Part shown: piece by piece, positions 1 through 64,000 of the stretch
Layout of the letters: each line of letters opens with the position of its first letter
Numbering within the stretch: the stretch's first letter is position 1
Source: a virus
Lineage: Duplodnaviria; Caudoviricetes
IMG/VR virus record: IMGVR_UViG_3300021403_000007
Span: 495-64,494 of that record
Direction: 5' to 3' (one strand)
DNA length: 64,000 bases
Made by a program: the position numbers and the translations under genes
The notes under the pieces: generated by a model
Databases searched by the model: none
What the model was told of the DNA's origin: nothing
Seen by the model: only the letters and a program-made list of their open reading frames with translations

Positions 1-321
1 CAAGCGCAAGTTGACGCTGGCACGGACAACGCTAATCCGGTCACGTCGTTGACTTTGGCTCAATCAACTTCACTCGATACTCGCTATGTCAATTTGACAG
101 GCGATACGATGACCGGTCCACTCAACATTCCTGTTCAGCCAGCCGCTCCTAACGAAGCCACCAACAAACAATACGTTGATGAGGCGATTGCTGCCAGTGC
201 GCTTTATCAAGGGGTGTGGCATGTAGCAGCAAACCAACCTGATCTTACTCCTGGAGTTATGAACCCACTTAACGGTTGGTCGTGGATCGCACAGACGATT
301 GACCCAAATATTCCAGAAACA
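1..321. repeat. Terminal redundancy copy 1 (matches 63680-64000, about 96% identical)
   Basis: Direct codon-by-codon comparison: 13 mismatches in 321 nt. Confidence 0.95.
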
Positions 322-2307
322 GCGCCGGGTGGCTTGCCCGGCATTATTGGTTTGTTGATTGATAGCGGCGACCGTATTTTGTGGGATGCTGGAAACGGAA
401 TATATGATCTGGTTAAAGGTTCGTCACTTAGCATTCGAGAGGCGCGGGCAACTTTTGTTGAAGTTGCTGGTGACTCGATGAGTGGTGATTTAAGATTTAC
501 TGGTAATGCACAAATTTTGTTTCCTGACAGTTCTGGGGTGCAACGTTCGTCGCTCGGGCCGCTTACTTTACAAACAGGTAATGGCGGTGAACAGCCACAA
601 ATTTGTAATGTTTTTGGATTGAACGGTCGTGATATCATTGACACGGTTAATGGTGACGCACGTTATGTAAACATGACCGGTGATACCATGACAGGGTATC
701 TCACCCTAAATGCTGATCCAATTAATGCTATGCACGCAGCGACTAGAGATTATGTTGATAATCATCTTATTACTCTTGAAGCTTTGAAGGTGGATCGTGC
801 TGGCGACACCATGACTGGGCCGCTTTCTCTGCCGCCTGGTATGCCTACGACTGCTTTACAAGCTGCTCATAAAGTTTATGTTGATCAATCAATTACGACC
901 AATGCTTTATGGAAAGGTGTTTACCTTCCTTCTGTAAATTTTCCTGATCTTAATCCTGCGAGTATGAACCCGCAAGATGGTTGGACATGGTTTATTCAAA
1001 CTCAAAACCCAGATGTGCCAGAAATTATTCCGCCTAATGTTCCTGGTCTCTCGGGGATGTCAGTTGACTCCGGTTGGATTGTGTGGTGGAATGCGGGTGC
1101 TAGTCAATATAATTTGACTAGAGGACCGGGTTTATCTTATACGACAGCGCAAGCTGACTTCGTTAATAAGACTGGCGATACAATGGTTGGGGATTTAAAT
1201 TTTTCGGCTCTTGTGGGGCTTAATTTAGCTGGTGCAAAAATTGTCTCTAGTGGTCCTCAACTCTATATTCAAAGACCACCGGGAGATAGTCAACCACAGA
1301 TTTTGAACAATGCTGGTAATCAGGCGAGTGATATTATCGATGCTAGCGGTGGCGTGATGAATGGGGCATTGCGCTGGCCATCGAGTTTGTCTAATGCGCC
1401 CCCGAACACTACTGGTACGAGCACTGGTGAGAGACTTCGATTGTGGGATCAAGCTAATGCATCGGGGTTCGGAATAGGTATTGAAGGCGGCAATATGTGG
1501 TTCAACACCCAAGTCGCTGGTAATGGTTATAAATTTTATAATGGAGCAAACTTACAGTACACGCTTGGCTCTACTTTTACCTTTCCAGGTGGCCAATTCA
1601 ACGGTGATGTGAATGTGAATGGCAATCTTAATGTAATAGGCGCAAAATTGATAAATACTGGCGTCTTAGTTGCAAGTACGACACAAAATACACGAGGGGT
1701 AGAGCTTCAAGCAACCATTAACAGTGCTGGGGTCAATAGTCCTTGGCTTAGGGGGGTAGACAGCACTGTTAACGAAATGGGTCGGATGTGGTGGGATGGC
1801 CCTGGATGGAATGGCCGCTGGGAAGCCAGACTCCATTGGGGTATGAATATGGGCGGTTATGGCTGGTCTGAAAATGGACGATTTGAAACTTATGCATCTG
1901 GTGGTCAGCTTTATATCACTAATAGTATTTCTTGTCAATCGCTGACCCAGCGCAGTTCGCGTATGATTAAACATGATATTCGTGCAGTACAGCACGACGA
2001 AGTTAATGCAGCATGGGATGCAATTAAGCCAAAACGCTTTAGACTTAATAACCCGCCACCGCCTGTAGATGACCAAGGTGTACTTTTACGTAACCCAACA
2101 CCGTATCCTGCACCGCGATTGCGTTGGGGGTTTGTCGCTGAAGAAATTGCGGAGCAGGCAGTGCTTGAAGACTTGGTAACGTATGCTGCGCCAGGTACAC
2201 CTGATGCGGGAGTTGAGGGTTATGATCTTGCTCAATTGCTGGCGCTGACCATTGCTAAGGTAAAGTCACTGGAAATTGAGCTTGCTACTCTCAAGAGTAA
2301 ACAATGA
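1..2307 (+). CDS. Long tail fibre protein, C-terminal part, with YVNxTGDTMTG repeats and a C-terminal S74-like intramolecular chaperone domain
   Basis: Frame 1 is open from base 1 (the track start at 49 is an artefact of the cut). Repeated [16 protein letters not shown] fibre motifs; C-terminal [10 protein letters not shown]...WGFVAEE...coiled coil. Confidence 0.85.
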
Positions 2308-2747
2308 CACAAGCTTTTGACGTAGCAGTTCACGTTCCCACCGCTGTTCCGGTGGTAGGGGATATTATTGAAGTTGTGCAACCTGTCCCGTACAGAACAA
2401 ACTGGGTTACGCCCCCACCTGGGCTTCAGGGACCAATTGGACCTATTGGCCCACAGGGTATACCGGGACCATTAGGGCCAGTAGGACCAGAAGGCCCCCA
2501 GGGTTTACAAGGGTTTCCTGGGCCACAAGGTCCACAAGGTAATGCAGGGTTTATGGGGCCAATGGGACCACCAGGAGGACTTGGGGAGGCTCCCATCAAT
2601 GGTCAAGTATATGGTCGTCAGGATGGATTATGGGTAGTTGTAACTGCTGGTCCTGGTGGCGGTATTCCTGATGCACCGATTAATGGAACCTCGTATGTAC
2701 GACTTAACGCAACATGGTCAAACGTAATCGACGCTGGAGCTTTTTAA
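2304..2747 (+). CDS. Collagen-like fibre/connector protein
   Basis: Gly-X-Y run; two (D/E)APINGxxYxR motifs; C-terminal IDAGAF. Confidence 0.8.
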
Positions 2748-2765
2748 CTCTTGGAGTAAGTATTC

Positions 2766-3698
2766 ATGCCTAATATTATACGCATACTCCGCTCCGCTGT
2801 CGCTGGCAATCGTCCTGCCGTATCGGCTGGCGAACCGTATATTAATTTTGCTGATATGCAGTTTGGGGTACACAATGTTGCACCGGTTGATTTGCTCGCC
2901 GTTCGGTTTTGGGTTAGTACTGCGACTTACGCGATCAACGATGTGGTACTTAGTGCGGGCGCTCTTTATGTCGCTATTGCGACGAATACCAATTCTCCAC
3001 CTCCCAGTGTTAACTGGACACCGGTCGTTGGAGCGGCAACTGGTGTTGACAGTTTTAATGGTCGCACTGGTGCTGTTGTTCTTACGCTTGGTGACGTAAC
3101 AACTGCCTTCCCTGCCGGTGTTACTCCACCGTTGATGAACAGTGCGGCAGCGGTGGGTATTGCGAATGCATGGGCACGCGAGGATCATGTTCATCCGAGT
3201 GATACGTCGCGACTAGCGTTAACTGGTGGCACGATGACAGGGCCGCTGGTTACAGCAGTGCCACCGACAGCGCTTGACGCTGTAAATAAAGCCTATGTTG
3301 ACACAGCAGTTGGCAATCTTCAGTTATTCTTGGGGACATGGCAAGTTGCAACAGATACACCTTCTATTATGGGTGGTGGCGCAAATTCTGGTGATTATTA
3401 TATCGCTGTTACTGCTAACCCAACTGTTCCCGAAAACGCACCCGCTGGTATTCCTGGCATTGGCGGCACCTCAGTAGGTAATGGTGACTTAGTAATATGG
3501 AATGGTACAATATGGCAACAAGTAATTGGTTCTGGTCTTGTTAAAGCAGAAGCTGATCAGTTGTATGTTTCGTTAACTGGTAGCACTATGACTGGGCCGC
3601 TAACTCTGAACGCAACTCCTACAGCACTGAGTAACAATCTTGTGGCTGCAACTACAGCTTACGTTGATAATGCGATCATCGACGCTGGAGCTTATTAA
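2766..3698 (+). CDS. Tail fibre-like protein (Mtd_N-like N-terminus)
   Basis: IRILRS..RP...GEPYINFAD N-terminus; SFNGRTGAV, AREDHVHP and GGTMTGPL motifs; ends IDAGAY. Confidence 0.8.
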   Translation: MPNIIRILRSAVAGNRPAVSAGEPYINFADMQFGVHNVAPVDLLAVRFWVSTATYAINDVVLSAGALYVAIATNTNSPPPSVNWTPVVGAATGVDSFNGRTGAVVLTLGDVTTAFPAGVTPPLMNSAAAVGIANAWAREDHVHPSDTSRLALTGGTMTGPLVTAVPPTALDAVNKAYVDTAVGNLQLFLGTWQVATDTPSIMGGGANSGDYYIAVTANPTVPENAPAGIPGIGGTSVGNGDLVIWNGTIWQQVIGSGLVKAEADQLYVSLTGSTMTGPLTLNATPTALSNNLVAATTAYVDNAIIDAGAY

Positions 3699-4898
3699 GT
3701 GGTCAATATTATACGAAATCTTCATAGTGCATCACCGGGTGTTCGCCCTGTTGGTAAATCATTGGGTGAGATTTACACGAACCTAGCTGACATGCAGTTA
3801 GGTGTTGTTAACAACACAAACACTGCTATTGATTTGATTGCAGTAAGATTTTTTAGTACATTGGCAAGTTATTTCACTGGGGATTGTGTTCTTTACAATG
3901 GGAAAATTTATATCGCCAATGGTAATTTTGGACCGGGACCATTTAACTTACTTGACTGGAACGTTGTCACAATCGCAACGGACCTCAACCTTTATATGCC
4001 TCTTACGGGGGGCACGTTCACCGGCGTTGTTATATTTCCTGCTAACAACAGTGTGGTGATTAACGGAGCAGCGGCAACCCAGCGAGCGCTTCTAGCTCAG
4101 ACTGCTGGCGTTAACCGCTGGCAATTACAGTTTGCTGACTTCACCGCTGAAACCGGTGCTAACTCTGGGAGTAATTTTGTCCTTACGCCTTGCAACGATG
4201 CAGGCAACCTTCTCCCTGCCGCTCTTAGAATTAATCGTGCTACTGGGGTTACTGACTTCGCAGTCACTCCCACTGTTGCAGGTGTGCCTATTGGTGGGGG
4301 TGGTGGTGCAACTGTTAGTGATACGGCTCCTACTAATCCATCAGAAGGAGATTTATGGTGGGATAGTGTTGGCGCACAAATGTATGTTTGGTACGTAGAC
4401 CCCACTACTTCTCAGTGGGTGCCAGTAATTAGTAGCACTGGACCTCCAGGACCAGTTGGGCCAGCAGGGCCAATAGGGCCACAAGGGCCAGTAGGTCCAC
4501 AAGGACCGTCAGGGACGCCCGGTGTTGGCACATATCTTCAAACCCAGCCTGCGACCACCGCGGGAATCAACCTTGTTTCAGGCTCCCTTGTGGACATCTT
4601 GTCGCTCAATTTGGGAACCGGCGTTTGGTTTGTCACTGCACAAATGCCGATCTATGGCACGACCACTAGCTCAGCCACTTTCCGGCTTTGGGACCACGGT
4701 GCAAACACCATCGGTGCGGGGATTACTTTTATCACCGCCGCTGCTGCTCGCAACTATGTAACGGTTTGCGGATTCGCCGTTAATCTGCCGACCGTCTGGA
4801 TCGGGGTGCAGGCGAATAACGCGAACATGTCCATAAACCCCGGCGTATCGAATTTTGGCACAATCGATGTGCAGATGACCGCTTTTAGGATCGCATGA
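3699..4898 (+). CDS. Tail fibre-like protein with collagen segment
   Basis: Paralogous N-terminus to 2766; GDLWWDS..SQWV module; Gly-X-Y repeat. Confidence 0.8.
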
Positions 4899-5977
4899 TA
4901 GACTTTCCCGCCAATCCAACTATAGGCCAGCAGTTTACTGCTGTTGGAATTACTTGGACCTGGGATGGGGTTAAATGGACATTTGGTACTAGCGGTAGTG
5001 GTGATAAAATCGATATTGCGTTGTTCGGTGATGGCTCGGACAATGCAGCGACGATCTCCATTCCGACCACGTTGACCCGTGACATGTACTATTCCAACCT
5101 CACGATCAGCCCTGGGGGTGCGCTGGTTTGTAACGGTTGGCGCGTTTTCGTTTCTGGTATTCTCGATATTTCGGCGGCTGGGGCGGGCGCAATTACCGCT
5201 TGCACTGTTCCCGCTGTGTCCAGTACGAGCGGCGTCAACAATTCAATGGGTGGCTGGGGCGCTGCCAGTGGCTTGTCCGGCTCTGGGAGTGTGTTGGGCT
5301 CCTCGCCGACCGTTCCGACAACTGTCGCGATTGTCGGCGGCGCAGGCGCGGCGGGTGGGGCGGGCGGTTCTAGTGCTGGCGTTCTTGGCGGTGGCAATGC
5401 CGGAGCGGTAGCGGCAAGTGGTTATACTATTGCTCGTCAGCGTGTTCTGACAACTTCGCTTGGCGGGTATCCCGGTAAAACCTATGCTGGTGGTGTTCCT
5501 GGCTCTGGAGGTGGTGGAGGCACCGGCTCTGGTGCGGGGACTGGGTGGGCAGGTGGTGGTGGTGCTGGCTGGCTTGCTCTATTCGCACGCACCATTAACC
5601 GTGGTGCTTCGACAGCGGTGGGCGCGATCAACGCGGCGGGCGGCAACGGTGGCAACGGGGTTGCTGGTACGACTGCGCCGTCTGGTGGCGGTGGCGGCGG
5701 CGGTGGCGGTGGCGGTGGCTGGGCCAACATTGTTTTTCGTTTTCTGACCGGGGCGGTGGCAACCAACGCGATCAATGCCTCGGGCGGCAATGGTGGCAAT
5801 GGCGGTCCAGGCGCGGGCGTCGGCGGTGCAGGCGCTGGCGGTGGTGGTGGCTGGGCTGGCTATGTGACGCTCTACAACGTTGCCACTGATACGGTGACGA
5901 ACTTTGGAGGGACGGGGCCGGGACTGATTAGCGGTGCAACCGGTGGACCGGGTGGTGCTGCGTTGGTGACATTATGA
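4895..5977 (+). CDS. Glycine-rich fibre/spike protein
   Basis: [23 protein letters not shown]-terminal module; FGDGSD motif; poly-Gly repeats. Confidence 0.8.
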   Translation: MIDFPANPTIGQQFTAVGITWTWDGVKWTFGTSGSGDKIDIALFGDGSDNAATISIPTTLTRDMYYSNLTISPGGALVCNGWRVFVSGILDISAAGAGAITACTVPAVSSTSGVNNSMGGWGAASGLSGSGSVLGSSPTVPTTVAIVGGAGAAGGAGGSSAGVLGGGNAGAVAASGYTIARQRVLTTSLGGYPGKTYAGGVPGSGGGGGTGSGAGTGWAGGGGAGWLALFARTINRGASTAVGAINAAGGNGGNGVAGTTAPSGGGGGGGGGGGGWANIVFRFLTGAVATNAINASGGNGGNGGPGAGVGGAGAGGGGGWAGYVTLYNVATDTVTNFGGTGPGLISGATGGPGGAALVTL

Positions 5978-7230
5978 TCACGATCACTGATATTCACGGT
6001 CGAGATATTGATATCGATATCAATGTTAACGGCGATGATATTTATACTCTTGCGGGTATTGTTTTGGTCGTTCCAACTGGAACGCCACAAGATGTTGCAG
6101 TGAACACGATTGAGGCAATGGCTCCGTGGGATTATGTAGCACCATTACCGCCAACGACATCGGTTCCTGTTGGTGCCGGTAATCTGAATTACATTATCAA
6201 CGGTGATATGTCAATTGATCAGCGTTTTAATGGCGGTCCTAACACAATTGCCAATCCGCCTACGGGCGCATATTATTATACTTTAGACAGGTGGTCGTAT
6301 TCCGCTGCCCCAGGCAGTACTCTGTCTCAAACAATGAGTCGCTATTTAACGAGTACTTTTTTAACGCCGCCACCCCCAGGATTCCCTTATTGTTTGCGCT
6401 ATCTACGCAATGCCAATTATTCTCCGCCTGGTAATCATGCCGTTTATCTCAGTCAAGGAATTGAGGGTGATTTAATTTCTGATCTTCTCTGGGGTACGTC
6501 AGATGCGAAACCTGTAACATTGTCCTTCTGGGTTTACTGTAGTGTTGCCGGCCTTCATGGCGGATCTATTAAGAATCCTAATACTGTTGGTGGACGTGGA
6601 TATCCTTTCAGTTACACGGTTCCAGTTGCTAATCAATGGTCGTTTCAAATTATTCAAATTCCAGGCGATGCTACCGTTGGTGCGTGGCCAATTGGTAATG
6701 GATTAAGTATACAGCTTAACTTTGCTCTCAGTGTTGGTGGCGTTTATGCTGCTACTCCTGGTGTATGGGGACCAGGAGCAAATATTTTTGGTTCAGTTGG
6801 ACAAGTTGGTTTAAACGGTATCAATAATACTTTTGCGATTACAGGAGTAAAATTAGAGGTTGGCAATGTTGCAACGCCATTCCAGTCAGAAACGCCAGCA
6901 AAAAAACTGGCAGATTGCCAACGGTATTTTCAGATTATTGGTGCGCCAGGGACACCAAACCGTGGTTCACTTGGCGCTTCAAGCTATTCAAATTCGACTA
7001 CTTTTGTTAATTACGCTGGAGTGTCATACCGTACTTTGATGCGGGCGCTTCCCACGGTGACGCTATCAAATCTGACTCAGCAGCAAGTGACTAGTATGCA
7101 AATAGGCACTATTGGTAATACAGCATGCGTGGCTCAATGGCTAAATAGTCTTACTACATCAGGGGGTCAGCTTTTCTACACGTTAAACCTTGATGCAGAA
7201 CTCCTCGGACCTAGTGCTGGTTTCCCATAA
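5974..7230 (+). CDS. Putative receptor-binding/carbohydrate-binding fibre protein
   Basis: NYIINGDMSIDQR, VTLSFWV and GVKLEVGNVATPF..CQRYF motifs typical of phage fibre heads. Confidence 0.75.
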   Translation: MITITDIHGRDIDIDINVNGDDIYTLAGIVLVVPTGTPQDVAVNTIEAMAPWDYVAPLPPTTSVPVGAGNLNYIINGDMSIDQRFNGGPNTIANPPTGAYYYTLDRWSYSAAPGSTLSQTMSRYLTSTFLTPPPPGFPYCLRYLRNANYSPPGNHAVYLSQGIEGDLISDLLWGTSDAKPVTLSFWVYCSVAGLHGGSIKNPNTVGGRGYPFSYTVPVANQWSFQIIQIPGDATVGAWPIGNGLSIQLNFALSVGGVYAATPGVWGPGANIFGSVGQVGLNGINNTFAITGVKLEVGNVATPFQSETPAKKLADCQRYFQIIGAPGTPNRGSLGASSYSNSTTFVNYAGVSYRTLMRALPTVTLSNLTQQQVTSMQIGTIGNTACVAQWLNSLTTSGGQLFYTLNLDAELLGPSAGFP

Positions 7231-7231
7231 C

Positions 7232-7546
7232 ATGACTTACACACTCACCAACGACCCAGGAATTATAGTTCGCGATGAAGATGGCGCGTTTATTCCTATG
7301 GACCCATCGAACGTAGACTATCAGGTTTATCTGGCGTGGGTTGAAGAAGGGAACGAACCGAACCCAGCACCTGGCATACCAACGCCACCAATAGAAGATG
7401 TCACACCCACCATAGAAGAGCTTGCTGAAGCCACCGCTGATCAGGAACAACGCATCCAAGTGCTTGAAAACCAAATGGCAACGTTTCAAGCCGAGTTGAA
7501 ACAAATATCGGAACGACTTACTCCGAGAGTTAAAGGGGCTAAATAG
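7232..7546 (+). CDS. Tail fibre assembly chaperone-like protein
   Basis: IPMDPSNVDYQVYLAWVEEGNEP motif plus coiled coil; ATG at 7232 directly after the upstream stop. Confidence 0.65.
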   Translation: MTYTLTNDPGIIVRDEDGAFIPMDPSNVDYQVYLAWVEEGNEPNPAPGIPTPPIEDVTPTIEELAEATADQEQRIQVLENQMATFQAELKQISERLTPRVKGAK

Positions 7547-7548
7547 CC

Positions 7549-9324
7549 ATGACATCAAGAGTTCAAACCCTTCGTTCTGCCGTACCGCTGGTGCGACCTA
7601 CGGGGCGTCAACCGGGAGAGTTATACGTTAATTACCCTGATAACCAATTGGGTGTTATTAACGTTTCTGCTGCTCCAATTGATTTGATTGCAATAAGATT
7701 TTTTAGTCCTTTAACAAGTTACAATATTGGTGATTTCGTTGTTTATAGTGGAGATATATGGCACGCTCTTGCACCTTCTCCACCTGGCCCCTTTATTACT
7801 GCAAATTGGGCAACGGTAACTGGTACTGGTGGTACAGGCGGTGGTGGAGGTGTAGGTATACCTGATGCTCCGTTTGATGGTCGATTGTATGGTCGGCAAA
7901 GTGGAGTATGGTTGGCTGTTCCAACTGATTATTTACTCTTGAGCGGCGGGACTTTATCAGGGCCGTTGGTACTCGCCGCTGATCCGACTCTTCCTCTTGG
8001 TGCTGTTACCAAACAATATGTAGACGCTAATTCTAGCACCGGTGGCCCTTTTCTTCCGTTAGCTGGTGGTACTTTAACAGGGCCACTTGCTCTTAATGCT
8101 GACCCAACAACCAATCTTCAAGCTGCTACAAAACAATATGTAGATGCACATTCTGGCACAGGTGGAGGTGCTGGTTATCTTCCGTTAACCGGTGGCACTC
8201 TAACAGGACCGCTCACCCTTGCCGCTGATCCAACTGTTCCTCTTGGCACTGCTACAAAAGAATATGTTGATAATAGTATTACGGCAGCAATTGCTGGTAT
8301 TAGTGGCGGGGTTGCGTCTAATACTAATTATGTTGTTAACGGGGATATGATACTAGATCAACGTAATAATCCTGCATCGATTACAGTTACTGGTGGATTA
8401 TATTATCCGGCTGATTTTTGGACCTCAGCCAATCTTCAATTGAGAGCAGGGACTTTACAACGAGTTACTATTACTTTGCCTACTGATCCTTTTTTTGTTG
8501 CTAGTAACTTGTCTAATTATCTTATGTTTACGCCGACTCAACTTACATCAATACTCAGTTCTGATTATACTTATTTCCAAGTAGCACTTCCTCTTAACAG
8601 TATGGCCGCAGCTTTGGCTGGCACGCCAAATGCAAAACCGTTAACATTGTCATTTTGGGTTAGATGTGCTACTTTAACTGGGACATTTAGTGGGTCATTA
8701 GTTTTCATTGGTGCCGGGGCACGGTCATATCCGTTCACTTATACTATTCCAACAGCTAACTTATGGACAAAGATTACAATCCCAATACCAGGCGATACGA
8801 ATTCTCAAGTGTGGTCTCTTAATCATATGTCTGTTTATTTTGATATGGGTTGTGGGTCGTTGTTTCGTACGACTGCTAATGCTTGGGTTAATGGTGAATT
8901 TTTCGGTGTTACTGGATCAGCGACCCCTTGTACAACTCCTAGTAGAAGTTTTTCTGTTGGTGGGGTTAAACTAGAAATTGGTAATGTTGCAACACCTTTT
9001 ATTCCTTCGAACCCTAGTGCGGTATTGGCGGCTGCACAAAAATACTATCAGAGTTATAGTAACTTGTCAGTTAGTGGTGCTGTTATGGGTATTGGTTCGA
9101 GTGGTTATGTTATGAATAATTCATTTACATTTCCAGAAATGGCAGGCGTTCCAACAATTACTGTGTCACAGGGTAGTATTGCCAATACGAACGCAGGGAT
9201 AGCATCAATAGTGTCGGGTTCAATTACACCCAATTCGTTTCAAGCACAGGCTTCTACCAATGTCGCTACGCCACCTGGAACGTGTGTTAGTAATTTTAAT
9301 GCTGTTCTGTCGGTGTTAACTTAA
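7549..9324 (+). CDS. Tail fibre protein (Mtd_N-like N-terminus, three LPLxGGTLTGPL repeats, carbohydrate-binding-like head)
   Basis: Tandem ~40-aa repeats; head paralogous to 5974-7230. Confidence 0.8.
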   Translation: MTSRVQTLRSAVPLVRPTGRQPGELYVNYPDNQLGVINVSAAPIDLIAIRFFSPLTSYNIGDFVVYSGDIWHALAPSPPGPFITANWATVTGTGGTGGGGGVGIPDAPFDGRLYGRQSGVWLAVPTDYLLLSGGTLSGPLVLAADPTLPLGAVTKQYVDANSSTGGPFLPLAGGTLTGPLALNADPTTNLQAATKQYVDAHSGTGGGAGYLPLTGGTLTGPLTLAADPTVPLGTATKEYVDNSITAAIAGISGGVASNTNYVVNGDMILDQRNNPASITVTGGLYYPADFWTSANLQLRAGTLQRVTITLPTDPFFVASNLSNYLMFTPTQLTSILSSDYTYFQVALPLNSMAAALAGTPNAKPLTLSFWVRCATLTGTFSGSLVFIGAGARSYPFTYTIPTANLWTKITIPIPGDTNSQVWSLNHMSVYFDMGCGSLFRTTANAWVNGEFFGVTGSATPCTTPSRSFSVGGVKLEIGNVATPFIPSNPSAVLAAAQKYYQSYSNLSVSGAVMGIGSSGYVMNNSFTFPEMAGVPTITVSQGSIANTNAGIASIVSGSITPNSFQAQASTNVATPPGTCVSNFNAVLSVLT

Positions 9325-9339
9325 CTCTGGGAGTAAACA

Positions 9340-10539
9340 ATGCTTGACTTCCCTGCTAGTCCGACAGTTGGGCAACAGTTCACTGCCGGAGGTGTAACGT
9401 GGACTTGGGACGGAGCTAAATGGACAGGCAGTGGTGGGGGTGGTACAGGGGGTGGTGGTATCCCCGATGCTCCTTCCAACGGTCAACTCTATGGTCGCAT
9501 GAATGCAACATGGTCAGTTGTCCCGACTTCAAGTGGTGGCTTACCTGATGCACCGTTAGACGGTCAGACATATGGTCGTAATAATGCGGCATGGGTGGTT
9601 GTTCCTACCACTGGTAGCGGCGGAACAACGATCCCAAATCCGTTACAGGTTAATGGGGCTGGGGCATCTGGTTATACAGGCACCCATGTTGCTTCTGCTG
9701 CTGATTTGTTTCTTAATAAGACTGCTTCAGGTAATCAATCGACTGTTAGTGGTACAACAAATGGTTCACTTCGCTGGCAACTTGTTTTGGGTAATGAGAG
9801 CCCAGAAGGTTCTGGTGACAGTGGTTCGGGTTTCGATCTTGTTTCATTTACTAACAGTGGCGCTCAAAAGGGAATACCGTTACAAGTTGATCGTGCGACT
9901 AATGCAACTGTAATTAATGGTATTGGAGCTACAACTCCTATTGGGGGGTTTTCGGCAACAGGTGCAAACCTTATTATTAATAAACCGGGATCGGGCCATT
10001 TAGGACAACTTAATTATATGAACAATGGTTCGTTCAGATGGCAGATTGGTAGTAATGCCACCGCTGAAAGTGGTAGTAATAACGGATCGGGATTTTTTAT
10101 ACAACGGTTTAGCGATAGTGGTTCAGCACTCGGTTTGCCTTTACAGATTGACCGGCCTACTGGCACATGCACGTTTGCTGTTGCCATTGTTAACGGTGCT
10201 TCGGATGCCAGACTAAAAGAAAACGTTAAACCCTTAGAAGGTTCACTTGACAAGGTTTTGGCACTTCAAGGTGTATCGTTTAACCTTATAGCGACACCTG
10301 ATAAGCCAGAGATCGGACTAATCGCTCAGGACGTTCAACCAATCGTGCCTGAAATTATTCAGGCATACGACGCAACTGGGCCGGATCACCATCAATCTGA
10401 GTCAATGCTGGCACTGGATTACCCCAAGCTAACTGCGCTTCTGATTGAGGCAGTGAAAACCCTAACCGCTAGAGTAGCAACACTTGAAACTGCCCTAGGA
10501 AGTGGCACATTTACGTTTACTCCGGGAGTACGACAATGA
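9340..10539 (+). CDS. Tail fibre/spike protein with C-terminal peptidase S74 chaperone domain
   Basis: SDARLKENV...GLIAQDVQPIVPE...DYPKLTALLIEAVK motif. Confidence 0.85.
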   Translation: MLDFPASPTVGQQFTAGGVTWTWDGAKWTGSGGGGTGGGGIPDAPSNGQLYGRMNATWSVVPTSSGGLPDAPLDGQTYGRNNAAWVVVPTTGSGGTTIPNPLQVNGAGASGYTGTHVASAADLFLNKTASGNQSTVSGTTNGSLRWQLVLGNESPEGSGDSGSGFDLVSFTNSGAQKGIPLQVDRATNATVINGIGATTPIGGFSATGANLIINKPGSGHLGQLNYMNNGSFRWQIGSNATAESGSNNGSGFFIQRFSDSGSALGLPLQIDRPTGTCTFAVAIVNGASDARLKENVKPLEGSLDKVLALQGVSFNLIATPDKPEIGLIAQDVQPIVPEIIQAYDATGPDHHQSESMLALDYPKLTALLIEAVKTLTARVATLETALGSGTFTFTPGVRQ

Positions 10540-10829
10540 GCAACGGTAAACATAACCCTCTGCTTGACCCTAAAACTGGGCATACGGTTTATGCCCCTGA
10601 AGGGCTACCGCAACAAGACGTGCTTGGGGTTGCACCACAACCTCATATGGCTGAACCCGCAAAGCCAGATCACATGATGACAGACATTACTCATGATGAA
10701 ATGGCAGCGGGGAAGCGAGCATCAGATTATTATTCGCAAAGACGTCAAGCTGAACTCGACTATGGGAGTAACTTCGCACTACGACGTATCGAACGTATCA
10801 AAGAACATCATCTGACGCACAAGAAGTAA
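10536..10829 (+). CDS. Hypothetical protein
   Basis: ATGA overlap with the upstream gene; fills the gap in the operon. Confidence 0.7.
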   Translation: MSNGKHNPLLDPKTGHTVYAPEGLPQQDVLGVAPQPHMAEPAKPDHMMTDITHDEMAAGKRASDYYSQRRQAELDYGSNFALRRIERIKEHHLTHKK

Positions 10830-10830
10830 A

Positions 10831-12867
10831 ATGGCTGTACTTAATATTTCTGATTTTAGCGGCATGTTGCCGATTAAAGACCCCACACTCCTGCCGGATA
10901 ATTACGCGCAAGAGTGCAGCAACACGTTTTTGTATCGTGGTGGCTTAAGGGGTTTTCGTATTTCTCAGCCAGTGTTTACATTGGTACGCCCTTCTACGAG
11001 TAAGCAAGTTTACCGTATACCGTTGAACGATAACATTGAAGACTGGACGAATTCAGTATGGTTAGAATTTCCTGATCCATTTATGAGTGTTCTTCGTAAT
11101 CCAACGGTAGGGGACCAATATAATCGTTATTACTTTTTCCCTTCAGACAAGTTTGTGGCTGACGGTGGCCCATGGATGAATGTCCCGTTTTATGCGCCGT
11201 TGTCGAACATTCAGGCTGGTGGACCTTTTTATGTTTTGGGTATCACGGCTCCTACTACGGCTCCATTGGTTCATGCTCCACTAACAAGCGGAAGTTTAGG
11301 CACCAGTGCTCCCTCTGCTGTCGGTGCTACAACTTTAAACTTTATAAATACGCCTGCTGTTTCTGTTGGAATGACTGTTGCTGATGTTACGGTTCCAGCG
11401 GCTTTATTGTCTGGTACTGCGGTGATAGCCCCTGTTACAGCGACTGTAGTTACTATAAATAATCCTGTAGCTGCTCCTGGTGTTGGTACTGGAGATGCTA
11501 TTACTTTTACTGATTTAGCAGAGGTTCGTTCATACGTTTACACATATGTTAGTGCATATGATGAAGAAGGCCCACCTTCACCGCCAACTTTGGGAACTGG
11601 TGGCACCAGTGGTAATTGGAAAATTACAGTTTACTCCCCGAGTGCTAGTGATTTGTTAAATCGTAATTTAGCGTATATTAGAATATACCGTACTGTAACA
11701 GATGCTTCGGGTAATGCAACTTTTTATCAAGTTGTACAATTACCTATTAGCACAACGCCTGGTGCAGCGATTGTTTATGACGATCAAAATTCTCCTACTG
11801 TTATTACCAATAACGTGATATTACCTTCTGTGTTATACACAGGCCCCCCTGCTGGGTTGCAGGGTGTTGTTATGATGGCTAACGGCATCATGGCAGGGTG
11901 GACCAATGACCGAGAGATTTGGTTTAGTGGTGCTTTTATTCCTCATGCTTGGCCTGCAACCTATGCCCTTACTGTGGACTTTCCTACTGTTGGTCTTGCT
12001 GCTGTTGGTTCTTCGCTGAGTGTGATGACACAAGGTCAACCGTTTATTGCTACAGGAGTAACCCCTGATACCATGACTATTGGTAAGGTTACAGCCAATG
12101 AGCCGTGTATTTCACGCGGGTCAATATTCCCGGCAGGAGAGGGGGTGTATTACGCTTCGCCCTTTGGGTTGATACTGGTGAACACTTCAGGTACGATCAA
12201 CACTACTCAGATGTTTATGGAGCGGGAGTTCTGGAATAGTTTACAGCCCCAAACGTGGGCAGCGGGACGACTTGGGCTTTCTTACATAGCTGTGTTTACT
12301 GGGGTTATGCCTGCCAATAACAACGGCCACAATGGGTGCGTGATCGACTTTCTAGAGAAAAACGTACCGATGAGTTTCCTTGAAAGCGCTGTGGCTCCTA
12401 TTGATAATTTATTCTGGGATCAACTATCAGGACAAATATTTATTATTACTCAGGGAGTAGTTCGATGGCTTAACCCGCCAAGCGGGGGAACATTACTCCC
12501 GTGGTATTGGATCAGCAAGAATTATCGTTTGCCAAAGCCTGCACAGTTTAAAGCGTTCAAGGTTGATTTTTCGGTGCCTCCCGAGGTAACAATACCCCCT
12601 CCCACTGCCGCTTCTAGAAACAACAATCAAACTCAAGTGTTTAACCCAGCTACACAGTATTTGACTGTTACGATTTATCGTGGTCTGGATAGCCCGGTTG
12701 AAGACCCTACTGACGCTGTGGTTATTCGTGAGGTTGTAAAAAGTGGAGAAACTATATTAATACCGGGAGGTTTTAAGGATGACTTTTGGACTATTATGTT
12801 TGAAGGCCAAGTCAATGTAGACTTGTTTAAAATGGCAACTAGTGTAAAGGAGCTTTCTAAGTCATGA
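10831..12867 (+). CDS. Tail nozzle/stabilisation protein (tail tubular protein B-like)
   Basis: 678 aa, beta-rich; RSYVYTYVS.Y.EEGPPS and FS..F.PHAWP motifs; position before the ejection proteins. Confidence 0.7.
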   Translation: MAVLNISDFSGMLPIKDPTLLPDNYAQECSNTFLYRGGLRGFRISQPVFTLVRPSTSKQVYRIPLNDNIEDWTNSVWLEFPDPFMSVLRNPTVGDQYNRYYFFPSDKFVADGGPWMNVPFYAPLSNIQAGGPFYVLGITAPTTAPLVHAPLTSGSLGTSAPSAVGATTLNFINTPAVSVGMTVADVTVPAALLSGTAVIAPVTATVVTINNPVAAPGVGTGDAITFTDLAEVRSYVYTYVSAYDEEGPPSPPTLGTGGTSGNWKITVYSPSASDLLNRNLAYIRIYRTVTDASGNATFYQVVQLPISTTPGAAIVYDDQNSPTVITNNVILPSVLYTGPPAGLQGVVMMANGIMAGWTNDREIWFSGAFIPHAWPATYALTVDFPTVGLAAVGSSLSVMTQGQPFIATGVTPDTMTIGKVTANEPCISRGSIFPAGEGVYYASPFGLILVNTSGTINTTQMFMEREFWNSLQPQTWAAGRLGLSYIAVFTGVMPANNNGHNGCVIDFLEKNVPMSFLESAVAPIDNLFWDQLSGQIFIITQGVVRWLNPPSGGTLLPWYWISKNYRLPKPAQFKAFKVDFSVPPEVTIPPPTAASRNNNQTQVFNPATQYLTVTIYRGLDSPVEDPTDAVVIREVVKSGETILIPGGFKDDFWTIMFEGQVNVDLFKMATSVKELSKS

Positions 12868-13241
12868 CGGGTTCTCCATATATTACAATTCCTGATCCGG
12901 GCGCGACTCAAGCTTCAATGTCTGCGGCTGTGCAAGCGTTGAAACATGATGTTAATTTGTTGATTGTTAATTCTCAAACTGACGAACAAACCCTTAATCT
13001 TGTAGGGGCCAAAGTATTTGCGCTGCAACAAGCATCAGTAGCGTTTAAAGATGCACCTGCTGACGGTAATGCTTATGGGCGTAGAAACACGACATGGGTA
13101 AAAGTGTTATCACCGAATGATATTCAATTAACAATTGTTACTCCTGTTAATGCGACCAGTGATCATAATGCTTCTCTTCTCGGTGTCCCAGTAGGCGGCA
13201 TATACCGTAATGGCTCACAACTGATGGTGAGGGTAGTTTGA
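12864..13241 (+). CDS. Hypothetical virion protein
   Basis: Contains the DAPADGNAYGRR..W module shared with the fibre genes. Confidence 0.65.
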   Translation: MTGSPYITIPDPGATQASMSAAVQALKHDVNLLIVNSQTDEQTLNLVGAKVFALQQASVAFKDAPADGNAYGRRNTTWVKVLSPNDIQLTIVTPVNATSDHNASLLGVPVGGIYRNGSQLMVRVV

Positions 13242-13750
13242 TCCGTTTCAATGATGCTCATGCCGTGCAACTTATCGCTAACGCGGCGAAAGTTCAATTT
13301 GTGCCTGGGCTGCATCATTGTATTGCCGAGTATGATCACAACGACATACTTCGCGGAGGTGTATTTTTTACTGATTATCTTGGAGGTAGTATTCAGGTGC
13401 ATGTTGCTGGGTTTCGTCCAAACTGGGCTACCAAGGTGTTGTTATATTTAACGTTCCAGTTTCCCTTTAAAATTTGTAAGGTGAAAAAACTTATTGGGTT
13501 GGTGCCAGAAAGTAATGTTCAGGCACGTAATTTAAATTTACATTTAGGGTTTATTATTGAGTACTTAGTGGCAGACGTGTTCAATTGGACAGATGCCCCA
13601 AATGGTATGTATGTTATGAGCATGTACGCACAAAATTGTCGCTGGTTGGACATGTCTGCTCCGAGAGTAATCGTAGCACCTCCTGCAAGAACCAATCAAC
13701 TTGTTCTCCCTTTGGAAGCGATTGATCATACTCTAATGACGGTACAATAA
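13238..13750 (+). CDS. GNAT-fold acetyltransferase-like virion-associated protein
   Basis: LVPESNVQARNLNLHLGF GNAT-like motif; the usual podovirus position between nozzle and ejection proteins. Confidence 0.7.
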   Translation: MIRFNDAHAVQLIANAAKVQFVPGLHHCIAEYDHNDILRGGVFFTDYLGGSIQVHVAGFRPNWATKVLLYLTFQFPFKICKVKKLIGLVPESNVQARNLNLHLGFIIEYLVADVFNWTDAPNGMYVMSMYAQNCRWLDMSAPRVIVAPPARTNQLVLPLEAIDHTLMTVQ

Positions 13751-13751
13751 C

Positions 13752-15050
13752 ATGGGCAATGCAAAAGGCGGACAAGCAAACTCTTCTGGTGTGTTCGCTG
13801 CCTTAGCGAGTGCCCAAGCTGCTGATCAGGCTTATGCTCTTGGTCAACAACAATTACAGTGGGCACAGACCCAATGGAACCAAGAACAGCCACAAGTACA
13901 ACAGGTCATTTCAACCGACATCGCCGCCCAGCAACAACAGACAGCTTTTGCAACAGAGCAACAAAACCTATACGAGGGAACGTATCAACCCCTTGAACAA
14001 CAATATGCGCAACAAGCACAGGATTGGGCAACTCCTGCTCAACAGAACCTTAACGCTGCTGCGGCTGAAAGCAATATTGCTGAAGCGTCAGAAGCACAAC
14101 GGAACTCTGCTACAGAGCAACTTGAAGGCTACGGGATTAATCCTGGGAGTACAAGATTTGCTGGGCTTGACATTGCATCGCGTACAACCCAAGCAGCGGC
14201 AGAGGCTGGGGCAGGTACAGCAGCTATTCAACAAACGAAACTACAAGGACTAGGACTGGAGGCGGGTGTTGTCAATACAGGCCGAGGTTTACCTAATACT
14301 GTTGCTGGTCTATCTAGTACTGGAGTAGGCGCGGGCTCCGCCGCTGCCGCTTCAGGGCAATCGAACATAGCAACTGGTTCCCAGGCAATGACTGGCTCAA
14401 CAGCATTTACCAATGCTGGTTCTAGCGCCATGAATACTTACGTGAATAGTGTGAACGGTTATAACCAATCACAATTGGGTTACGCCCAAGTTGGTGCTGC
14501 ACAAAGCATGGGGTTCGGTGCTCTCGCTGGTGGTTTGATGGGTAACGCGATGAGCTACTTACAAGAGGGTGGCCCTGCAATACCGCCTAACCCCGGTACT
14601 AACCCAGGTAACGTAACTGCTACTCCGGGAGTAACCGCGCAATCACCCAGTGCGATACCACCTCAAGGTACACCAGGAGGGGCTATCCCCCATACAGCAT
14701 CACCCTCTGGGGGCCAACAAACCGACGACGTTCCTGCTCGCTTGACCGTGGGTGAGTTTGTTATCCCCAAGGACGTGGTACAGTGGGAAGGTCAAAAGAA
14801 ATATTATATGGACATCGACAAAGCGCGTATGGCAAGACAACAAACAGAACAGCGCTCCGATGTCGGTGGTGAACACGGTTACGCGCCTCCTGCTCGACCG
14901 ACGTTCGTGTCCCGTCCACAAGCCCACGTACAAAGCGGTGGGGTGATACCTCCTGCCAATGGTAATTACGATGGGGCTGGGCCAACCACTTATGGCGCAC
15001 AAGGCGCTATCCCTTCTCAACGATATATCCAGACAAGAGCGGTGGGCTAA
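13752..15050 (+). CDS. Internal virion/ejection protein
   Basis: Ala/Gln/Gly-rich helical N-terminus; DDVPARLTVGEFVIPKDVV motif. Confidence 0.7.
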   Translation: MGNAKGGQANSSGVFAALASAQAADQAYALGQQQLQWAQTQWNQEQPQVQQVISTDIAAQQQQTAFATEQQNLYEGTYQPLEQQYAQQAQDWATPAQQNLNAAAAESNIAEASEAQRNSATEQLEGYGINPGSTRFAGLDIASRTTQAAAEAGAGTAAIQQTKLQGLGLEAGVVNTGRGLPNTVAGLSSTGVGAGSAAAASGQSNIATGSQAMTGSTAFTNAGSSAMNTYVNSVNGYNQSQLGYAQVGAAQSMGFGALAGGLMGNAMSYLQEGGPAIPPNPGTNPGNVTATPGVTAQSPSAIPPQGTPGGAIPHTASPSGGQQTDDVPARLTVGEFVIPKDVVQWEGQKKYYMDIDKARMARQQTEQRSDVGGEHGYAPPARPTFVSRPQAHVQSGGVIPPANGNYDGAGPTTYGAQGAIPSQRYIQTRAVG

Positions 15051-18000
15051 ATGGCTTACGCCGGTAGTTTTGCCAAGGGGTTTATTGACGCTTTTCTAGC
15101 GGCTCAAAACCAGGGTATGAGGCGTCGTCATTACCAAATGATGAACGACTACTACGCTTATAAAATGAAATTAGACGGATACGACGTTGCTTCGGGTAAA
15201 TTTATTAACCCTGCTACTGGTAAGCCAGAGTATGACTCACAGGCACAATATTTTAAAGCAATGCAAAAAATGTTTCCCCAAAAAAGTATGTTTGGTGCGC
15301 CTGCTGGGGATGGGGGTGACACCCAACAAGAAGAACCCGGCAAAGGCGAAAAGGGAACTTACTCATTAGCACAGATGACCCAGATGGCTGAAAAGGCTGG
15401 GTTCCAAGGTGAGGACGCTGCACACATGGCAGCACTCGCCCAAGCTGAAAGTAATGGCAACCCAGGTGCTGTTGGTAGTGCTGGCGAGATTGGCTTAACC
15501 CAAATCAACCCCCATGCGTGGGGGGATGAAATGGCTAACTCGGCCAAAGACCCACAAGAAGCATTCAACGCAGCTTTTAAGGTTTACAAACAACAAGGTT
15601 GGGGTGCATGGTCAACTGATCCGTCGTCGCCTCATTTTACTCCCGGTAACAATGGGATGCGGTTTTTCGAAGCTGCTAAGAAAGCTCAGGCGGCAGCGAC
15701 AGCTATGGCTGCGCCCACTGACACATCTACGGCAAAAGCTCCTACCCCTAAGACTGCAAAGAAAGCACCACCTCCTGCTCCTACTCCTGTAGTAAAGAAA
15801 CCACAGATCGCTCCTGACGACCAAGCGGCAATCCCATCACCGACTCAACCCACCTCTGCCGCTCCTGAACCCGAAGACGTTGCTATGGGTCCACCTGACC
15901 CACAGTGGTCAACGTATAACGCCCCTGCGATTTTAAAACAGCCACCTCCTTCACCTCCGCCACAAGCACAACCCGCTCCTGCCGCTGTACCTTCACCGTC
16001 TGCGCCTCCACCCTCTGATGCTGGACCGGATACGTCTGCACCGCCTCCACCTGATAACAATACAATGATGTCCGCAAAGGGAGGGGCTATACCTTATAAC
16101 TCTTATAGGTTTACCAAGTACGATGATGGTGGATACGTTAGTTCGGATAGTACTCCGGTAGTAAGTTCGGATGCGAGTGTTCAGGGTGACACCCAACAAA
16201 CTCAACAGGGTGCTGCCCAGATGGGTGCTGCTGCGGGAGCAATGGGCTCGTCTGCCACGAAAGGATTTGAAGGCGCTCAAGATAGAAAATACGAGAATGC
16301 CCTACGTAAAAGTTTTACACCTAATACTTCAAGTACAAGGTCTGTTCCATCGTTGTGGAACCTTCCGCAAAACCTTAAGAATTCTCCGGCAGGGAAGTTT
16401 TTTCAAAACCCCGGTGCAGCAATGCAAGCAATACCGGGTACTATTGCACAAAACTTCCAAACGTCCCCTGTTGGACAAATGATGTCAGGCGCATCTGGCT
16501 ATCAACGTGGTGGGGCGGTTGCTACCAGAGTAACTAAGTTTGATGACGGTGGGGATGCTGGTGGGACTGGAGAGGGTGTAACAGGTTCTAGTACTACTGG
16601 GGGTACTACTACAAACACGACTAATGTTGGTGGTGTTACCGCAGTAACTGGAGACACCACGACTGGGTTTAGCGCTGCTGATATGGGTCATACCAGTAAT
16701 GCTGGGGGTAGTGCTGGTAGCGAAGGAGGTGGTTCAGGAACAAGTGGTACGAGTGCAGCGCCTGGACTCGCCGCAGCAGTCAACAGTATGGTCAATGCGA
16801 TATTTGGAGGTCCAGCAAGCGCCCAAACTCTTAGCCCAAGTCAAAAAGCGTCGTTACAGTCTTCATTGGCTCAGTTAGCAGAAGCAAGGGGGACAAGTGT
16901 ATCAGAGATGCTTGGGCCATCTGGTGGGAACACCGGTTTGAGCCCTTCAGCGTTAGCAGCTTTGAGGGGAGCAGTTAACCAAAACGCGATCAGCTTTGGG
17001 CCGCCGGGCGTTCCGAGTTTAGGCGTGCCAGAGGGTGTTGGTGGACAGGGTGCTGCGCCGGTTGGAGCAGTGACGACTTCAGCTTTAGGGCCTCCCGGTA
17101 CTGGTTCTAGCCCTGGTTCACCCACTGGCCTGAGTCCATCCGTAGTTGCTGACATCAATGCTCAGATGCAAGCCTATGCACATCAAAAAGGATATCTATC
17201 GGGGATGGGGACTCCGGGGTTTCCAAACCCACCTTCCGGTACTAATGCTTTAGGCTTCCCCGCTGCTAACCCTTCTATAGGTCCAGGGGGTGCGCCGCAA
17301 GGCACAGTGGCTCCTCCCGGTACTTTGGGACCAGCCCATAACTCGGGTGTAGCTGGTCCTGGTCCCAGTGCTCCCGGTGGTATAGCTGGTCCCAGTGCTC
17401 CCGGTGCCCCCGGTCTCGGTCCCGGTGGTGGAGGTGTAGCTGCTGGCCCGAGTGCCCCAAGTGGACCTAATGCGCCTTCACAGTATGCTAGTAGTATGAT
17501 GGGGCAGGGTGTAGCACCTCCTGGCATGGCTAATCAGGGTTTTGGTGGTCAAGGGCTTGCTCAAGGTGCAGAGGCAGTCAGCCAAGCACCAGTTACAGGT
17601 GGCGCATTCCACGGCGCTCCTGCGCCCAATGTCGGGCGTGTTGCCAAGGGTGGTCCTATACGTAAATACGCGGCAGGGGGAGCGGTCACGTTTTTCGCTG
17701 ATGGTGGTCCCGCTGACCAGCAACCCGTTGTTCAGCCCGCCCCAATTGATTACTCTGGGAGTCAAGTTACCGCTGAACAGCTTTCAGGTGGCTCTACCGC
17801 TTCTGCCGCAGATGACACTGAAGATGCTCGCGACGATGCTGAAATGCAACGACTAGACATGGAGGGTCCGTCAGAAGACGGCTTGCCACTGGGTACACCT
17901 CAAATTTCTGACTCGTTTGGTAATCCCTCTCAAGGCGCATCAGATGGTGTTGTTGCTGGCGCACAGTCGCTTATCGCTGACAATAGCCTTGGACCGCAAA

Positions 18001-19697
18001 GTGCAATACCTTCTCAAGGCGAGTCAGGACAAGGTACTTTCTATGATAAAAAGAACGATATGGACGGCGACCACAAAAACGCAGTTGATCAGGCAGTAGA
18101 CCCAGACGGTCAACTTAGTCCCAATATGAGACATTTAGCGTCGATAGAGAGTATCTACAAGTATGGTGTATTGACCGGTCATGAGAAAGATGGAGCCGCC
18201 GCTGCCGGTGCTTACTTAAAAAATCTTGTCACTGAAGGACAGGATTATGGCGACAAAGCACTAAACGCACTCAGAGACGGGAACCTCAACGATGCCGTTG
18301 GCAATCTTGTAGCGGGGTATCATCAGATACCTGATGGTATGCACATGAACGCTAAAGTCAACGATGACGGTACAGTTCATGTCCAGCAAGTTGATTTACA
18401 TAACAAAGTTCAGTGGGAAGGTGATGTTGGTAAAGACGAACTAGCGAAAGCAGCGGGTCAGCTTAGAAATGGCCAAGCGTTTTGGAGTGTTGTTGGTCAG
18501 TCAATGGCGAAGTACGATCCTAAAGACGGTGCAAAAGTACCGCTTGATACTGCACAAAAAATATATGACAACGCTGATAAACAAATGCTTCAAATCGAGC
18601 GAGGTATACAAGGGAGATACTTTCAGGGTAACAACCCAATTGTTAACGGTAGGGTCGCTTATGAACCACAGCCGCCAACACCAACAGGCAATGCACGGTT
18701 TGATGGTATGCAACGACAACAATATTTAAACCAACACCGTGAATGGCAGGGTTATGTAGAACAAAATGATAAAACAGCTAAGAACGATACTCTGGCTGCA
18801 AAGACTGATTACATAGCCACACATCGTGCATTACTTAGAACAGCATTAGGACAAAATAAAGAAGCAGTTGAGCAACAAAAACTCGTACAAAGCCAAGAGG
18901 CTGATATCTCAAAGGGTATAACCGCAAAGAGTAAAGAACTCGCGAAAACCGCAGAGCTTCGACAGAAGGCAGATGAACTGGAAAACAAACCTCTTAACCT
19001 GAGTGATACTTACAAAGAAGATGTAACTGGTAAGAAATCTATCGTTGAAACTGCAAACGATTATACTTATGGGAAACCTGGTGTTCCTGGTATAGGTGCG
19101 ACACCGGGAGAGCCAGCCGTGCCTGCTATTGTGTCAAGTGATGCGGCAGAAGCGAAAAAGAACGGTAATATTTTCTTACCCAACAAATCTGACCAAGATA
19201 TTATACGTGACGTAATAGGCGACGGATACGCACACGCCAAGGGTAACTTGCCCATGGACGAGGTTGCTTCTGCGGTGAAAAACCTTTATCAAACACCGGA
19301 CCCAAGTAAAGTTCATATTGACCCACTAGCGAAAGATGGTCGTCCTATGGTTGGCACTGGTACGCCAGCGTTCTATCAGATTACTACTCCTGGGAGTAGA
19401 CCATTCAGGGTGTCATCTGACACGTTTAATGCCATGAAGCCTACACTGCAAAAAGTCTATAAGCAACGACAAGCTGACGCTGAAGCCAGTAAACCAGCAC
19501 CAGAAGCCACCCCCGCTGCCGCTATACCATCTCCTGCCCAATCGGGTCCACCGAGAACCGGTGGCGCATTACCGCTACCTAGTTCAATGCAACCACCTGC
19601 TGCACCGCAACGTGGAACGCCAGCACAGCCTCCAGGTTGGTTAGACTGGATTGGTAAACATATGTTTACGGAAGATCAACCACCGGCTCCCCAATGA
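15051..19697 (+). CDS. Internal virion/ejection protein with lytic transglycosylase (SLT-like) domain
   Basis: LAQAESNGNPGA...GLTQIN...GWGAWST at about 15420-15620; long low-complexity regions. Confidence 0.75.
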   Translation: MAYAGSFAKGFIDAFLAAQNQGMRRRHYQMMNDYYAYKMKLDGYDVASGKFINPATGKPEYDSQAQYFKAMQKMFPQKSMFGAPAGDGGDTQQEEPGKGEKGTYSLAQMTQMAEKAGFQGEDAAHMAALAQAESNGNPGAVGSAGEIGLTQINPHAWGDEMANSAKDPQEAFNAAFKVYKQQGWGAWSTDPSSPHFTPGNNGMRFFEAAKKAQAAATAMAAPTDTSTAKAPTPKTAKKAPPPAPTPVVKKPQIAPDDQAAIPSPTQPTSAAPEPEDVAMGPPDPQWSTYNAPAILKQPPPSPPPQAQPAPAAVPSPSAPPPSDAGPDTSAPPPPDNNTMMSAKGGAIPYNSYRFTKYDDGGYVSSDSTPVVSSDASVQGDTQQTQQGAAQMGAAAGAMGSSATKGFEGAQDRKYENALRKSFTPNTSSTRSVPSLWNLPQNLKNSPAGKFFQNPGAAMQAIPGTIAQNFQTSPVGQMMSGASGYQRGGAVATRVTKFDDGGDAGGTGEGVTGSSTTGGTTTNTTNVGGVTAVTGDTTTGFSAADMGHTSNAGGSAGSEGGGSGTSGTSAAPGLAAAVNSMVNAIFGGPASAQTLSPSQKASLQSSLAQLAEARGTSVSEMLGPSGGNTGLSPSALAALRGAVNQNAISFGPPGVPSLGVPEGVGGQGAAPVGAVTTSALGPPGTGSSPGSPTGLSPSVVADINAQMQAYAHQKGYLSGMGTPGFPNPPSGTNALGFPAANPSIGPGGAPQGTVAPPGTLGPAHNSGVAGPGPSAPGGIAGPSAPGAPGLGPGGGGVAAGPSAPSGPNAPSQYASSMMGQGVAPPGMANQGFGGQGLAQGAEAVSQAPVTGGAFHGAPAPNVGRVAKGGPIRKYAAGGAVTFFADGGPADQQPVVQPAPIDYSGSQVTAEQLSGGSTASAADDTEDARDDAEMQRLDMEGPSEDGLPLGTPQISDSFGNPSQGASDGVVAGAQSLIADNSLGPQSAIPSQGESGQGTFYDKKNDMDGDHKNAVDQAVDPDGQLSPNMRHLASIESIYKYGVLTGHEKDGAAAAGAYLKNLVTEGQDYGDKALNALRDGNLNDAVGNLVAGYHQIPDGMHMNAKVNDDGTVHVQQVDLHNKVQWEGDVGKDELAKAAGQLRNGQAFWSVVGQSMAKYDPKDGAKVPLDTAQKIYDNADKQMLQIERGIQGRYFQGNNPIVNGRVAYEPQPPTPTGNARFDGMQRQQYLNQHREWQGYVEQNDKTAKNDTLAAKTDYIATHRALLRTALGQNKEAVEQQKLVQSQEADISKGITAKSKELAKTAELRQKADELENKPLNLSDTYKEDVTGKKSIVETANDYTYGKPGVPGIGATPGEPAVPAIVSSDAAEAKKNGNIFLPNKSDQDIIRDVIGDGYAHAKGNLPMDEVASAVKNLYQTPDPSKVHIDPLAKDGRPMVGTGTPAFYQITTPGSRPFRVSSDTFNAMKPTLQKVYKQRQADAEASKPAPEATPAAAIPSPAQSGPPRTGGALPLPSSMQPPAAPQRGTPAQPPGWLDWIGKHMFTEDQPPAPQ

Positions 19698-19735
19698 TTA
19701 TTCTCTTTATAACTTTTACTATAAGAGTAACATAG

Positions 19736-22700
19736 ATGCCATCGCTCAGTGATTATCTTGGCGATGATTATGCTCAACCGATTGGTGACACCCAACCACC
19801 GGAGCCTGTTGCACGCACACCGGAAGAACTCGCTGAAGTTCCCAGTCTTAGTGACCATGCTTCTTATCTCGCTAACGTATATCATAACTCGCTTGCAGGT
19901 TTACATACAGCATTAGGGTCAATAAGTGATGACCCAACTATAACCAAGCAACATGATCAACTCGCAGACCAAGAACGCTCTAAGGCGTCAGACGCTTTTG
20001 ACGACATGTCTCTCGCCGGTCGAGAAGCATCCCAAAGTTGGAATAAACACTGGATGCATGGAGCGCTGTTTGGGTTAGAGCAAATGCTACCTGGCACAGC
20101 GGCAGGAATAGCTGGTGGGCTTATAGCTGGTCCCGTTGGGGCGATGGCTGGGTTTGGGGGTATAAGCGCGTCAGACTTTGCGGGTTCAACATCGTCTGCT
20201 ATTAAGCAGATGACACCGGAACAACTTGATAAACTTTCAAATTCAAAATACTCTACATTAACACAAAACGGTATGACGGACGAAGACGCCCGTAATCAAA
20301 TCATTAACGACTCTATTGGCCCCGGTATGCTCATAGCAGGTGCAGCGGGTGCAGCGACGGCAGAAGTGCCGGGGATGGGTGGCACCCTTGCAAAACGACT
20401 TGCGATAGGCGCGGCAACGGGTGGTGCTGGTAGCGCGATAACCGATCTTGCTCTGGGAGTAACAACCGGACAAACCCCCTCTGCCGCAGATTTAGGTTCA
20501 AGCGCTTTATCAGGTGCAGTGCCAGGGATGGTGTTTGGGGCCATTGGTAAGCAACATGGACAGCGTGGACCTGATCGGGGCAAGCCTGTTGACAGTACAA
20601 CTGGCACCGGGATAGGGTCTGGTCGTATAGGTCGAGCACCTGATAAACAACTCAAAACACCGGGGAAAGGTGACGTTACTCCCGAGGGTAATACGTCAAC
20701 CCCTCCTGCACCTGATATCCTAAATACTGAGCAAAGAGAAGCATTGGATGTTACTCTCGGGAGTAAACAAGAAACCAATAAAAAAGCGCCTGCTGCTCAA
20801 TCTACATCGCCAACGGGTAGTACAATACAACCGCCGGTTGCACAACCAACCCCCACCCCCTCAAAAATCGCCTCAGAGGCCCCTAGGACGGCCGATACAA
20901 CCGGGCCGCTACCACCCTACCAGGAACCCCCAAAAGGGCCGCCTACGTCGCTCCCTGTTGATCCTGAGCGGCCTCCTTCTGTTCCACCCCCAACCCCCTT
21001 GACGGCGCAACCCGGTTCTGAGCCGACCCCTGCGCCCCCTGTTCGTACACCTTCTGTTCCTGTTTCACCCCAACCTACAGCGGCTATTCCTGAAAATCCG
21101 AAAACCCTTCAAATACAAGAGCAAGCGCTAGCCCAAGGAAAGAAGGAAGTTGTCTTTTATCCGCAGGGAGAGGGTTACTCTCAGAGTGGCACCAAAGCCC
21201 TTCGTGACCAACCTAACGTTAGTGTGATCAAATGGCACAATAAAGACGTCGCTGTTTTTAGGACTGACGGTCCAAACAATCTTACATCCTCTTCCCTTCG
21301 TTCTGCCGTAAAAGAAGGTAAACTCAACGAGCTACTTGGTCTTGGCGACACGACACGCGAGGAAGCGAGCGCACGGGCTGCTACCGGTGAGACTCCTGCG
21401 GCAGTGGTCGAGCGCACTCCCGAGGGAACGGAGGCCCGTGCTGCTGCTGGGACTACGGAGACTGCGCCTGCTCAGACAGCAACGATGGAGGCAACGAAAC
21501 TCGCTCCTGAAAATAAGATAAGTATCGAGCGACCGGTAGATGTTATCAAAGAAAGGCTTGCAGCGCGAGCGCCTAGAATTTTACAGGATATAAGCAAACC
21601 AAGAGAGCCTGCTGCACCTGTCTTTAAAGCAACTCAAGAAGAAGTTACTCCGGGAGTTAAGCATCGCACTATAGCTGAGAAAGCACAAATTGTAAGGAGC
21701 AATTTCACTGCTAACAGAATAGTTTTATTAAATAAACCTATGCAACGTGAAGATTTATCAGATATTTACAAACGTGCCGGACGTATGGTTGAACAAGCTA
21801 AAGCGCGCGATATAACTATACCTAAAGAGTTAGGCACACACCACTCAGCCGGTATGGCGATTTTAAGTGAGGCACGAACACTTATTAGTAATAAAGAACC
21901 GTCACCAGATGCCTATGCGAGGTTCTTAGACCGTGAAGCACTCTTTCGTGCCGGGAAGAAAGATGAAGCACTTGGTATTCGTAAAGCTGAAGGAGCGGCA
22001 GAACTCGGCGGAACCGAGACACCTGATATCCCTGTAGAGACTACTCCTGAGAGTGAACTTATTGCGAAGCAAGAAAATGAACCACCTAAAAAATTCGAAG
22101 TCGTCAAGCTAAAACGCAGAACACCTGATAAGCTAAAAGCTCTACAAGAACAACTGGATGCACGCGCAGAAAAACCCTCTCCCACTGCCGCTATGCTTGA
22201 AGCAGGTAATTACGATAAAGGGCATATACGTCTTGAGGGAGAAAATGTAAGTATAGAGACTGGTAAGGGTGAAACGCGAGAACCCTACGACGTGAAAGTG
22301 AAAGCCCACTATGGGTACATTCGCGGCACGGTGGGGAAGGATGGCGACCACATTGATACGTATATTGGTCCCAAGGGTGAAACTGGTAAAATATTCGTGA
22401 TGAACCAGCTTACTCCCGGAGTAGGTTCGTTTGACGAGCATAAAGTGTTTATGGGGTTCGATTCCAAGCGTGCAGCGTTAGACGCTTACGAGAAGTCATT
22501 TGACGACAAGAGCGCGTGGAAGCGTGAAGGCGGAATAGTTGAGTTAAACAAAAACCAATTTAAAGACTGGCTTGACAACGGTGATCATTCACAGCCAATC
22601 AATGAAGGATTAGAGGGTGAACACCCCGGACAAAAATTTGAGACGATGGACCTTGCTGGTAAAGCACAAACTAGGGAGTATAACCACCGAAGTAATGTTA

Positions 22701-25700
22701 ATGAGATGTTAGGTATGTTAGACTTGGGCAGATGGTCCCCAAGTTTGCGTCCTCTTATACGCAACTTAGCTGATAAGTTTAAATCGCTTATTGGTGACAT
22801 GCCTGTTTATTTATTGTCTAACGACGAGATGAAAAAACTAAACCCTGCAAGTGATCGCACTTTTGCTGGGGCTTACGTTACAACACACAATCATATTTAT
22901 TTAAACGATGATATTTTAAATGATCCTCGCTATAATGCGTCTCATACAATAATGCATGAAATACTTCATGCTGTTACTATTCATGCACTTAACAACGACA
23001 AAGGACTAAGCGATCTAGCTTTGCGGTTGTACGCAGAAGTTAAAAACGAACTCGGTGACAGCATACCACAAGGTTTAGGTTATGGACTAACTAACTCTAA
23101 AGAGTTAATGACAGAGCTTTTAACTAATCCCAAATTACAAGATTGGTTAAAACATATACCTATATCACCTGAACTCGCTAAAGACCTGGGTATGCCACGA
23201 TGGCGTAAGGCGACAATGTTCCAAGGGGCACTTGATTGGTTTAGAAAGTTACTAGGGTACGGTCCACGGGATTACTCTTATATCGAGGCTGCGTTGAGCA
23301 TTGGCGAGAAAGCCATGTTCGCGAAAGACCCAACCAGTGAATACTCTTATAGGTTAAGGGCTTCTCAGGTATCTAATAACGAGCTAGGCGAAGGCCCGGT
23401 TCATGCAATGCTGTCTCCAGAGGCGGCAGGAGAAAAGTTCAAACAGGCTGGTAAGGATATACAAGAGGGTCTAAAGGGATTTGGTACTGGGCGTGAAGCT
23501 CCGGCTATGCGAGCTACAAGAATTTATTTACAACAAAAACTCATGGCTCCTGATGAGTGGATGAGGCGCATCGAGAGCGCTTTCTCTCTGCCGGAAAATA
23601 ATTCGTTCAGAAGATATATTAACTCTATGTCGTCCAAAGATGCTGAAGTCAAAAAAGAGCTTAAACTCTCAGATGGGGTTATGAAACATTACACCCAACT
23701 GAGTAATGATGACCCAGAAGAATTTCAAAAACTAGAGGACGTACTATTAAGTTCTTCGCAACATGGCGTACATCCTGATGACCCATTAGGCGTGGGCCGT
23801 AATAAACATATTAAAGTGAACAAAACAAACCCTGAAAACTCTAACCAAGAATACAAAGACGCCATACATAACCACGCTGACGATGCTCTTAAATACAGCG
23901 CGTTAACTCCTGAGAGTAAAGAACTGTTTGGTGATGTCCGTGATGAAATGTCGCGTGAACACAAGGTAGCTCTTGACGAGGGACGCAAAGCTATAACAAA
24001 CTCAATAGAGAAAGAACTACGCACGGGTGACTACCAAGCAGACTACAAAACCGCGGTGCAGAAAGTTATTGACAAAGAAGAACTCGATCACGACGAACAA
24101 AAACTTGTAGAGGGAGACAAGAATGTTGCCCAAATTCGTAACTATGATCGAACCTCTAGACAGGCACTCAAAGGACCGTACTTCCCAACGCGGCAAGAGG
24201 GAACTCACGTTGTTGAGGGTGAACACGACTATAAAATACCCGATGGAGCTAGTCGTGATCCCGATAATCCGAACAAAATAATCTTTAAAACTCGCAAAGA
24301 AGCATGGGACTTTACTCCCAAGACTAAAGATGGTGACGCGCTTGCTACTGATATGAGCAAGAAATATTACTGGCCCCAGCAAGACGGGTCCAAAAAATAC
24401 ACTTCGAGCGAAGACGTGCGGGCTACACCTGACTGGCGTGGCAAGACAACCCCGGAAGAAGAGTATCATGTTGACGTGAACAATAAACACTATGAGTTTG
24501 CTGACAGTGTACGCGAGGGCGAGAAATACCGTAAAGCCATGCAGGATGCTGGTGTCACAAATGTTTCTCAGGTTCTGCCGCGTAAAGAGAATGTCACGTA
24601 CGGTCCTAACGCGCTGAATGTTAAATCGATGCTCGATCATGTCGATAAAATGGCGCAACTATCAGGAAGTGAAAAAGAAGCAAGCAAAGACGCAATCAGG
24701 TATGCAGCGATAGCAGGGCAACGTGGTAACTCTATTAATAAAAACTATCTTAGACGGTATGGTGCTCAGTCTAATCTTGATAGCGTGCGTACTCTTGATA
24801 TGCGCCGCCGTGCTAATGCTAGCTTTGTGGCTATGGCTCGACATAGGCCAGACATTGATGAAGCTCTTGAACACATGCAGAAATTTGCTGACGATAATAA
24901 GCAACACGACGATGCGGGAGAATTACAAGCAGGAGTGAATATTTTTAAAAACCGTGCAGACAATTATCAAAACGATACTATGAACAACATGAAGACTTCT
25001 AAGTTTTGGAATAGCGTATCTACGTTTGCTACTTTAAAATACTTGTTAAGCCCTGCGTTCTTGTTGCGCCACCAAATACATGTGCCTTTGTTCGTGCTTC
25101 CCAAGTTGGCTCAACATATTGGCTGGTGGCCAGCTTTGCGGCAGACGATGAGAATATATAAAGACATGGCAGGGGGATGGCCAGTTATTACTCGCGGAGT
25201 AAAGTCAGGTCTTAAGACTATTTGGGACTATGATAAAGATCCTACCGACTTTATTGACGCTCTTAAACAAGAACGTATGAAGCGTGGTGGGTCTGCTGAA
25301 GAAATGAAGATGATTGATCAATTGTCACAGTGGGATTTGTTACACCATACAGGCATTGACTTTGAGAACGCTTACAGGAGCCAAGGTGCCCTTGGTAAAT
25401 TCCAACGTGGCGCTCGTAACATGGCACAAGAGATCATTGGCAGCGCCGACGGTGTGTCAAGGTTTAACTCTAGTCTGATGTTCTATCGCGCCGCTCGCGA
25501 TACACTTGGTATGGACCACGACAAAGCTACACAGTTTACGGCTGACCGTATCAGGGAAACCCAAGGGCAGTTCTCCAGCTTTAATCGTTTAGAGGTTATG
25601 CGTAACCCCGCCGTTCGTGCCGCTATGCAATTTAAGAGTTTCCCGTTGTTGGTACTTAAAACTATCACCAAGGCAATGTATAACTCTTTAAGGTATGGTG

Positions 25701-26539
25701 CATCTGCTGAAGAACGCTGGCAAGGAGTTAAAACATTAGGTGGTATCACCGCTGCTTCTATGGCGATATCAGGGGTATCAGGTGCGATGCCAGAGCCTAT
25801 AGAAGACCTGATTGACGTAACAGGGTTACTTGGGCTCACCGACAACTGGCCTCAACTCGAAGACAAACTTCGTACCTCGGCGGCAGAGCAAATGTCGCCG
25901 GAGGGTGCTAACATTCTTATGAATGGTCTGGGTGGAGCTTTGGGGATTGATCTGCATCATGTGGGCGGTATTAGCGATATGACGGGGCTGCCTTATATAC
26001 TCTCAAGTCGTAAACCTACAGACGACATGTATAAGTGGCTAGCAGGAGTGCCAGGAAGTATAATGGGGGACGGCTTCACGGGGATGGGTGATTTGCAGGG
26101 TGGCAACATAGAGAACGCTTTACAAATTATGTTGCCCAAGCTAATCACCGATCCAATCAAAGCCTACCAAGAATATACTACGGGAGTAACTACTCAAGCG
26201 GGCAAAACAATATCGGCTCCAGTGAGTGCCCCTGAAGCACTGTTACGCGCGCTTGGGTTCGTAACCACCACTGAGTCATCGGCGCGACAAGCACGCTATA
26301 TCACTGGTGTTGAGCAGGGTGCGCGTCAGGACGCCTCTAAGCAAATCACCCAAATGTGGCAGAGTGGTGACAAGGTGGGTGCGATACAGGCGATGCGGGC
26401 ATACAACGCTCAACATCCTGATCAGCCTATCCGTCCACCCTCTACCAAGCCTGCACGTCCAACGGTGTTAGGGTATCCCGAGACCCCACGTAATCAAGCT
26501 GAACTCGAAGCGAGAGCAAGAGCCTATGGCCTCCAGTAA
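19736..26539 (+). CDS. Large polyvalent ejection protein (inorganic pyrophosphatase-like domain, zincin HExxH, PLxRFG-like region)
   Basis: GNYDKGH..HYGYIRGTVGKDGDHIDTYIGP..FDEHKVFMGF; MHEILH; GPYFPTRQEG. Confidence 0.8.
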   Translation: MPSLSDYLGDDYAQPIGDTQPPEPVARTPEELAEVPSLSDHASYLANVYHNSLAGLHTALGSISDDPTITKQHDQLADQERSKASDAFDDMSLAGREASQSWNKHWMHGALFGLEQMLPGTAAGIAGGLIAGPVGAMAGFGGISASDFAGSTSSAIKQMTPEQLDKLSNSKYSTLTQNGMTDEDARNQIINDSIGPGMLIAGAAGAATAEVPGMGGTLAKRLAIGAATGGAGSAITDLALGVTTGQTPSAADLGSSALSGAVPGMVFGAIGKQHGQRGPDRGKPVDSTTGTGIGSGRIGRAPDKQLKTPGKGDVTPEGNTSTPPAPDILNTEQREALDVTLGSKQETNKKAPAAQSTSPTGSTIQPPVAQPTPTPSKIASEAPRTADTTGPLPPYQEPPKGPPTSLPVDPERPPSVPPPTPLTAQPGSEPTPAPPVRTPSVPVSPQPTAAIPENPKTLQIQEQALAQGKKEVVFYPQGEGYSQSGTKALRDQPNVSVIKWHNKDVAVFRTDGPNNLTSSSLRSAVKEGKLNELLGLGDTTREEASARAATGETPAAVVERTPEGTEARAAAGTTETAPAQTATMEATKLAPENKISIERPVDVIKERLAARAPRILQDISKPREPAAPVFKATQEEVTPGVKHRTIAEKAQIVRSNFTANRIVLLNKPMQREDLSDIYKRAGRMVEQAKARDITIPKELGTHHSAGMAILSEARTLISNKEPSPDAYARFLDREALFRAGKKDEALGIRKAEGAAELGGTETPDIPVETTPESELIAKQENEPPKKFEVVKLKRRTPDKLKALQEQLDARAEKPSPTAAMLEAGNYDKGHIRLEGENVSIETGKGETREPYDVKVKAHYGYIRGTVGKDGDHIDTYIGPKGETGKIFVMNQLTPGVGSFDEHKVFMGFDSKRAALDAYEKSFDDKSAWKREGGIVELNKNQFKDWLDNGDHSQPINEGLEGEHPGQKFETMDLAGKAQTREYNHRSNVNEMLGMLDLGRWSPSLRPLIRNLADKFKSLIGDMPVYLLSNDEMKKLNPASDRTFAGAYVTTHNHIYLNDDILNDPRYNASHTIMHEILHAVTIHALNNDKGLSDLALRLYAEVKNELGDSIPQGLGYGLTNSKELMTELLTNPKLQDWLKHIPISPELAKDLGMPRWRKATMFQGALDWFRKLLGYGPRDYSYIEAALSIGEKAMFAKDPTSEYSYRLRASQVSNNELGEGPVHAMLSPEAAGEKFKQAGKDIQEGLKGFGTGREAPAMRATRIYLQQKLMAPDEWMRRIESAFSLPENNSFRRYINSMSSKDAEVKKELKLSDGVMKHYTQLSNDDPEEFQKLEDVLLSSSQHGVHPDDPLGVGRNKHIKVNKTNPENSNQEYKDAIHNHADDALKYSALTPESKELFGDVRDEMSREHKVALDEGRKAITNSIEKELRTGDYQADYKTAVQKVIDKEELDHDEQKLVEGDKNVAQIRNYDRTSRQALKGPYFPTRQEGTHVVEGEHDYKIPDGASRDPDNPNKIIFKTRKEAWDFTPKTKDGDALATDMSKKYYWPQQDGSKKYTSSEDVRATPDWRGKTTPEEEYHVDVNNKHYEFADSVREGEKYRKAMQDAGVTNVSQVLPRKENVTYGPNALNVKSMLDHVDKMAQLSGSEKEASKDAIRYAAIAGQRGNSINKNYLRRYGAQSNLDSVRTLDMRRRANASFVAMARHRPDIDEALEHMQKFADDNKQHDDAGELQAGVNIFKNRADNYQNDTMNNMKTSKFWNSVSTFATLKYLLSPAFLLRHQIHVPLFVLPKLAQHIGWWPALRQTMRIYKDMAGGWPVITRGVKSGLKTIWDYDKDPTDFIDALKQERMKRGGSAEEMKMIDQLSQWDLLHHTGIDFENAYRSQGALGKFQRGARNMAQEIIGSADGVSRFNSSLMFYRAARDTLGMDHDKATQFTADRIRETQGQFSSFNRLEVMRNPAVRAAMQFKSFPLLVLKTITKAMYNSLRYGASAEERWQGVKTLGGITAASMAISGVSGAMPEPIEDLIDVTGLLGLTDNWPQLEDKLRTSAAEQMSPEGANILMNGLGGALGIDLHHVGGISDMTGLPYILSSRKPTDDMYKWLAGVPGSIMGDGFTGMGDLQGGNIENALQIMLPKLITDPIKAYQEYTTGVTTQAGKTISAPVSAPEALLRALGFVTTTESSARQARYITGVEQGARQDASKQITQMWQSGDKVGAIQAMRAYNAQHPDQPIRPPSTKPARPTVLGYPETPRNQAELEARARAYGLQ

Positions 26540-26792
26540 AAATCCTCCTGAAAAGAGGGATTACAGACATGAGTATGACTCCTACCACGGTAAACCCGAG
26601 CAAATCAAAAAGCGTGCCCAACGCAACGCAGCCCACGCTGCCGTCGAAAAAGCTAGTGGAAAAAATATATCCAGCGACGTTGATCACGGCAGACCAATAC
26701 GGAAGGGCGGTTCTAATAGCCCCGGAAATTTACAGGTCACGTCGGTAGCGAAAAATCGTAGCTGGCGTGCTGGCAAGAAAGGATATGACTGA
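26526..26792 (+). CDS. HNH endonuclease-like protein
   Basis: DVDHGRPIRKGGSNSPGNLQVTSVAKNR. Confidence 0.75.
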   Translation: MASSKNPPEKRDYRHEYDSYHGKPEQIKKRAQRNAAHAAVEKASGKNISSDVDHGRPIRKGGSNSPGNLQVTSVAKNRSWRAGKKGYD

Positions 26793-26938
26793 TGCCTTCT
26801 AAGTTAGTACCCCAGAAGTTTAAAGCTGGCAAACTTCACTCTGGGAGTAAATCTGGGCCAGTGGTTAAAAACCCTAAACAAATGGTTGCGATCATGATGA
26901 GTGAACGCAAAAAGGAACAACAGGGAAGGAAACCCTAA
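26792..26938 (+). CDS. Small basic protein (DUF6496-like), 48 aa
   Basis: Manual translation MPSKLVPQKFKAGKLHSGSKSGPVVKNPKQMVAIMMSERKK...; TGATG overlap with the upstream gene. Confidence 0.7.
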   Translation: MPSKLVPQKFKAGKLHSGSKSGPVVKNPKQMVAIMMSERKKEQQGRKP

Positions 26939-27108
26939 TGCCTAAAGGAATGGTATTCTGGCTTGTCTATATCATCTGTCTTGTGCTTTGGCTCGTTGGA
27001 GCAGGAGGCTTGGCAGGTGCTTACGGCCACTACATCGGGGGTGGAGCGGTTGAGTTCATCCTGTTCTTTTTGTTAGGTTGGGGCATCTTCGGGTTCGCCA
27101 TCACCTGA
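26938..27108 (+). CDS. Small two-TM membrane protein, 56 aa
   Basis: Manual translation MPKGMVFWLVYIICLVLWLVG...FILFFLLGWGIFGFAIT; TAATG overlap. Confidence 0.7.
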   Translation: MPKGMVFWLVYIICLVLWLVGAGGLAGAYGHYIGGGAVEFILFFLLGWGIFGFAIT

Positions 27109-27133
27109 CAGGGTATGTGACAGAATTATGACC

Positions 27134-27162
27134 TTGACAAGTGTTAAGAACTGTGCTAAGGT
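27134..27162 (+). promoter_or_regulatory. Sigma70-like promoter for the Pro-rich/PEP-CTERM cassette
   Basis: TTGACA-N17-TAAGGT. Confidence 0.55.
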
Positions 27163-27211
27163 CTATCTATTGCAAGGGAAATAGTTCTCTTGCATGTCTA
27201 GGAGAGAAGCG

Positions 27212-27874
27212 ATGCCAATGGTAAGAGGCTTCCTGCGCATCATCAAGCGCAGAGACAGATGGGGTCGCCCAGTTGATCCAGATTACGGCATTGACGAGGG
27301 TGATTTGGAAGAAGGTGGTGGAGAAGACGGCGGCGAATATCCTGATCAGGGTCTTCCCGGTCGTCCTCCTGGTTTCTGGGGTGGTGAACGTCCTAGTTTC
27401 CCCGGTCGTCCCGGTCAAGGGTTGCCTCGGCCGCCTCGTCCAACTGATCCCGATTGGGGTCTTGAAGAAGGTGGTGGCATCTGGGGCGGTCCAGGTCGTC
27501 CCCCACGTCCTCCGCATGTATGGCCGCGGCCTCCCGGTGGTGGGCTTCCGGTTGATCCAGGCTGGGGTATCGGTGGCAGGTGGCCGGAACGGCCCAGTCA
27601 CGGTTTGCCAATTTTCCCGTCTATCCCCGGCAAGCCTGACAACTCTCTGCCTCCGGTCGAGGGTGAAGGTCCGCCTCCGACTGATCCGCCTCCGGGCACG
27701 ATCTGGCCGCCGTTGCCTCCTGGTGTTCCAGGTGGTAAGGCAATTGCTCTTGTGGCGATTTCCGGCGTCGGTTATCGCTATGTCGTGATCACCATTCCGC
27801 CGCCGGGGCCTGGACAGGGCTTGCCCCCTTCGCGTCCCGGTGAACCGGAAGTCGATCCTACGCGTCGGCGTTAA
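27212..27874 (+). CDS. Proline/glycine-rich repeat protein
   Basis: VDPDYG/DPGWG and PxQGLP/PDNSLP repeats; SD AGGAGAG before ATG 27212 (track start 27194). Confidence 0.75.
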   Translation: MPMVRGFLRIIKRRDRWGRPVDPDYGIDEGDLEEGGGEDGGEYPDQGLPGRPPGFWGGERPSFPGRPGQGLPRPPRPTDPDWGLEEGGGIWGGPGRPPRPPHVWPRPPGGGLPVDPGWGIGGRWPERPSHGLPIFPSIPGKPDNSLPPVEGEGPPPTDPPPGTIWPPLPPGVPGGKAIALVAISGVGYRYVVITIPPPGPGQGLPPSRPGEPEVDPTRRR

Positions 27875-27893
27875 GTTACTCTCAGAGTAAAGG

Positions 27894-27914
27894 GCGGGGG
27901 GATCGTCCCCCCGT
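27894..27914 (+). terminator. GC-rich hairpin (terminator or mRNA-stabilising stem)
   Basis: GCGGGGGGA-tcg-TCCCCCCGT; weak U-tract. Confidence 0.45.
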
Positions 27915-27939
27915 TCATCTCAAAAATGGAGCTAGTCAC

Positions 27940-28671
27940 ATGAAGAGATTTCTATTGGGTGCAGTTGCCCTTGCAAGTATGGTCACACCCGCCCTTGCTA
28001 CACTACAGCTTTCAATCACTGACGGAACATCAACCTTCTCCTGCCGCGATGGTCAGCTTGGTTGCGATCTCAGCGGTGGAGCAAATAACCTACTGGTGGT
28101 TGACACCACACTCGATGGGTTCTTTGTGCAGGTCACATTGGCCCAATCGACGTTTGGCACCCACAACGTTCTGCAATTGTCTTCTGCTAATATCGAGAAT
28201 AACGGCAGTGCGACGGGGACAATTAGCTTTGTCGCCAGTGACACTAACTTTCATGCCCCTGTTAACACCATCGAGGAAAGCGGATCACTAACGTTTAACA
28301 ACAGTGTCGGTTCAGGCCCGTCAAGTGTTAGCTTTTTTGCTGACCATGCGAACGGGCAGGGTGCAAACCCGCTGAACACACCGGGGTCATTGCTCGACAC
28401 ATTCAGCGATACACCGGTAACTAACCCCGACTCATTCTCTGGCACTCACCTGTCGTCGTTTGTTTCTGGTTCGCCGTTCAGCATGACAGAAAGTGCTTCA
28501 CTCAACCTGATCGCTGGTGGGAGTGTTACTGGTTTCGACCAGTCAATGACGGCTTCGGTTGTACCCGAGACGTCTACGTGGGTGATGATGTTACTGGGCT
28601 TTGTCGGCTTAGGGTTTGCAGGAATGCGGAGAACCCCCGTTCGCTTCCTCGACCGCACCCAACTAGGCTGA
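27940..28671 (+). CDS. PEP-CTERM (PEPxxWA-type) surface-sorted protein
   Basis: N-terminal signal peptide; Ser/Thr-rich body; C-terminal VPETSTWVMMLLGFVGLGFAGMRR. Confidence 0.85.
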   Translation: MKRFLLGAVALASMVTPALATLQLSITDGTSTFSCRDGQLGCDLSGGANNLLVVDTTLDGFFVQVTLAQSTFGTHNVLQLSSANIENNGSATGTISFVASDTNFHAPVNTIEESGSLTFNNSVGSGPSSVSFFADHANGQGANPLNTPGSLLDTFSDTPVTNPDSFSGTHLSSFVSGSPFSMTESASLNLIAGGSVTGFDQSMTASVVPETSTWVMMLLGFVGLGFAGMRRTPVRFLDRTQLG

Positions 28672-28680
28672 CAACAGTGG

Positions 28681-28723
28681 CGGGGAGCCTTTTGGCCGCA
28701 ACCTTTGGCTCCCCGTTACTTTT
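28681..28723 (+). terminator. Rho-independent terminator candidate
   Basis: CGGGGAGCC...GGCTCCCCG followed by ttactttt. Confidence 0.55.
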
Positions 28724-29467
28724 ATGAATGAGCATCAAAAAGCAGCACTGGTCTTACAGTTAAGTTTACTCTTAGAGTATAATGAAATAGACGCGTATTT
28801 ATCGACACTTAAACGCATTGCAGAAATACAAGCATTCAGTGCTACTCGCGGAGTAATGAATTGGGATGACGCTATACGGTGGACAACGGTTGTAGAAGCC
28901 ATAGGTAAAATAGAAAGGGAGATAGAAATGACAGTCCACACACCCGAGGAATGGCGAGCTATACTTGGTAAGATCGCACCCCATGGTAAGCCATGGATAT
29001 TAGACGGTTTTGCCGATGCCTTGCCTGGTATTTGTGAGAAGTTCGATATCACTACCAAAAATCGCCAGTCACATTTTATTGCTCAATGCGCTCATGAGTG
29101 CGACCACTTCAAGACGACTCAAGAGTATGCGAGCGGGCAAGCCTACGAAGGACGCAAAGACCTTGGTAACACACATAGTGGAGACGGTAAGCGTTATAAG
29201 GGGCGCGGGCTTATCCAGCTTACAGGTCGGTTTAACTACGACGCGGCAGGGAAAGCTTTGGGACGAGACTTCATCAACGACCCAGAATTGGTGGAACGAT
29301 TCCCCGCCGCTGCCGACGTATCAGCGTGGTACTGGGACACGCATAAACTTAATCGCCATGCCGACAATGACGATGTTCGTGCCGTCACGAAAGCAATCAA
29401 CGGTGGTTACAATGGCCTTGACAGCCGCATGGCCTACCTTGCAACGGCGAAAAGTGTAATTGCATAA
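28724..29467 (+). CDS. Endolysin, glycoside hydrolase family 19 (alternative start at 28928)
   Basis: FIAQCAHE, GDGKRYKGRGLIQLTGRFNY, INGGYNGLDSR. Confidence 0.9.
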   Translation: MNEHQKAALVLQLSLLLEYNEIDAYLSTLKRIAEIQAFSATRGVMNWDDAIRWTTVVEAIGKIEREIEMTVHTPEEWRAILGKIAPHGKPWILDGFADALPGICEKFDITTKNRQSHFIAQCAHECDHFKTTQEYASGQAYEGRKDLGNTHSGDGKRYKGRGLIQLTGRFNYDAAGKALGRDFINDPELVERFPAAADVSAWYWDTHKLNRHADNDDVRAVTKAINGGYNGLDSRMAYLATAKSVIA

Positions 29468-29769
29468 TGGACCTCACTAACGTACCTAGACCCCCTATCC
29501 CGAAAATAATGGACTACCCTGGCGCAGTTACGGTGGGGTTTGTTGTTATATTTGCTACTATAATGTTATTTGTTACCAATCGTTTCGACAGCACAGGTGG
29601 CACCTTAACGATATCGTTGATTGTGGTGCTAGCGTTTGTTGCTGTTGTAGCGTTCTCTTTGATATTCGCCATCCCGGCAGACGACGAGGTTACTCCCGGA
29701 GTAGTAGGTGGCCTCGTCGCCGCTTTCGGTGCAGTGGTTGCTTATTGGTTAGGCAAGGCCAAAGGCTGA
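29467..29769 (+). CDS. Putative holin (three TM segments)
   Basis: Three hydrophobic stretches and a basic C-terminus, immediately after the endolysin. Confidence 0.65.
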   Translation: MDLTNVPRPPIPKIMDYPGAVTVGFVVIFATIMLFVTNRFDSTGGTLTISLIVVLAFVAVVAFSLIFAIPADDEVTPGVVGGLVAAFGAVVAYWLGKAKG

Positions 29770-30074
29770 TCGCTTAGTTGTAATTCGCTAGGTGTATTAG
29801 TTTCGTAATATTGCCTTAACAACCCAATACCTTTTAAGTGGTCTAATTGATCCTGTGTAATCTGCGGGGCATTATTCTCCCATATTCCACTCAAATCCGG
29901 CAGTGGGATTTCCCGAGCGGGAAGGGGTGCAACCTCAATAGGGTATAGTTTTGACTTGGTGGCACGATTGTACACCCCTCCACAATGTTGTGGTGTTGGG
30001 TAGTTCCACACTCTAAAGCAGTGAGCCTGTACGGGTGTTACTCCTATAGTAAGGACAACGATTGCTCTCCACAT
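29742..30074 (-). CDS. Hypothetical protein with signal-peptide-like N-terminus
   Basis: RBS GGAGAGCAAAATG; last gene of the leftward arm. Confidence 0.65.
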   Translation of the reverse strand: MWRAIVVLTIGVTPVQAHCFRVWNYPTPQHCGGVYNRATKSKLYPIEVAPLPAREIPLPDLSGIWENNAPQITQDQLDHLKGIGLLRQYYETNTPSELQLSDQPLALPNQ

Positions 30075-30083
30075 TTTGCTCTC

Positions 30084-30455
30084 CTAGTGACTACAATCAG
30101 GACATATGTCCCAATTCTTAAACCCATGTGGGCATAAGTTACCAGTATTTAGTGGCTCTTTACCAATTTCTACTCGTTGCGCGTCACGTTGCTTAGGTGT
30201 CATTGGTGGCGCACCCATCATGGTTGTTTCGTAACCTCGCGCTAGTAACCAGTTCATACTCTCAATGATCATTTCGTCAGTGGCACCCAACCATTGCAGA
30301 CGCGCTTTATGCACTGTTGCTAACGGCACTGTGGGATCTACGGGTGGTGGATTACCCGATTTTTCCCACCATAGGCGAGCCTCCCTAGCCCGTGGGTTGC
30401 GGAACAGTGCATCGCGCTCGGCAAACAACGTTTCAAGTTCTTTGTCCATGCTCAA
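30084..30455 (-). CDS. Hypothetical protein (C-terminal CPH..CPDC)
   Basis: Overlaps the primase stop; operon continuity. Confidence 0.65.
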   Translation of the reverse strand: MSMDKELETLFAERDALFRNPRAREARLWWEKSGNPPPVDPTVPLATVHKARLQWLGATDEMIIESMNWLLARGYETTMMGAPPMTPKQRDAQRVEIGKEPLNTGNLCPHGFKNWDICPDCSH

Positions 30456-33346
30456 AACTCTATCTCCTGCCCTAGAGCTGTTTTACTTAGATCGATCTCC
30501 CAACAGTGGATGGGTGGACTCGCATAATCCGTCCCACTGCCGATACGACTACGGGTTAGTTTAGCTTTTAAAAGTTTCTTTAGAGCGTTAGTAAATGCGC
30601 TTCGGGTAATGTTTTGTTCTTTACACCATTTTCCTAGTGCTGGATGGCTTATTTTACAGATGCGTTCTTTCTCGCTAAGTTGCACATACACTGTTTGTCG
30701 GGTAAAAATAATGTTGTCGTTGAGCACTCTAATTGAGCCTTTGTTAGGACGTCCAGCCCCGCTTGCTATGGTATTTGTTTTAATGGTATTCATTGCCATT
30801 GCGTGCAAAAACTCACCTAATTGAAGCTCAACATTACCTTTAGAAGTAAAATCTTCTGCATCAGTCATTAAATGTACTCGATTTTCTTTAATTTTTTCTC
30901 TTATGAAGTTCTCAAGACCCGGTAAATCAAATTGGGTAAACTTCAATGCGTTTGCTAGTCTTGCGCCTACAATTAGACAGGCGGCAATGGCGGACCAAAA
31001 ACGTTCAGATTGATTTGTTTGAAGATCATCATCGATTTTGTCACGCATAGTTGTTACCCACTCTAATACACGTTTATGATTTGCTCCTAACCATGCTGCA
31101 TATTTTTGTCCGATATGACCATAATTCCTTCGTAAAGCACCGGTTAAAATGGTCATGTGTCCAACGTTTAAATTGGATACGAATGACTCATCAACGTTAA
31201 ACTCAAGTAATCGGTAATGTCCTGCACCCGATCCCTTTGCAGCCTTAGCAATTTCATCTGAGAGTGGGTTATTAGCGCACCACACTAATAAACTTTCAAA
31301 TTCTAATTGCCGTGTAGGTTGTACAGTTTGGGTTAATCTCCCCTTTTCTCGTCCTCTCGTAATAAGATCAATTATTCTAACCATTTTTTCTGCTTGTTGT
31401 TGCCCTCTAATTTCGTCCCAACACAAAGGTAAATTTTTGAGAGATGCCATTGTATGCATGATATGATTTGCTGTATCATCAAGACCTTGCATCTTGCCAG
31501 TGCTGCCCCAAATCGCTTGACACAAACTCAACGCTGAGGACTTACCAAGTCCACTCTTAGAACTCCATGCTCCAACACATACACCAAATAACCCTGTTAA
31601 CGTGATCAATGGAGCCGCGAACCCACAAGCAATGATAATGTTAATATCGTGGCGGTTTTGGGCAATAGTTAATTCACTCAGTTCACGCCAATATTTTTCT
31701 TCACCAGTAATACTATACCCTCGGGACATTTCTAAATCTAATAATTGTGCCTGAACAGTTTTACCCGGAGAGTAACATTTGCCATCATAAGAGAACCCCA
31801 TCTTACCATCAGGCATTTTCTGCCATCCAATTGGCTTAACAGTCACAAGAGTGTCATCCTTGTTACGGAGTTTGGTTTGGAGGGCCACGAAGAACTTCCT
31901 TGTCAGTTCGTTTGGCATCGTCGGTAAACCGTTCTTTGCCAACGCAGTTACCAATCCCTCTTTATTAGACGCTACCGACATAGGTAGTCTAACTGTTTTT
32001 CGATGACCATTACCCTGGAGAGTAACAAACGTGAAACTGTATTCCTCGTCATGTCCCTCTGCATATGCGGTGTTATAAATAAGCGCATACGTGAATACTT
32101 GAACCGGATGATTTTCGCCAGATTTATCAACCATCTCAGTCCATATTGTATTATCTTTGCTGTCTCGATAATACCCAGAAGGTAAATCAGAGTTTGGGTC
32201 CATTGAGGGAGCGTGTGGAATTTTAGCTTGATACAGAGGAACGTTAATTGGGGTTATGTTCCAATCAAAATAAATACATGTCTCACACTCTTTAACGCCC
32301 AATTGCTTTAAAGTGGCACACTTAGACGGTCCCAATTTTGGGTTGTTCGCTCGGTCCACTTCTACTTGGTCGTATTTAAGGTCTACCTCTTCAACGGTGT
32401 ACGCTTGATGGTCCTTAGATAATTTATGCGCCCACTCTCGACCATCTTTGCAATAACTTGCAAGGCTAACAGTTTGTTTCCAAATCGCTTCCCCATGTTC
32501 TCTGCCGCCACTCATTGCAGTATTATGTAAGAACGCACAAAAAACCCCAACCTCCTTCATGTCTGCTAATTCGTATTGTTTCTTGGGTCGCATCAAGTCG
32601 TCATTATCATCGGCAGCGAGAGGGACGACAGACGGTCGGATGGGGACAATGTTATTGACTTTGAGCCTACTACGAAGTTCAGCGATTGGGATATAACTCC
32701 CGTAGTAAAGTAGGTTGACTGGCTGTGCTGGTTCGTGTTTAAAATTCCATGTCCCAGGTATTCTGAGTAGACGGCATAAATCTTTAGTACACTCTTGGTC
32801 AAAGAGTAATCCAAATTCTTGGGCCATGTTTATAATACTGGTCGAGAAAACTTCATGTTCAGTAGGACTAAACAACTCGTCTGCCGTCCAGTAAACATGT
32901 AAACCGCCGGTTCCGCTTTCAACTATCATGCTTGGTTTGATCAGGTTATATTTTTTACAGAAGTCCCTTAATGCAACAAGGGCTTCCTTCTGGGTATCGT
33001 ACGCCCCAGGCTTAACGTCGATATCCAAGTAAACCGAACTGCACGAACCTATATTATAACGCTTGCGAAGGGCAGGAGGGTGCTTGCGCGGCTTATCACT
33101 CTTGCCAACTTCCTTCTGACCACCCATTGCCAAATAAATATCATGCCCTTGACCGCCCCACCATGTAGCAACCCTAGCGGCAAGATGAACGTTCTTGAAC
33201 GCACTACCGGGAATAGTTATTGTGTCACCAAATTGCATCTTACGATGAACACTAAAAAATAATCCTTGTGCGGCGTACTTCCCTGCGAGCATATTAATAT
33301 ATGCTTCTGCATTCATTGCGGCTGTTGTCATTGACGTTCCCCACAA
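30452..33346 (-). CDS. DNA primase-helicase (RepB-like primase N-terminus, DUF927-like helicase C-terminus)
   Basis: LDID, SGTGGLHVYW and RLLRIPGTWN primase motifs; Walker A SKSGLGKS; Walker B LCWDE. Confidence 0.85.
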   Translation of the reverse strand: MWGTSMTTAAMNAEAYINMLAGKYAAQGLFFSVHRKMQFGDTITIPGSAFKNVHLAARVATWWGGQGHDIYLAMGGQKEVGKSDKPRKHPPALRKRYNIGSCSSVYLDIDVKPGAYDTQKEALVALRDFCKKYNLIKPSMIVESGTGGLHVYWTADELFSPTEHEVFSTSIINMAQEFGLLFDQECTKDLCRLLRIPGTWNFKHEPAQPVNLLYYGSYIPIAELRSRLKVNNIVPIRPSVVPLAADDNDDLMRPKKQYELADMKEVGVFCAFLHNTAMSGGREHGEAIWKQTVSLASYCKDGREWAHKLSKDHQAYTVEEVDLKYDQVEVDRANNPKLGPSKCATLKQLGVKECETCIYFDWNITPINVPLYQAKIPHAPSMDPNSDLPSGYYRDSKDNTIWTEMVDKSGENHPVQVFTYALIYNTAYAEGHDEEYSFTFVTLQGNGHRKTVRLPMSVASNKEGLVTALAKNGLPTMPNELTRKFFVALQTKLRNKDDTLVTVKPIGWQKMPDGKMGFSYDGKCYSPGKTVQAQLLDLEMSRGYSITGEEKYWRELSELTIAQNRHDINIIIACGFAAPLITLTGLFGVCVGAWSSKSGLGKSSALSLCQAIWGSTGKMQGLDDTANHIMHTMASLKNLPLCWDEIRGQQQAEKMVRIIDLITRGREKGRLTQTVQPTRQLEFESLLVWCANNPLSDEIAKAAKGSGAGHYRLLEFNVDESFVSNLNVGHMTILTGALRRNYGHIGQKYAAWLGANHKRVLEWVTTMRDKIDDDLQTNQSERFWSAIAACLIVGARLANALKFTQFDLPGLENFIREKIKENRVHLMTDAEDFTSKGNVELQLGEFLHAMAMNTIKTNTIASGAGRPNKGSIRVLNDNIIFTRQTVYVQLSEKERICKISHPALGKWCKEQNITRSAFTNALKKLLKAKLTRSRIGSGTDYASPPIHCWEIDLSKTALGQEIEF

Positions 33347-33354
33347 GAAAGAGG

Positions 33355-33376
33355 CTCCGGGGTTTTACCCCCGGAG
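33355..33376 (-). terminator. Intergenic hairpin overlapping a palindromic site
   Basis: CTCCGGGG-ttttac-CCCCGGAG. Confidence 0.45.
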
Positions 33377-33384
33377 TAACTTTT

Positions 33385-34482
33385 TCAACGCTTGATTAGA
33401 TCACCAAACATGGTGTCCATCTCGTCGGGGACGTTGCTCATTTCGGTTACTTCGTCAGTTTCTTCTTCGACTGGTGGCTCAGTAACAACTTGACGCTGTG
33501 TTACCGGTGCAGTCGCTGGCTTTGATACCGCACCTGTAATTGTGTTCGCCGCTTGCACTGGCTTCGCTGCCGGAGCAGTTGGTCTTAAAGGTTGTGCTTG
33601 TCTTGGTTCAGCCCGTGTTGCGATTTGTTCAGCGGCCGAACGGTTATGTTGTTGTGGCGCTACAGGCTTAGGACCGACTGGCTTAGGCGCTGTCGCTGCT
33701 GCCTTGGGCGGTTGTGCTTGTGCAGCGTTCTGTTCAGGGGTTGCTTCCTCTTCTTCGTATTCAGCCGTCACTTCGTTGACGATACGCCCTGACTTCTCGT
33801 CTTCACGTAGCTCCTTGATGACCAATGCTTCATCATCAGTAAGTGGGCGTCCTGGCTCGAACACCAGCTTTGTAACTTTGCGCTGGGGTTCAATCGTGAT
33901 TGTAATAGTCGTGGTGTACGCGTAGTAGTTGATACCGAATTTTTTAAGTTCGTTAGCATACTTATCAAGCGCACCCAGACTTCCGGCAGGGACACGAAAG
34001 ATCATTGCGCCGCCGTATGCTTCATTCCAAAGATCACTCACAGGAGTAACCGCCAGTCGCTTGTTATCACCACACGGTTTACTCTTGAGCCCATTCTGGC
34101 TTGTAACGAACACGTTGTTAGGACAAGTCGCACAAGTGTTGTTTTGCACTTGGTCTTCTGGCACGCTTACATCAGGAGTAATTGAGTTTGAACTCCAGCA
34201 AGTCGGCGGTCTGCTGTCACCTCCATAACCACCCGGCCAATACGCTTTGCTCTGTGTCTTGGCAGACTTGATAATTACCACTTCGATCTGCCGCTGTTGC
34301 TCTGGGGGTAAACTTTCGTAACTGCCCCGGTAGTTAATACCAAACACGTTTTGCAGGATACTCAATTGACCCAACGCACTACGAATGCCTTCTCCCAAGT
34401 CTTCAAGCGGTTCGTTAGCGAACACGTTAGACACAGGCATTAATCCGCGCTGCGGCTGTTGATTGATTAAGTTGGTAGCCAT
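33385..34482 (-). CDS. Putative ssDNA-binding/recombination protein (Cys-containing, acidic tail)
   Basis: C..CxxC..C motif, acidic C-terminus, position in the replication module. Confidence 0.55.
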   Translation of the reverse strand: MATNLINQQPQRGLMPVSNVFANEPLEDLGEGIRSALGQLSILQNVFGINYRGSYESLPPEQQRQIEVVIIKSAKTQSKAYWPGGYGGDSRPPTCWSSNSITPDVSVPEDQVQNNTCATCPNNVFVTSQNGLKSKPCGDNKRLAVTPVSDLWNEAYGGAMIFRVPAGSLGALDKYANELKKFGINYYAYTTTITITIEPQRKVTKLVFEPGRPLTDDEALVIKELREDEKSGRIVNEVTAEYEEEEATPEQNAAQAQPPKAAATAPKPVGPKPVAPQQHNRSAAEQIATRAEPRQAQPLRPTAPAAKPVQAANTITGAVSKPATAPVTQRQVVTEPPVEEETDEVTEMSNVPDEMDTMFGDLIKR

Positions 34483-34521
34483 GTTACTTTCTTTCCTCTC
34501 ATAGTGGCGTTTAGTAAACGC

Positions 34522-35016
34522 TTAAAGCGTTTCTACGTCGTTGTCTTCTGCTGCTTCAGTGGGGGCCGCATCTCCCTTGGCAACAGTTGTTTTCGGCTTC
34601 GTGGGTGGTTTTACTCCGATATCTTGCAGCTCATTCTTGCCGACACCAGGAGGCAAGTCACCACCTATTAACATGCCTCTGTCCATGGTTCCCCCATGCG
34701 ATAGACGAAACGCATCCATCGCAGTTTTGTTAGCACGCCAGTCAACTAAGTCCCAAGCTTCCACGCCAATAATATGGCTACGAAACTGAGCCGGGTCTTC
34801 CAACGGATACGTAATCTTTTGGATTAGATAGGGCGTACCGTTAATGGTACGCGCATTCAATTGATTAGTTTGCAGGAGGAAAGTAAACAACTCCCCCTTC
34901 AATCGTTTCTCAAAGTCTTCAAAGTCTTTCAGTTCTGCTTTGTGACGATCCTTTATCTCTTTCATCTTGGCGCGGATCATACGGAGTTTATAAACTCTAT
35001 CAGCAACGTCGATCAT
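34522..35016 (-). CDS. Hypothetical replication-module protein
   Basis: RBS GGAGAGCAAAATG at 35016 (track start 35028). Confidence 0.7.
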   Translation of the reverse strand: MIDVADRVYKLRMIRAKMKEIKDRHKAELKDFEDFEKRLKGELFTFLLQTNQLNARTINGTPYLIQKITYPLEDPAQFRSHIIGVEAWDLVDWRANKTAMDAFRLSHGGTMDRGMLIGGDLPPGVGKNELQDIGVKPPTKPKTTVAKGDAAPTEAAEDNDVETL

Positions 35017-35048
35017 TTTGCTCTCCACTTGTTACTCTTGGGGTAAAC

Positions 35049-35204
35049 TCAGAGTGATCCCTGAGCCTTGTTTAGTTTCGCGATGGCTTGTTCTATTAGT
35101 TCTTCTGTCTCCTTTTTTGGTTCATACTCGTTTACAAGTTCTTGAAGCCCATCAACCATTTCATCGAGCTTCGCAAGGAACTCGGTTTCTTGGTCTTTAG
35201 TCAT
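35049..35204 (-). CDS. Small acidic helical protein, 51 aa
   Basis: Manual translation MTKDQETEFLAKLDEMVDGLQELV...; GGAG RBS; fills the gap. Confidence 0.6.
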   Translation of the reverse strand: MTKDQETEFLAKLDEMVDGLQELVNEYEPKKETEELIEQAIAKLNKAQGSL

Positions 35205-36630
35205 TCTCATACTCCGTTTCGATTAACTCTAGGAACCTATTCTGTATCCGTTCGTTGTTGCCTAACAGTTGGTACAGTCGCTTCTCCCGCGTGCTGCCGC
35301 CCACCATGGCAACCAAGGTTTTAAATTTCTGTCCGAGTCTTTTGATCCTCCCGTTCGCTTGGTAGAAGATATCTAGCGACGTTATAGGTCCAGCCCAAAT
35401 GTTCATCGTCGCTCTTGTAAGTGTTAACCCATGGGCTAGACAAGCCGGATGGCAAAGTAAAACTTTGTAAAGACCTTTGCGTTGGAAGTCATCGAATATT
35501 TTCACACGCTGATTTGCTAACGTGTCACCTGACACTATACAGTGAGTGATTTTGTTTTTGGTTAACGTCTTGTGTAACCCATTGATCACACTCTTAAAAG
35601 GTGCAAACAATATTACACTTTCGTTACAACTGTCTATCAAGTCTATTATCAATTGTAATCTAGGTGTATTGTCTAGCTCTATTACATCACCGTCACGATG
35701 GTACACATACCCCAGTGCTATCTGCAAGAGTTTACTCATTACAGCGCCAGCATTCAATGCGTCTACTTTTTTGTTCTTGATCAAAGCAACAGCTTTCTGA
35801 CTCATTTCTTTATAGATTTGCTCTTGCTTAAGTGTCATTGGAGCGTAGTAATATTGGTAGACTTGTTCAGGAAGCTCAGTTACATCTGACATCTTAAAAC
35901 GAACCGATGGCTGCAAGCACTTGATCGCCATCTCTTCTGCACCCAGTCGTGGCTCCCAATAGAACTGGGTTTTTTTGATCATCAGTTGAGCACGGAACCA
36001 ACTAAAAAACTGTGGAACTGTTCTGGGAGTAATACATGAAGCTGGCCCCCATACATCAGTCACGGCGCGGGGGATGGGTGATCCTGTCATACCCCATACA
36101 TAACCGTGACCTATAACCAGTTCTTTGAACGGCAGGGTGAGGGTTTTTGATTTGCCATTACGGTAAATGGCTACCTCGTCGGCACATATTATACTAAACC
36201 CTTTCGCCCGTAACTCTGGGAGTAACATATTCACCCCATGATGATTGATAATATACACGTCCACGTCACGTCGCAATTGACGCAGACGTTCCTCTTTCGT
36301 GCCGTGAAGAATAGCGAACTTAAGCCACCATAATTCTTGTCGTATCTCGTTTGCCCACACAGTTATCAACGTAGACAGTGGCGCTATGACGAGTAATTTT
36401 TGTGCTAGCCCCATTATCCGCATGAAGTCAAACGACCATAATATACATCGGGTCTTACCTGTGCCAATATCATTAAGCACGTACGCACGACGTCTTGTAG
36501 TTAACAAAGCACAGGTTAGTTTCTGTACCCTGAACGCTGGCTTGCTAGGATCGCTTACGGGGAAGTGGTAGTCACTGAGTATGTCGTGGCTTGGAGTAAG
36601 GATGACTGGTTGCGCATTGCTATAAGCCAC
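35197..36630 (-). CDS. SF2 (SNF2-like) helicase
   Basis: IGTGKT, CADE, MTGSP, HGLTLT, QANGRIKRLGQ. Confidence 0.9.
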   Translation of the reverse strand: MAYSNAQPVILTPSHDILSDYHFPVSDPSKPAFRVQKLTCALLTTRRRAYVLNDIGTGKTRCILWSFDFMRIMGLAQKLLVIAPLSTLITVWANEIRQELWWLKFAILHGTKEERLRQLRRDVDVYIINHHGVNMLLPELRAKGFSIICADEVAIYRNGKSKTLTLPFKELVIGHGYVWGMTGSPIPRAVTDVWGPASCITPRTVPQFFSWFRAQLMIKKTQFYWEPRLGAEEMAIKCLQPSVRFKMSDVTELPEQVYQYYYAPMTLKQEQIYKEMSQKAVALIKNKKVDALNAGAVMSKLLQIALGYVYHRDGDVIELDNTPRLQLIIDLIDSCNESVILFAPFKSVINGLHKTLTKNKITHCIVSGDTLANQRVKIFDDFQRKGLYKVLLCHPACLAHGLTLTRATMNIWAGPITSLDIFYQANGRIKRLGQKFKTLVAMVGGSTREKRLYQLLGNNERIQNRFLELIETEYEND

Positions 36631-36914
36631 TGTCGTAGTCTCCTTAGTTCCGTTTCATTACGTACACGAAATACGTTTGCTTTGTGTTTGGTTGAAAGAG
36701 TATTGGCTAGAAGTTTCTGGCGCTCGGTTAGGTCTTTGTCCCAGTCCTTCGTCTCTATGAAGAACGCTATCGCGCAATCGTTCCACGCAACCACGCAATG
36801 AAAGTCTAACCCAGCACGCCCATACCCCATCTGCACTGGTTGGAAGTAATAGCAATCAAACTCCCGGAGTAACTCCCGAACTTTGATTTTTACCTTGCCT
36901 TCAGGGGTTGTCAT
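36555..36914 (-). CDS. VRR-NUC family nuclease
   Basis: TPEGKVK..G.AGLDF..FIETK..LTERQ. Confidence 0.8.
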   Translation of the reverse strand: MTTPEGKVKIKVRELLREFDCYYFQPVQMGYGRAGLDFHCVVAWNDCAIAFFIETKDWDKDLTERQKLLANTLSTKHKANVFRVRNETELRRLRQWLIAMRNQSSLLQATTYSVTTTSP

Positions 36915-37335
36915 GTTTTACTTCCTTTTTTATACACCACAAGCCATTACCTGCTGGCTCTACTATACCTTTTTCTCGTAATTTGTCCAATCGTGAACCA
37001 AGTGAACTTTCAGAGAAACCACCTTGTACAATTAGTCGTCTTAACTCTACTAGACGATGTGATCTTTCTTTAAGCGCTTCAACAATAATACGGTTCATCC
37101 CAAGGTCCAATCGCATCGGCCTAGTTGGGGGGCGTCTTGCATATCTCTTGTGTGGTCTATCGATCTTTGGCTTGGGTAAGTCAAATCGTTTGTCAAAACG
37201 GATTGCTGGATCATGACGAGGCGTAGGCGTTTCCTCAATCTCTCCTGCCGAAATAATTTCGAACGGAAGATAACGCATGGTCATCTTCATGAATTCTTCC
37301 GGCGTTATTCTGATTTTTATCTCGTACTTAACCAT
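36901..37335 (-). CDS. Putative winged-helix DNA-binding protein
   Basis: C-terminal SESSLGSRLDKLREKGIVEPAGNGLW. Confidence 0.6.
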   Translation of the reverse strand: MVKYEIKIRITPEEFMKMTMRYLPFEIISAGEIEETPTPRHDPAIRFDKRFDLPKPKIDRPHKRYARRPPTRPMRLDLGMNRIIVEALKERSHRLVELRRLIVQGGFSESSLGSRLDKLREKGIVEPAGNGLWCIKKEVKHDNP

Positions 37336-37362
37336 GGGTTTGCTCTCCTGTTACTCTCAGAA

Positions 37363-37692
37363 TTACTTGCGCTTTTGATACCTCTTCATTTGTATTACGT
37401 GGCGCGCCGATGGCTGTTTGAGCGGCAGGGGCATGGGTGGTATAAACTTAACTGCTACACCATTGGGCACAAACCCTAGTTTGTAACCTAGCGCTCTCGC
37501 TACCGCGTTAAGCGTGGCCGCTTGTGGCTTTCTCGTCTCGCCGTCAAACCATTTGCGTAACGTTACGGCAGTGACACCGCTTTCGTTTTCAATCCACTTG
37601 TATGAAGCACCGCTATCCCCGACCATGGTTCGCACTTCATCGATGATCGGGTCTTTGTCAACAAAGTTGTAACTTTTGTATGTGAACCCCAT
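37363..37692 (-). CDS. XRE/Cro-like HTH transcriptional regulator
   Basis: IENESGVTAVTLRKWFDGETRKPQAATLNAVARALG. Confidence 0.8.
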   Translation of the reverse strand: MGFTYKSYNFVDKDPIIDEVRTMVGDSGASYKWIENESGVTAVTLRKWFDGETRKPQAATLNAVARALGYKLGFVPNGVAVKFIPPMPLPLKQPSARHVIQMKRYQKRK

Positions 37693-37714
37693 TTTGCTCT
37701 CCTGTTAAGGGGGT

Positions 37715-38419
37715 TTAAGTTCTTCCGTTGTGCTCGCACTCTAGCACGGGACAATGGGCTTTACATAGCCCGTTCTTCTTGGCGGGGAAGTTTACCTGTG
37801 CTGTAGCTTCCTCCATCCTTGTTAACTCTGGGAGTAACTCAGCCCAAAGTTCTGCCATATCACTACGACTAAACAACTCATGGGACTTGTCTTTAATTAT
37901 TGTCCACCAGTATTCAGCCCGCACCCCTATAACTTGTGGGAACATACTAAATATTGCTTGCGCATATAACGCTAACTGAATGATCTCGTCTTTGGGTTTA
38001 CCGGTTTTATAGTCCACGATCTGTGCGGCGGCAGTGGAGGGAGTGAGAGGGTATAACTTAATAAGATCTACCTTCACCCGCACCCATACTTTTGGGTTAA
38101 AGTAATCAACTGGTCTTAGTTCACGGCTGAGAGCGATTTCTTTTTCACAGATGTTTGTTTGCCCCGGCACCTTCATACTTGCCGCTTCATCACCCCAGTC
38201 GTTGAAATTTACGTAGGCTGTGGGCATAGGTAAGCCCTGCTCTACCCTTCGCTTGAACGCCTCATGCAAGGCGTTACCATCGCTTAACTCGATTGACTGT
38301 GGTTGTTCAAACTTTTTAAGTATGGTTGTTTGGTAGTATTTCTTTGGACATATACGCCAATCACGCAGCTTGGTGTAGCTCCATGAAAACCCTTTTTGTT
38401 GTGGGCTGAACCTATTCAT
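37715..38419 (-). CDS. PD-(D/E)xK Cas4-like exonuclease
   Basis: WSYTKL..CP, GNALH, VD..IVDYKTG, QLALY, C..C...C. Confidence 0.85.
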   Translation of the reverse strand: MNRFSPQQKGFSWSYTKLRDWRICPKKYYQTTILKKFEQPQSIELSDGNALHEAFKRRVEQGLPMPTAYVNFNDWGDEAASMKVPGQTNICEKEIALSRELRPVDYFNPKVWVRVKVDLIKLYPLTPSTAAAQIVDYKTGKPKDEIIQLALYAQAIFSMFPQVIGVRAEYWWTIIKDKSHELFSRSDMAELWAELLPELTRMEEATAQVNFPAKKNGLCKAHCPVLECEHNGRT

Positions 38420-38724
38420 TGTACTACCTCGTCTCTTATGATCTCTTTGATGTAGTCAGGGATAGAGTAAACGCCCCTGCCTTGAGAGATGATACACTTG
38501 TCGCCAAATATCTTTATAAGTTGACGACGCAACACAAAGAGATGCTGACGATAGGCTGACGTGTGAAACTCCAACCAGTTTGCATTGTACTCCCGGAGTA
38601 AGACACTCAAGATGAACGCGCTACGCGGTGGGATTTTCAGCTTCAACGCTAGGACTGTTTGGTCTATATCTACAGACACAAACTTGAAAGAACTAAACGT
38701 GTGCGCTCTTTCGGTGAGGTTCAT
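38416..38724 (-). CDS. OmpR/PhoB C-terminal-like winged-helix protein
   Basis: HLFVLRRQL..IISQGRGVY; AGGAG RBS before ATG 38724 (the track start at 38778 lies in the promoter). Confidence 0.6.
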   Translation of the reverse strand: MNLTERAHTFSSFKFVSVDIDQTVLALKLKIPPRSAFILSVLLREYNANWLEFHTSAYRQHLFVLRRQLIKIFGDKCIISQGRGVYSIPDYIKEIIRDEVVQ

Positions 38725-38745
38725 GACTTTTACTCCTGAGTATAC

Positions 38746-38790
38746 AGTATATACTACAACCTGACTCGTGTCAAGCAACTCAGAGTTGTA
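38746..38790 (-). promoter_or_regulatory. Sigma70 promoter with TACAAC-N24-GTTGTA inverted repeat
   Basis: Minus strand TTGACA-cgagtcaggttgtagta-TATACT. Confidence 0.8.
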
Positions 38791-40681
38791 TTTCCTTCAC
38801 ATTACCATAGTTTTGTCCGACCTTCACTTCAGCGTCAAGTGGCAAACCACGTCCCCACCAAGCCGGTGTACGCATTTCTTGGTGAGCGATTTCTGCTACC
38901 GTAGTAACTAGACCATCTGGCACAACGTATATTAGCTCGTCGTGGACTTGGTGCGCAAGTCGTATGTCGTTGATCATTATCGCTTTTAATCTGTCGTCGA
39001 TCCGCTTGGCTGCGTCCATCACATGACAACGATCTAACGCCTGTACGTGGTTCTCAAGAAACTTCCCACCGTATATCTCACGTATCTCCCGAGCATATGT
39101 GAACACCTTCCTGCCGCCAAAGTCACGAATGTTATCGTAGTAAAGTCTTAGCCCATTCGGCAACACCACGTCTGTGCCTTCAATGCGTGACGGTCCTAAG
39201 CGGCAGACGAAGGGCCCGCCAACACCACCATGGGTTATGGGCATCATCTCTGTCAGTACTCGCTCTAACACGTACCAGTATTTAACGATACTGCGGAACT
39301 TATTACGATAGAACTGCACCCACAATTGACAGTCAGCAAATGAAACGTCTATCGGTATACCGTTATCTGCTGCTTGGTTCACCAATTGTGTGAGAAACTT
39401 GTTCGGTCCCATCTGGAAGCCTAGACCCAATACAGTGTTCTTGGCAATAAACCGTTCAAGCTTGTCCGCTTTCGTGATGGTACGCCTGAACATGTCACTG
39501 CCAAACCAACAATAAACATCGCTACCTTTGGCAAACTCTGAGAGTAATTGTCTTTCGTCAGCTAACCATGCAACTAATCTAGCTTCTATTTGGGACGCAT
39601 CTACAGCTACAATCTTATACCCTGGTGGGGCTATCAAGCTCTCACGAAGTTTCTTTGACTTGCGAGAAGGTAGATTTTGCTGGTTGATCTTCCACTCACC
39701 GCTGAACCTGTGCGTATGTGCCCCACCATACCTGAGAGCAATGGGCATCCATGGTTCGTCAAACCCATTCACTGCCGCTTCGGCCATGCCAATAAACCGT
39801 TGAGTACGTCGTTCTTCCAACGTAGACCGTATCCCTATACGCGCTTCTGCGAGTGCTTGCACATCTGGGTTCTCATGCTCCTGTAACGCACGAAACCCTT
39901 CATCAGTCTTAGCAAATGCGAAGATGCGTTTAGATGGATCGGTTAGAGAGTTCTTCATGGGCGGGTCTACGCCTAGCCCCCATAGGGCTACCGCAAACAT
40001 CTTGCTTGAAAGTAAATCAGCACGGGTCAAACCAACTCTTTCGAGTAAACTGTTTTTCTCTTGCAAGATAATGTTCAAGTGTTCATGCAAATGTGTTAAG
40101 TCTGCCTGAAAGTTTGGGGCAGTACACATTCTAAGTATCGCGTCCATCACCCATAGCTCACCCTTGGGGAACTTTTTGCCGAGACGCCTAATAATACTTC
40201 GACAATTCTCTGTATCGGTAATACAGTATTGTTTGAATTCTTCCCAGAGTTCTGGTTGTGCTTCTAGGTCTTTACGTCGCATCCCAATAACTTTATGAAC
40301 AGTCGCGCCTTTTGGCGGCAGACCAAGGACTTGCGATACGTTTTCAAGGTTTACACGACCGTTTTTGATTTTGTGTAACAAAACTGCTCGGGCTATACCC
40401 ATTGCGTCTATTAGCATGTCAGGGTGTATGCCATACCTAAACGCCAATATACTTGCATCAAACAAAGCGTTATACGAAACAAACGCCCATGGTCGTGGAT
40501 ACTCTCGGAGTAAGTCTGCCACTTCGTCACCCGGCAGGAATGTGGCCGGTCCTTCGTTTGTGGCAATACCACAGCCAATTGTCTCCCAACGCGGGTCGAG
40601 AATATACTCATATGGCGTCATGAGTTTAAGCGTATAGTATTTGTCATAATACGACTCAAAGTCGCCATAGATCATTTTCAT
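38780..40681 (-). CDS. DNA polymerase, family A
   Basis: Exo DFES and YNALFD; motif A DASQIEAR; motif B RFIAKNTVLGLGF; motif C VHDE. Confidence 0.92.
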   Translation of the reverse strand: MKMIYGDFESYYDKYYTLKLMTPYEYILDPRWETIGCGIATNEGPATFLPGDEVADLLREYPRPWAFVSYNALFDASILAFRYGIHPDMLIDAMGIARAVLLHKIKNGRVNLENVSQVLGLPPKGATVHKVIGMRRKDLEAQPELWEEFKQYCITDTENCRSIIRRLGKKFPKGELWVMDAILRMCTAPNFQADLTHLHEHLNIILQEKNSLLERVGLTRADLLSSKMFAVALWGLGVDPPMKNSLTDPSKRIFAFAKTDEGFRALQEHENPDVQALAEARIGIRSTLEERRTQRFIGMAEAAVNGFDEPWMPIALRYGGAHTHRFSGEWKINQQNLPSRKSKKLRESLIAPPGYKIVAVDASQIEARLVAWLADERQLLSEFAKGSDVYCWFGSDMFRRTITKADKLERFIAKNTVLGLGFQMGPNKFLTQLVNQAADNGIPIDVSFADCQLWVQFYRNKFRSIVKYWYVLERVLTEMMPITHGGVGGPFVCRLGPSRIEGTDVVLPNGLRLYYDNIRDFGGRKVFTYAREIREIYGGKFLENHVQALDRCHVMDAAKRIDDRLKAIMINDIRLAHQVHDELIYVVPDGLVTTVAEIAHQEMRTPAWWGRGLPLDAEVKVGQNYGNVKEIQL

Positions 40682-40691
40682 TGTGTTACTC

Positions 40692-41654
40692 TTATTGTGT
40701 TATTGGCGTTATTATATCTTGCCATATGTCGTCCCATGGGTTGTTAGTTTGGTGCCATTGCGCGTGCAAAGTTTGGCCCGTGATAGTTGCCTTCAACCTA
40801 CGTTGGGCTTTCTCTCTTTGATATGCGTGATAGAACTCGTTGAAGTGATCTGTTAATCCATCTTCAAGTAATTCGTTGGTTAGTACAGGGACGATTGTAA
40901 CACTGTCATCAGGTACAGGTGGTTTAGGTTTGTCTTTTATTATACGATAGAAAGCAATTAGTTCTGTGCCATACCCACAGATACCTTTGAACCATTTTGA
41001 TACACCTGGAACATAGCGTGGGGGTTTTGCTTCAACGTATTCTTTTAACGCCCTGAATACTAATGGATCATTTGAGTCGCTATAAAGTGATGGCACGATG
41101 GCGCGTAACCATGAGAGCATGTGAACAGTCAATGGAACTGGAATACCATTCCTAAGAAACATACTAAACAATTCAAGAGTTGTTGACCACTGTATAGCAA
41201 TGTCAACTAGTGGGACTAACTTCTTCCCAAGTTTACTCTCGATAGTAATATTGTTTATGTACCTTGGCCACAACCAATAAGTATGAGTTTGGTCAACAGT
41301 AGATTTATAGTTTAAGGAATACTCAACTCGCTGATTAAGAAACCCAGTAAATATATGAAGATTATCAGTTGACCAATTAGAAACTCTCGGCATCAACAAT
41401 GATGCATCAGTCATTGTCTGGTAGTCACCTGGGGGTATCAAGTCGTAATACAACTCCTGTTGGGCCATTGGCGTTGATAACGTGTACAACGTATCAATCG
41501 CTATTTCGCGGAGCTTATTTTTAATAAGATCGTGCGCTTTCACTTGCGCGACCGTTGGAATTTTAGTTCTTCTATGTGGTAATTCTTCCATCTTGCTCTC
41601 CAATGGTGGGGCGTCTGGGTCATCCCAGTTACACCCCGGCGGATCATAACCCAT
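40692..41654 (-). CDS. Hypothetical protein (second in-frame start at 41591)
   Basis: 320-aa ORF with RBSs at both starts. Confidence 0.7.
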   Translation of the reverse strand: MGYDPPGCNWDDPDAPPLESKMEELPHRRTKIPTVAQVKAHDLIKNKLREIAIDTLYTLSTPMAQQELYYDLIPPGDYQTMTDASLLMPRVSNWSTDNLHIFTGFLNQRVEYSLNYKSTVDQTHTYWLWPRYINNITIESKLGKKLVPLVDIAIQWSTTLELFSMFLRNGIPVPLTVHMLSWLRAIVPSLYSDSNDPLVFRALKEYVEAKPPRYVPGVSKWFKGICGYGTELIAFYRIIKDKPKPPVPDDSVTIVPVLTNELLEDGLTDHFNEFYHAYQREKAQRRLKATITGQTLHAQWHQTNNPWDDIWQDIITPITQ

Positions 41655-41665
41655 TATTACTCCTA

Positions 41666-42976
41666 TTATGTTTGGTCGAGTTGTTTCGGGAGTAACACCT
41701 TGTCACCGAACGGGATGTCATGGTTCTTAATCGTACACCAGATGACTGGGTAGGGTGGCGGCAGGAGGGGAAATGCACCCTCTAAGTCTGTGAGGTATAC
41801 CAAGACCTCTGGCTCAAGTCCCTCTTGCGCTACCCGCTCAAACACCGGACAGAAGTCAGTCCCACCTCCACCTTTGATTTTACGCATCATGTCATCGGGT
41901 GTATCAAGCTCAACATACTCATTCACTGCCGCATCACATTGCATGAACACCAATGTACGTGGACGCGCTTGCTCCATGAGTCCTACACCCTCAGTGCAGA
42001 ACATGTCCATAGTTTTCTGGTTGATACTCCCAGAGTTATCCACCACGAACACGATTGTCTCGCAGCCATACTTTACTTTCGATGGTGAGCCTATGCCTCT
42101 AAGCATCAACTCATTGTCGAGTGTAGACCATGTACTAAAGTCAGCGCCCATCCGTCGTGACATGGTGACTGTCAAGTGTTCACGCCAGTCAACTTGTGGC
42201 TCCAATAACTTAGAGAGCCCACGCTCTAGCGCCGCTGGCAATCGGCCTTGCGCCTTCGCACTGGCAAGAGCGGCAGTGAGGGCGTTGTCCCAGGCTTGCG
42301 GGTTACGTGCCTCTCGCGCTTGTGCTGGCGTCTTACCCGTGCCCTTACCAGGTGTTAAGTGCTCGTCGAAGCTCTTATCACCACCACCGTTGCCAGATGG
42401 CTTGGGCTGACCCTTACTCCCAGAGTTAGGTTTATTTTGTTTGTATAGTTTCCTGTACGCGGTGGTCAAATCATCTTGGTAGGTTATTAGTTGGGGCTCA
42501 TGCCAACAGTCCTTTGGCGCTTCCCCCACCTTGCCGCGCTTCAACATGTCATTGATAAGACAGTCAGCGGCGACTTGCATGACTTCGCTAACATAAGGGA
42601 GTTTCATGCCATCAGGGTACAGGATGTATCCGAGTTGTGCGAACCGATACATCATGCCACAATGATTGAATATACCATGACAGATTTCATGGCAAGCAAT
42701 AAACACCCGCTGTTGTAACGTATGCTTGAAATATTCTGTTGGATTAATAAACATGAACTGATCATTAGTGGCGGCAATAGGAATTTCGTCTGTGAACCAT
42801 GCCAACTCACGATCTTTATCCTGCATCATGCGGAACCATACATCGGCAAAGGCGGGCTGGTTCACCAATAGCGCTGTACGCGTCTCCATCCATAGTTTTG
42901 CCTGTTGTGGCGTTATGGGTAACTTGGGCCACTTCTCACAGCTAGTCTCGACCTTGAACGCGCCAATCTCGCCCAT
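41666..42976 (-). CDS. Metallopeptidase-like + vWA domain protein (DUF2201-like)
   Basis: AATND, HEICH, VVDNSGS, GGGGTDF, YLTDLEG. Confidence 0.88.
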   Translation of the reverse strand: MGEIGAFKVETSCEKWPKLPITPQQAKLWMETRTALLVNQPAFADVWFRMMQDKDRELAWFTDEIPIAATNDQFMFINPTEYFKHTLQQRVFIACHEICHGIFNHCGMMYRFAQLGYILYPDGMKLPYVSEVMQVAADCLINDMLKRGKVGEAPKDCWHEPQLITYQDDLTTAYRKLYKQNKPNSGSKGQPKPSGNGGGDKSFDEHLTPGKGTGKTPAQAREARNPQAWDNALTAALASAKAQGRLPAALERGLSKLLEPQVDWREHLTVTMSRRMGADFSTWSTLDNELMLRGIGSPSKVKYGCETIVFVVDNSGSINQKTMDMFCTEGVGLMEQARPRTLVFMQCDAAVNEYVELDTPDDMMRKIKGGGGTDFCPVFERVAQEGLEPEVLVYLTDLEGAFPLLPPPYPVIWCTIKNHDIPFGDKVLLPKQLDQT

Positions 42977-42977
42977 G

Positions 42978-43178
42978 TTACTCTCCCCGTTCTAAGCGGA
43001 CCAATTTTAGTGCTTTTGGTTGGGTTTCGACAATGCCGGATAATACGTGTTTCCATAATCCGGCGCGACGATAGGGTTTCCAATGAGCTTGCCAGAGATA
43101 ACCTCTCTCTTTTTCGCGTTTAGCTAGAACCAGGTCGTCAATTTCGCGAGCCCGAATAATTTTTGGTGTCTTTGCCAT
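42978..43178 (-). CDS. Hypothetical protein
   Basis: Tight packing between neighbours. Confidence 0.6.
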   Translation of the reverse strand: MAKTPKIIRAREIDDLVLAKREKERGYLWQAHWKPYRRAGLWKHVLSGIVETQPKALKLVRLERGE

Positions 43179-43603
43179 TAGCCCTCACTCCCATCACTCT
43201 CAGAGTAATACGTGTCAACGCGTTGGTCGAACAAAGTTAAATTCGTAGTACCAACATTGTCATCGACAATTGACGCCGTGATAGTTGGTGATCGCTCCGC
43301 TAGCATAGCGAGTTGTGCGTATAAGTCTGTCGCACTGCTGCGTAGCACCTCTGTGTATACCCCGCGCATAGCAGGGTCATGTGTAGGTATGTCGGCTCTG
43401 ACATGGATGGTAAAGTGTACACGCATGGTTGCTCTCCTTCCTTCTTCCTTGGCTCGGTCTTGCTCCAGCCTCCGCCACACTTCTTTGGCTATGTGCTTGA
43501 GTAAAGCCTCTAGCTCTGGACCATTCCCTTGCATATACATTCTATGCAGCTTCTCTCTTGTGGTCTCGATCATATCCTTCCACAATTGCGATGAGATTGG
43601 CAT
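43178..43603 (-). CDS. Hypothetical protein (start uncertain: 43540 or 43426)
   Basis: Strong RBS before ATG 43426. Confidence 0.55.
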   Translation of the reverse strand: MPISSQLWKDMIETTREKLHRMYMQGNGPELEALLKHIAKEVWRRLEQDRAKEEGRRATMRVHFTIHVRADIPTHDPAMRGVYTEVLRSSATDLYAQLAMLAERSPTITASIVDDNVGTTNLTLFDQRVDTYYSESDGSEG

Positions 43604-44672
43604 TCGCTTTTGTCCATGCTTTGAACTCGGGCATAACCAACACGCCCACGTTACGGTCCCGTATCATCTTCACCATCATGAACTGGAACTCGTTCGGCAG
43701 ACGGGACATGAGTGTCGCCAGCGCTGCCGCATCATGGGGCTTGGCCCAGTCAGCCAGCTTGTATCCCAGCAAGCGCAAACGATCTGGCTCCAATGGGATG
43801 GACACTGTTCCGGGATTGGCGATACATTCTTCGTAGGATGGAAGCTCTTGCGCCATGCGGAAGTGCATGAACAGTTGCTCGGCGTTCTCCTTGCCAATCC
43901 CACCAGCAATGAGTGATTGTGTTCCCACGTCGAGTGGTATCTTACTCAGAGAGTAAAGAAACATTCTGGCTTTCAAGTAGGTGTTCGCTTGTGCCAGTGA
44001 CCTAGGAGTGCAGTATGGTCCTTGGATTGCTGGTGCCTCCTGAAACAATATATGCGGGAACGTTTCGCCAAACGCAATAATCTCTGGCAATACTTTGTGT
44101 GTACGTGCCCAGTCAACCCACGCTTCACTGCTGTCTCTGACTGTGACCAATATCTGCGAGTTGATAATAAAGTCAAACGTTTTCGTGCCACCATTGCGTG
44201 AACCCAAAGGATTGCCAGCACTCCACACGACCCAGCCGGGCGGCAACCAATGCGTGCCAACTCGCTTGAGTAGCTTCATATCGCGTGTGAGCTTGCGCTC
44301 CTCGGGGTTCATCTTATCTTCTTCGTCGATAAAGATAATACCCCCAGAGTAAGAGTCAATCGGTCGGCCTTCACGCGTGATCCACCAATACGGCAGAGAG
44401 AAGTGACTGACTTTCTTTTGGAGAGTGCCGTCAACATTCATCTCCATAAACCCACATAGCCACGGCAGAGTGACGGTTAGTCCGTTGATATACACGAACC
44501 CATAGTCACCATCGGGATCAATCGTCTTAAGGATTGCAGGCGACTGGTTCATTATAGTCGTCTTGCCGCGACCGGCAGGAGACTCAAGGTGAATTGAGGG
44601 GCCATCGGGCTGGCTGGAAGCCAAGTACCATTCAGGGATGCGCTCGGCGATTTCGTTCAGTGTCAGTGCCAT
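43542..44672 (-). CDS. MoxR-like AAA+ ATPase
   Basis: Walker A SPAGRGKTT, Walker B IIFIDE, AGN sensor, TPRS; adjacent vWA gene. Confidence 0.85.
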   Translation of the reverse strand: MALTLNEIAERIPEWYLASSQPDGPSIHLESPAGRGKTTIMNQSPAILKTIDPDGDYGFVYINGLTVTLPWLCGFMEMNVDGTLQKKVSHFSLPYWWITREGRPIDSYSGGIIFIDEEDKMNPEERKLTRDMKLLKRVGTHWLPPGWVVWSAGNPLGSRNGGTKTFDFIINSQILVTVRDSSEAWVDWARTHKVLPEIIAFGETFPHILFQEAPAIQGPYCTPRSLAQANTYLKARMFLYSLSKIPLDVGTQSLIAGGIGKENAEQLFMHFRMAQELPSYEECIANPGTVSIPLEPDRLRLLGYKLADWAKPHDAAALATLMSRLPNEFQFMMVKMIRDRNVGVLVMPEFKAWTKANANLIAIVEGYDRDHKREAA

Positions 44673-44709
44673 TGGTTTGCTCTCCTTTTGGTTTCTTACT
44701 ATAAGAGTA

Positions 44710-44754
44710 AGTATACACTACAACCTGACTGCTGTCAAGCAACCTATGGTTGTA
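44710..44754 (-). promoter_or_regulatory. Sigma70 promoter with TACAAC-N24-GTTGTA inverted repeat
   Basis: Minus strand TTGACA-gcagtcaggttgtagtg-TATACT. Confidence 0.8.
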
Positions 44755-44755
44755 T

Positions 44756-45025
44756 TTACTGGCGGCAGGACGTAGGAAATTGGATGCAGTTCATCTGCTG
44801 TTCGAGATAACGCCGATCAGCATCTAGCTGTCGCTGGAAATAAAGACGGTCAGCGTCATCACGTTCTTCCCGTCGCTGTCGTGCTTGCTCACTATTACGA
44901 AGCATTTGTTCAGTCTGCATTTCCTGAAATGTTTCGTTGAGCCTGTCAATGCTATCGGATAAGTCGCCAGCATGTACAGGTGTGAAGGTGAACACGATAG
45001 CGGCAGTGAGAAGAATGCGTCGCAT
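44756..45025 (-). CDS. Hypothetical exported protein
   Basis: Signal peptide MRRILLTAAIVFTFTPVHA; GGGAG RBS. Confidence 0.65.
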   Translation of the reverse strand: MRRILLTAAIVFTFTPVHAGDLSDSIDRLNETFQEMQTEQMLRNSEQARQRREERDDADRLYFQRQLDADRRYLEQQMNCIQFPTSCRQ

Positions 45026-45049
45026 GTTTTACTCCCATAGTAAAAGAGA

Positions 45050-45290
45050 ATGGGGGAGAGATCGCACGCGCTTCACCCTCCCCCACCATTGCTTGACTTT
45101 CGTATGCTCCTTACGGGGAGACTGCATACGCCAGGACGTGACGCTGGAACGTCAAGCAAACCGTTTATTTTACTCCCGTAGTAAGTGTGCAAGTTATCGT
45201 TGTACCATTGTTGGTCGGTGTACACGTCTGACCACTTACGGGGTGAGATACAAGCCCATCCCACATGTTAGCGCACGTTGTGGGCGGCAG
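45050..45290. other. Structured intergenic region (candidate ncRNA or RNA-processing element)
   Basis: Several nested inverted repeats; no convincing ORF. Confidence 0.4.
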
Positions 45291-45376
45291 GGAGAGTTTG
45301 CATACACGTATGTACGCGTCATGGTGATACACTGTACACGCGCAAAAAGCGAGCGCAAAAAAATGATAGTTGCGTG

Positions 45377-45682
45377 TCATAAGTCTTTCACTCCTTGCAC
45401 TGTCGTCCAGTATTTCTTTATGTTCGCCAGCAAGTCACGCTTGTATGACCTGATATGTTCTGTGCTGATAACTCTATGGCTTTCAGTTATCAGGTCGTAG
45501 CGATAGACTGGCAGACCCTTACCCCAAAATTGTTTGTATCTGCGCTTGTAAGCGTCTGTCAGTGTAACGCAATAGTTCTTGTCAAGATTAATTTTTTTAA
45601 TTCGAGCAACAAACAAAGGTAAATCAATTGGTTGTTTGGTCATACGTTGATTGCGATAGGCGCGAGTGCTATATGTTTTCAT
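45377..45682 (-). CDS. Hypothetical basic protein
   Basis: ORF track 45377-45709; likely start at MKTYST. Confidence 0.55.
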   Translation of the reverse strand: MKTYSTRAYRNQRMTKQPIDLPLFVARIKKINLDKNYCVTLTDAYKRRYKQFWGKGLPVYRYDLITESHRVISTEHIRSYKRDLLANIKKYWTTVQGVKDL

Positions 45683-45694
45683 AGCGACCCCCAT

Positions 45695-45730
45695 AAAAAA
45701 ACCCCCCACTACCTTGCGGCAGTGAGGGGA
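45695..45730 (-). terminator. Rho-independent terminator after the 343-aa early gene
   Basis: Imperfect GC stem followed by a T7 tract on the minus strand. Confidence 0.5.
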
Positions 45731-45756
45731 TTGTTTACTCTAAGAGTAAGAGAAGG

Positions 45757-46788
45757 TTATTCAGTCTCGCCTTCCTCTTCAATCACCTCTTCGTCTTCGA
45801 AGGCTTCAGCGTCGTCACCTTCAACTTGTTCGCCGTTCTCGGCGTCTTGGATTGCCTTCTCACGATCCTTCGCCGCCTTGTCGGCAGCAGCTTGCGCCTT
45901 CTTTGCCGCTGCATCGAGTTTCTTCTGGCGAATTGCTTCGATGTCGGCATCGCGTTGGTTGAGCGCTTCGAGATCGTTCTCCGCGATCACTGTGCGCAAC
46001 GCATCCACAATGTTCGGCAACGCATCGTGCGTGATTGGATCGCGCGCCATATGTGTAGACGTCTCCGCCTTGCCGCGCATAGCACTCTCAACCAAGTTGA
46101 GCGCTTGAATAAGAACTGTTGCTCCCGTAGTAACCTTTTCCAACTTGTAGTCGAGCATTAGTTCTTTCATTTGATCGGCAGTGAGAGCAACGCCCTGCTG
46201 TTCAGGCTTGCACTGTGCGACCGCGATAGCGTACAGCGAAGTATACGTAGACCGATACTTCACATGCGGGCCGTACTCCTCGGACTTAACCAACTCCGCA
46301 TGAAGATCTTTGGCGTCATCAAAAACCTTCAATGCCTCGTCTTCATACTTCGTACCAAGGCGAATGAACGCACGCACCTTGCTTAGTTGGGCAGAAGTGG
46401 AGTTCTTTTCGGCGCCCGTGACGCCAGTTGACGCTTTCTGGCTGGACTCCATGAAGGCTGTATAGAAGTCTGAAGCGTCCTGAGACTTGCCGGTCGCGGT
46501 GATTGTGCCATCAGCACCACCCCGAACAAGCACGCGTGCAAACGAAACGTGCGATCGCTTGCCCGCTCCGTCCTGTTCACCGAACTTTCGCGCCTCGGCA
46601 AGCAACGCTTTCTTGTCTTGTGAGCGGTTTGGGGGCACCTGATTTTGCGTTGGCTTGACCGGTGCTTGTGCGGCAGGGGTGGGAGTGACTGGAATGCCGC
46701 CAGCGTTTACTGGAACTGTCGGTGCGGACGCAATATCGTCGAGCGCTTGTGCGTCGGCATCCTTAAGTTTTAGGGGTCGAATTGCCAT
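45757..46788 (-). CDS. Early hypothetical protein, acidic tail
   Basis: 343-aa ORF with RBS GGAGAGTAA, its own promoter and a terminator. Confidence 0.8.
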   Translation of the reverse strand: MAIRPLKLKDADAQALDDIASAPTVPVNAGGIPVTPTPAAQAPVKPTQNQVPPNRSQDKKALLAEARKFGEQDGAGKRSHVSFARVLVRGGADGTITATGKSQDASDFYTAFMESSQKASTGVTGAEKNSTSAQLSKVRAFIRLGTKYEDEALKVFDDAKDLHAELVKSEEYGPHVKYRSTYTSLYAIAVAQCKPEQQGVALTADQMKELMLDYKLEKVTTGATVLIQALNLVESAMRGKAETSTHMARDPITHDALPNIVDALRTVIAENDLEALNQRDADIEAIRQKKLDAAAKKAQAAADKAAKDREKAIQDAENGEQVEGDDAEAFEDEEVIEEEGETE

Positions 46789-46840
46789 TTGGTTTACTCT
46801 CCGTGTTGGGTTTGGCGTGATTGCCTGATACCCGTTGCCT

Positions 46841-46868
46841 ATTTTACTCCTGTAGTAAGATTTGTCAA
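46841..46868 (-). promoter_or_regulatory. Sigma70-like early promoter with the palindromic site in its spacer/-10
   Basis: TTGACA-N16-TAAAAT with TTACTCCTGTAGTAA at 46844-46858. Confidence 0.65.
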
Positions 46869-46899
46869 TAGGCTAATAGCGGCAGAGTGAGGGTTGCCG

Positions 46900-47360
46900 C
46901 AAATAAATTTGTCTACAGTGTTAACATGTAACATTTTCGGAAAATCAGTAAATGATGTCGCCTTAATCGCCATACAACCTGAGTTTTGATTATTTCGGTT
47001 GTACACTTTTAACGATTATGAAACATGTTGTGTTCATTTATGTATTTGTTTTTATTATGTTTTTTGGCAAAAAAAAATAAACATGTTGTGCCCAAAACAG
47101 GGTAGGGGTCGGATGCGCTCACGCGTAGCGTATGCGCGTAAGAGCAAGGAAAAATTTTACTATAGGGTATATATATATATAAAATCATATTTAATAAGTA
47201 TTATTAGAATAAACTTTCTTTTCACTGCCGTTACTTAGGCGCAACTTTAAAAGTAATACTTTATGTAGATTTATCAATGATATCAATGGGTTACGGGGAG
47301 GAACTAGTTTGTATGATTGTGTTCATTTTGCTAACCAGAAGAGTATAGCACGATTTCTGT
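46900..47360. other. AT-rich non-coding region; candidate replication origin or packaging/terminus region
   Basis: (TA)n at 47168-47181; direct repeats AAACATGTTGTG (47021, 47079) and TTGTGTTCATTT (47028, 47317). Confidence 0.45.
47281..47293 (+). promoter_or_regulatory. IHF consensus match
   Basis: TATCAATGGGTTA fits WATCAANNNNTTR. Confidence 0.35.
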
Positions 47361-47659
47361 AAATCAGAAATGTTTACGAAAACGATTGCGCTGTTCCTGC
47401 CTTGCGGCAGAAAGCATTGGCCGGTCGAGTTGAACTTGTTTTTTGAACGCGATTTGGTTAGCACGCAGGTAGGGTTTTTGTGTTATACATTGGGATTTGA
47501 GTTTTTCGTGTTTTGGCGCAAGTGCGCGATTGGCGCTGGATGACATATTAGTGAACCTTTCGTTTGCGTGAGATAAAGAACGAAAAGCCAAATCGCCCGA
47601 TACGGACGAAATGTAACCCGCCAATTTTTTTGTATTGGAACATTTTTTACTCCTGTAGT

Positions 47660-48170
47660 AAACAAGTCCAATATATTGGACTTGTCATTGGGGTAATAAC
47701 GTAAAACAAGCTTGCGGGGATTGCTAGTCCCCGCCAACTCCACAATAGGAAGTTATTAGCTTGTCACGGTTTAGGCATTGAACCGTGAACCGTCTCTTAG
47801 AACTTACTCTAAGAGTAACCCTCTTGAATAGCAGGGAGGGCCGCGTACACGCGGGTATCACCTGTGAGGGTATCAGGCACGGACGCAACTGTGCGCCAAG
47901 TAGGCCGTAACGCGCGGGCTTCGCCATATCGCCCTTGAACGCGGGTCCGCTGGATTAACGACGGGACACGTCAGACCATGATATCCCACCGACGGGAAAG
48001 GCAACTCCCGCAACATTCGACTGCCCGATTACCTCCTTTCATCTTCCTAGCCTATCCACGGGGAATACTTTTGGGAGTAAGGCTCAGAGCTTTGGACATC
48101 CGGCGCCCCATGATGGACAAGGCCAGGGGTAAGCCTGGCCGCGTTTAGGTACTTTGAAAATACCTAAGAC
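47660..48170 (+). ncRNA. Candidate large structured ncRNA
   Basis: About 12 hairpins; G-U pairs and GNRA-like loops favour the plus strand; no credible ORF. Confidence 0.45.
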
Positions 48171-48190
48171 CCAAAAATCAACCCAGCCAT

Positions 48191-48289
48191 TCACCATCGT
48201 ACCCTTTTAGCAAAACTAATATAAAGTGCCACGAAAATCAAGAAAACAATAAAACCACCAAGCGCTATCCATCCCAAGATTACCCACAT
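48191..48289 (-). CDS. Single-TM micro-protein, 32 aa
   Basis: Manual translation MWVILGWIALGGFIVFLIFVALYISFAKRVRW; RBS GGAGGT. Confidence 0.6.
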   Translation of the reverse strand: MWVILGWIALGGFIVFLIFVALYISFAKRVRW

Positions 48290-48290
48290 A

Positions 48291-48647
48291 TCAAACCTCC
48301 TTACCTTCCAACACCCCCACTCTTTCCTCCAACCGTCTAAGCACATTCACCAGCGCCTGCACCCTCTCACTCACCCCACTCATCTCTGCCGTCATTTTAA
48401 CGTGAAAACCCCTAAGCTCTAATCCAATCTCCTTTAATTCCTTCGCCCCCTCCGCTGCCTCCCCAATCTTCTCCCTTAACTCCTTCAAAAGCTCCACTGC
48501 CGCCTTCTCCCGCTTTTCAAGTTCTTCCAAACGCTGGTCAACGGTCGCGTTCCACACTTCATATTGGAAAGCGATATCACTTAGCTCCTTATAATACTTT
48601 TTAGCGTCTTCTGCTCTCTTAGCCCTCACTGCCGCATTATCAACCAT
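48291..48647 (-). CDS. Coiled-coil hypothetical protein
   Basis: E/K/L-rich heptads; AGGAG RBS. Confidence 0.7.
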   Translation of the reverse strand: MVDNAAVRAKRAEDAKKYYKELSDIAFQYEVWNATVDQRLEELEKREKAAVELLKELREKIGEAAEGAKELKEIGLELRGFHVKMTAEMSGVSERVQALVNVLRRLEERVGVLEGKEV

Positions 48648-48675
48648 CTTTCCTACTCCTGTATTAAGCCTTTAG

Positions 48676-48698
48676 TGCCCGGACTTGATCCGGGTATC
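48676..48698. repeat. REP-like hairpin resembling alphaproteobacterial intergenic repeats
   Basis: TGCCCGGACTTGATCCGGGTATC. Confidence 0.45.
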
Positions 48699-48791
48699 AG
48701 ACACATTTCCTGATAATCAGGAAATGTACTACATGTTAAACACGTTTAATGTTTTTCAGAAAACCTCACTAAAAACGTGATCATTATTAAA

Positions 48792-48836
48792 TACAACCTG
48801 TGGTTGCTTGACAGGGGTCAGGTTGTATGCTATACT
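48792..48836 (+). promoter_or_regulatory. Sigma70 promoter upstream of terL with TACAAC-N24-GTTGTA inverted repeat
   Basis: TTGACA(48808)-ggggtcaggttgtatgc-TATACT(48831). Confidence 0.8.
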
Positions 48837-48916
48837 AATAATCGGGTTATACTGACACGCTGTAAAGATTTGTCAAGGATTTATTTTCACCCTTACTACA
48901 GGAGTAACAATCAACC

Positions 48917-50431
48917 ATGCGCCCCCACCAATATATGGGAGTCACCAGGAGTTTTAATTATAAAGCTCCACCCACAATAACACGGTTCATGCAATCAAAT
49001 TGTTTTGGGCGTCTTCTTTGTGGCCCCGTTGGGTCCGGTAAAACTACGGGTGCATTGGTAGACTTAACCCGAAGAATGAAAGAACAGATGGCAGCGTTTG
49101 AAGACCCGATACGTCCCAATAACCCAAGAAGGTTTACCCGTTATGCGATTATACGACAGACACTAAAACAATTAAAAGACACAGTACTTAAGGACGCTCT
49201 ATCGCGTTACGCCCTTATCGCTGATTGGCGGGTGTCTGAAAGTACTTTATACTTTAGGGAGGGCGATGTACATAGTGAGTGGTTATTTGTCCCCCTTGAC
49301 GAACCTGAAGATAAAAAACGACTTCTCTCAACCAATCTCACTGCCGCTTATGTAAACGAGTGTATTGAAATCGACCTTGATCTCCTTAGTGACATTGCAG
49401 GACGTTGTGGACGATACCCTAATGAAGAACTTGGTGTGCCAACGTGGAAGGGGATCATCTGTGACACGAACATGCCAGTCGAGCAGTCGCCCTGGGCAAG
49501 GTTCATCAAAAAGGGGCTCATAGGCGAAATCCCTGAATGGGAGATATTTCGGCAACCAGGAGGGCGACATGCTGATGCAGAAAACTTAGAGCATCTCGAA
49601 CAGACACCTGATACGGTGTTACTCCCAGAGTCAGACCCACGGCGTAGAGAGCAAGGAAGGAAATATTATGAACGACTCGTTGCAACAGGAACCACTGATT
49701 ACGTACGTCGATACGTTGATGCAGAGTTTGGACGCGATCCGGGTGGTTCAGCAGTGTTTGGAGAAAGCTTCAAATATGAGTTCCACGTTAGAGCAAGTCT
49801 TGTTCCTGTTGATGACCGAATGCTTATTATCGGGCAAGACTTTGGACGAAATCCTGGGGCAGTCATTACACAGCTTTCTAATCGAGGCCAATTACTCGTA
49901 CTCAAGGAAGTCCCGTCTACCTCCATTGGACTTAACCAACACATTGAGGAAAGACTTAAGCCCGTTTTGGCAACGCCGCGCTTCGCAGGAAGACGATTCG
50001 TCGTCGTAGGCGACCCAGCGGGGATTGCGCGTAGTAGTTTGTTTGAGTTGAATGAGTTCAACCTTTTACACTCAAAAGGTCTACCCGCAGTCCCTGCACC
50101 CTCCAATGACATTTATCGCCGTCTTGCCGCCGTAGAGAATTTCTTTTTGGGGAACGTGCGGGGTGAAGGGAAAATACTCATTGACGAGGGTGAGTGCCCT
50201 GTACTTGTAGAAGGACTACATGGGGCCTACCGGTTCCCCCGTAATAAGAATGACGTGGACCGTCCCCTGCCGGAAAAAGATACGCCTTGGTCGCACGTTC
50301 AGGACGCGCTGCAATATGCGTGCATGACGGCAGGGAGCACTGAGGCGTATTCGCAAGCTTACTCCCAGACCAAGCGGGCGCGTGACATCAAACCCCGTCG
50401 TGCAGCTTTTGACTCTAGAGCGTGGACTTAA
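48917..50431 (+). CDS. terL: Terminase large subunit
   Basis: Walker A GPVGSGKT, Walker B AYVNE, nuclease GQDFG..GDPAG..SHVQDALQY. Confidence 0.92.
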   Translation: MRPHQYMGVTRSFNYKAPPTITRFMQSNCFGRLLCGPVGSGKTTGALVDLTRRMKEQMAAFEDPIRPNNPRRFTRYAIIRQTLKQLKDTVLKDALSRYALIADWRVSESTLYFREGDVHSEWLFVPLDEPEDKKRLLSTNLTAAYVNECIEIDLDLLSDIAGRCGRYPNEELGVPTWKGIICDTNMPVEQSPWARFIKKGLIGEIPEWEIFRQPGGRHADAENLEHLEQTPDTVLLPESDPRRREQGRKYYERLVATGTTDYVRRYVDAEFGRDPGGSAVFGESFKYEFHVRASLVPVDDRMLIIGQDFGRNPGAVITQLSNRGQLLVLKEVPSTSIGLNQHIEERLKPVLATPRFAGRRFVVVGDPAGIARSSLFELNEFNLLHSKGLPAVPAPSNDIYRRLAAVENFFLGNVRGEGKILIDEGECPVLVEGLHGAYRFPRNKNDVDRPLPEKDTPWSHVQDALQYACMTAGSTEAYSQAYSQTKRARDIKPRRAAFDSRAWT

Positions 50432-50495
50432 CACGTTAACCCCTTCGGGGCCAATGGCGCGCGCAAAGCGCTGCACCCACTAAGAAAGAAAGATC

Positions 50496-51137
50496 ATGAA
50501 AGTAACAATTGAAGAAACACCAAAGAGCGCACAGGAGCTACAATGGGTGCGTAGGAGCAAACATAATCTTTTCGCACGAAGTGTTGATGGTGTACGCAAG
50601 TATCATATTATTGGTGAAGAGGATAGACATGGGATAATAGGTTGGCGGCTAGCTTGGCGTGAAAAACAAGGCGAACCAACTAAAGATAGTGCTGGTACGT
50701 TTATGAACCAATGGGAGGTACAAGAAATTGCACAACTCATTGAGAATGAACACGAAATAAACGAGGAAGAACTTGTTCAAATAGCGGCAGGGAATGCGGT
50801 TACTATTGGGGGTAACACTTGGAGATACTACGGGGTCCATGATAACAAGCGACTATGGATCGCCGTGGCACCTGATGAGCAAAGCGCCTACGTGGCCACA
50901 TGTGACTATGATGATCCAAAGAGGCGATGGGTTGTAACAAAGCGTACTTGGACAACATCTCTTAAAGAAGATGGTATGCAGACCCTTGTAATAAATCGTG
51001 TTGGCACCTACAAAGACTTACAAACAGCCAAGCGTTCAGCGGGTGCTCTAACTCCCCCTTCTAATACTCAAAGTTCCTCAAACTCGTCATTAACGAAGAC
51101 CGAAGACACTTCACCAAAAATATTACCCTCAGAGTAA
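50496..51137 (+). CDS. Hypothetical protein
   Basis: 213-aa ORF; overlaps the convergent gene at its 3' end. Confidence 0.65.
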   Translation: MKVTIEETPKSAQELQWVRRSKHNLFARSVDGVRKYHIIGEEDRHGIIGWRLAWREKQGEPTKDSAGTFMNQWEVQEIAQLIENEHEINEEELVQIAAGNAVTIGGNTWRYYGVHDNKRLWIAVAPDEQSAYVATCDYDDPKRRWVVTKRTWTTSLKEDGMQTLVINRVGTYKDLQTAKRSAGALTPPSNTQSSSNSSLTKTEDTSPKILPSE

Positions 51138-51595
51138 AGTTCACCTTCGATCATGGGAGCGCCAATAGAAATATTATCTTGAGCGCCATCAGAGTATGTA
51201 ATGTTCAAATTAAAAACATTACCCATTGACCCGCCACCTAGTGATCCCGCTGCTGGTTCCAGTGCGCCTAGCCCGGCTATTCTGGCTAACTCAGCTAAGG
51301 CTCTAACTTTCGCGCTAAGAGGCGCGTCGCTACTGTCTCTTGCCGCTCTAAAAATATGTATCATTAATTCTTCAACTATTGCTGCTGCATTTGCTTTAAC
51401 GCGTTTGGGGGTGTTATCTGCCCCCCTCCACTCAACTTTGCGCGCCGTCAGTGCCGCGTTAAAGCTAGGTATTGTTTTAAGGTAATCATATTCTTCTTGA
51501 GTTACTCCCGTGAGTTTTAATATTTCATCCTCTTCAAGGATATCTTTCGCCAATTCGTTGATCAGATTACGTATTTTTATTTCACTGAGGGTCAT
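51068..51595 (-). CDS. Hypothetical helical protein, possibly terminase small subunit
   Basis: HTH-like N-terminus, helical middle, FNLNI beta tail; lies between terL and portal. Confidence 0.5.
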   Translation of the reverse strand: MTLSEIKIRNLINELAKDILEEDEILKLTGVTQEEYDYLKTIPSFNAALTARKVEWRGADNTPKRVKANAAAIVEELMIHIFRAARDSSDAPLSAKVRALAELARIAGLGALEPAAGSLGGGSMGNVFNLNITYSDGAQDNISIGAPMIEGELYSEGNIFGEVSSVFVNDEFEEL

Positions 51596-51728
51596 AAAAA
51601 TACCTTATTTCTGCCACATTTCTGCCTTATTTTCGCCACAATTATCCCGCACAATTGTGTCGATTTTAAGGCGGATTTGCTCTCCACCCTAAAATAAATG
51701 GGGACCACCCATGTAGTTACTCCCATGA

Positions 51729-54146
51729 GTGGTCCCCGCTTCTTTACTCGATAAATATCGAGCGCTATCTCAAAACGCCCAATTAGTGAGTGAGCGCGAC
51801 TGTAGGAAGCGCGAACCACTAAAAGATACTCCAAGAGTAAAGAATGATCTGGTGCCAACTGGGGTCTTAAGGGTCGTCGGCGGGGCCGATACAACCCAGC
51901 AAGTACAGCGAGAGAACGCTGTCCGGGCTCAGAGCCAACTTCCCCCTGCTTCAGAGCTTACTGGGTTAGCCGGTTTTATCACTGACCAGTTTATCTTGAT
52001 GCGTCGGCACAGGGACAACACCTCTGCCGGTTGGTCGCACAGATTGTTGATGGCGCTTCGCGCCTTTAATGGTGTGTACGAGAACGACGTAATAGAACAA
52101 ATCAAAAAGTTTGGTGGGAGCCAAGTTTATGCTCGCATAATCGCAATGAAAGCGCGAGGGACAACTTCGTTATTAAGGGATGTTTATTTGGGGGCTGAAC
52201 GTCCCTGGGGGTTAGAGCCTTCGCCTGATCCCCAGGTTCCACCCGAGATAATGAGCGCGATCCAGCAACTTGTTAAAAGCGAAATACAAGGCGCGGTAAA
52301 AGCCCATCAAGATGCGACGCAGTTACAAGCCGCTCACTTGAGCGGCCTTAGTGCAATGCATGAGCAGAATGCAAACCAACCAGCAGTAGCCCATGCGCAA
52401 GCGCCCCAAGCTCCACCGCCTCCCCAACCCTTACCTGATGCAAACGCGATACGCGATAGATTCACCGAACTTGAGACTGCTGCGCGAGATGCAGCAAAGC
52501 GTAACGCTGCTAAGAAAGCAAAAATTGCAGAAGATAAAATACAGGAGATACTTGCTCAAGGTGGCTTCTATACTGCTTTTGCTGAATTCCTCGTTGATTT
52601 ACCTATATTTCCTTATGCGGTAATTAAAGGTCCGGTAGTAAGAATTAAGACCAGTGTTGACTGGCAGCGCGACCCAGTTACTCTTAAGAGTACTGCACAA
52701 ACTACACAAAAACCTATTTTATGTTGGGAGCGTGTCAGCCCCTTTGATATCTACTGGACACCTGGGGTTGCGGATATTGGCGACGCCAATATCATTGAGC
52801 GCTCTAGGTTAACCCGGAAAGAACTCAATGACCTCCTCGACCTGCCGGGTTATGATCAAGCAGCAGTACGGGCTGTCTTGGACGACTATGGACGTGGTGG
52901 ACTGGTTGACAACTGGGATCAAACCGATGCCGAGCGGGCCATTTTGGAGTCGCGAGAAAATCCCAGGTTTAATCAGAGTGGACTTATTGCATGTCTCCAA
53001 TTTAGTGGTTGGGCACAAGGTAAAAGTTTGCTTGACGCAGGTTTGCCTCCAGCGATGATTAGCGATGCGACGCGTGATTATTTCATTGAAGCTTGGCTGA
53101 TAGGGCGCTATGTTATCAAAGTTCAACTTTCCCCGTCGCCGAGGAAACGTCATCAATATTACGTTACCTCTTTTGAAAAAGTTCCGGGCACTGTCGTTGG
53201 GAACGGACTCCCAGACTTACTCGCTGATATTAGTACCGTGGCGAATGCCACTTTACGAGCACTTGTTAATAATCTTAGTATTGCAAGCGGACCTCAAGTT
53301 GTCGTCAGTGACGACCGACTCGCAGACGGGGAGGATGGTGAAGACTTATATCCATGGAAACGTTGGCATGTCAAGTCTGATCCATTTGGTAATAACACTC
53401 AGGCGGCGATCACGTTCTGGCAACCCCAGGCTAACTCTCAAGAGTTAATGTCGGTTTACACAGCTTTTAGTACATTGGCCGACGAGATGTCCGCTATACC
53501 AAAGTTTGTGCAAGGTATGCCAGGGGCAGGGCCGACCGGTCGCACAGCTTCTGGGTTGGCGATGTTGATGCAGAACGCTGCAAAGATTCTTCAAACGGTA
53601 GCGTCGAATATTGATCGGGATGTGGTTGAGGGCTTACTAACAAACCTTTTAGATATGATTATGCTCACTGATACTTCGGGGTTACTTGATGGGCAAGAGG
53701 AAGTTAGAATATTGGGTGTCAACGTTGCGATGGCGAAAGAGGCCCAAATTCAGCGCGAGCTTGAGTTTCTGCAAATCACCGCCAACCCGATTGATATGCA
53801 AATCATCGGACCCAAAGGTCGTGCCATTGTTCTTAAACAGGTCGCCGATCATCTCAACATTCCCGGTGCTGATATTGTTCCGTCCGAAGAAGAGCTTGAC
53901 GATCAGCAAAAGATGCAACAAGCGGCAGCGGCGGGTGCAGCACAGGGGCAACAGGCTTCTGGAAACACCCAACTTGCTGGACAACACGCCCAAAACGCTA
54001 GACAGGCTCAGGGGCAACAAGCACCTCGACCCGCTCAAGGCGGTCCACAGCTAAACACACAACACCCAGCAGCGGCAGGGCCGCCAGCGGGTACAGGTCC
54101 AAACGTTCAAGGCATGACTACGCCTCAAGCTAGTCCAGGAGAGTAG
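51729..54146 (+). CDS. Portal protein (true start possibly GTG 51852)
   Basis: Size and position; WERVSPFDIY, GNGLPDLL..Q..N, RTASGLAMLM motifs; Gln-rich tail. Confidence 0.88.
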   Translation: MVPASLLDKYRALSQNAQLVSERDCRKREPLKDTPRVKNDLVPTGVLRVVGGADTTQQVQRENAVRAQSQLPPASELTGLAGFITDQFILMRRHRDNTSAGWSHRLLMALRAFNGVYENDVIEQIKKFGGSQVYARIIAMKARGTTSLLRDVYLGAERPWGLEPSPDPQVPPEIMSAIQQLVKSEIQGAVKAHQDATQLQAAHLSGLSAMHEQNANQPAVAHAQAPQAPPPPQPLPDANAIRDRFTELETAARDAAKRNAAKKAKIAEDKIQEILAQGGFYTAFAEFLVDLPIFPYAVIKGPVVRIKTSVDWQRDPVTLKSTAQTTQKPILCWERVSPFDIYWTPGVADIGDANIIERSRLTRKELNDLLDLPGYDQAAVRAVLDDYGRGGLVDNWDQTDAERAILESRENPRFNQSGLIACLQFSGWAQGKSLLDAGLPPAMISDATRDYFIEAWLIGRYVIKVQLSPSPRKRHQYYVTSFEKVPGTVVGNGLPDLLADISTVANATLRALVNNLSIASGPQVVVSDDRLADGEDGEDLYPWKRWHVKSDPFGNNTQAAITFWQPQANSQELMSVYTAFSTLADEMSAIPKFVQGMPGAGPTGRTASGLAMLMQNAAKILQTVASNIDRDVVEGLLTNLLDMIMLTDTSGLLDGQEEVRILGVNVAMAKEAQIQRELEFLQITANPIDMQIIGPKGRAIVLKQVADHLNIPGADIVPSEEELDDQQKMQQAAAAGAAQGQQASGNTQLAGQHAQNARQAQGQQAPRPAQGGPQLNTQHPAAAGPPAGTGPNVQGMTTPQASPGE

Positions 54147-54157
54147 GAGCGACTACA

Positions 54158-54376
54158 ATGGCTACTAGTGAAGAACTTCGTATGGAGAGTGAACGGGTTG
54201 AAGCACAAGCGCGACAAACGCTGACTGACATGAAAGCAAGACTGGAATCGCTTGCTACAGAAGTGGAAACACTTTTGCAGGCGTTTACGGCTTGGGAAGA
54301 AAACTATACTAGAGATCAGGAGAGACGAGCCCAAGAAAGACATCCCCAACACCCCGATACAAAACCCAGAAGGTAG
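54158..54376 (+). CDS. Hypothetical coiled-coil protein
   Basis: AGGAG RBS. Confidence 0.65.
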   Translation: MATSEELRMESERVEAQARQTLTDMKARLESLATEVETLLQAFTAWEENYTRDQERRAQERHPQHPDTKPRR

Positions 54377-54451
54377 GGTTTTTACTTTTTAGTGGTTCGT
54401 CCTAGCGCAAGCGCAGACGAACGTTACTACTGGAGTAACAGGAGAGCGATA

Positions 54452-54739
54452 ATGCCAAAGCGAACTGGGATGTTAGGGGCAGGATCAAGGGCGATGGGGG
54501 GTGGGGGTAAGAAGCCCAACATCCCCAGGACCACGATGATGGGCACGCCTCCTGCCCCTGGTAGTCCTGGTGGTATGCCAACTGGTCCAGGTGCAATGGG
54601 TAGGAGGGCTGCACCCGGTGCTGGCATGGCTCCTGGCGGTGCCAGTGGGATTGGGGGGTTTAAAAAGGGCGGCCATGTAGGGAAAGAGAAAAAAGAAGAA
54701 ATGCGGGAGAAAAAAGACCGCCGCCACGAAAAGAAATAG
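54452..54739 (+). CDS. Small Gly/Met/Lys-rich basic protein
   Basis: RBS AGGAGAG before ATG 54452; GFKKGGHV motif. Confidence 0.65.
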   Translation: MPKRTGMLGAGSRAMGGGGKKPNIPRTTMMGTPPAPGSPGGMPTGPGAMGRRAAPGAGMAPGGASGIGGFKKGGHVGKEKKEEMREKKDRRHEKK

Positions 54740-54748
54740 GAGAGCTAA

Positions 54749-54931
54749 ATGGCAAAGGTTGCTGGCCGCACGACACACGGCATGAAAGGGAAAGAGTGGC
54801 CCGCTGAGAAGGGCATGACTGTCCATGCCAGCGGACACCGTGGCAAGGTGAAGGGTGGCGGCCTTGACCCTATTTCGTCCAAGACTTCCAACGCAAAGGG
54901 TCGAGTCCCAATGCACAAGAAGGCGACTTAA
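54749..54931 (+). CDS. Small basic protein
   Basis: RBS AGGAGAG. Confidence 0.65.
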   Translation: MAKVAGRTTHGMKGKEWPAEKGMTVHASGHRGKVKGGGLDPISSKTSNAKGRVPMHKKAT

Positions 54932-55066
54932 GTGGCAAAAGCGGTGCCTGGGGTTACAACGCAAAACCTTAAAACCAAAGCACCGCACAAGCACGACCCG
55001 CTTCCGACAGTTCCAAAGAAAGTTCCCAAACTGAGCAAGGTGAAAACGAAATGGCCAAAGTCATAA
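54932..55066 (+). CDS. Small Lys/Pro-rich protein, 44 aa
   Basis: Manual translation from the GTG directly after the upstream stop: (M)AKAVPGVTTQNLKTKAPHKHDPLP... Confidence 0.5.
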   Translation: MAKAVPGVTTQNLKTKAPHKHDPLPTVPKKVPKLSKVKTKWPKS

Positions 55067-55284
55067 AGAAGTCTGAAGACCCTGGGTTTTTTGCCCATGG
55101 GGGTAAGACGAAAATGTTTGGCAAGGGCTCTGCTGGTCCGGCCAAAGCAGCGATCTCTGGTAAGGAGAGTAATGACCTTGGCGGCGGTGAATGGGCCAAG
55201 GGTGGTTCCCAACATATGTTTGGGAAGGGCTCGGCTGGCCAGAAAACTCCCGGAGTAAGCGGGAAGGAATCGCAAGTCGGGTGA
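55051..55284 (+). CDS. Small basic protein with an internal tandem duplication
   Basis: Two copies of [FW]AxGGxxxMFGKGSAGxxxxxxSGKES. Confidence 0.7.
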   Translation: MAKVIKKSEDPGFFAHGGKTKMFGKGSAGPAKAAISGKESNDLGGGEWAKGGSQHMFGKGSAGQKTPGVSGKESQVG

Positions 55285-55325
55285 GCGTTTACGCGAACAC
55301 GCGAAACGCATAAAGGATAACGCTC

Positions 55326-55844
55326 ATGTCCATAACCTACGTCGATATCGACTATAGTGGACGGGTTGCTGCAATCATCGCCGTAGGTACGGCGTTGGGG
55401 GCTCCTGCTAACCTTATGCCTGCTCCGTGGGCGTCACCGGGAGAGTTTTTGTGCCTCCAATACATAAATAACCTTCGGGTGTTTATGGGAGAAGCCCCGC
55501 TCACCAATCTCGACTATACCGGGTTTCAGGCTGCGCTGAATGCGCTTTCAGCTATGGCACCTGCACCACCTGCTACGCCAGTAGTGACACCTGGACAAAC
55601 TTTCAACATCACTCTGCCGGTAGCAACGAACCAGATTATTGGTTCGGTAGCCGCTAGTAACAGTCCAACAGCTTTTGCCATCAATCCCCCTAATACTTTT
55701 TTCGCCATTAGCAATGCTGGACAGCTTACGGTGACGGCGTTGGGTGCGGCAGGGATTGCGGCGGGAATGACGAACATAATGGTCGAAGCTACCAATGCAG
55801 GTGGCACCAGTCCAGCGGTGAATGTAGGTATATCTGCTGCTTGA
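55326..55844 (+). CDS. Putative capsid decoration protein with cadherin/Ig-like C-terminal domain
   Basis: GQTFNI...IGSVAA...FAISNAGQLTV...VEATN. Confidence 0.6.
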   Translation: MSITYVDIDYSGRVAAIIAVGTALGAPANLMPAPWASPGEFLCLQYINNLRVFMGEAPLTNLDYTGFQAALNALSAMAPAPPATPVVTPGQTFNITLPVATNQIIGSVAASNSPTAFAINPPNTFFAISNAGQLTVTALGAAGIAAGMTNIMVEATNAGGTSPAVNVGISAA

Positions 55845-55865
55845 ACATAATACTATGAGAGTAAA

Positions 55866-56246
55866 GTGGTGGTTGCGCATACAAATATACCCTACCAGTT
55901 CGATGTCACGAACACGACCAACGTCGTGAATATACTTGTGGAAAAGATCATCGAATTGGCTACGGACAACGGCCTCATCCTGCCGGATGAAGTACGGCCT
56001 TTTACGCGTGTTGACTTGGCTGAAGTCGCCGATGCCATGCGGAAAGTTGCCGACTGGCAAACACTTGTTGTGAACAGGTTAGGGTTGTCACCTCGATTAA
56101 TTCCAAGAGTTTACGAACAATGCGATTATGGTTCGATTATTTCATATGCAGGGTACTATGGTGATAAAATGAACGCGATTATTGATGAACTCCAAACACA
56201 GGACTCGTCAATAGCTTATGACGTACCAAAAGAGAAGGTTTACTAA
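55866..56246 (+). CDS. Hypothetical protein
   Basis: Operon continuity. Confidence 0.65.
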   Translation: MVVAHTNIPYQFDVTNTTNVVNILVEKIIELATDNGLILPDEVRPFTRVDLAEVADAMRKVADWQTLVVNRLGLSPRLIPRVYEQCDYGSIISYAGYYGDKMNAIIDELQTQDSSIAYDVPKEKVY

Positions 56247-56247
56247 A

Positions 56248-56532
56248 ATGGATCGAATTAAAAAGGGTGATTCGAAGCCACGATGGTACGACAAACCGGA
56301 AGATGATTTCGATAAACATGAATGCCCGGACAGCGGTGGATGTTACCAAGAGCTTTCTACATTGGGGGCATTCGCTGAATGTGTTGATGGATCGCGTGAC
56401 AAGCGTCTCCATGAACGCGACTACTGCAAGGAGTCACTCAAGAACAATCGAGAGGATGAAGGTTTGGTAATTAAACCCGACACCAGTGGACCGCCGTTCA
56501 CGAATGTCTCTCGTCCCCATCGGGTAATGTAA
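56248..56532 (+). CDS. Hypothetical protein
   Basis: ATG at 56248 after the upstream stop (track start 56218). Confidence 0.6.
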   Translation: MDRIKKGDSKPRWYDKPEDDFDKHECPDSGGCYQELSTLGAFAECVDGSRDKRLHERDYCKESLKNNREDEGLVIKPDTSGPPFTNVSRPHRVM

Positions 56533-56533
56533 C

Positions 56534-56779
56534 TTGCACGCGACAGAAGGTTTTTTAATTAAAGAAGCGTACACTCTATCAAAGTTGAACGTGGAACAAT
56601 GGCAAAAGTTTTTAACCGCATTAGACCTTTATACTCGACACCGGATAGAGCGTGGGGTCAGTGCTCCAACTTCGGAGTTGCATGTTACAGTCGGTATGGC
56701 TAGACAAGCATTAGAGTTTATTTCGCTGATGCGTGGGTTAGATGAGGCGTACGAGAAAATAAGAAAGCAAAATGGCTGA
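56534..56779 (+). CDS. Hypothetical small helical protein before the scaffold
   Basis: TTG start; typical pre-scaffold position. Confidence 0.6.
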   Translation: MHATEGFLIKEAYTLSKLNVEQWQKFLTALDLYTRHRIERGVSAPTSELHVTVGMARQALEFISLMRGLDEAYEKIRKQNG

Positions 56780-57953
56780 CAACGTTCAAACAAAACCGAC
56801 AAAAACTCCTGACCCTGGCGTTAGGCTGCCAGAAGCCGTTATGCGGGCAGCGGCACGGGCGAACGAATTAGCTGAACAGCAACGTGTTAACACACAAAGT
56901 CAGCCTCAATCTAATGTTCAAATGTCATTCGCTGACGTGAACTCTCCTACACCCCCTGTCGCTGAACGCCCACAGACCAACCCTTTACTAGCGACAAGAC
57001 AACCGGCTCCTGCTCCTACTCCCCAACCTACCCCTCAACCTACTCCCCAGAGTAACGGGCAAGCCAAACAATATTCTGAAGATGAATTCCGAGCAATGGT
57101 CGGGCGTTACGAGAAATCACAGAAAGAAAACCAAAACCTTGTTAGTCGCGTCAATGAAATGCAGCGACTACTTGCAACTGTTCAATCGCCTCCCAACAAT
57201 CAAGTTGGTCGAGGCGACGTAACATTTAATACACCCATTGCACCACGAAAGTATATCACTCCCCAAGACGAGAAAGAATGGAGTGTTGAGTTAATCGATA
57301 TGGCTCGCCGTGCCGCTAAAGAAGTGGCAGAACAAGAATTGGCACCTGTGCGCAACGAGATTGGCGCGGTTCGTCAATCATTGGGTAATGTTCAGAGTCA
57401 TGTTGCGTTGGATGCACGCGGACAAGTCTATCAGCGGCTTGAGAGTGAATTTGGTGCTGATTGGGATGCTACGATAAATCGTGATCCTGAGTTTTTAAAT
57501 TGGTTGGGTCAGATTGACCCTATGACTGGGCTTCAGCGAAAGAATATCTTGCAACATGCTTTCGAACAAGGAGAAGCGTCTCGCGTAGTAGCAACGTTTA
57601 AGAGGTATCAGGCGGAACAGTTGGCGGCTTCGAGTCCCGTACAGACTGGAAGATCATCGCCGGGCAACGGGGCAGAAAGCCCTGAGAGTGGTACACAATT
57701 CGCGAATGTGGCCCACTCTCGGAGTAATCCTGCAACCACCCCGGCGGTCGATCTTGCAAGTCTTGCGGCACCAGGCCGAGCGCGTCCGGGGCAGACACAA
57801 GCTCCCCCCGATAAGCCTATAATAACGGGTGCGGAGATTGCGCAATTCTACTCGGACGTCACTAAGGGTAAATACAAGGGCCATGAAGAACTTCAAGCCC
57901 AAGTAGAAGCCCAAATCAGTGAAGCATCGAGAGAAGGACGCATTCGCCGCTAA
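56772..57953 (+). CDS. Capsid scaffolding protein
   Basis: Coiled coil; DPEFLNWL; C-terminal EAQISEASREGRIR; directly before the MCP. Confidence 0.75.
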   Translation: MADNVQTKPTKTPDPGVRLPEAVMRAAARANELAEQQRVNTQSQPQSNVQMSFADVNSPTPPVAERPQTNPLLATRQPAPAPTPQPTPQPTPQSNGQAKQYSEDEFRAMVGRYEKSQKENQNLVSRVNEMQRLLATVQSPPNNQVGRGDVTFNTPIAPRKYITPQDEKEWSVELIDMARRAAKEVAEQELAPVRNEIGAVRQSLGNVQSHVALDARGQVYQRLESEFGADWDATINRDPEFLNWLGQIDPMTGLQRKNILQHAFEQGEASRVVATFKRYQAEQLAASSPVQTGRSSPGNGAESPESGTQFANVAHSRSNPATTPAVDLASLAAPGRARPGQTQAPPDKPIITGAEIAQFYSDVTKGKYKGHEELQAQVEAQISEASREGRIRR

Positions 57954-58015
57954 GTTTAATCGTGGTTCACACTTCCTAAAGTTGTGTGAATTACTTGGCT
58001 TAACGGAGAAGAACT

Positions 58016-59050
58016 ATGGCTCTCGGTCTTGCTAGTGGCGCAACACAACCGCCACTTTATCCTGCTGGTTCGATTAATCCCGACTATGTAGCTGCTGGTT
58101 TTGTTCCTGAAATTTGGTCCGGCAAGCTCATTGAAAAGTTCTACGCCGCCACGGTTTTAGCGGCGATCACAAATACCGACTACGAAGGCGAGATCAAATC
58201 TTACGGCGACCGTGTTCGTATTCGTACCAAACCAACTATCACCATCAATGATTACCTGATTGGCGGTGATTTGACGCTTCAGCGTCCTGTTGGTGGTCAG
58301 ACGGAACTCACCATCGATCAAGGCAAGTATTTCGCGACCATCCTTGACGATGTGATCGAGAAACAATCCGACATCAACAATCTCTCGTTGTGGGCGGACG
58401 ACGCGTCTGAACAAATGAAAATCGCGGTCGATACTGACGTGCTTAACTGGATGCACTCGGGTAACGCCGGTGGCACTCCATGGGCAGATTCGAACAATCG
58501 TGGTATCGCTGCTGGTATTATTTCCGGCAACATTAATCTGGGAGTAACCGGCACGCCTGTTGGCACCGTCGGTCGCAACCCGGCAGTTGGTCAAGTCGAG
58601 ATGATCGACTTGTTGTTGAGGCTGGGGCAAGCACTTGACGAGCAAAATATCCCTGAAACTGGGCGCTGGGTTGTTATGCCCACCTGGGCTGCGTTCCAGA
58701 TCAAACGTTCAGAATTGCGTGAAGTGTTCTTGTCAGGTGATCAGATCAGTATTCTTCGCAATGGCCGGTTTGGTCAGGTGGATCGTTTTACGATCTATTC
58801 GTCTAACCTTCTTCCTAGCGGCCCTGCTGGTTCTGCTGGACTGGCTCCTACAGAGTGGGTGATCTACGCCGGTCATGCCCACGGCTTAACGTTTGCATCA
58901 CAACTCACAAACGTGGAGACACTTCGTTCTGAACGTACGTTCGGTCAAATCTTGCGTGGACTGCAAGTTTACGGCAGAATGGGCCTTCCTGCCCCTCCCC
59001 TGGGGGTTGTTGCGCTTGCCGAAGCAATCGTGGTTCAAGCAGGTCCGTAA
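58016..59050 (+). CDS. Major capsid protein (P22-coat-like, HK97 fold)
   Basis: FVPEIWSGKL, NTDYEGEI..GDRVRI, RGLQVYG. Confidence 0.9.
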   Translation: MALGLASGATQPPLYPAGSINPDYVAAGFVPEIWSGKLIEKFYAATVLAAITNTDYEGEIKSYGDRVRIRTKPTITINDYLIGGDLTLQRPVGGQTELTIDQGKYFATILDDVIEKQSDINNLSLWADDASEQMKIAVDTDVLNWMHSGNAGGTPWADSNNRGIAAGIISGNINLGVTGTPVGTVGRNPAVGQVEMIDLLLRLGQALDEQNIPETGRWVVMPTWAAFQIKRSELREVFLSGDQISILRNGRFGQVDRFTIYSSNLLPSGPAGSAGLAPTEWVIYAGHAHGLTFASQLTNVETLRSERTFGQILRGLQVYGRMGLPAPPLGVVALAEAIVVQAGP

Positions 59051-59071
59051 GCCTCCCCATACGGATACCTT

Positions 59072-59093
59072 GGGTGGGGGCAGTCCCCCACCT
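59072..59093 (+). terminator. Hairpin after the MCP gene
   Basis: GGGTGGGGG-cagt-CCCCCACCT. Confidence 0.55.
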
Positions 59094-59127
59094 ACTCTTA
59101 GAGTAGTATAAAACAAGTAAGGTAAAC

Positions 59128-59523
59128 ATGACGCAGTACTTTCAAGTCAGTGATTACCTAGCAAATACTAGGTCATTTTTGCAGGACTTGATTGGGCCTC
59201 CCTATCGGTATGCAGACGCTGACATCGTGTTTGCACTGAATACTGCGGTCGCTGAAATCTCACGTTTACGCCCGGATTTGTTCTTAGAGTATAAATATCA
59301 ACACCCGCTTCCCCGAAAATCATATCCTGACGACTTAGTGCCAGGGTTGTTTACAAGTACGAGAACTACAGATGTGGTGCCGATCCCTCGTACTTATTAT
59401 CAACCTACGATTTGGTATATGGCTGGCTTATTGCAGGCTTGGGACGTAGACGACACGCAAGACGTGAGGGCGCAAATGTTCTCGCAGAAGTTCGTTGGGG
59501 CTTTAACGAGTTTGGTGGCGTAA
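59128..59523 (+). CDS. Head-tail adaptor-like protein
   Basis: R..LQD....RY....I..ALN....EI.RLRPD pattern; follows the MCP. Confidence 0.6.
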   Translation: MTQYFQVSDYLANTRSFLQDLIGPPYRYADADIVFALNTAVAEISRLRPDLFLEYKYQHPLPRKSYPDDLVPGLFTSTRTTDVVPIPRTYYQPTIWYMAGLLQAWDVDDTQDVRAQMFSQKFVGALTSLVA

Positions 59524-60246
59524 TTGGCAACTGCGACACAAATTCGTATCATTGACGCAACCAGGATAACGTGTCCTGGTGCGCTCGATGGTATGATTAA
59601 CATGTGTCTGTTTGACGCCATCAAAGAGTTCTTCGCTAGAAGTAACTCATGGCTGTTTGAAACAGTCGTGGGGATTGTTCCCGAGAGTAACGATTACATG
59701 CTTGATACGTGTCAAAATGTGGTCGTCAACCGATTGATGAATGTAGCGCAGCCACGAACAGCCCCCCCTCTGCCGCCACGTTACTTGCCAATGGACCCCC
59801 CACAGTTTTTAGCGATATGGACTGAGGGTGAAGGGAAAGACGAAACAATTAATCCGTTGTTTAGTGTACCGCGAGACGCAGTGTTGTTAAACGCTGGCAC
59901 CAAATGCCCCATAATGAGAATACGTTGGAATCCCCAAGCACCAATGTTTTGGGTGGTAACACTCGCGTTGAATGTAGCTGACCCAGTAGATAAAGAGGGT
60001 TTACCCATAGTTCCTGATTGGATACTTGACAAGTATTATGATTACATAAAATCTGGTGTTATTTCCCGGTTACAACAGCAACCCGGTAAAGCATATTCTT
60101 CACAACAGGGTGCATCATTTCATGGGCGCAAATTTAACGAGGGAATAGGACTTGCTCGTACTGAGGTACGGGCAATGTTTACGTATGGTGGGCAACGATG
60201 GGCCTTCCCACAGGGTTGGAACTATAGGAGGCCGTACGTTCCATGA
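59524..60246 (+). CDS. Adaptor/tail tubular protein A-like
   Basis: CPGA....I...L.DA..EFF..S..W pattern; position. Confidence 0.6.
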   Translation: MATATQIRIIDATRITCPGALDGMINMCLFDAIKEFFARSNSWLFETVVGIVPESNDYMLDTCQNVVVNRLMNVAQPRTAPPLPPRYLPMDPPQFLAIWTEGEGKDETINPLFSVPRDAVLLNAGTKCPIMRIRWNPQAPMFWVVTLALNVADPVDKEGLPIVPDWILDKYYDYIKSGVISRLQQQPGKAYSSQQGASFHGRKFNEGIGLARTEVRAMFTYGGQRWAFPQGWNYRRPYVP

Positions 60247-60944
60247 ACTTCCCTTTTAACTTTAGAAATCAAGCATATTTTTATGCACAGGGGTCCGGTG
60301 GACCTCTTGGTTCGTTTAGTAAATCTATGGCAGCAAAATCTACTATCGCGATTGATTATACGAGTATCTCTGGTTTTACAATGACGAACCAATCGTTTTT
60401 ATTGGATATGCAAACGCAGCCACCGTTGATTATAAGTCAACCTGTTTTGGCTGGTCAAAGTAACATACTTAGTTTTGTATTAAGTGGTGGGTTTGGTGGG
60501 GTTGAATATGGTTTATCAATTCACGCTCTTTCGAGTGTAGGGGGAACACTCCGTTCTGATACTTTAAAAGTGTGTATTGAAGCTCCTTATGATCAACACT
60601 GTGGTTGCTCTAGTTGCGGGCATGACCCTTGTGATTGCTGTGATACCATATTAGACCTTAAAGCACAAGTTGCTGTTTTACGACCTAATATGAATACTTT
60701 TGGGAGTAACTTTGTACAGTTTTACGTGGCTCCGATAGCACCACAGAACCCTAATTTACTTGATATGTGGTATAACACAACGAATGGGCTTTTTTATGAT
60801 TACGTATCTAATGGTGTAACGAACTCATGGCAACTTCAGGGTGGTGCTAGTAGTGGTATATTTAATGTACCCGTGACAATTAATAACTCTTTAACGGTGA
60901 CTGGTCCGGTTAATTTAAACTTGGATTGTGGGGTATATCCATGA
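60243..60944 (+). CDS. Fibre-adaptor-like virion protein
   Basis: Paralogous N-terminus to the next gene; Cys-rich linker; ends LDCGVYP. Confidence 0.65.
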   Translation: MNFPFNFRNQAYFYAQGSGGPLGSFSKSMAAKSTIAIDYTSISGFTMTNQSFLLDMQTQPPLIISQPVLAGQSNILSFVLSGGFGGVEYGLSIHALSSVGGTLRSDTLKVCIEAPYDQHCGCSSCGHDPCDCCDTILDLKAQVAVLRPNMNTFGSNFVQFYVAPIAPQNPNLLDMWYNTTNGLFYDYVSNGVTNSWQLQGGASSGIFNVPVTINNSLTVTGPVNLNLDCGVYP

Positions 60945-62149
60945 AGTCGTTCAGCGCACCAGTTAATTTCAGCAACGCGGCTCAGTTTTATCCTGACAGC
61001 ACAGGGAAAATTGGTACGTTCTTGAAATCACCGGCAGCACAAACGTTGATCACATTAGATTATTCTCATAATCTTGCTACCGGAGTAACAGTTACTAAAG
61101 TTGCTTACGTTCTCGATGTTCAATCGACCCCCTTGTTGATTATAAGCAATTCCGTTACCACGGCTCAAATGTTAACATTTATTTTGAGTGGTGGGTGGGC
61201 AGGACTTACTTATGATCTAACAATACAAGCAACTTTGTCTACTGGGGCGGTTCGTACCGATGTTCTCACAATTGAGATAGTGGGAGATGATTGCATGAAA
61301 TATGATCCCTGCTGTCTTCCAATGGGGAAGCCCTTGGGTGCGCCTTCGCGTATTCCCAAGACGTTTCAACAGGCTGCTATGTCTAGTGATTGCAGCGTGT
61401 ATAAATCGTCTTGTATTAGTTATTACATTTGCGCTAGTGCGCCGGTTAACCCTAACGTAATGGACCAGTGGTATAACACAATCAATCACGGTATTTACGA
61501 ATATTTAACTGATGGTGTTAATTTCTGGTGGCAACCGTTCTTCGTGAACGTGAAATATGCAGTTGCATCGTTGTACTATCAAGCAAGGGCTGGTCAAACA
61601 GTGTTTAGTACTTTGGCACCAGACATGCTTGGTAATTCTGGGGTAATCAACCCGACAGATTTTGTACAAGCATATGTGAATGGTGTGCGATTGGTCCCAA
61701 CAACTGATTTCACGTTTGCTGGGCCTTCAACTGTGACATTGTTGCGACCTATACCGGCCACTGATATTGTGATGATTGATATTCTTGCTCCAACTGTAAT
61801 CACGCCTCCAATACCTCCAAGTGGCGGTGGTGGTGGCAATACTCAAATAGTTATTAGCGATACTGCGCCTGCAAATCCAACCACCGGTATGTTGTGGTTT
61901 GATAGTGTGGGTGGTAATCTTTACATTTGGTATACTGACCCTAACGGATCGCAATGGGTGGTTGTAGTTAACGCTGGTGGCGGTGGTGGTAGCGGTGGTG
62001 GTAGTACGCCTGCTGGTATAGTAATTGGTGACACTGCTCCAACAAGTCCAACAGTCGGTATGTTGTGGTTTGACAGTGTTGGTTGCCAACTTTATACCTG
62101 GTATTTTGATGGTAACACGTCGCAATGGGTAGTGGTGGTTAACGAATAA
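60941..62149 (+). CDS. Fibre-adaptor/hub-like virion protein
   Basis: ATGA overlap; YVNGVRL module; two tandem GMLWFDSVG..SQWV modules. Confidence 0.7.
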   Translation: MKSFSAPVNFSNAAQFYPDSTGKIGTFLKSPAAQTLITLDYSHNLATGVTVTKVAYVLDVQSTPLLIISNSVTTAQMLTFILSGGWAGLTYDLTIQATLSTGAVRTDVLTIEIVGDDCMKYDPCCLPMGKPLGAPSRIPKTFQQAAMSSDCSVYKSSCISYYICASAPVNPNVMDQWYNTINHGIYEYLTDGVNFWWQPFFVNVKYAVASLYYQARAGQTVFSTLAPDMLGNSGVINPTDFVQAYVNGVRLVPTTDFTFAGPSTVTLLRPIPATDIVMIDILAPTVITPPIPPSGGGGGNTQIVISDTAPANPTTGMLWFDSVGGNLYIWYTDPNGSQWVVVVNAGGGGGSGGGSTPAGIVIGDTAPTSPTVGMLWFDSVGCQLYTWYFDGNTSQWVVVVNE

Positions 62150-62164
62150 CTCTGAGAGTAAAAA

Positions 62165-64000
62165 ATGTCGAAGGCTTTTGACACCGCCCTATTCGTCCCC
62201 GAGCCCGAGCCCGATGTTGGGCAGTCGGCAGGTGTGCAGGTTGTTGGACCGCCATTCGATACCAATTGGTATTACTACGCGATAGCATCTGGCCCAGGCA
62301 TTATGATCAATGCTGACGTGCCTGCTGCTACGGCTCCTGAACAAACAATAGTGTCCGGTCCTGCACCGGAATTTGCTTGGGCGTCGAAAGCGCCTTATTA
62401 CCTCGGTGGTCTACCTGCACAGCCAATTTATAACCCAGCAGCGCCTTCTCCCGCCGGAACGATGTATTTTAATACTTCAGATCACACACCTTACGTCTTA
62501 TCGTATCAACCACTTACCAATGTGCCAATCTGGACCCCTCTGCCGGTAGCAACCCGCAACATGCTGACTATTGCAGCGAGTTTGCCTGCTGCTACACAGC
62601 AGGGGCAGATGCTGGTTGCTGGTGGTATACCCAATGGTGGGGTGTATCCGTGGACAGCATCAATTGGTATGTTTTTGGGGGCGCACCCTATACCGCCGAC
62701 CCAAGTTCCGGGGTCTGGGTCAATACCTGTTGGTTCGTTGTATTATAACACTTCAAATAATACTTTGTATGTATGGAATGGGTCAAGCTGGCAAACAATC
62801 ACGACGCCAACAAAGGCGGCAACAGCTAGTTTATATTATCAGGGCGCGTTAAACCAAATGGTTTATCCGTTGACAACACCGGATTTATTTGGTAATTCGC
62901 ATACTCTTGATCCAGTTGAGGCTGTTGAAGTCTATTTGAACGGTGTACGATTAACACCGGAAGGTGGATCTATACCGGGAGATTATTTGGTTACTGTTGC
63001 TACGTCATTGATTACTCTGGCAACAATTCCGCCAACTGGATCGATTGTTACGATTGATATTTTACAAGATCCGTTAACGCTTGGGCCGACGTTAGTATTG
63101 CGTGAAATGCTTATGCCAATTACAACGTTTGATGGTGTACAGACAACGTTTGATTTGATTGCTACAAGTGGTACTGGGATTGTTGTAAATGATCCGGTTG
63201 ATCTTAATGTTTCACTTGATGGTGTTTTACAAGAGCCTGGTGTCGCTTACATCCTTAGTACTGATGGCACTCAAATTATTTTTAGTGAGCCACCTATTGC
63301 TGATGCTGTTTGTTTTATTGTTTATTTCTCAAAAAGTGCTATTGGCTTTCTAAGTAGTGTTGAACATGATTTAACAATGACTGGTGATGGCACTGCTGCG
63401 AATCCGTTGAGTGCGGTACTTGCTTCAGAGGCAACGGGGCTTCCCGGTATTGTCTATGTACCAGTAAACGGTTTTGCTGGCACACCTAACGCGATCAACT
63501 TGGCTCCTGATGGCGGAATCAGTGTTGAAGTTGATTCGAGTAGTGGGCTTGTGGTGTCACCGGGAGCGCCGAACCCGCTTACTGGTAGAGCTACGGGTAG
63601 TGTGATCTCTGTTAATCTTGACAGTGGCAGCGCGCATGATTTCACTGGTGCAGGTGAATTAACGCTTGTTGTTGCCACTCAAGCGCAAGTTGATGCTGGC
63701 ACGGATAACGCTAATCCAGTCACATCGTTAACTTTAGCTCAATCAACATCGCTCGATACTCGCTATGTCAATTTGACCGGCGACACGATGACCGGTCCAC
63801 TCAACATTCCTATTCAGCCAGCCGCTCCTAATGAAGCCACCAACAAACAATACGTTGATGAGGCGATTGCTGCCAGTGCGCTTTATCAAGGGGTGTGGCA
63901 CGTAGCAGCAAACCAACCTGATCTTACTCCTGGAGTTATGAACCCACTTAACGGTTGGTCGTGGATCGCACAGACGATTGACCCAAATATTCCAGAAACA
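62165..64000 (+). CDS. Long tail fibre protein, N-terminal part (runs off the window end and continues at position 1; about 1273 aa when joined)
   Basis: ATG at 62165 after GAGAGTAA; translates MSKAFDTALFVPEPEP. Absent from the ORF track, consistent with no stop before the window end. 63680 (equivalent to position 1) is in frame (1515 nt = 505 codons). Confidence 0.8.
   Translation, partial: MSKAFDTALFVPEPEPDVGQSAGVQVVGPPFDTNWYYYAIASGPGIMINADVPAATAPEQTIVSGPAPEFAWASKAPYYLGGLPAQPIYNPAAPSPAGTMYFNTSDHTPYVLSYQPLTNVPIWTPLPVATRNMLTIAASLPAATQQGQMLVAGGIPNGGVYPWTASIGMFLGAHPIPPTQVPGSGSIPVGSLYYNTSNNTLYVWNGSSWQTITTPTKAATASLYYQGALNQMVYPLTTPDLFGNSHTLDPVEAVEVYLNGVRLTPEGGSIPGDYLVTVATSLITLATIPPTGSIVTIDILQDPLTLGPTLVLREMLMPITTFDGVQTTFDLIATSGTGIVVNDPVDLNVSLDGVLQEPGVAYILSTDGTQIIFSEPPIADAVCFIVYFSKSAIGFLSSVEHDLTMTGDGTAANPLSAVLASEATGLPGIVYVPVNGFAGTPNAINLAPDGGISVEVDSSSGLVVSPGAPNPLTGRATGSVISVNLDSGSAHDFTGAGELTLVVATQAQVDAGTDNANPVTSLTLAQSTSLDTRYVNLTGDTMTGPLNIPIQPAAPNEATNKQYVDEAIAASALYQGVWHVAANQPDLTPGVMNPLNGWSWIAQTIDPNIPET
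63680..64000. repeat. Terminal redundancy copy 2 (matches 1-321); implies a unit length of about 63679 bp
   Basis: caagcgcaagttga... restarts at 63680. Confidence 0.95.

Follow-up and report, generated by a model that had tools for sequence, protein, structure and literature searches.

The closest described systems to the repeat treated here are the palindrome of Cluster O mycobacteriophages, the stoperators and SAS/ESAS. The window, i.e. the whole stretch of 64,000 nucleotides of phage DNA that was analysed, carries a short palindrome occurring about once per kb, even inside genes, and absent from the host, and in these respects it looks like a network of binding sites for a phage protein.

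The repeated palindrome

The original prediction described a genome-wide repeat TTACTC-N3-GAGTAA. Its five perfect copies were present at the coordinates claimed, against 0 expected from 100 dinucleotide shuffles. With up to two mismatches 69 copies were counted, the expectation being 2.25 from dinucleotide shuffles (at most 6 in any of them) and 3.1-4.5 from simulated third-order Markov sequences; because this expectation amounts to 2.25-4.5, a few of the 24 copies with two mismatches may be chance matches. Each of the 40 near-perfect N3 copies on the original list was recovered to within 1 nt (36 with one mismatch, 4 with two), the coordinate 21644 being corrected to 21645, and the copy at 20751 was confirmed as a perfect TTACTC-N4-GAGTAA. 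The enrichment also stood in 200 synonymous-codon shuffles, which gave 5.3 ± 2.1 intragenic N3 copies (maximum 12) against 51 observed with up to two mismatches, and 0.9 against 30 with at most one. The signal did not reduce to GGAG ribosome-binding half-sites without symmetric partners.

The spacer had been regarded as nearly fixed in length and free in sequence. In the whole 64.5-kb record, with at most one mismatch, N3 predominated (45 sites), a minor N4 form was found (10 sites), and spacers N0-2 and N5-8 showed no enrichment for these arms. The spacer sequence is not free, position 7 being C or T in 66 of the 69 N3 sites and position 9 being G or A in 65. The consensus is a 7-1-7 palindrome, TTACTCY-N-RGAGTAA, in which the central base alone is free; the repeat is confirmed as genuine and stronger than first described. 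The copies in the window are as follows.

Perfect, N3
25188..25202, inside the 2267-aa gene
27876..27890, in the interval from a stop codon to a terminator-like hairpin
43942..43956, within the ATPase gene
45735..45749, flanked by the stop codon of the 343-aa gene and a terminator
47804..47818, early region, intergenic
Perfect, N4
20751..20766
N3, one mismatch
245..259, fibre module shared with the copy at 63924..63938
2745..2759, stop-to-start junction
4160..4174
7518..7532
9322..9336, stop-to-start junction
10517..10531, immediately ahead of a start codon
12446..12460
14620..14634
17750..17764
19716..19730, ahead of the 2267-aa gene start
20448..20462
21645..21659
22410..22424
26836..26850
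28766..28780
28842..28856
29690..29704
30038..30052
31761..31775, primase-helicase gene
33365..33379, intergenic
35032..35046, gene edge
36211..36225, SNF2 gene
37823..37837, exonuclease gene; homologous column also filled in G004, G007 and TM27A
38587..38601, within the winged-helix gene
40499..40513, DNA polymerase; homologous column also filled in G005 and G008
42414..42428
43194..43208
44696..44710, adjoining the -10 box of promoter 44738-44710
45029..45043, immediately ahead of a start codon
45170..45184
46844..46858, in the spacer of promoter 46868-46841
47647..47661, immediately ahead of a start codon
48893..48907, ribosome-binding site of the large terminase gene
49619..49633
51123..51137, 3' part of the TerS-position gene, a region kept across dialects
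51826..51840
54424..54438
58533..58547, sole copy inside the capsid gene
62147..62161, stop-to-start junction
63924..63938, fibre module shared with the copy at 245..259
N3, two mismatches
11631..11645
12047..12061
13656..13670, g170; homologous column also filled in G003
15781..15795
16150..16164
16519..16533
21175..21189
26175..26189
32694..32708
32795..32809
34167..34181
34297..34311
36858..36872
37351..37365, gene edge
39533..39547, DNA polymerase
42024..42038
44338..44352, ATPase
46119..46133
50359..50373
55244..55258
55850..55864, ahead of a start codon
57713..57727, 393-aa head gene; homologous column also filled in G010
59092..59106, capsid/next-gene junction, the mismatches compensating
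61074..61088
N4, one mismatch
2285..2300
20676..20691
23904..23919
24312..24327
32010..32025
34034..34049
41233..41248
52678..52693
57040..57055

The repeat had been described as embedded in coding sequence, which holds for 51 of the 69 N3 sites; the other 18 are intergenic or fall on gene edges, in a window that is about 95% coding. The excess at gene starts could reflect non-coding DNA being the cheapest location for sites. At many gene junctions the right arm of the motif is a Shine-Dalgarno element too, and most early gene junctions bear a site in the relatives G004 and G005. The recurrent peptide TPGV was found at 8 sites and its frame is used by 26 of the 51 intragenic sites; the remaining 25 are read in other frames (Y-S-x-S in 15, L-L-x-E in 10).

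Dialects in related phages

A lineage-specific palindrome, here called a dialect, was found in all 18 related genomes assembled, among them that of RHph_TM27A, a cultured Rhizobium phage; for 17 of the 18 the assembled stretches spanned 96-100% of the record. The dialects include TTACCT-N4-AGGTAA, TCACTA-N4, TAACTG-N4, TTGATCC-N2 and ACCGGT-N3; sites mostly number about one per kb, and the first 12 genomes analysed had N3 and N4 spacers only. Most shorter related loci carry such palindromes as well, and in 5-6 polymerase-anchored loci (L186/187, L191, L193, L199; L195 is part of G019) none was seen in 16-22 kb. Between relatives that are 96% identical, identity is 98-99% in the site arms and 87-93% in the spacers.

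Sites recur at the same places under different dialects. Columns 338-350 of the polymerase alignment are occupied in 5 genomes representing 4 dialects, the site of RHph_TM27A falling in columns that overlap them, and the peptide at these columns shifts with the dialect from LTASSY to LTWPGN to LTLPGK. All 9 genomes in which the TerS-position gene was detected have a site in it, 8 of them within alignment columns 248-266, and 10 of 12 genomes have one at the junction between the capsid gene and the next gene, 11-28 nt upstream of the latter. The alignments indicate that sites occupy homologous codons across dialects and that the peptides alter to fit. Together with the synonymous shuffles, this bears out the earlier suggestion that selection acts on the DNA rather than on the protein.

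In four bacterial genomes carrying a relative, 33 of the 36 matches to TTACCT-N4-AGGTAA (at most one mismatch) lay on the contigs that hold the relative (10/10, 12/12, 5/5 and 6/9 per genome), the reversed control giving 4, 8, 2 and 1 matches genome-wide; a fifth bacterial genome scanned in the same way gave 0 matches. The near-absence of the motif from bacterial DNA outside these contigs, and the lineage-specific dialects, agree with a phage-encoded reader rather than a host regulator.

A DNA site or an RNA hairpin

A palindrome of this kind could also work as an RNA hairpin, which fits less well. Compensatory double mismatches were found in only 1 of the 24 sites with two mismatches, leaving 23 without compensation, and on the transcribed strand of 12 genomes G.U arm mismatches were no commoner than A.C (206 vs 194, p=0.58). 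By hand count the pairs at positions 7 and 9 were CG 24, TA 14, TG 13 and CA 11, so that the preferences for a pyrimidine at 7 and a purine at 9 are largely independent of one another. Since the mismatches are neither compensatory nor biased towards G.U, the pattern argues for a strand-symmetric protein site on double-stranded DNA, and the dimeric protein site proposed originally remains the better fit.

Candidate binding proteins

Two genes of the window encode the candidates considered here.

38416..38778, minus strand, 120-aa winged-helix protein with an OmpR/PhoB-like effector-domain signature, leading candidate binder
51068..51595, minus strand, second-ranked candidate binder, a 175-aa protein occupying the position of the small terminase and present in 83 loci

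Both had been named earlier, and both proved to be family-wide and are still candidates, with no dialect co-variation beyond phylogeny. The 36901 and 37363 proteins, also named, are unlikely binders, since of 11 relatives compared just 2 have them; the 343-aa early protein was detected in 3 of the 11.

The profile of the winged-helix candidate matches OmpR/PhoB effector domains (2m1b ranking first with E=3.9e-4), to which family 14 of the 22 listed matches belong, and its AF2 model is a winged helix with pLDDT of about 90 over residues 41-120. The family assignment lies below the Pfam threshold (best E 1.2e-3, 3/9 members), and Foldseek gave generic winged-helix matches that were non-significant (best E 0.09). 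OmpR/PhoB domains usually bind direct rather than inverted repeats. In G000-G008 and TM27A the candidate is a small protein flanked by the polymerase and the exonuclease. An HMM detected the candidate in 12 of the 16 genomes that are near-complete and bear palindromes, and not in G013, G015, G017 and G018, which are complete and palindrome-rich. Among 79 scored loci anchored on the polymerase and no shorter than 8 kb, about 50 contain the candidate, and all of these ~50 loci bear the motif, the GTTACT-N5 dialect included. No excess of sites was seen at its own gene (upstream 9 loci vs 8.3 expected, internal 19 vs 13.7), and with polymerase distance controlled its recognition helix and wing did not vary with dialect (partial r=-0.04, p=0.76). 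We infer that the 38416-38778 product, adjoining the DNA polymerase gene, would be the most plausible reader.

Density gradient and transcription

Sites are concentrated in the early region of the window (G000), with 12 in 5.7 kb against 57 in the other 58.3 kb, and in the 8 genomes inspected the density fell from early to replication to head genes. Replication genes carry 1.03 sites/kb and head-core genes (capsid, portal, terminase) 0.20, about 5-fold fewer (P=7e-13). This low density could in part be due to stronger protein constraint, mean identity being 59% for capsid, portal and terminase against 39%. TerL has 0.23 sites/kb and the polymerase 1.23 despite similar conservation. The long, late genes of internal virion proteins are site-rich (0.78 sites/kb, with 10 sites in the 2267-aa gene), which a simple rule that late genes stay clear does not predict. 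In the stretch from 42.5 to 52 kb that was scanned for sigma-70 promoters, two of the three best matches overlap or adjoin a site.

46841..46868, minus strand, sigma-70-like promoter TTGACA-16-TAAAAT, motif within the spacer
44710..44738, minus strand, sigma-70-like promoter TTGACA-17-TATACT, motif beginning at the last -10 base

In 7 of 12 genomes the sites are more evenly spaced than chance placement would give, a pattern that points to a structural or distributive function and not to regulation gene by gene; the gradient in density speaks for a role in transcription rather than for a uniform coat.

Proposed mode of action and comparison with known systems

The reading favoured here is that the repeats form a dispersed operator or roadblock network for global transcription control, read by a phage-encoded dimer for which the 38416-38778 product is the leading candidate; we regard this reading as tentative, a serious possibility that falls slightly short of being probable. 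A protein with two-fold symmetry would bind the repeats as double-stranded DNA sites, each half-site being the 7 bp TTACTCY and the two halves lying one base, or less often two, apart. The site network would co-evolve with its reader, giving each phage lineage its own dialect, and individual sites would be long retained in place, even within genes at the cost of the encoded peptide. The sites would most likely serve global control of transcription by the host RNA polymerase, in which the bound protein may occlude early promoters and act as a roadblock at gene junctions and within genes. Early and middle operons would in this manner be shut down and read-through beyond the capsid gene dampened, the most heavily expressed head genes being left free of sites. 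Among known systems the stoperators, whose action the proposed roadblock resembles, the palindrome of Cluster O mycobacteriophages and SAS/ESAS come closest.

Enrichment and Consensus of the Palindrome

The perfect palindrome TTACTC-N3-GAGTAA occurs five times in the window, where none is expected, and at up to two mismatches the N3 form reaches 69 copies (5 perfect, 40 with one mismatch and 24 with two) against 2.25 expected and a maximum of 6 in dinucleotide shuffles; 45 of these have at most one mismatch. About 95% of the window is coding, and 18 of the 69 sites fall at gene edges or in intergenic DNA. The intragenic copies number 51, compared with 5.3 +/- 2.1 in 200 synonymous shuffles that fixed both protein and codon usage, and 30 against 0.9 expected when only one mismatch is allowed. 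The enrichment claimed in the original prediction thus goes beyond codon-preserving shuffles, and the five perfect copies and 40 near-perfect coordinates that it listed were all confirmed, as was an N4 copy at 20751, which is a perfect match.

The N4 spacer is also enriched (10 copies against 0.2-0.4 expected at up to one mismatch), and no enrichment was found for spacers N0-2 and N5-8. The spacer sequence had been described as free; this had to be corrected, since position 7 is a pyrimidine (C or T) and position 9 a purine (G or A), and the consensus is therefore longer than first given, a 7-1-7 palindrome TTACTCY-N-RGAGTAA. The peptide TPGV is encoded by 8 sites, and the TPGV frame is used in 26 of the 51 intragenic ones.

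The Phage and Its Relatives

The source record in IMG/VR, of which the window takes up bases 495-64494, is 64,494 bp long and rated complete by CheckV; it begins and ends within genes and is therefore probably circularly permuted. A megablast search of INPHARED with 12 kb of sequence gave no nucleotide match for the phage, the nearest cultured phages being Rhizobium phages of the RHph_TM27A group (50% portal identity). The portal has 458 relatives in IMG/VR, and 13 portal-relative loci were found in bacteria by a scan of one genome per species, mostly in Alphaproteobacteria (Bradyrhizobium, Pseudolabrys, Xanthobacteraceae, Methylocella, Acetobacteraceae and Rhodospirillales). The genes are arranged in three blocks.

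Gene blocks of the window
1-29.8 kb, plus strand: rightward block with fibres, internal virion proteins of 1548 and 2267 aa, and lysis genes
29.7-48.6 kb, minus strand: leftward block with DUF927 primase-helicase, SNF2 helicase, PD-(D/E)XK exonuclease, family-A DNA polymerase, DUF2201 protein, ATPase and small early genes
48.9-64 kb, plus strand: rightward block with large terminase, portal, capsid, and more head and fibre genes

The sites at 245-259 and 63924-63938, together with about 25 nt on either side, form a near-identical stretch of 65 nt. One copy lies in the fibre gene 49-2307 and the other in gene 62165-64000, which runs off the window end, so that these two fibre genes have a module in common.

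The proteins screened included no phage RNA polymerase. A tyrosine integrase (PF00589) was likewise absent from the genome of the window (G000) and from the assembled relatives G001 and G004, but two other relatives carry such genes, G005 at 48205-48666 (locus L208) and G006 at 76-489 (locus L209); temperate and apparently non-temperate members thus occur side by side in the group. The lowest motif densities seen were those of integrase-bearing or bacterial-genome-derived relatives (G006 and locus L180), G005 being dense nonetheless.

A search of PHROGs with ten small proteins gave no match, except for an 88-aa protein (26526-26792, plus strand) with an HNH/endonuclease-VII-like signature (phrog_4590, E=2e-18; weak endonuclease VII and HNH matches). 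A PDB sequence search with two conserved proteins of 365 and 168 aa, both without assigned function, returned no match. A family of small proteins ending in ...(F/Y)PS(D/E)xL(I/V/M)xxhxLL recurs downstream of the polymerase in many relatives (for example L161 12463-12825, L175 13222-13503, L199 7306-7800 and RHph_TM27A 36293-36571); several paralogues are possible per genome, and the family is also present in loci with no visible palindrome.

Dialects across the Phage Group

Gapped palindromes were counted de novo in portal-anchored loci. Relatives with 67-100% portal identity retain TTACTC-N3, and more distant ones use words of their own, referred to here as dialects. The forms listed below are those dominant in the assembled genomes, whose GC content ranges from 43 to 68%.

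Dominant palindrome in each assembled genome
TTACTC-N3: G000, G010
TTACTC-N4: G002
TCACTA-N4: G001
TAACTG-N4: G003
TTACTT-N4: G004
TTACCT-N4: G005, G009 and Rhizobium phage RHph_TM27A
TTACCC-N4: G007, G013, G015
TTACCT-N3: G008
TTACCG-N3: G012
TTACCC-N3, weak: G006
TTGTTCCG.CGGAACAA: G017, about 20 copies against <1 expected
TTGATCC-N2-GGATCAA: G018, 31 copies against <1 expected
ACCGGT-N3-ACCGGT: G019, 17 copies against <1 expected

The last three genomes (loci L210-L219) are more distant relatives with 38-40% polymerase identity. Further dialects were met in polymerase-anchored loci, namely TTACCC-N3, TAACTA-N4 and GTTACT-N5. A genome typically holds 27-45 copies at up to one mismatch against <1 expected, and when two-mismatch sites are included there is about one site per 0.8-1.4 kb, G006 being sparser at about one per 2.3 kb. 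The T.AC dialects have N3 and N4 spacers only, one dominant in each genome and the other in the minority; RHph_TM27A, for instance, has 36 N4 and 16 N3 spacers.

No palindrome was seen in the 16-22 kb of five or six polymerase-anchored loci (L186/187, L191, L193, L199, and also L195). Since L195 belongs to G019, whose palindrome became visible only by whole-genome analysis, no lineage is claimed to be motif-less.

Selection on Individual Sites

Among relatives of 96.5% identity, aligned sites keep 98-99% identity in their arms and 87-93% in their spacers (20 and 10 sites). Over larger distances, at about 40-45% protein identity, homologous alignment columns remain occupied despite differing dialects. 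Polymerase columns 338-350 hold TAACTGCTAGCAGTTA in G003, TTACTTGGCCAGGTAA in G004, TTACCTGGCCCGGTAA in G005, TTACCTGGCCGGGTAA in G006 and TTACCCTGCCGGGTAA in G007; in the same order, these encode the peptides LTASSY, LTWPGN, LTWPGN, LTWPGN and LTLPGK. Other columns held in common are polymerase 78-83 and 900-906, exonuclease 272-277, and ATPase 119-125 and 259-269. The gene in the small-terminase (TerS) position contains a site in all nine genomes in which it was detected, at alignment columns 248-266 in eight of them. In 10 of 12 genomes the gene after the capsid gene is preceded by a site at a distance of 11-28 nt.

Occupation of homologous columns by sites whose peptides change with the dialect indicates that the protein sequence yields to the DNA word, which is also why TPGV-type peptides recur. 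The proposal that selection acts on the DNA rather than on the protein is thereby borne out, both by the synonymous shuffles and by the persistence of homologous sites through dialect change.

Position of the Sites in the Genome

Non-coding DNA holds 2-4 times the expected number of sites in 10 of the 12 genomes, with little or no excess in G006 and G007. The 30 nt before start codons are enriched in sites as well, about 3-10 fold, and this also applies to G001 and G003, in which the arms do not resemble a Shine-Dalgarno sequence; in G000, 16 of 80 sites lie there, 5-fold over random. In the early operons of G004 and G005 a copy occurs at most gene junctions, with its right arm GGAGGTAAC as the ribosome-binding site. 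Three sigma-70-like promoters of the window have a copy within or close to them.

Sigma-70-like promoters and associated copies
46868-46841, minus strand: strongest promoter, motif inside the spacer
44738-44710, minus strand: second promoter, motif abutting the -10 box
48808-48836, plus strand: third promoter, followed after 57 nt by a copy at the ribosome-binding site of the terminase gene

Copies at 27876, 45735 and 59092 stand beside terminator-like hairpins. The promoter regions 48792-48836 (plus strand) and 44710-44754 (minus strand), in this comparison described as the two strongest sigma-70-like promoters, have in common the extended sequence TTGACAG..GTCAGGTTGTA...TATACT, and AGGTTGTA recurs without a promoter near 46985. 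No convincing ORF was seen in an early stretch of about 500 nt at 47660-48170, which has many G+C-rich stems and includes the perfect palindrome at 47804; a structured non-coding RNA may be encoded there.

The density of sites depends on the module. It is highest in the early small-gene region, with up to 8-10 sites per 3 kb in G004 and G005, and the early region of G000 has 12 sites in 5.7 kb against 57 in the other 58.3 kb. Replication genes carry about 1.03 sites/kb and internal-protein genes 0.78/kb, and the capsid, portal and large-terminase genes of 12 genomes only 0.20/kb (11 in 54.5 kb; P=7e-13 against the genome-wide rate). The large terminase (TerL) at 0.23/kb and the polymerase at 1.23/kb differ 5-fold at similar conservation. 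In 7 of 12 genomes the sites are spaced more evenly than chance would give (CV 0.57-0.75, P<=0.011).

Near-Absence from Host DNA

For integrated relatives, no clear palindrome of their own was found in the 22 kb flanking the portal, which is the lowest-density region and, in these cases, belongs to low-density lineages; the host test was therefore run with the TTACCT-N4 pattern. TTACCT-N4-AGGTAA was searched at up to one mismatch in five bacterial genomes carrying relatives, with the reversed pattern as control. An 8.7-Mb Bradyrhizobium genome had 10 matches, every one on the 60-kb phage contig. Another Bradyrhizobium genome (G022) had 12, all on two contigs, one known to bear a portal and the other being contig C166, and a Xanthobacteraceae metagenome-assembled genome had 5, all in the 51-102 kb stretch of the portal-bearing contig. 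In Pseudolabrys (G023) 6 of 9 matches fall on the contig with two prophage copies and 3 on other contigs, the in-contig counts for genomes G023 and G024 being taken per contig and not by mapped prophage borders. The fifth genome had no match to the pattern. Genome-wide, the reversed pattern gave 4, 8, 2, 1 and 2 matches in the five genomes in the same order.

On the 465-kb Pseudolabrys contig the two portal regions, L232 and L233, are 61.9 kb apart and show an identical pattern of motif matches; they represent either a tandem prophage pair or an assembly duplication.

The scan of host genomes thus agrees with a phage-specific motif, essentially confined in four genomes to contigs carrying phage relatives. 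This near-absence elsewhere, taken with the dialects, makes a phage-encoded reader of the sites far more likely than a host protein.

Candidate Readers

Two small proteins are found family-wide.

Candidate readers in the window
38416-38778, minus strand: winged-helix protein, 120 aa, between polymerase and exonuclease
51068-51595, minus strand: TerS-position protein, 175 aa, between portal and large terminase

Equivalents of the winged-helix protein occur in G001-G008 and RHph_TM27A, in the latter at record positions 34618-34977. A profile of the nine members searched against the PDB matched OmpR/PhoB effector domains (best 2m1b, E=3.9e-4), that family making up 14 of the 22 matches listed, and more weakly the centromere binder AspA (E ~0.09). 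Pfam PF00486 (Trans_reg_C) was matched by three of the nine members below threshold (best E 1.2e-3) and not by the G000 member, and an Atlas match to a Trans_reg_C cluster at 0.82 serves as a lead. In the AF2 model, helices 51-62, 68-71 and 76-91 are followed by strands 98-100 and 103-105 (pLDDT 89-95), as in a helix-turn-helix with a beta-hairpin wing; Foldseek with this model returned only generic winged-helix regulators, none significant. Of 16 near-complete genomes with a palindrome, an iterated HMM search detected the family in 12, among them G012 and G019 with the C-terminal domain of a longer protein, and did not find it in G013, G015, G017 and G018. With the polymerase used as anchor to collect loci, the gene was found just downstream of it in about 50, all motif-bearing when the GTTACT-N5 dialect is counted; 19 motif-bearing loci have no such gene within 10 kb, and five of these are truncated there. 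The gene has no excess of sites, so that an autoregulatory site is unsupported.

The TerS-position protein was recovered from 83 loci; its RHph_TM27A counterpart is encoded at record positions 10702-11328. Its gene is upstream of and co-oriented with TerL in G002, G004, G005, G009 and RHph_TM27A, and convergent with TerL in G000 and G003. In the AF2 model an N-terminal bundle of helices is followed by two long helices and then by C-terminal strands, an order of elements that would suit a small terminase; searches for PDB sequence and Pfam matches gave none, and the fold search nothing significant (Sf6 gp1 at Foldseek E ~2). A 213-aa ORF (50496-51137, plus strand) runs antisense into the 3' end of this gene with an overlap of 70 nt, and takes its stop codon from the palindrome at 51123-51137. 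Antisense ORFs at 51201-51485 have weak tblastn matches in three relatives, and coding assignment there needs care.

By eye, neither of the two universal candidates co-varies with the dialect. No association was found for the helix and wing of the winged-helix protein given polymerase distance (partial Mantel r=-0.04, p=0.76), nor for the N-terminal part of the TerS-like protein given portal distance (partial Mantel r=0.03, p=0.34); these tests are crude, being based on whole-region identity, and exclude neither candidate. Comparing the presence of genes with that of the motif proved uninformative as a guide to the reader, because G006, apparently lacking both motif and TerS, has both: its motif is weak, an open frame translated by hand resembles the TerS-like protein, and iterated search recovered that protein from L059 and L104, which are stretches of G006. 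Two further helix-turn-helix proteins, at 36901 and 37363, had been proposed as binders and were set aside, as only 2 of 11 relatives carry them. The winged-helix protein is regarded as the most plausible candidate reader, since proteins of its fold class typically recognise such sites.

Proposed Mode of Action and Rival Explanations

The palindrome is a phage-specific, strongly selected, strand-symmetric DNA word which co-evolves within lineages and is concentrated in the early and replication modules. That it constitutes a network of DNA sites read by a protein and specific to the phage is very probable. As to its working, we tentatively prefer, at somewhat less than even confidence, a transcription roadblock with the winged-helix protein as reader. 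A phage-encoded dimer would bind the palindrome and, at promoters, at gene junctions and within genes, repress or block the host RNA polymerase; early and middle transcription units would be shut off and read-through past the capsid gene attenuated, while the head genes, needed in greatest amount, would be kept free of sites. In relatives that bear an integrase (G005, G006) or are integrated in a chromosome, the network could serve prophage silencing. The original prediction had proposed a phage-encoded system coating the genome for silencing, compaction, self-marking or packaging; this is partly supported, and well so as regards the phage-encoded reader and the selection on DNA.

The element might instead act in RNA, as a short hairpin whose 3' arm is a Shine-Dalgarno sequence and which sequesters ribosome-binding sites or is the target of a phage translational repressor or endoribonuclease, RegA and RegB acting on T4 early mRNAs being a parallel. 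Such a role accords with the placement of many sites: in G000, 16 of 80 lie no more than 30 nt before a start codon, where 4% would be expected, and all 12 genomes show similar excesses. It also accords with the G004 and G005 early operons, where GGAGGTAAC directly precedes ATG in gene after gene, with the excess of G.U over A.C mismatches in G004 alone (39 against 23), and with the fact that a palindrome yields the same RNA from either transcribed strand. Base-pairing, however, is not maintained, and a hairpin is rejected on the mismatch statistics: non-complementary arm positions on the transcribed strand are of G.U type in 206 cases and of A.C type in 194 (12 genomes, p=0.58), and in intergenic sites alone in 47 and 51 cases; of the 24 double-mismatch sites a single one is compensatory. 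Positions 7 and 9, in the would-be loop, are kept as pyrimidine and purine largely independently (CG 24, TA 14, TG 13, CA 11 by hand count), and the best-conserved bases T1, A3 and C4 and their mirrors are about one helical turn apart, as would suit the usual geometry of a helix-turn-helix dimer. These features favour a double-stranded DNA site composed of two half-sites. Moreover, most sites are deep within genes with no start codon near, the arms TCACTA, TAACTG, TTGATCC and ACCGGT are not Shine-Dalgarno-like even though the sites of G001 and G003 are still start-enriched, and an A/U-rich stem of 6 bp with a loop of 3-4 nt would be weak; an RNA element is therefore considered improbable. Still less credible is a host regulator or nucleoid protein exploited by the phage, a notion compatible with the apparent use of host RNA polymerase throughout (no phage enzyme among the proteins screened) and with the overlap of sites and sigma-70-like promoters. 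Dialects differ among related phages, and a host regulon should leave sites in host DNA, but none of the 10 matches in the 8.7-Mb Bradyrhizobium genome falls outside the phage contig, against 4 matches of the reversed control.

Highly iterated palindromes of cyanobacteria have prompted discussion of spread by mutational or selfish processes, and biased repair or gene conversion linked to a sequence-specific nuclease or methyltransferase could in principle have spread or maintained the present sites. Very high copy number in any context and turnover of dialects fit this, the 88-aa HNH/endonuclease-VII-like protein is found in 7 of 11 relatives, and RHph_TM27A is annotated with a putative methyltransferase; no nuclease or methyltransferase, however, is universal in the family. 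Sites are kept at homologous codons through dialect change and about 55-60% protein divergence, which implies purifying selection on each site; the arms are better conserved than the flanks in close relatives; and a module-specific gradient of density is hard to obtain by neutral drive, all of which makes the process quite improbable. The main rival to the roadblock is a non-transcriptional tag of self read by a phage protein, for packaging (terminase initiation or headful cutting, with the TerS-position protein), primase-helicase loading, compaction or coating, or protection from nucleases while host DNA is under attack. The sites would then mark the genome at regular intervals, as a viral analogue of Chi, KOPS or uptake sequences. 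This reading accounts equally well for the even spacing in 7 of 12 genomes (CV 0.57-0.75) and for the virtual absence of the motif outside phage-bearing contigs in four bacterial genomes; some three quarters of the sites lie inside genes, a place where classical operators would not be looked for, the dialects resemble those of uptake sequences, and the winged-helix profile has its weak match to the centromere binder AspA (E ~0.09). Packaging signals (pac sites) occur inside terS genes, and the site present in all nine TerS-position genes, in the 3' part at nearby columns in eight, is reminiscent of them. The tag is weaker on module bias, as a density ranging from 0.20/kb in head-core genes through 1.03/kb in replication genes to 3/kb in early operons is not predicted by pure spacing or coating; the TerS-like protein does not co-vary with dialect beyond phylogeny (partial r=0.03, p=0.34) and its small-terminase fold is unconfirmed, and low-density lineages such as G006, with about one site per 2.3 kb, exist. 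This rival is regarded as unlikely, though by no means negligible.

One may speculate further that this large and mostly uncultured group of soil and rhizosphere phages uses a heritable genomic dialect, each lineage with its own palindrome of 15-16 bp about once per kb, within genes as well as between them, and a fast-evolving phage protein that tells its own DNA from that of host and kin. We think this rather unlikely. If it were true, the tag could serve packaging, protection or the exclusion of co-infecting kin, it would be a viral system of self-identity like uptake-sequence dialects or Chi, and a shift of dialect would form a barrier between phage lineages.

Comparison with Known Systems

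To our knowledge, dispersed phage repeats are known from a few actinobacteriophage clusters, with function understood only for stoperators. In the literature library searched, no paper was found on RHph_TM27A, these phages or the motif, and on dispersed or palindromic phage repeats only mycobacteriophage papers. The present findings extend the phenomenon to a different and much larger phage group, whose integrated or binned copies are mainly in Alphaproteobacteria. They provide a clear instance in which a signal in the DNA takes precedence over protein sequence throughout a viral genome, and a system for studying the joint change of a DNA-binding specificity and dozens of its sites, which is experimentally and evolutionarily tractable through the natural dialects, the sites held at a constant codon while sequence and peptide change, and the cultured member RHph_TM27A. 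The motifs may be used as lineage markers in viromes, and recurrent peptides such as TPGV should not be read as protein motifs.

The nearest described case is the repeat of Cluster O mycobacteriophages, a 17-bp dyad TGTTCGG-N3-CCGAACA with more than 30 copies throughout each genome of about 70 kb (PMC4351075). In phage Corndog 34 sites have invariant arms, 14 being intergenic, 10 near gene starts and 10 clearly intragenic; the available portion of that account notes no evident orientation relative to transcription and no assigned function (PMC4351075). Both systems have inverted arms of 7 bp, a short variable centre and more than 30 copies, intergenic and intragenic, across the genome. They differ in sequence and in phage group, Cluster O phages being siphoviruses of Mycobacterium, and, relative to Corndog as there described, 51 of 69 copies here are intragenic, the arms tolerate mismatches, and there is a second spacer length and a series of dialects with positional conservation. 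The G017 form TTGTTCCG.CGGAACAA looks similar to the Cluster O repeat, with no homology implied: no shared sequence or common descent was found, the arms being different, the INPHARED megablast giving no match and the nearest cultured phages being Rhizobium phages.

The stoperators of mycobacteriophage L5 are asymmetric 13-bp sites bound by a monomer. L5/Cluster A stoperators and the repressor sites of Streptomyces phage phiC31 are described as 18-30 dispersed sites for one phage protein, those of L5 blocking transcription elongation and being tied to prophage immunity (PMC4557955). By analogy they may be taken as the mechanistic precedent for the roadblock, on which the density gradient and the overlap with promoters bear only indirectly. 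The window likewise has many dispersed sites, 69 + 10, which a single phage protein would bind. The present sites, unlike stoperators, are palindromes of 15-16 bp, two to four times more numerous and mostly intragenic, and G000, unlike L5 with its prophage immunity, has no detectable tyrosine integrase.

In Cluster K mycobacteriophages the SAS are asymmetric elements in one orientation, placed almost without exception at gene starts, with a Shine-Dalgarno core 3-7 bp before the starts of non-structural genes, and the ESAS are inverted repeats with 17-bp arms, a spacer of 4-13 bp and a subcluster-specific consensus, for which the authors saw little hairpin support (PMC3203893). The copies at early-operon junctions look the same as these elements and the subcluster-specific consensus parallels the dialects, but the present element is a compact palindrome of 15-16 bp, most copies of which are away from starts (16 of 80 within 30 nt upstream).

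Cells also use genome-wide short signals, such as the DUS/USS uptake sequences with their dialects, Chi, KOPS and HIP1, which are mostly asymmetric, HIP1 excepted; DUS, Chi and KOPS have known readers. These resemble the palindrome in occurring about once per kb, in being tolerated in genes, in DNA-level selection and in lineage variants matched to a reader, and it differs from them in being viral, palindromic and module-biased. Since it fails the defining features of stoperators and SAS and has no sequence in common with the Cluster O repeat, it is filed as a variant of dispersed networks of binding sites for phage-encoded proteins, new in its phage group and hosts, in the predominance of intragenic sites, in its series of dialects and in positional conservation through dialect change.

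What the first reader, a model, noticed from the sequence alone, without database searches (positions are those of the whole stretch)
47660..48170. About 500-nt hairpin-dense non-coding locus: candidate novel large phage ncRNA
Seen in order: a perfect 24-bp palindrome ACAAGTCCAATA/TATTGGACTTGT (47662-47685); a junction closed by ACAAGCT/AGCTTGT enclosing GCGGGGA/TCCCCGC; then TCACGGTT/AACCGTGA, CTCTTAG/CTAAGAG (competing with the palindrome at 47804), CCCTC/GAGGG, CCGCGT/ACGCGG, GCACGG/CTGTGC, a CGGG..AG-GCAA-CT..CCCG tetraloop, GGCCAGG/CCTGGCC and TTAGGTA/TACCTAA. Several stems extend by G-U pairs only on the plus strand. The region is GC-richer than its flanks and has no credible ORF. I do not recognise tRNA, tmRNA, RNase P or ribozyme cores. 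Inference: a structured RNA (decoy, packaging or regulatory RNA), or alternatively ssDNA hairpins at the genome end or origin.
Basis: partly seen in the sequence, partly recalled or inferred. Interest (0 to 1): 0.75.

Follow-up and report, generated by a model that had tools for sequence, protein, structure and literature searches.

The report
Conserved 0.5-kb structured RNA-like phage element
A roughly 490-base protein-free stretch next to the DNA-packaging gene of an uncultivated soil phage keeps its hairpins through compensating mutations in related phages and matches no catalogued RNA family, so it is probably a new large structured phage RNA whose job is still unknown.

Summary
The hairpin-dense, GC-richer, ORF-free stretch is real (about 47698-48190). 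It matches no Rfam 15 family, tRNA or tmRNA. It is conserved with compensatory changes. On 6 sequences (about 3 lineages), 50 pairs are 95% paired against 85% in shuffles (0/500), and 12 pairs changed on both sides. Consensus folding energy beats column shuffles by z -5.5 to -5.8. Its terL-proximal domain recurs in 38 of 89 terL-anchored phage loci and in 0 of 59 unrelated loci. In 12 loci a conserved small basic gene (M-x-NR-x-L..K..K.K.Q) follows it.

The 24-bp palindrome is not part of it: it is absent in a 93.5%-identical relative.

The flanking genes are co-oriented, terminator-like 3' ends occur in 5 of 13 loci, and consensus folding is better in 5 of 6 informative clade comparisons. G-U evidence is mixed.

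Soil RNA-library contigs from 4 runs cover its centre, but they give no strand and do not exclude DNA carry-over.

Best reading: a new large structured phage RNA at the head of the early region, either stand-alone or a leader. Function is unknown. This scan had not noted it on other DNA.

The parts
47698..48190 (-). The conserved structured element (candidate RNA, about 490 nt). The strand assignment is probable, not proven.
   Evidence: Homology to L015 spans 47688-48181, and blocks are conserved with L005, L006 and L013. Pair counts are and alignment folding z. No Rfam match.
48145..48167 (-). terL-proximal hairpin TTAGGTA-N9-TACCTAA inside the family-wide motif TTTAGGTACCTTnnAAATA followed by an A run (plus-sense reading). 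It would be the 5' hairpin of a minus-strand RNA.
   Evidence: The sequence is conserved in distant loci. The 3' arm is not complementary in several members, including L015, L104 and L109.
48114..48119 (-). TGGACA box. TGG.C is invariant in all 37 aligned sequences.
   Evidence: invariant columns T103 G104 G105 C107 of the first sequence.
48121..48140 (-). Hairpin GGCCAGG / CCTGGCC. It is a GC-rich, variable hairpin in relatives.
48066..48079 (-). Hairpin TACTT-TTGG-GAGTA, the local form of the family hairpin xTTACTC-GGGG-GAGTAAx.
   Evidence: Read. The arms co-vary: TTACTC/GAGTAA, GTTACC/GGTAAC, CTTACTC/GAGTAAG, TTACC/GGTAA.
48030..48036 (-). TACCTCC (CACCTCC in L005; GATCYTCC in distant loci). 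It is Shine-Dalgarno-like GGAGG on the minus strand and anti-SD-like on the plus strand.
   Evidence: The resemblance to the 16S 3' end is recalled, not tested.
47992..48011 (-). Stem capped by GCAA. Three of its 6 pairs changed on both sides between clades (ACGGGA/TCCCGC against CTGAGC/GCTCAG).
   Evidence: helix 6.
47876..47906 (-). Conserved central stem-loop GGCACGGACGCAACTGTGCGCC..GCC.
   Evidence: helix 4: 11 pairs, 1 changed on both sides. It is the longest conserved block.
47794..47815 (-). 8-bp hairpin with a conserved loop. Three pairs changed on both sides: CTCTTAGA, CCCACAGA and CTTACAGA, each with a matching 3' arm.
   Evidence: helix 2.
47764..47788 (-). Hairpin TCACGGTT / AACCGTGA with the conserved loop TAGGCATTG.
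47703..47734 (-). GC-rich hairpin GCGGGGA / TCCCCGC. On the minus strand it is followed by AAGCTTGTTTTACG, making it the terminator-like 3' end of a minus-strand RNA.
   Evidence: terminator-like, minus, 47734..47714. (helix 1: 3 pairs changed on both sides). (the same feature in L015).
47662..47685 (.). Perfect 24-bp palindrome. It is not part of the conserved element and is probably a protein-binding (operator-like) DNA site or a small inserted repeat.
   Evidence: Absent in L015: 47661 and 47688 are adjacent there. Not conserved in L005. Unique in the window.
47593..47609 (-). Second terminator-like hairpin followed by TTTGGCTTTT, between the element and the small gene.
47364..47546 (-). 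Conserved small basic protein gene (60 aa, MSSSANRALAPKHEKLKSQ...) that follows the element in 12 loci.
   Evidence: L105 and L117 differ at synonymous sites (read). No Pfam or PHROG family.
48191..48346 (-). Small membrane-peptide ORF ending directly before the element. An internal ATG at 48298 has an AAGGAGG ribosome-binding site.

Best explanation
Positions about 47698-48190 hold one member of a previously uncatalogued family of large (about 0.5-0.7 kb) structured non-coding elements. It most likely acts as RNA read from the minus strand.

The family sits at the boundary between terL and the early region in a clade of uncultivated phages of about 60-65 kb.

Read on the minus strand:
- It begins with the family's most conserved domain: the TAGGTA/TACCTA hairpin motif, the UGUCCA box and a GC-rich hairpin.
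- It runs through a series of hairpins with conserved loops, among them a GGAGG motif.
- It ends in a GC-rich hairpin with a U-rich tail.
- A palindromic DNA site and the gene of a small basic protein follow.

Shown: non-coding, conserved, compensatory base changes, no known family.

Inferred: that it is RNA, that the strand is minus, and the function. My best guess for function is a structured RNA made at the start of the early programme. It would be either a discrete terminated ncRNA or a leader that controls read-through into the small basic protein and the early genes, possibly working with that protein.
For: Non-coding:
- Short ORFs only.
- Indels between clades are mostly not multiples of three.

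Structure conserved:
- One search counted 50 pairs on 6 sequences. 95.0% of cells are paired against 85.1% in shuffles (0/500).
- 12 pairs changed on both sides (1/500).
- Covariation score is 0.297 against 0.128 (0/500).
- Slid controls give 26-46% paired and 0-2 such pairs.

RNAalifold energy against column-shuffled alignments, as z plus / z minus:
- A3: -5.5 / -5.8
- L083/L088: -5.5 / -8.4
- L105/L117: -1.4 / -4.3
- L152/L108: -1.7 / -5.2
- L091/L121: -1.5 / -3.7
- L081/L085: -4.0 / -2.7

Family: the terL-proximal domain is found in 38 of 89 terL-anchored entries and 0 of 59 unrelated loci.

Synteny: the small NR..K..K.K.Q gene starts 486-760 nt after the hairpin on the minus sense in 12 loci.

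Minus strand:
- Flanking genes are on that strand.
- Terminator-like hairpin plus T tract at the minus-sense end in the window, L015, L105, L117 and L108, that is 5 of 13 loci examined.
- Minus z is better in 5 of the 6 comparisons listed above.
- On helices predicted for both senses, 5 pair positions are G-U only in the minus sense against 3 in the plus sense.

Not known: 0 Rfam families at gathering on the window and on 19 related loci apart from one tRNA. Nothing relevant at E up to 10 or up to 0.5.

RNA libraries: 4 of 4 soil metatranscriptome runs hold an identical contig over 47823-48064.
Against: No direct proof of a transcript. The RNA runs are contigs only, give no strand, show a depth like that of other phage genes (2-4), and do not exclude DNA carry-over.

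Strand evidence conflicts:
- Without the palindrome, the plus strand folds slightly better in the window (z -3.48 against -2.89).
- L081/L085 favours plus.
- By eye, the short helix CYTCC/GGRG next to a co-varying hairpin, and the TTACT/AGTAA hairpin, carry G-U only in the plus sense in several lineages (read).
- Opposite-sense terminator-like hairpins occur in 3 of 13 loci: L092, L107 and L005.

Other points against:
- No sigma-70-like promoter was found directly upstream on either strand.
- Only about 3 independent lineages underlie, and its structure was derived from those same sequences.
- Three further clade pairs gave no significant folding signal.
- RNAalifold found no consensus on the 37-sequence MAFFT alignment.
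- Short-loop inverted repeats could in part be protein-binding DNA sites.
Confidence: 0.55

Rival explanations
1. The same conserved element acts as an RNA read from the plus strand. Examples would be an antisense or convergent ncRNA carrying an anti-Shine-Dalgarno-like CCUCC motif.
For: - The plus strand folds slightly better in the window without the palindrome.
- L081/L085 favours plus.
- G-U-only pairs in the plus sense occur in the CYTCC/GGRG helix and the TTACT/AGTAA hairpin in several lineages (read).
- A tRNA-Thr lies just downstream in the same sense in L091.
Against: - The plus-sense end is a hairpin followed by an A run, not a terminator.
- No plus-strand promoter was found upstream.
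- In the window, a plus-strand transcript would run head-on into the minus-strand genes at 48191-48647.
- Alignment folding favours minus in 5 of 6 informative comparisons.
Confidence: 0.17
2. The element works as DNA. It would be a packaging or terminus region, a replication origin or a cluster of protein-binding inverted repeats at the terL/early-region boundary. The hairpins would be cruciform or single-strand DNA structures, or symmetric operators.
For: - Evidence for the two strands is nearly balanced.
- The conserved end always faces terL, whatever the orientation of terL.
- The terminal motif is conserved as sequence even where its arms no longer pair.
- GTTAC/GTAAC palindromes and the window's 24-bp palindrome lie next to the element.
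- No terS gene was recognised near terL.
Against: - About ten different hairpins, with conserved loops and different stem sequences, keep pairing through double changes over 0.5 kb. That is unusual for operators, pac sites or cos sites.
- Alignment folding differs between the strands in several clades. A purely double-stranded feature would not do this.
- Terminator-like ends occur.
- RNA-library contigs cover the centre (weak).
Confidence: 0.15
3. It is an ordinary long intergenic or untranslated region whose hairpins are chance or relics, for example decayed genes or mobile palindromes, and it has no function of its own.
For: - The single-sequence z is only about -3 without the palindrome.
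- Three clade pairs show no significant folding signal.
- The palindrome is indeed a local insertion.
Against: - Sequence blocks are conserved where flanking DNA is not detectably alike.
- The domain is found in 38 of 89 loci whose TerL is only 46-56% identical.
- Compensatory changes and shuffle controls support a maintained structure.
Confidence: 0.05

Closest known systems
GOLLD and ROOL RNAs (large ornate non-coding RNAs, often phage- or prophage-encoded)
   Same: Size class of several hundred nucleotides. Many hairpins with conserved loops. Phage-encoded, with no ORF and unknown biochemical function. The context comes from the abstract of PMC12286853 seen in the listing; the rest is recalled.
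   Different: No match to any Rfam 15 model at gathering or relaxed thresholds. Different hosts and habitat (soil and freshwater viral contigs). Fixed position at the terL/early-region boundary, next to a conserved small basic protein gene. Multimer formation is untested.
Phage lambda pL leader with nutL followed by gene N (recalled textbook knowledge)
   Same: On the minus strand the order is: structured untranslated stretch, then the first early gene, which encodes a small basic protein with a conserved N-terminal basic helix-like motif. Terminator-like hairpins are nearby.
   Different: The element is two to three times longer and far more conserved than a nut leader. No boxA/boxB pair was identified. 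The small protein matches no family. No promoter was found directly upstream. No anti-terminator pairing was found.
phi29 pRNA (packaging RNA; recalled)
   Same: A phage-encoded structured RNA gene near one end of the gene map and near the packaging genes.
   Different: pRNA is about 170 nt and, by recall, is held in Rfam; nothing matched. This phage has a classical TerL and a family A DNA polymerase. The element's relation to the orientation of terL is not fixed.
Candidate structured RNAs predicted from IMG/VR (PMC10690425)
   Same: They come from the same kind of source (viral contigs) and the same kind of evidence (covariation in intergenic regions).
   Different: The passages read state lengths of 29-151 nt, so the whole 0.5-kb element is not one of them.

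Membership tests
Any Rfam 15 family (by recall this includes GOLLD, ROOL, OLE, HEARO, raiA, group I and II introns, RNase P, tmRNA, pRNA, 6S) | A covariance-model score at or above the family's gathering threshold. | tested here: not met
   0 matches on the whole window. On 46700-48950 at E up to 10, only 5 chance-level hits of 11.9-18 bits against gathering scores of 43-127. 19 related loci gave only one tRNA. 5 loci at E up to 0.5 gave one unrelated weak hit outside the element.
tRNA / tmRNA | Cloverleaf or tmRNA architecture detected by ARAGORN. | tested here: not met
   0 genes in the window. In 36 related loci there was one tRNA-Thr and one doubtful call, neither inside the element.
Group I / group II intron | Insertion in a host gene whose two exons join into one reading frame. 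| tested here: not met
   The flanks are complete, separate small genes with their own stops and starts on the minus strand and no ORFs on the plus strand. No intron model matched.
Protein-coding gene (standard or recoded) | A long open frame conserved in relatives, with indels in multiples of three. | tested here: not met
   (at most 67 aa from a start codon; at most 109 aa stop-to-stop under table 4). The 47-aa ORF is not conserved. Indels of 1, 2, 11, 17, 20 and 23 nt are seen.
Lambda-type N/nut antitermination leader | boxA and boxB elements downstream of an early promoter, and an N protein with an arginine-rich motif that binds boxB. | tested here: inconclusive
   The gene order and the small basic protein fit. 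No promoter was found. No box elements were identified by eye. No family match for the protein. RNA binding cannot be tested with these tools.
Riboswitch or attenuator leader | A terminator stem with a mutually exclusive, conserved anti-terminator pairing. | tested here: not met
   Terminator-like hairpins are present in 5 of 13 loci. In L105, L117 and L108 only short complementary runs of 5-11 nt were found upstream, at unrelated places.
Large structured phage ncRNA (generic kind, not a sequence family) | Non-coding, conserved secondary structure with covariation, and a transcript. | tested here: inconclusive
   The first two features are met. The transcript is only hinted at by unstranded RNA-library contigs.

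The most novel reading that the evidence does not exclude
The element is a new class of large ornate phage RNA made at the very start of infection. It would assemble with the small basic protein encoded next to it into a ribonucleoprotein that acts on the host's transcription or translation machinery. The conserved GGAGG/CCUCC motif could engage ribosomes or Shine-Dalgarno sequences. Alternatively, the terL-facing domain could link early expression to the genome end.
Probability: 0.2. Interest if true: 0.85.

Novelty: new variant of a known kind. Interest (0 to 1): 0.62.

Why it matters
Very few large structured RNAs are known from phages, and none has an understood function. A further family could give an experimental handle on what such RNAs do. 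This one has a fixed place at the head of the early genes, a conserved protein neighbour, and hundreds of likely relatives in soil and freshwater viromes: 544 terL relatives were reported, and the domain was found in 38 of the 89 entries examined.

It would also supply a new covariance model for annotating a stretch that gene callers now leave blank or fill with false ORFs.

If it turns out to be a DNA element instead, it would mark the packaging site or origin of an unstudied phage group.

Tried and rejected
- Known RNA families: rejected.
- Missed gene in another genetic code: rejected.
- Near or distant DNA match in deposited phage genomes: none.
- Exact-pattern scans of viral contigs. One search returned only the 3 known relatives. 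One search returned 62 loci, and nhmmer confirmed only the known relatives among them.
- Prokaryote genomes. The terL scan found nothing. A motif pattern gave 4 hits that nhmmer and inspection showed to be chance matches in coding DNA. No host or prophage was therefore found.
- RNAalifold on the 37-sequence MAFFT alignment and on an 11-sequence subgroup gave no usable consensus. The family is too divergent and GC-run-rich for sequence alignment, so I give no family-wide structure. I built no covariance model.
- Strand from single-sequence z-scores on 5 elements: not decisive. One search timed out and printed nothing.
- Anti-terminator search: nothing convincing.
- sigma-70 promoter directly upstream of the element on either strand: none found in the window, L105, L117 or L098.
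- Phage-encoded RNA polymerase or N4-type hairpin promoters: no RNA polymerase domain in the ten large proteins scanned.
- A pseudoknot between the conserved loop at 47802-47807 and AGTAAG at 48076-48081 is possible. In relatives that sequence forms a local hairpin instead, so I do not claim it.
- RNA runs. The parts of 46800-49000 without contig cover, and the common contig end at 48026 in two runs, are not evidence. That end coincides with a strain indel seen in L015.
- Literature. Two full-text searches found no description of this element. For PMC10690425 I read passages only; its supplements were closed. For PMC12286853 I saw only the listing and the start of the abstract. One preprint from the listing could not be opened.
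- The small basic protein has no Pfam or PHROG family.

Full report
**Context.** The window is nearly all of a 64.5-kb viral contig rated complete.
- terL is at 48917-50431 (+) and the portal gene at 51729-54146 (+).
- Replication genes (family A DNA polymerase, DUF927 primase-helicase, SNF2 helicase) lie on the minus strand further left.
- Strong sigma-70-like promoters point left at 46868-46841 and right at 48808-48836. This agrees with earlier notes e1-6206287 and e1-6206288.
- Between these two promoters lies a short leftward block. It consists of a 118-aa coiled-coil ORF (48647..48291), a small membrane peptide ORF ending at 48191, the finding, and a 60-aa basic protein gene (47546..47364).

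**Observation.**
- The stretch is GC-richer than its flanks.
- It has no ORF above 67 aa, and no long frame opens under table 4 or TAG=Q.
- Folding z-scores with the palindrome were -4.63 (+) and -5.84 (-).
- The 24-bp palindrome inflates these values. For 47698-48190 alone they are -3.48 (+) and -2.89 (-). One sequence alone therefore gives only moderate support.

**Relatives and covariation.** A terL scan of viral and metagenome contigs gave three groups of relatives:
- near-identical copies (L003, L012);
- a 93.5%-identical variant (L015);
- two more distant groups: a TerL-79% clade (L005, L006, L013) and a TerL-75% contig (L008).

Blocks of the element are the only DNA near terL that blastn still aligns between clades. 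L015 lacks the palindrome, so the palindrome is an insertion.

Stems keep pairing through double changes:
- CTCTTAG/CTAAGAG, CCCACAG/CTGTGAG and CTTACAG/CTGTAAG;
- CCGCG/CGCGG against CCTCG/CGAGG;
- ACGGGA/TCCCGC against CTGAGC/GCTCAG.

I then counted pairs on the 50 pairs that RNAalifold predicts for both senses:
- 95.0% of cells pair, against 85.1% in shuffles (0/500).
- 12 pairs changed on both sides (1/500).
- Sliding the partners drops pairing to 26-46%.

Consensus energy beats column-shuffled alignments by z -5.5 (+) and -5.8 (-). Caveats: only about three lineages are involved, and the structure was derived from these same rows.

**A wider family.** I therefore scanned viral contigs with a 16-sequence TerL alignment. 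The scan reported 544 relatives and kept 80.
- Iterated nhmmer found the terL-proximal domain (window about 48012-48184) in 38 of 89 terL-anchored entries and in 0 of 59 unrelated loci.
- Shared motifs, read in the plus sense: ACAnCCTAG, a TTACTC/GAGTAA-type hairpin, a C run, an invariant TGG.C box, a GC-rich hairpin, and TTTAGGTACCTTnnAAATA followed by an A run.
- In 12 loci the element lies upstream of terL, as in the window. In 26 it lies downstream and inverted. The conserved domain always faces terL.
- In 12 loci a small gene with the N-terminus M-x-NR-x-L-x-x-K-x-x-K-x-K-x-Q starts 486-760 nt beyond the hairpin on the window's minus sense. It has no known family.
- One relative has an integrase and an excisionase-like gene between terL and the element.
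- Independent clade pairs also fold better than column shuffles: L083/L088 z -5.5/-8.4, L105/L117 -1.4/-4.3, L152/L108 -1.7/-5.2, L091/L121 -1.5/-3.7, L081/L085 -4.0/-2.7. Three pairs were not significant.
- A family-wide consensus could not be derived from MAFFT alignments.

**Strand: evidence for minus.**
- The neighbouring genes are co-oriented in the window, L005, L008, L098, L105 and L117.
- A GC-rich hairpin plus T tract closes the element on the minus sense in the window (47734-47714), L015, L105, L117 and L108, that is 5 of 13 loci.
- Minus folds better in 5 of the 6 informative alignment comparisons.
- Five pair positions are G-U only on minus, against three on plus.

**Strand: evidence for plus.**
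- The window's own z without the palindrome is slightly better on plus.
- The L081/L085 pair favours plus.
- Several G-U pairs seen by eye in the CYTCC/GGRG and TTACT/AGTAA helices occur only in the plus sense.
- Opposite-sense terminator-like hairpins occur in 3 of 13 loci.

I put minus at about 70%, given that the element is RNA.

**Expression.** Four soil metatranscriptome runs from four studies each hold a contig identical to 47823-48064. One also bridges 48114-48281. Other phage genes are covered at similar depth. Contigs carry no strand, and DNA carry-over cannot be excluded, so this is only a hint.

**What it is not.**
- It is not any Rfam 15 family, tRNA or tmRNA.
- It is not an intron, because the flanks are complete genes.
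- It is not a recoded gene.
- It is not an N4-type hairpin-promoter region, because no phage RNA polymerase was found.
- It is not in deposited phage genomes.
- It was not found in 185,579 species genomes by a terL scan or by one motif pattern.
- No anti-terminator pairing was found.

**Verdict.** This is a real, conserved, structured non-coding element and the first described member of a family spread through a clade of uncultivated phages. It is most likely a roughly 0.5-kb RNA read leftward at the head of the early region. It would be either a terminated ncRNA or a leader tied to the small basic protein that follows it.
- A DNA role (packaging site, terminus or origin) remains possible at about 15%.
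- A plus-strand RNA remains possible at about 17%.
- Function is unknown.
Its interpretation is partly supported, with the palindrome removed and the strand probably reversed.

Noticed in passing
window 47662-47685; L105 about 7546-7577, L117 about 7843-7900 and L108 (tails printed): The window has a unique 24-bp palindrome between the element and the small basic gene. It is absent in L015 and has no other copy in the window. Distant relatives carry long GTTAC/GTAAC-type palindromes at the same relative place. This looks like an operator position that is conserved while its sequence is not.
   Followed up: partly
window 47364-47546 (-) and homologues in 11 loci (alignment A6): A small basic protein family has an invariant M..NR..K....K.Q N-terminus and variable tails. 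It has no Pfam or PHROG match. It is always the first gene after the element on the minus sense.
   Followed up: partly
L105 5252-6634: This relative (TerL about 49% identical) carries a tyrosine integrase and an excisionase-like ORF between terL and the element, so part of the family is probably temperate.
   Followed up: no
L008 150-260: A dense array of GTTAC/GTAAC repeats lies in the AT-rich stretch beyond the small gene. They could be iterons or operator sites.
   Followed up: no
L013 1070-1468 against L005 640-737: L013 has an insertion of about 400 nt relative to L005, flanked by 22-nt inverted repeats, just beside the element.
   Followed up: no
L003 3577-3613 against window 48921-48923: The near-identical copy L003 has about 35 extra bases at the very start of terL. 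This looks like a local duplication.
   Followed up: no
window 48060-48075: The window and L003 are 99% identical overall, yet they differ at 6 of 11 adjacent bases in one hairpin (GGAATACTTTT against GGAGCAACTCC). One RNA-run contig carries the L003 form as a loose end at 48064.
   Followed up: no
L091 7074-7149 (-): A tRNA-Thr (anticodon TGT) lies about 200 nt beyond the terL-facing end of the element, in the element's plus sense.
   Followed up: no
window 48031-48042 (minus strand): AAAGGAGGTAAT on the minus strand is an unusually long Shine-Dalgarno-like run with no start codon at normal spacing. The nearest ATG is 14 nt away and opens a non-conserved ORF. The complementarity to the 16S 3' end is recalled, not tested.
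   Followed up: no
window 42001-62000 in RNA runs X1-X4: Contigs with 0 differences and contigs with 11-26 differences both map to the phage, so at least two strains occur in the same soil RNA libraries.
   Followed up: no
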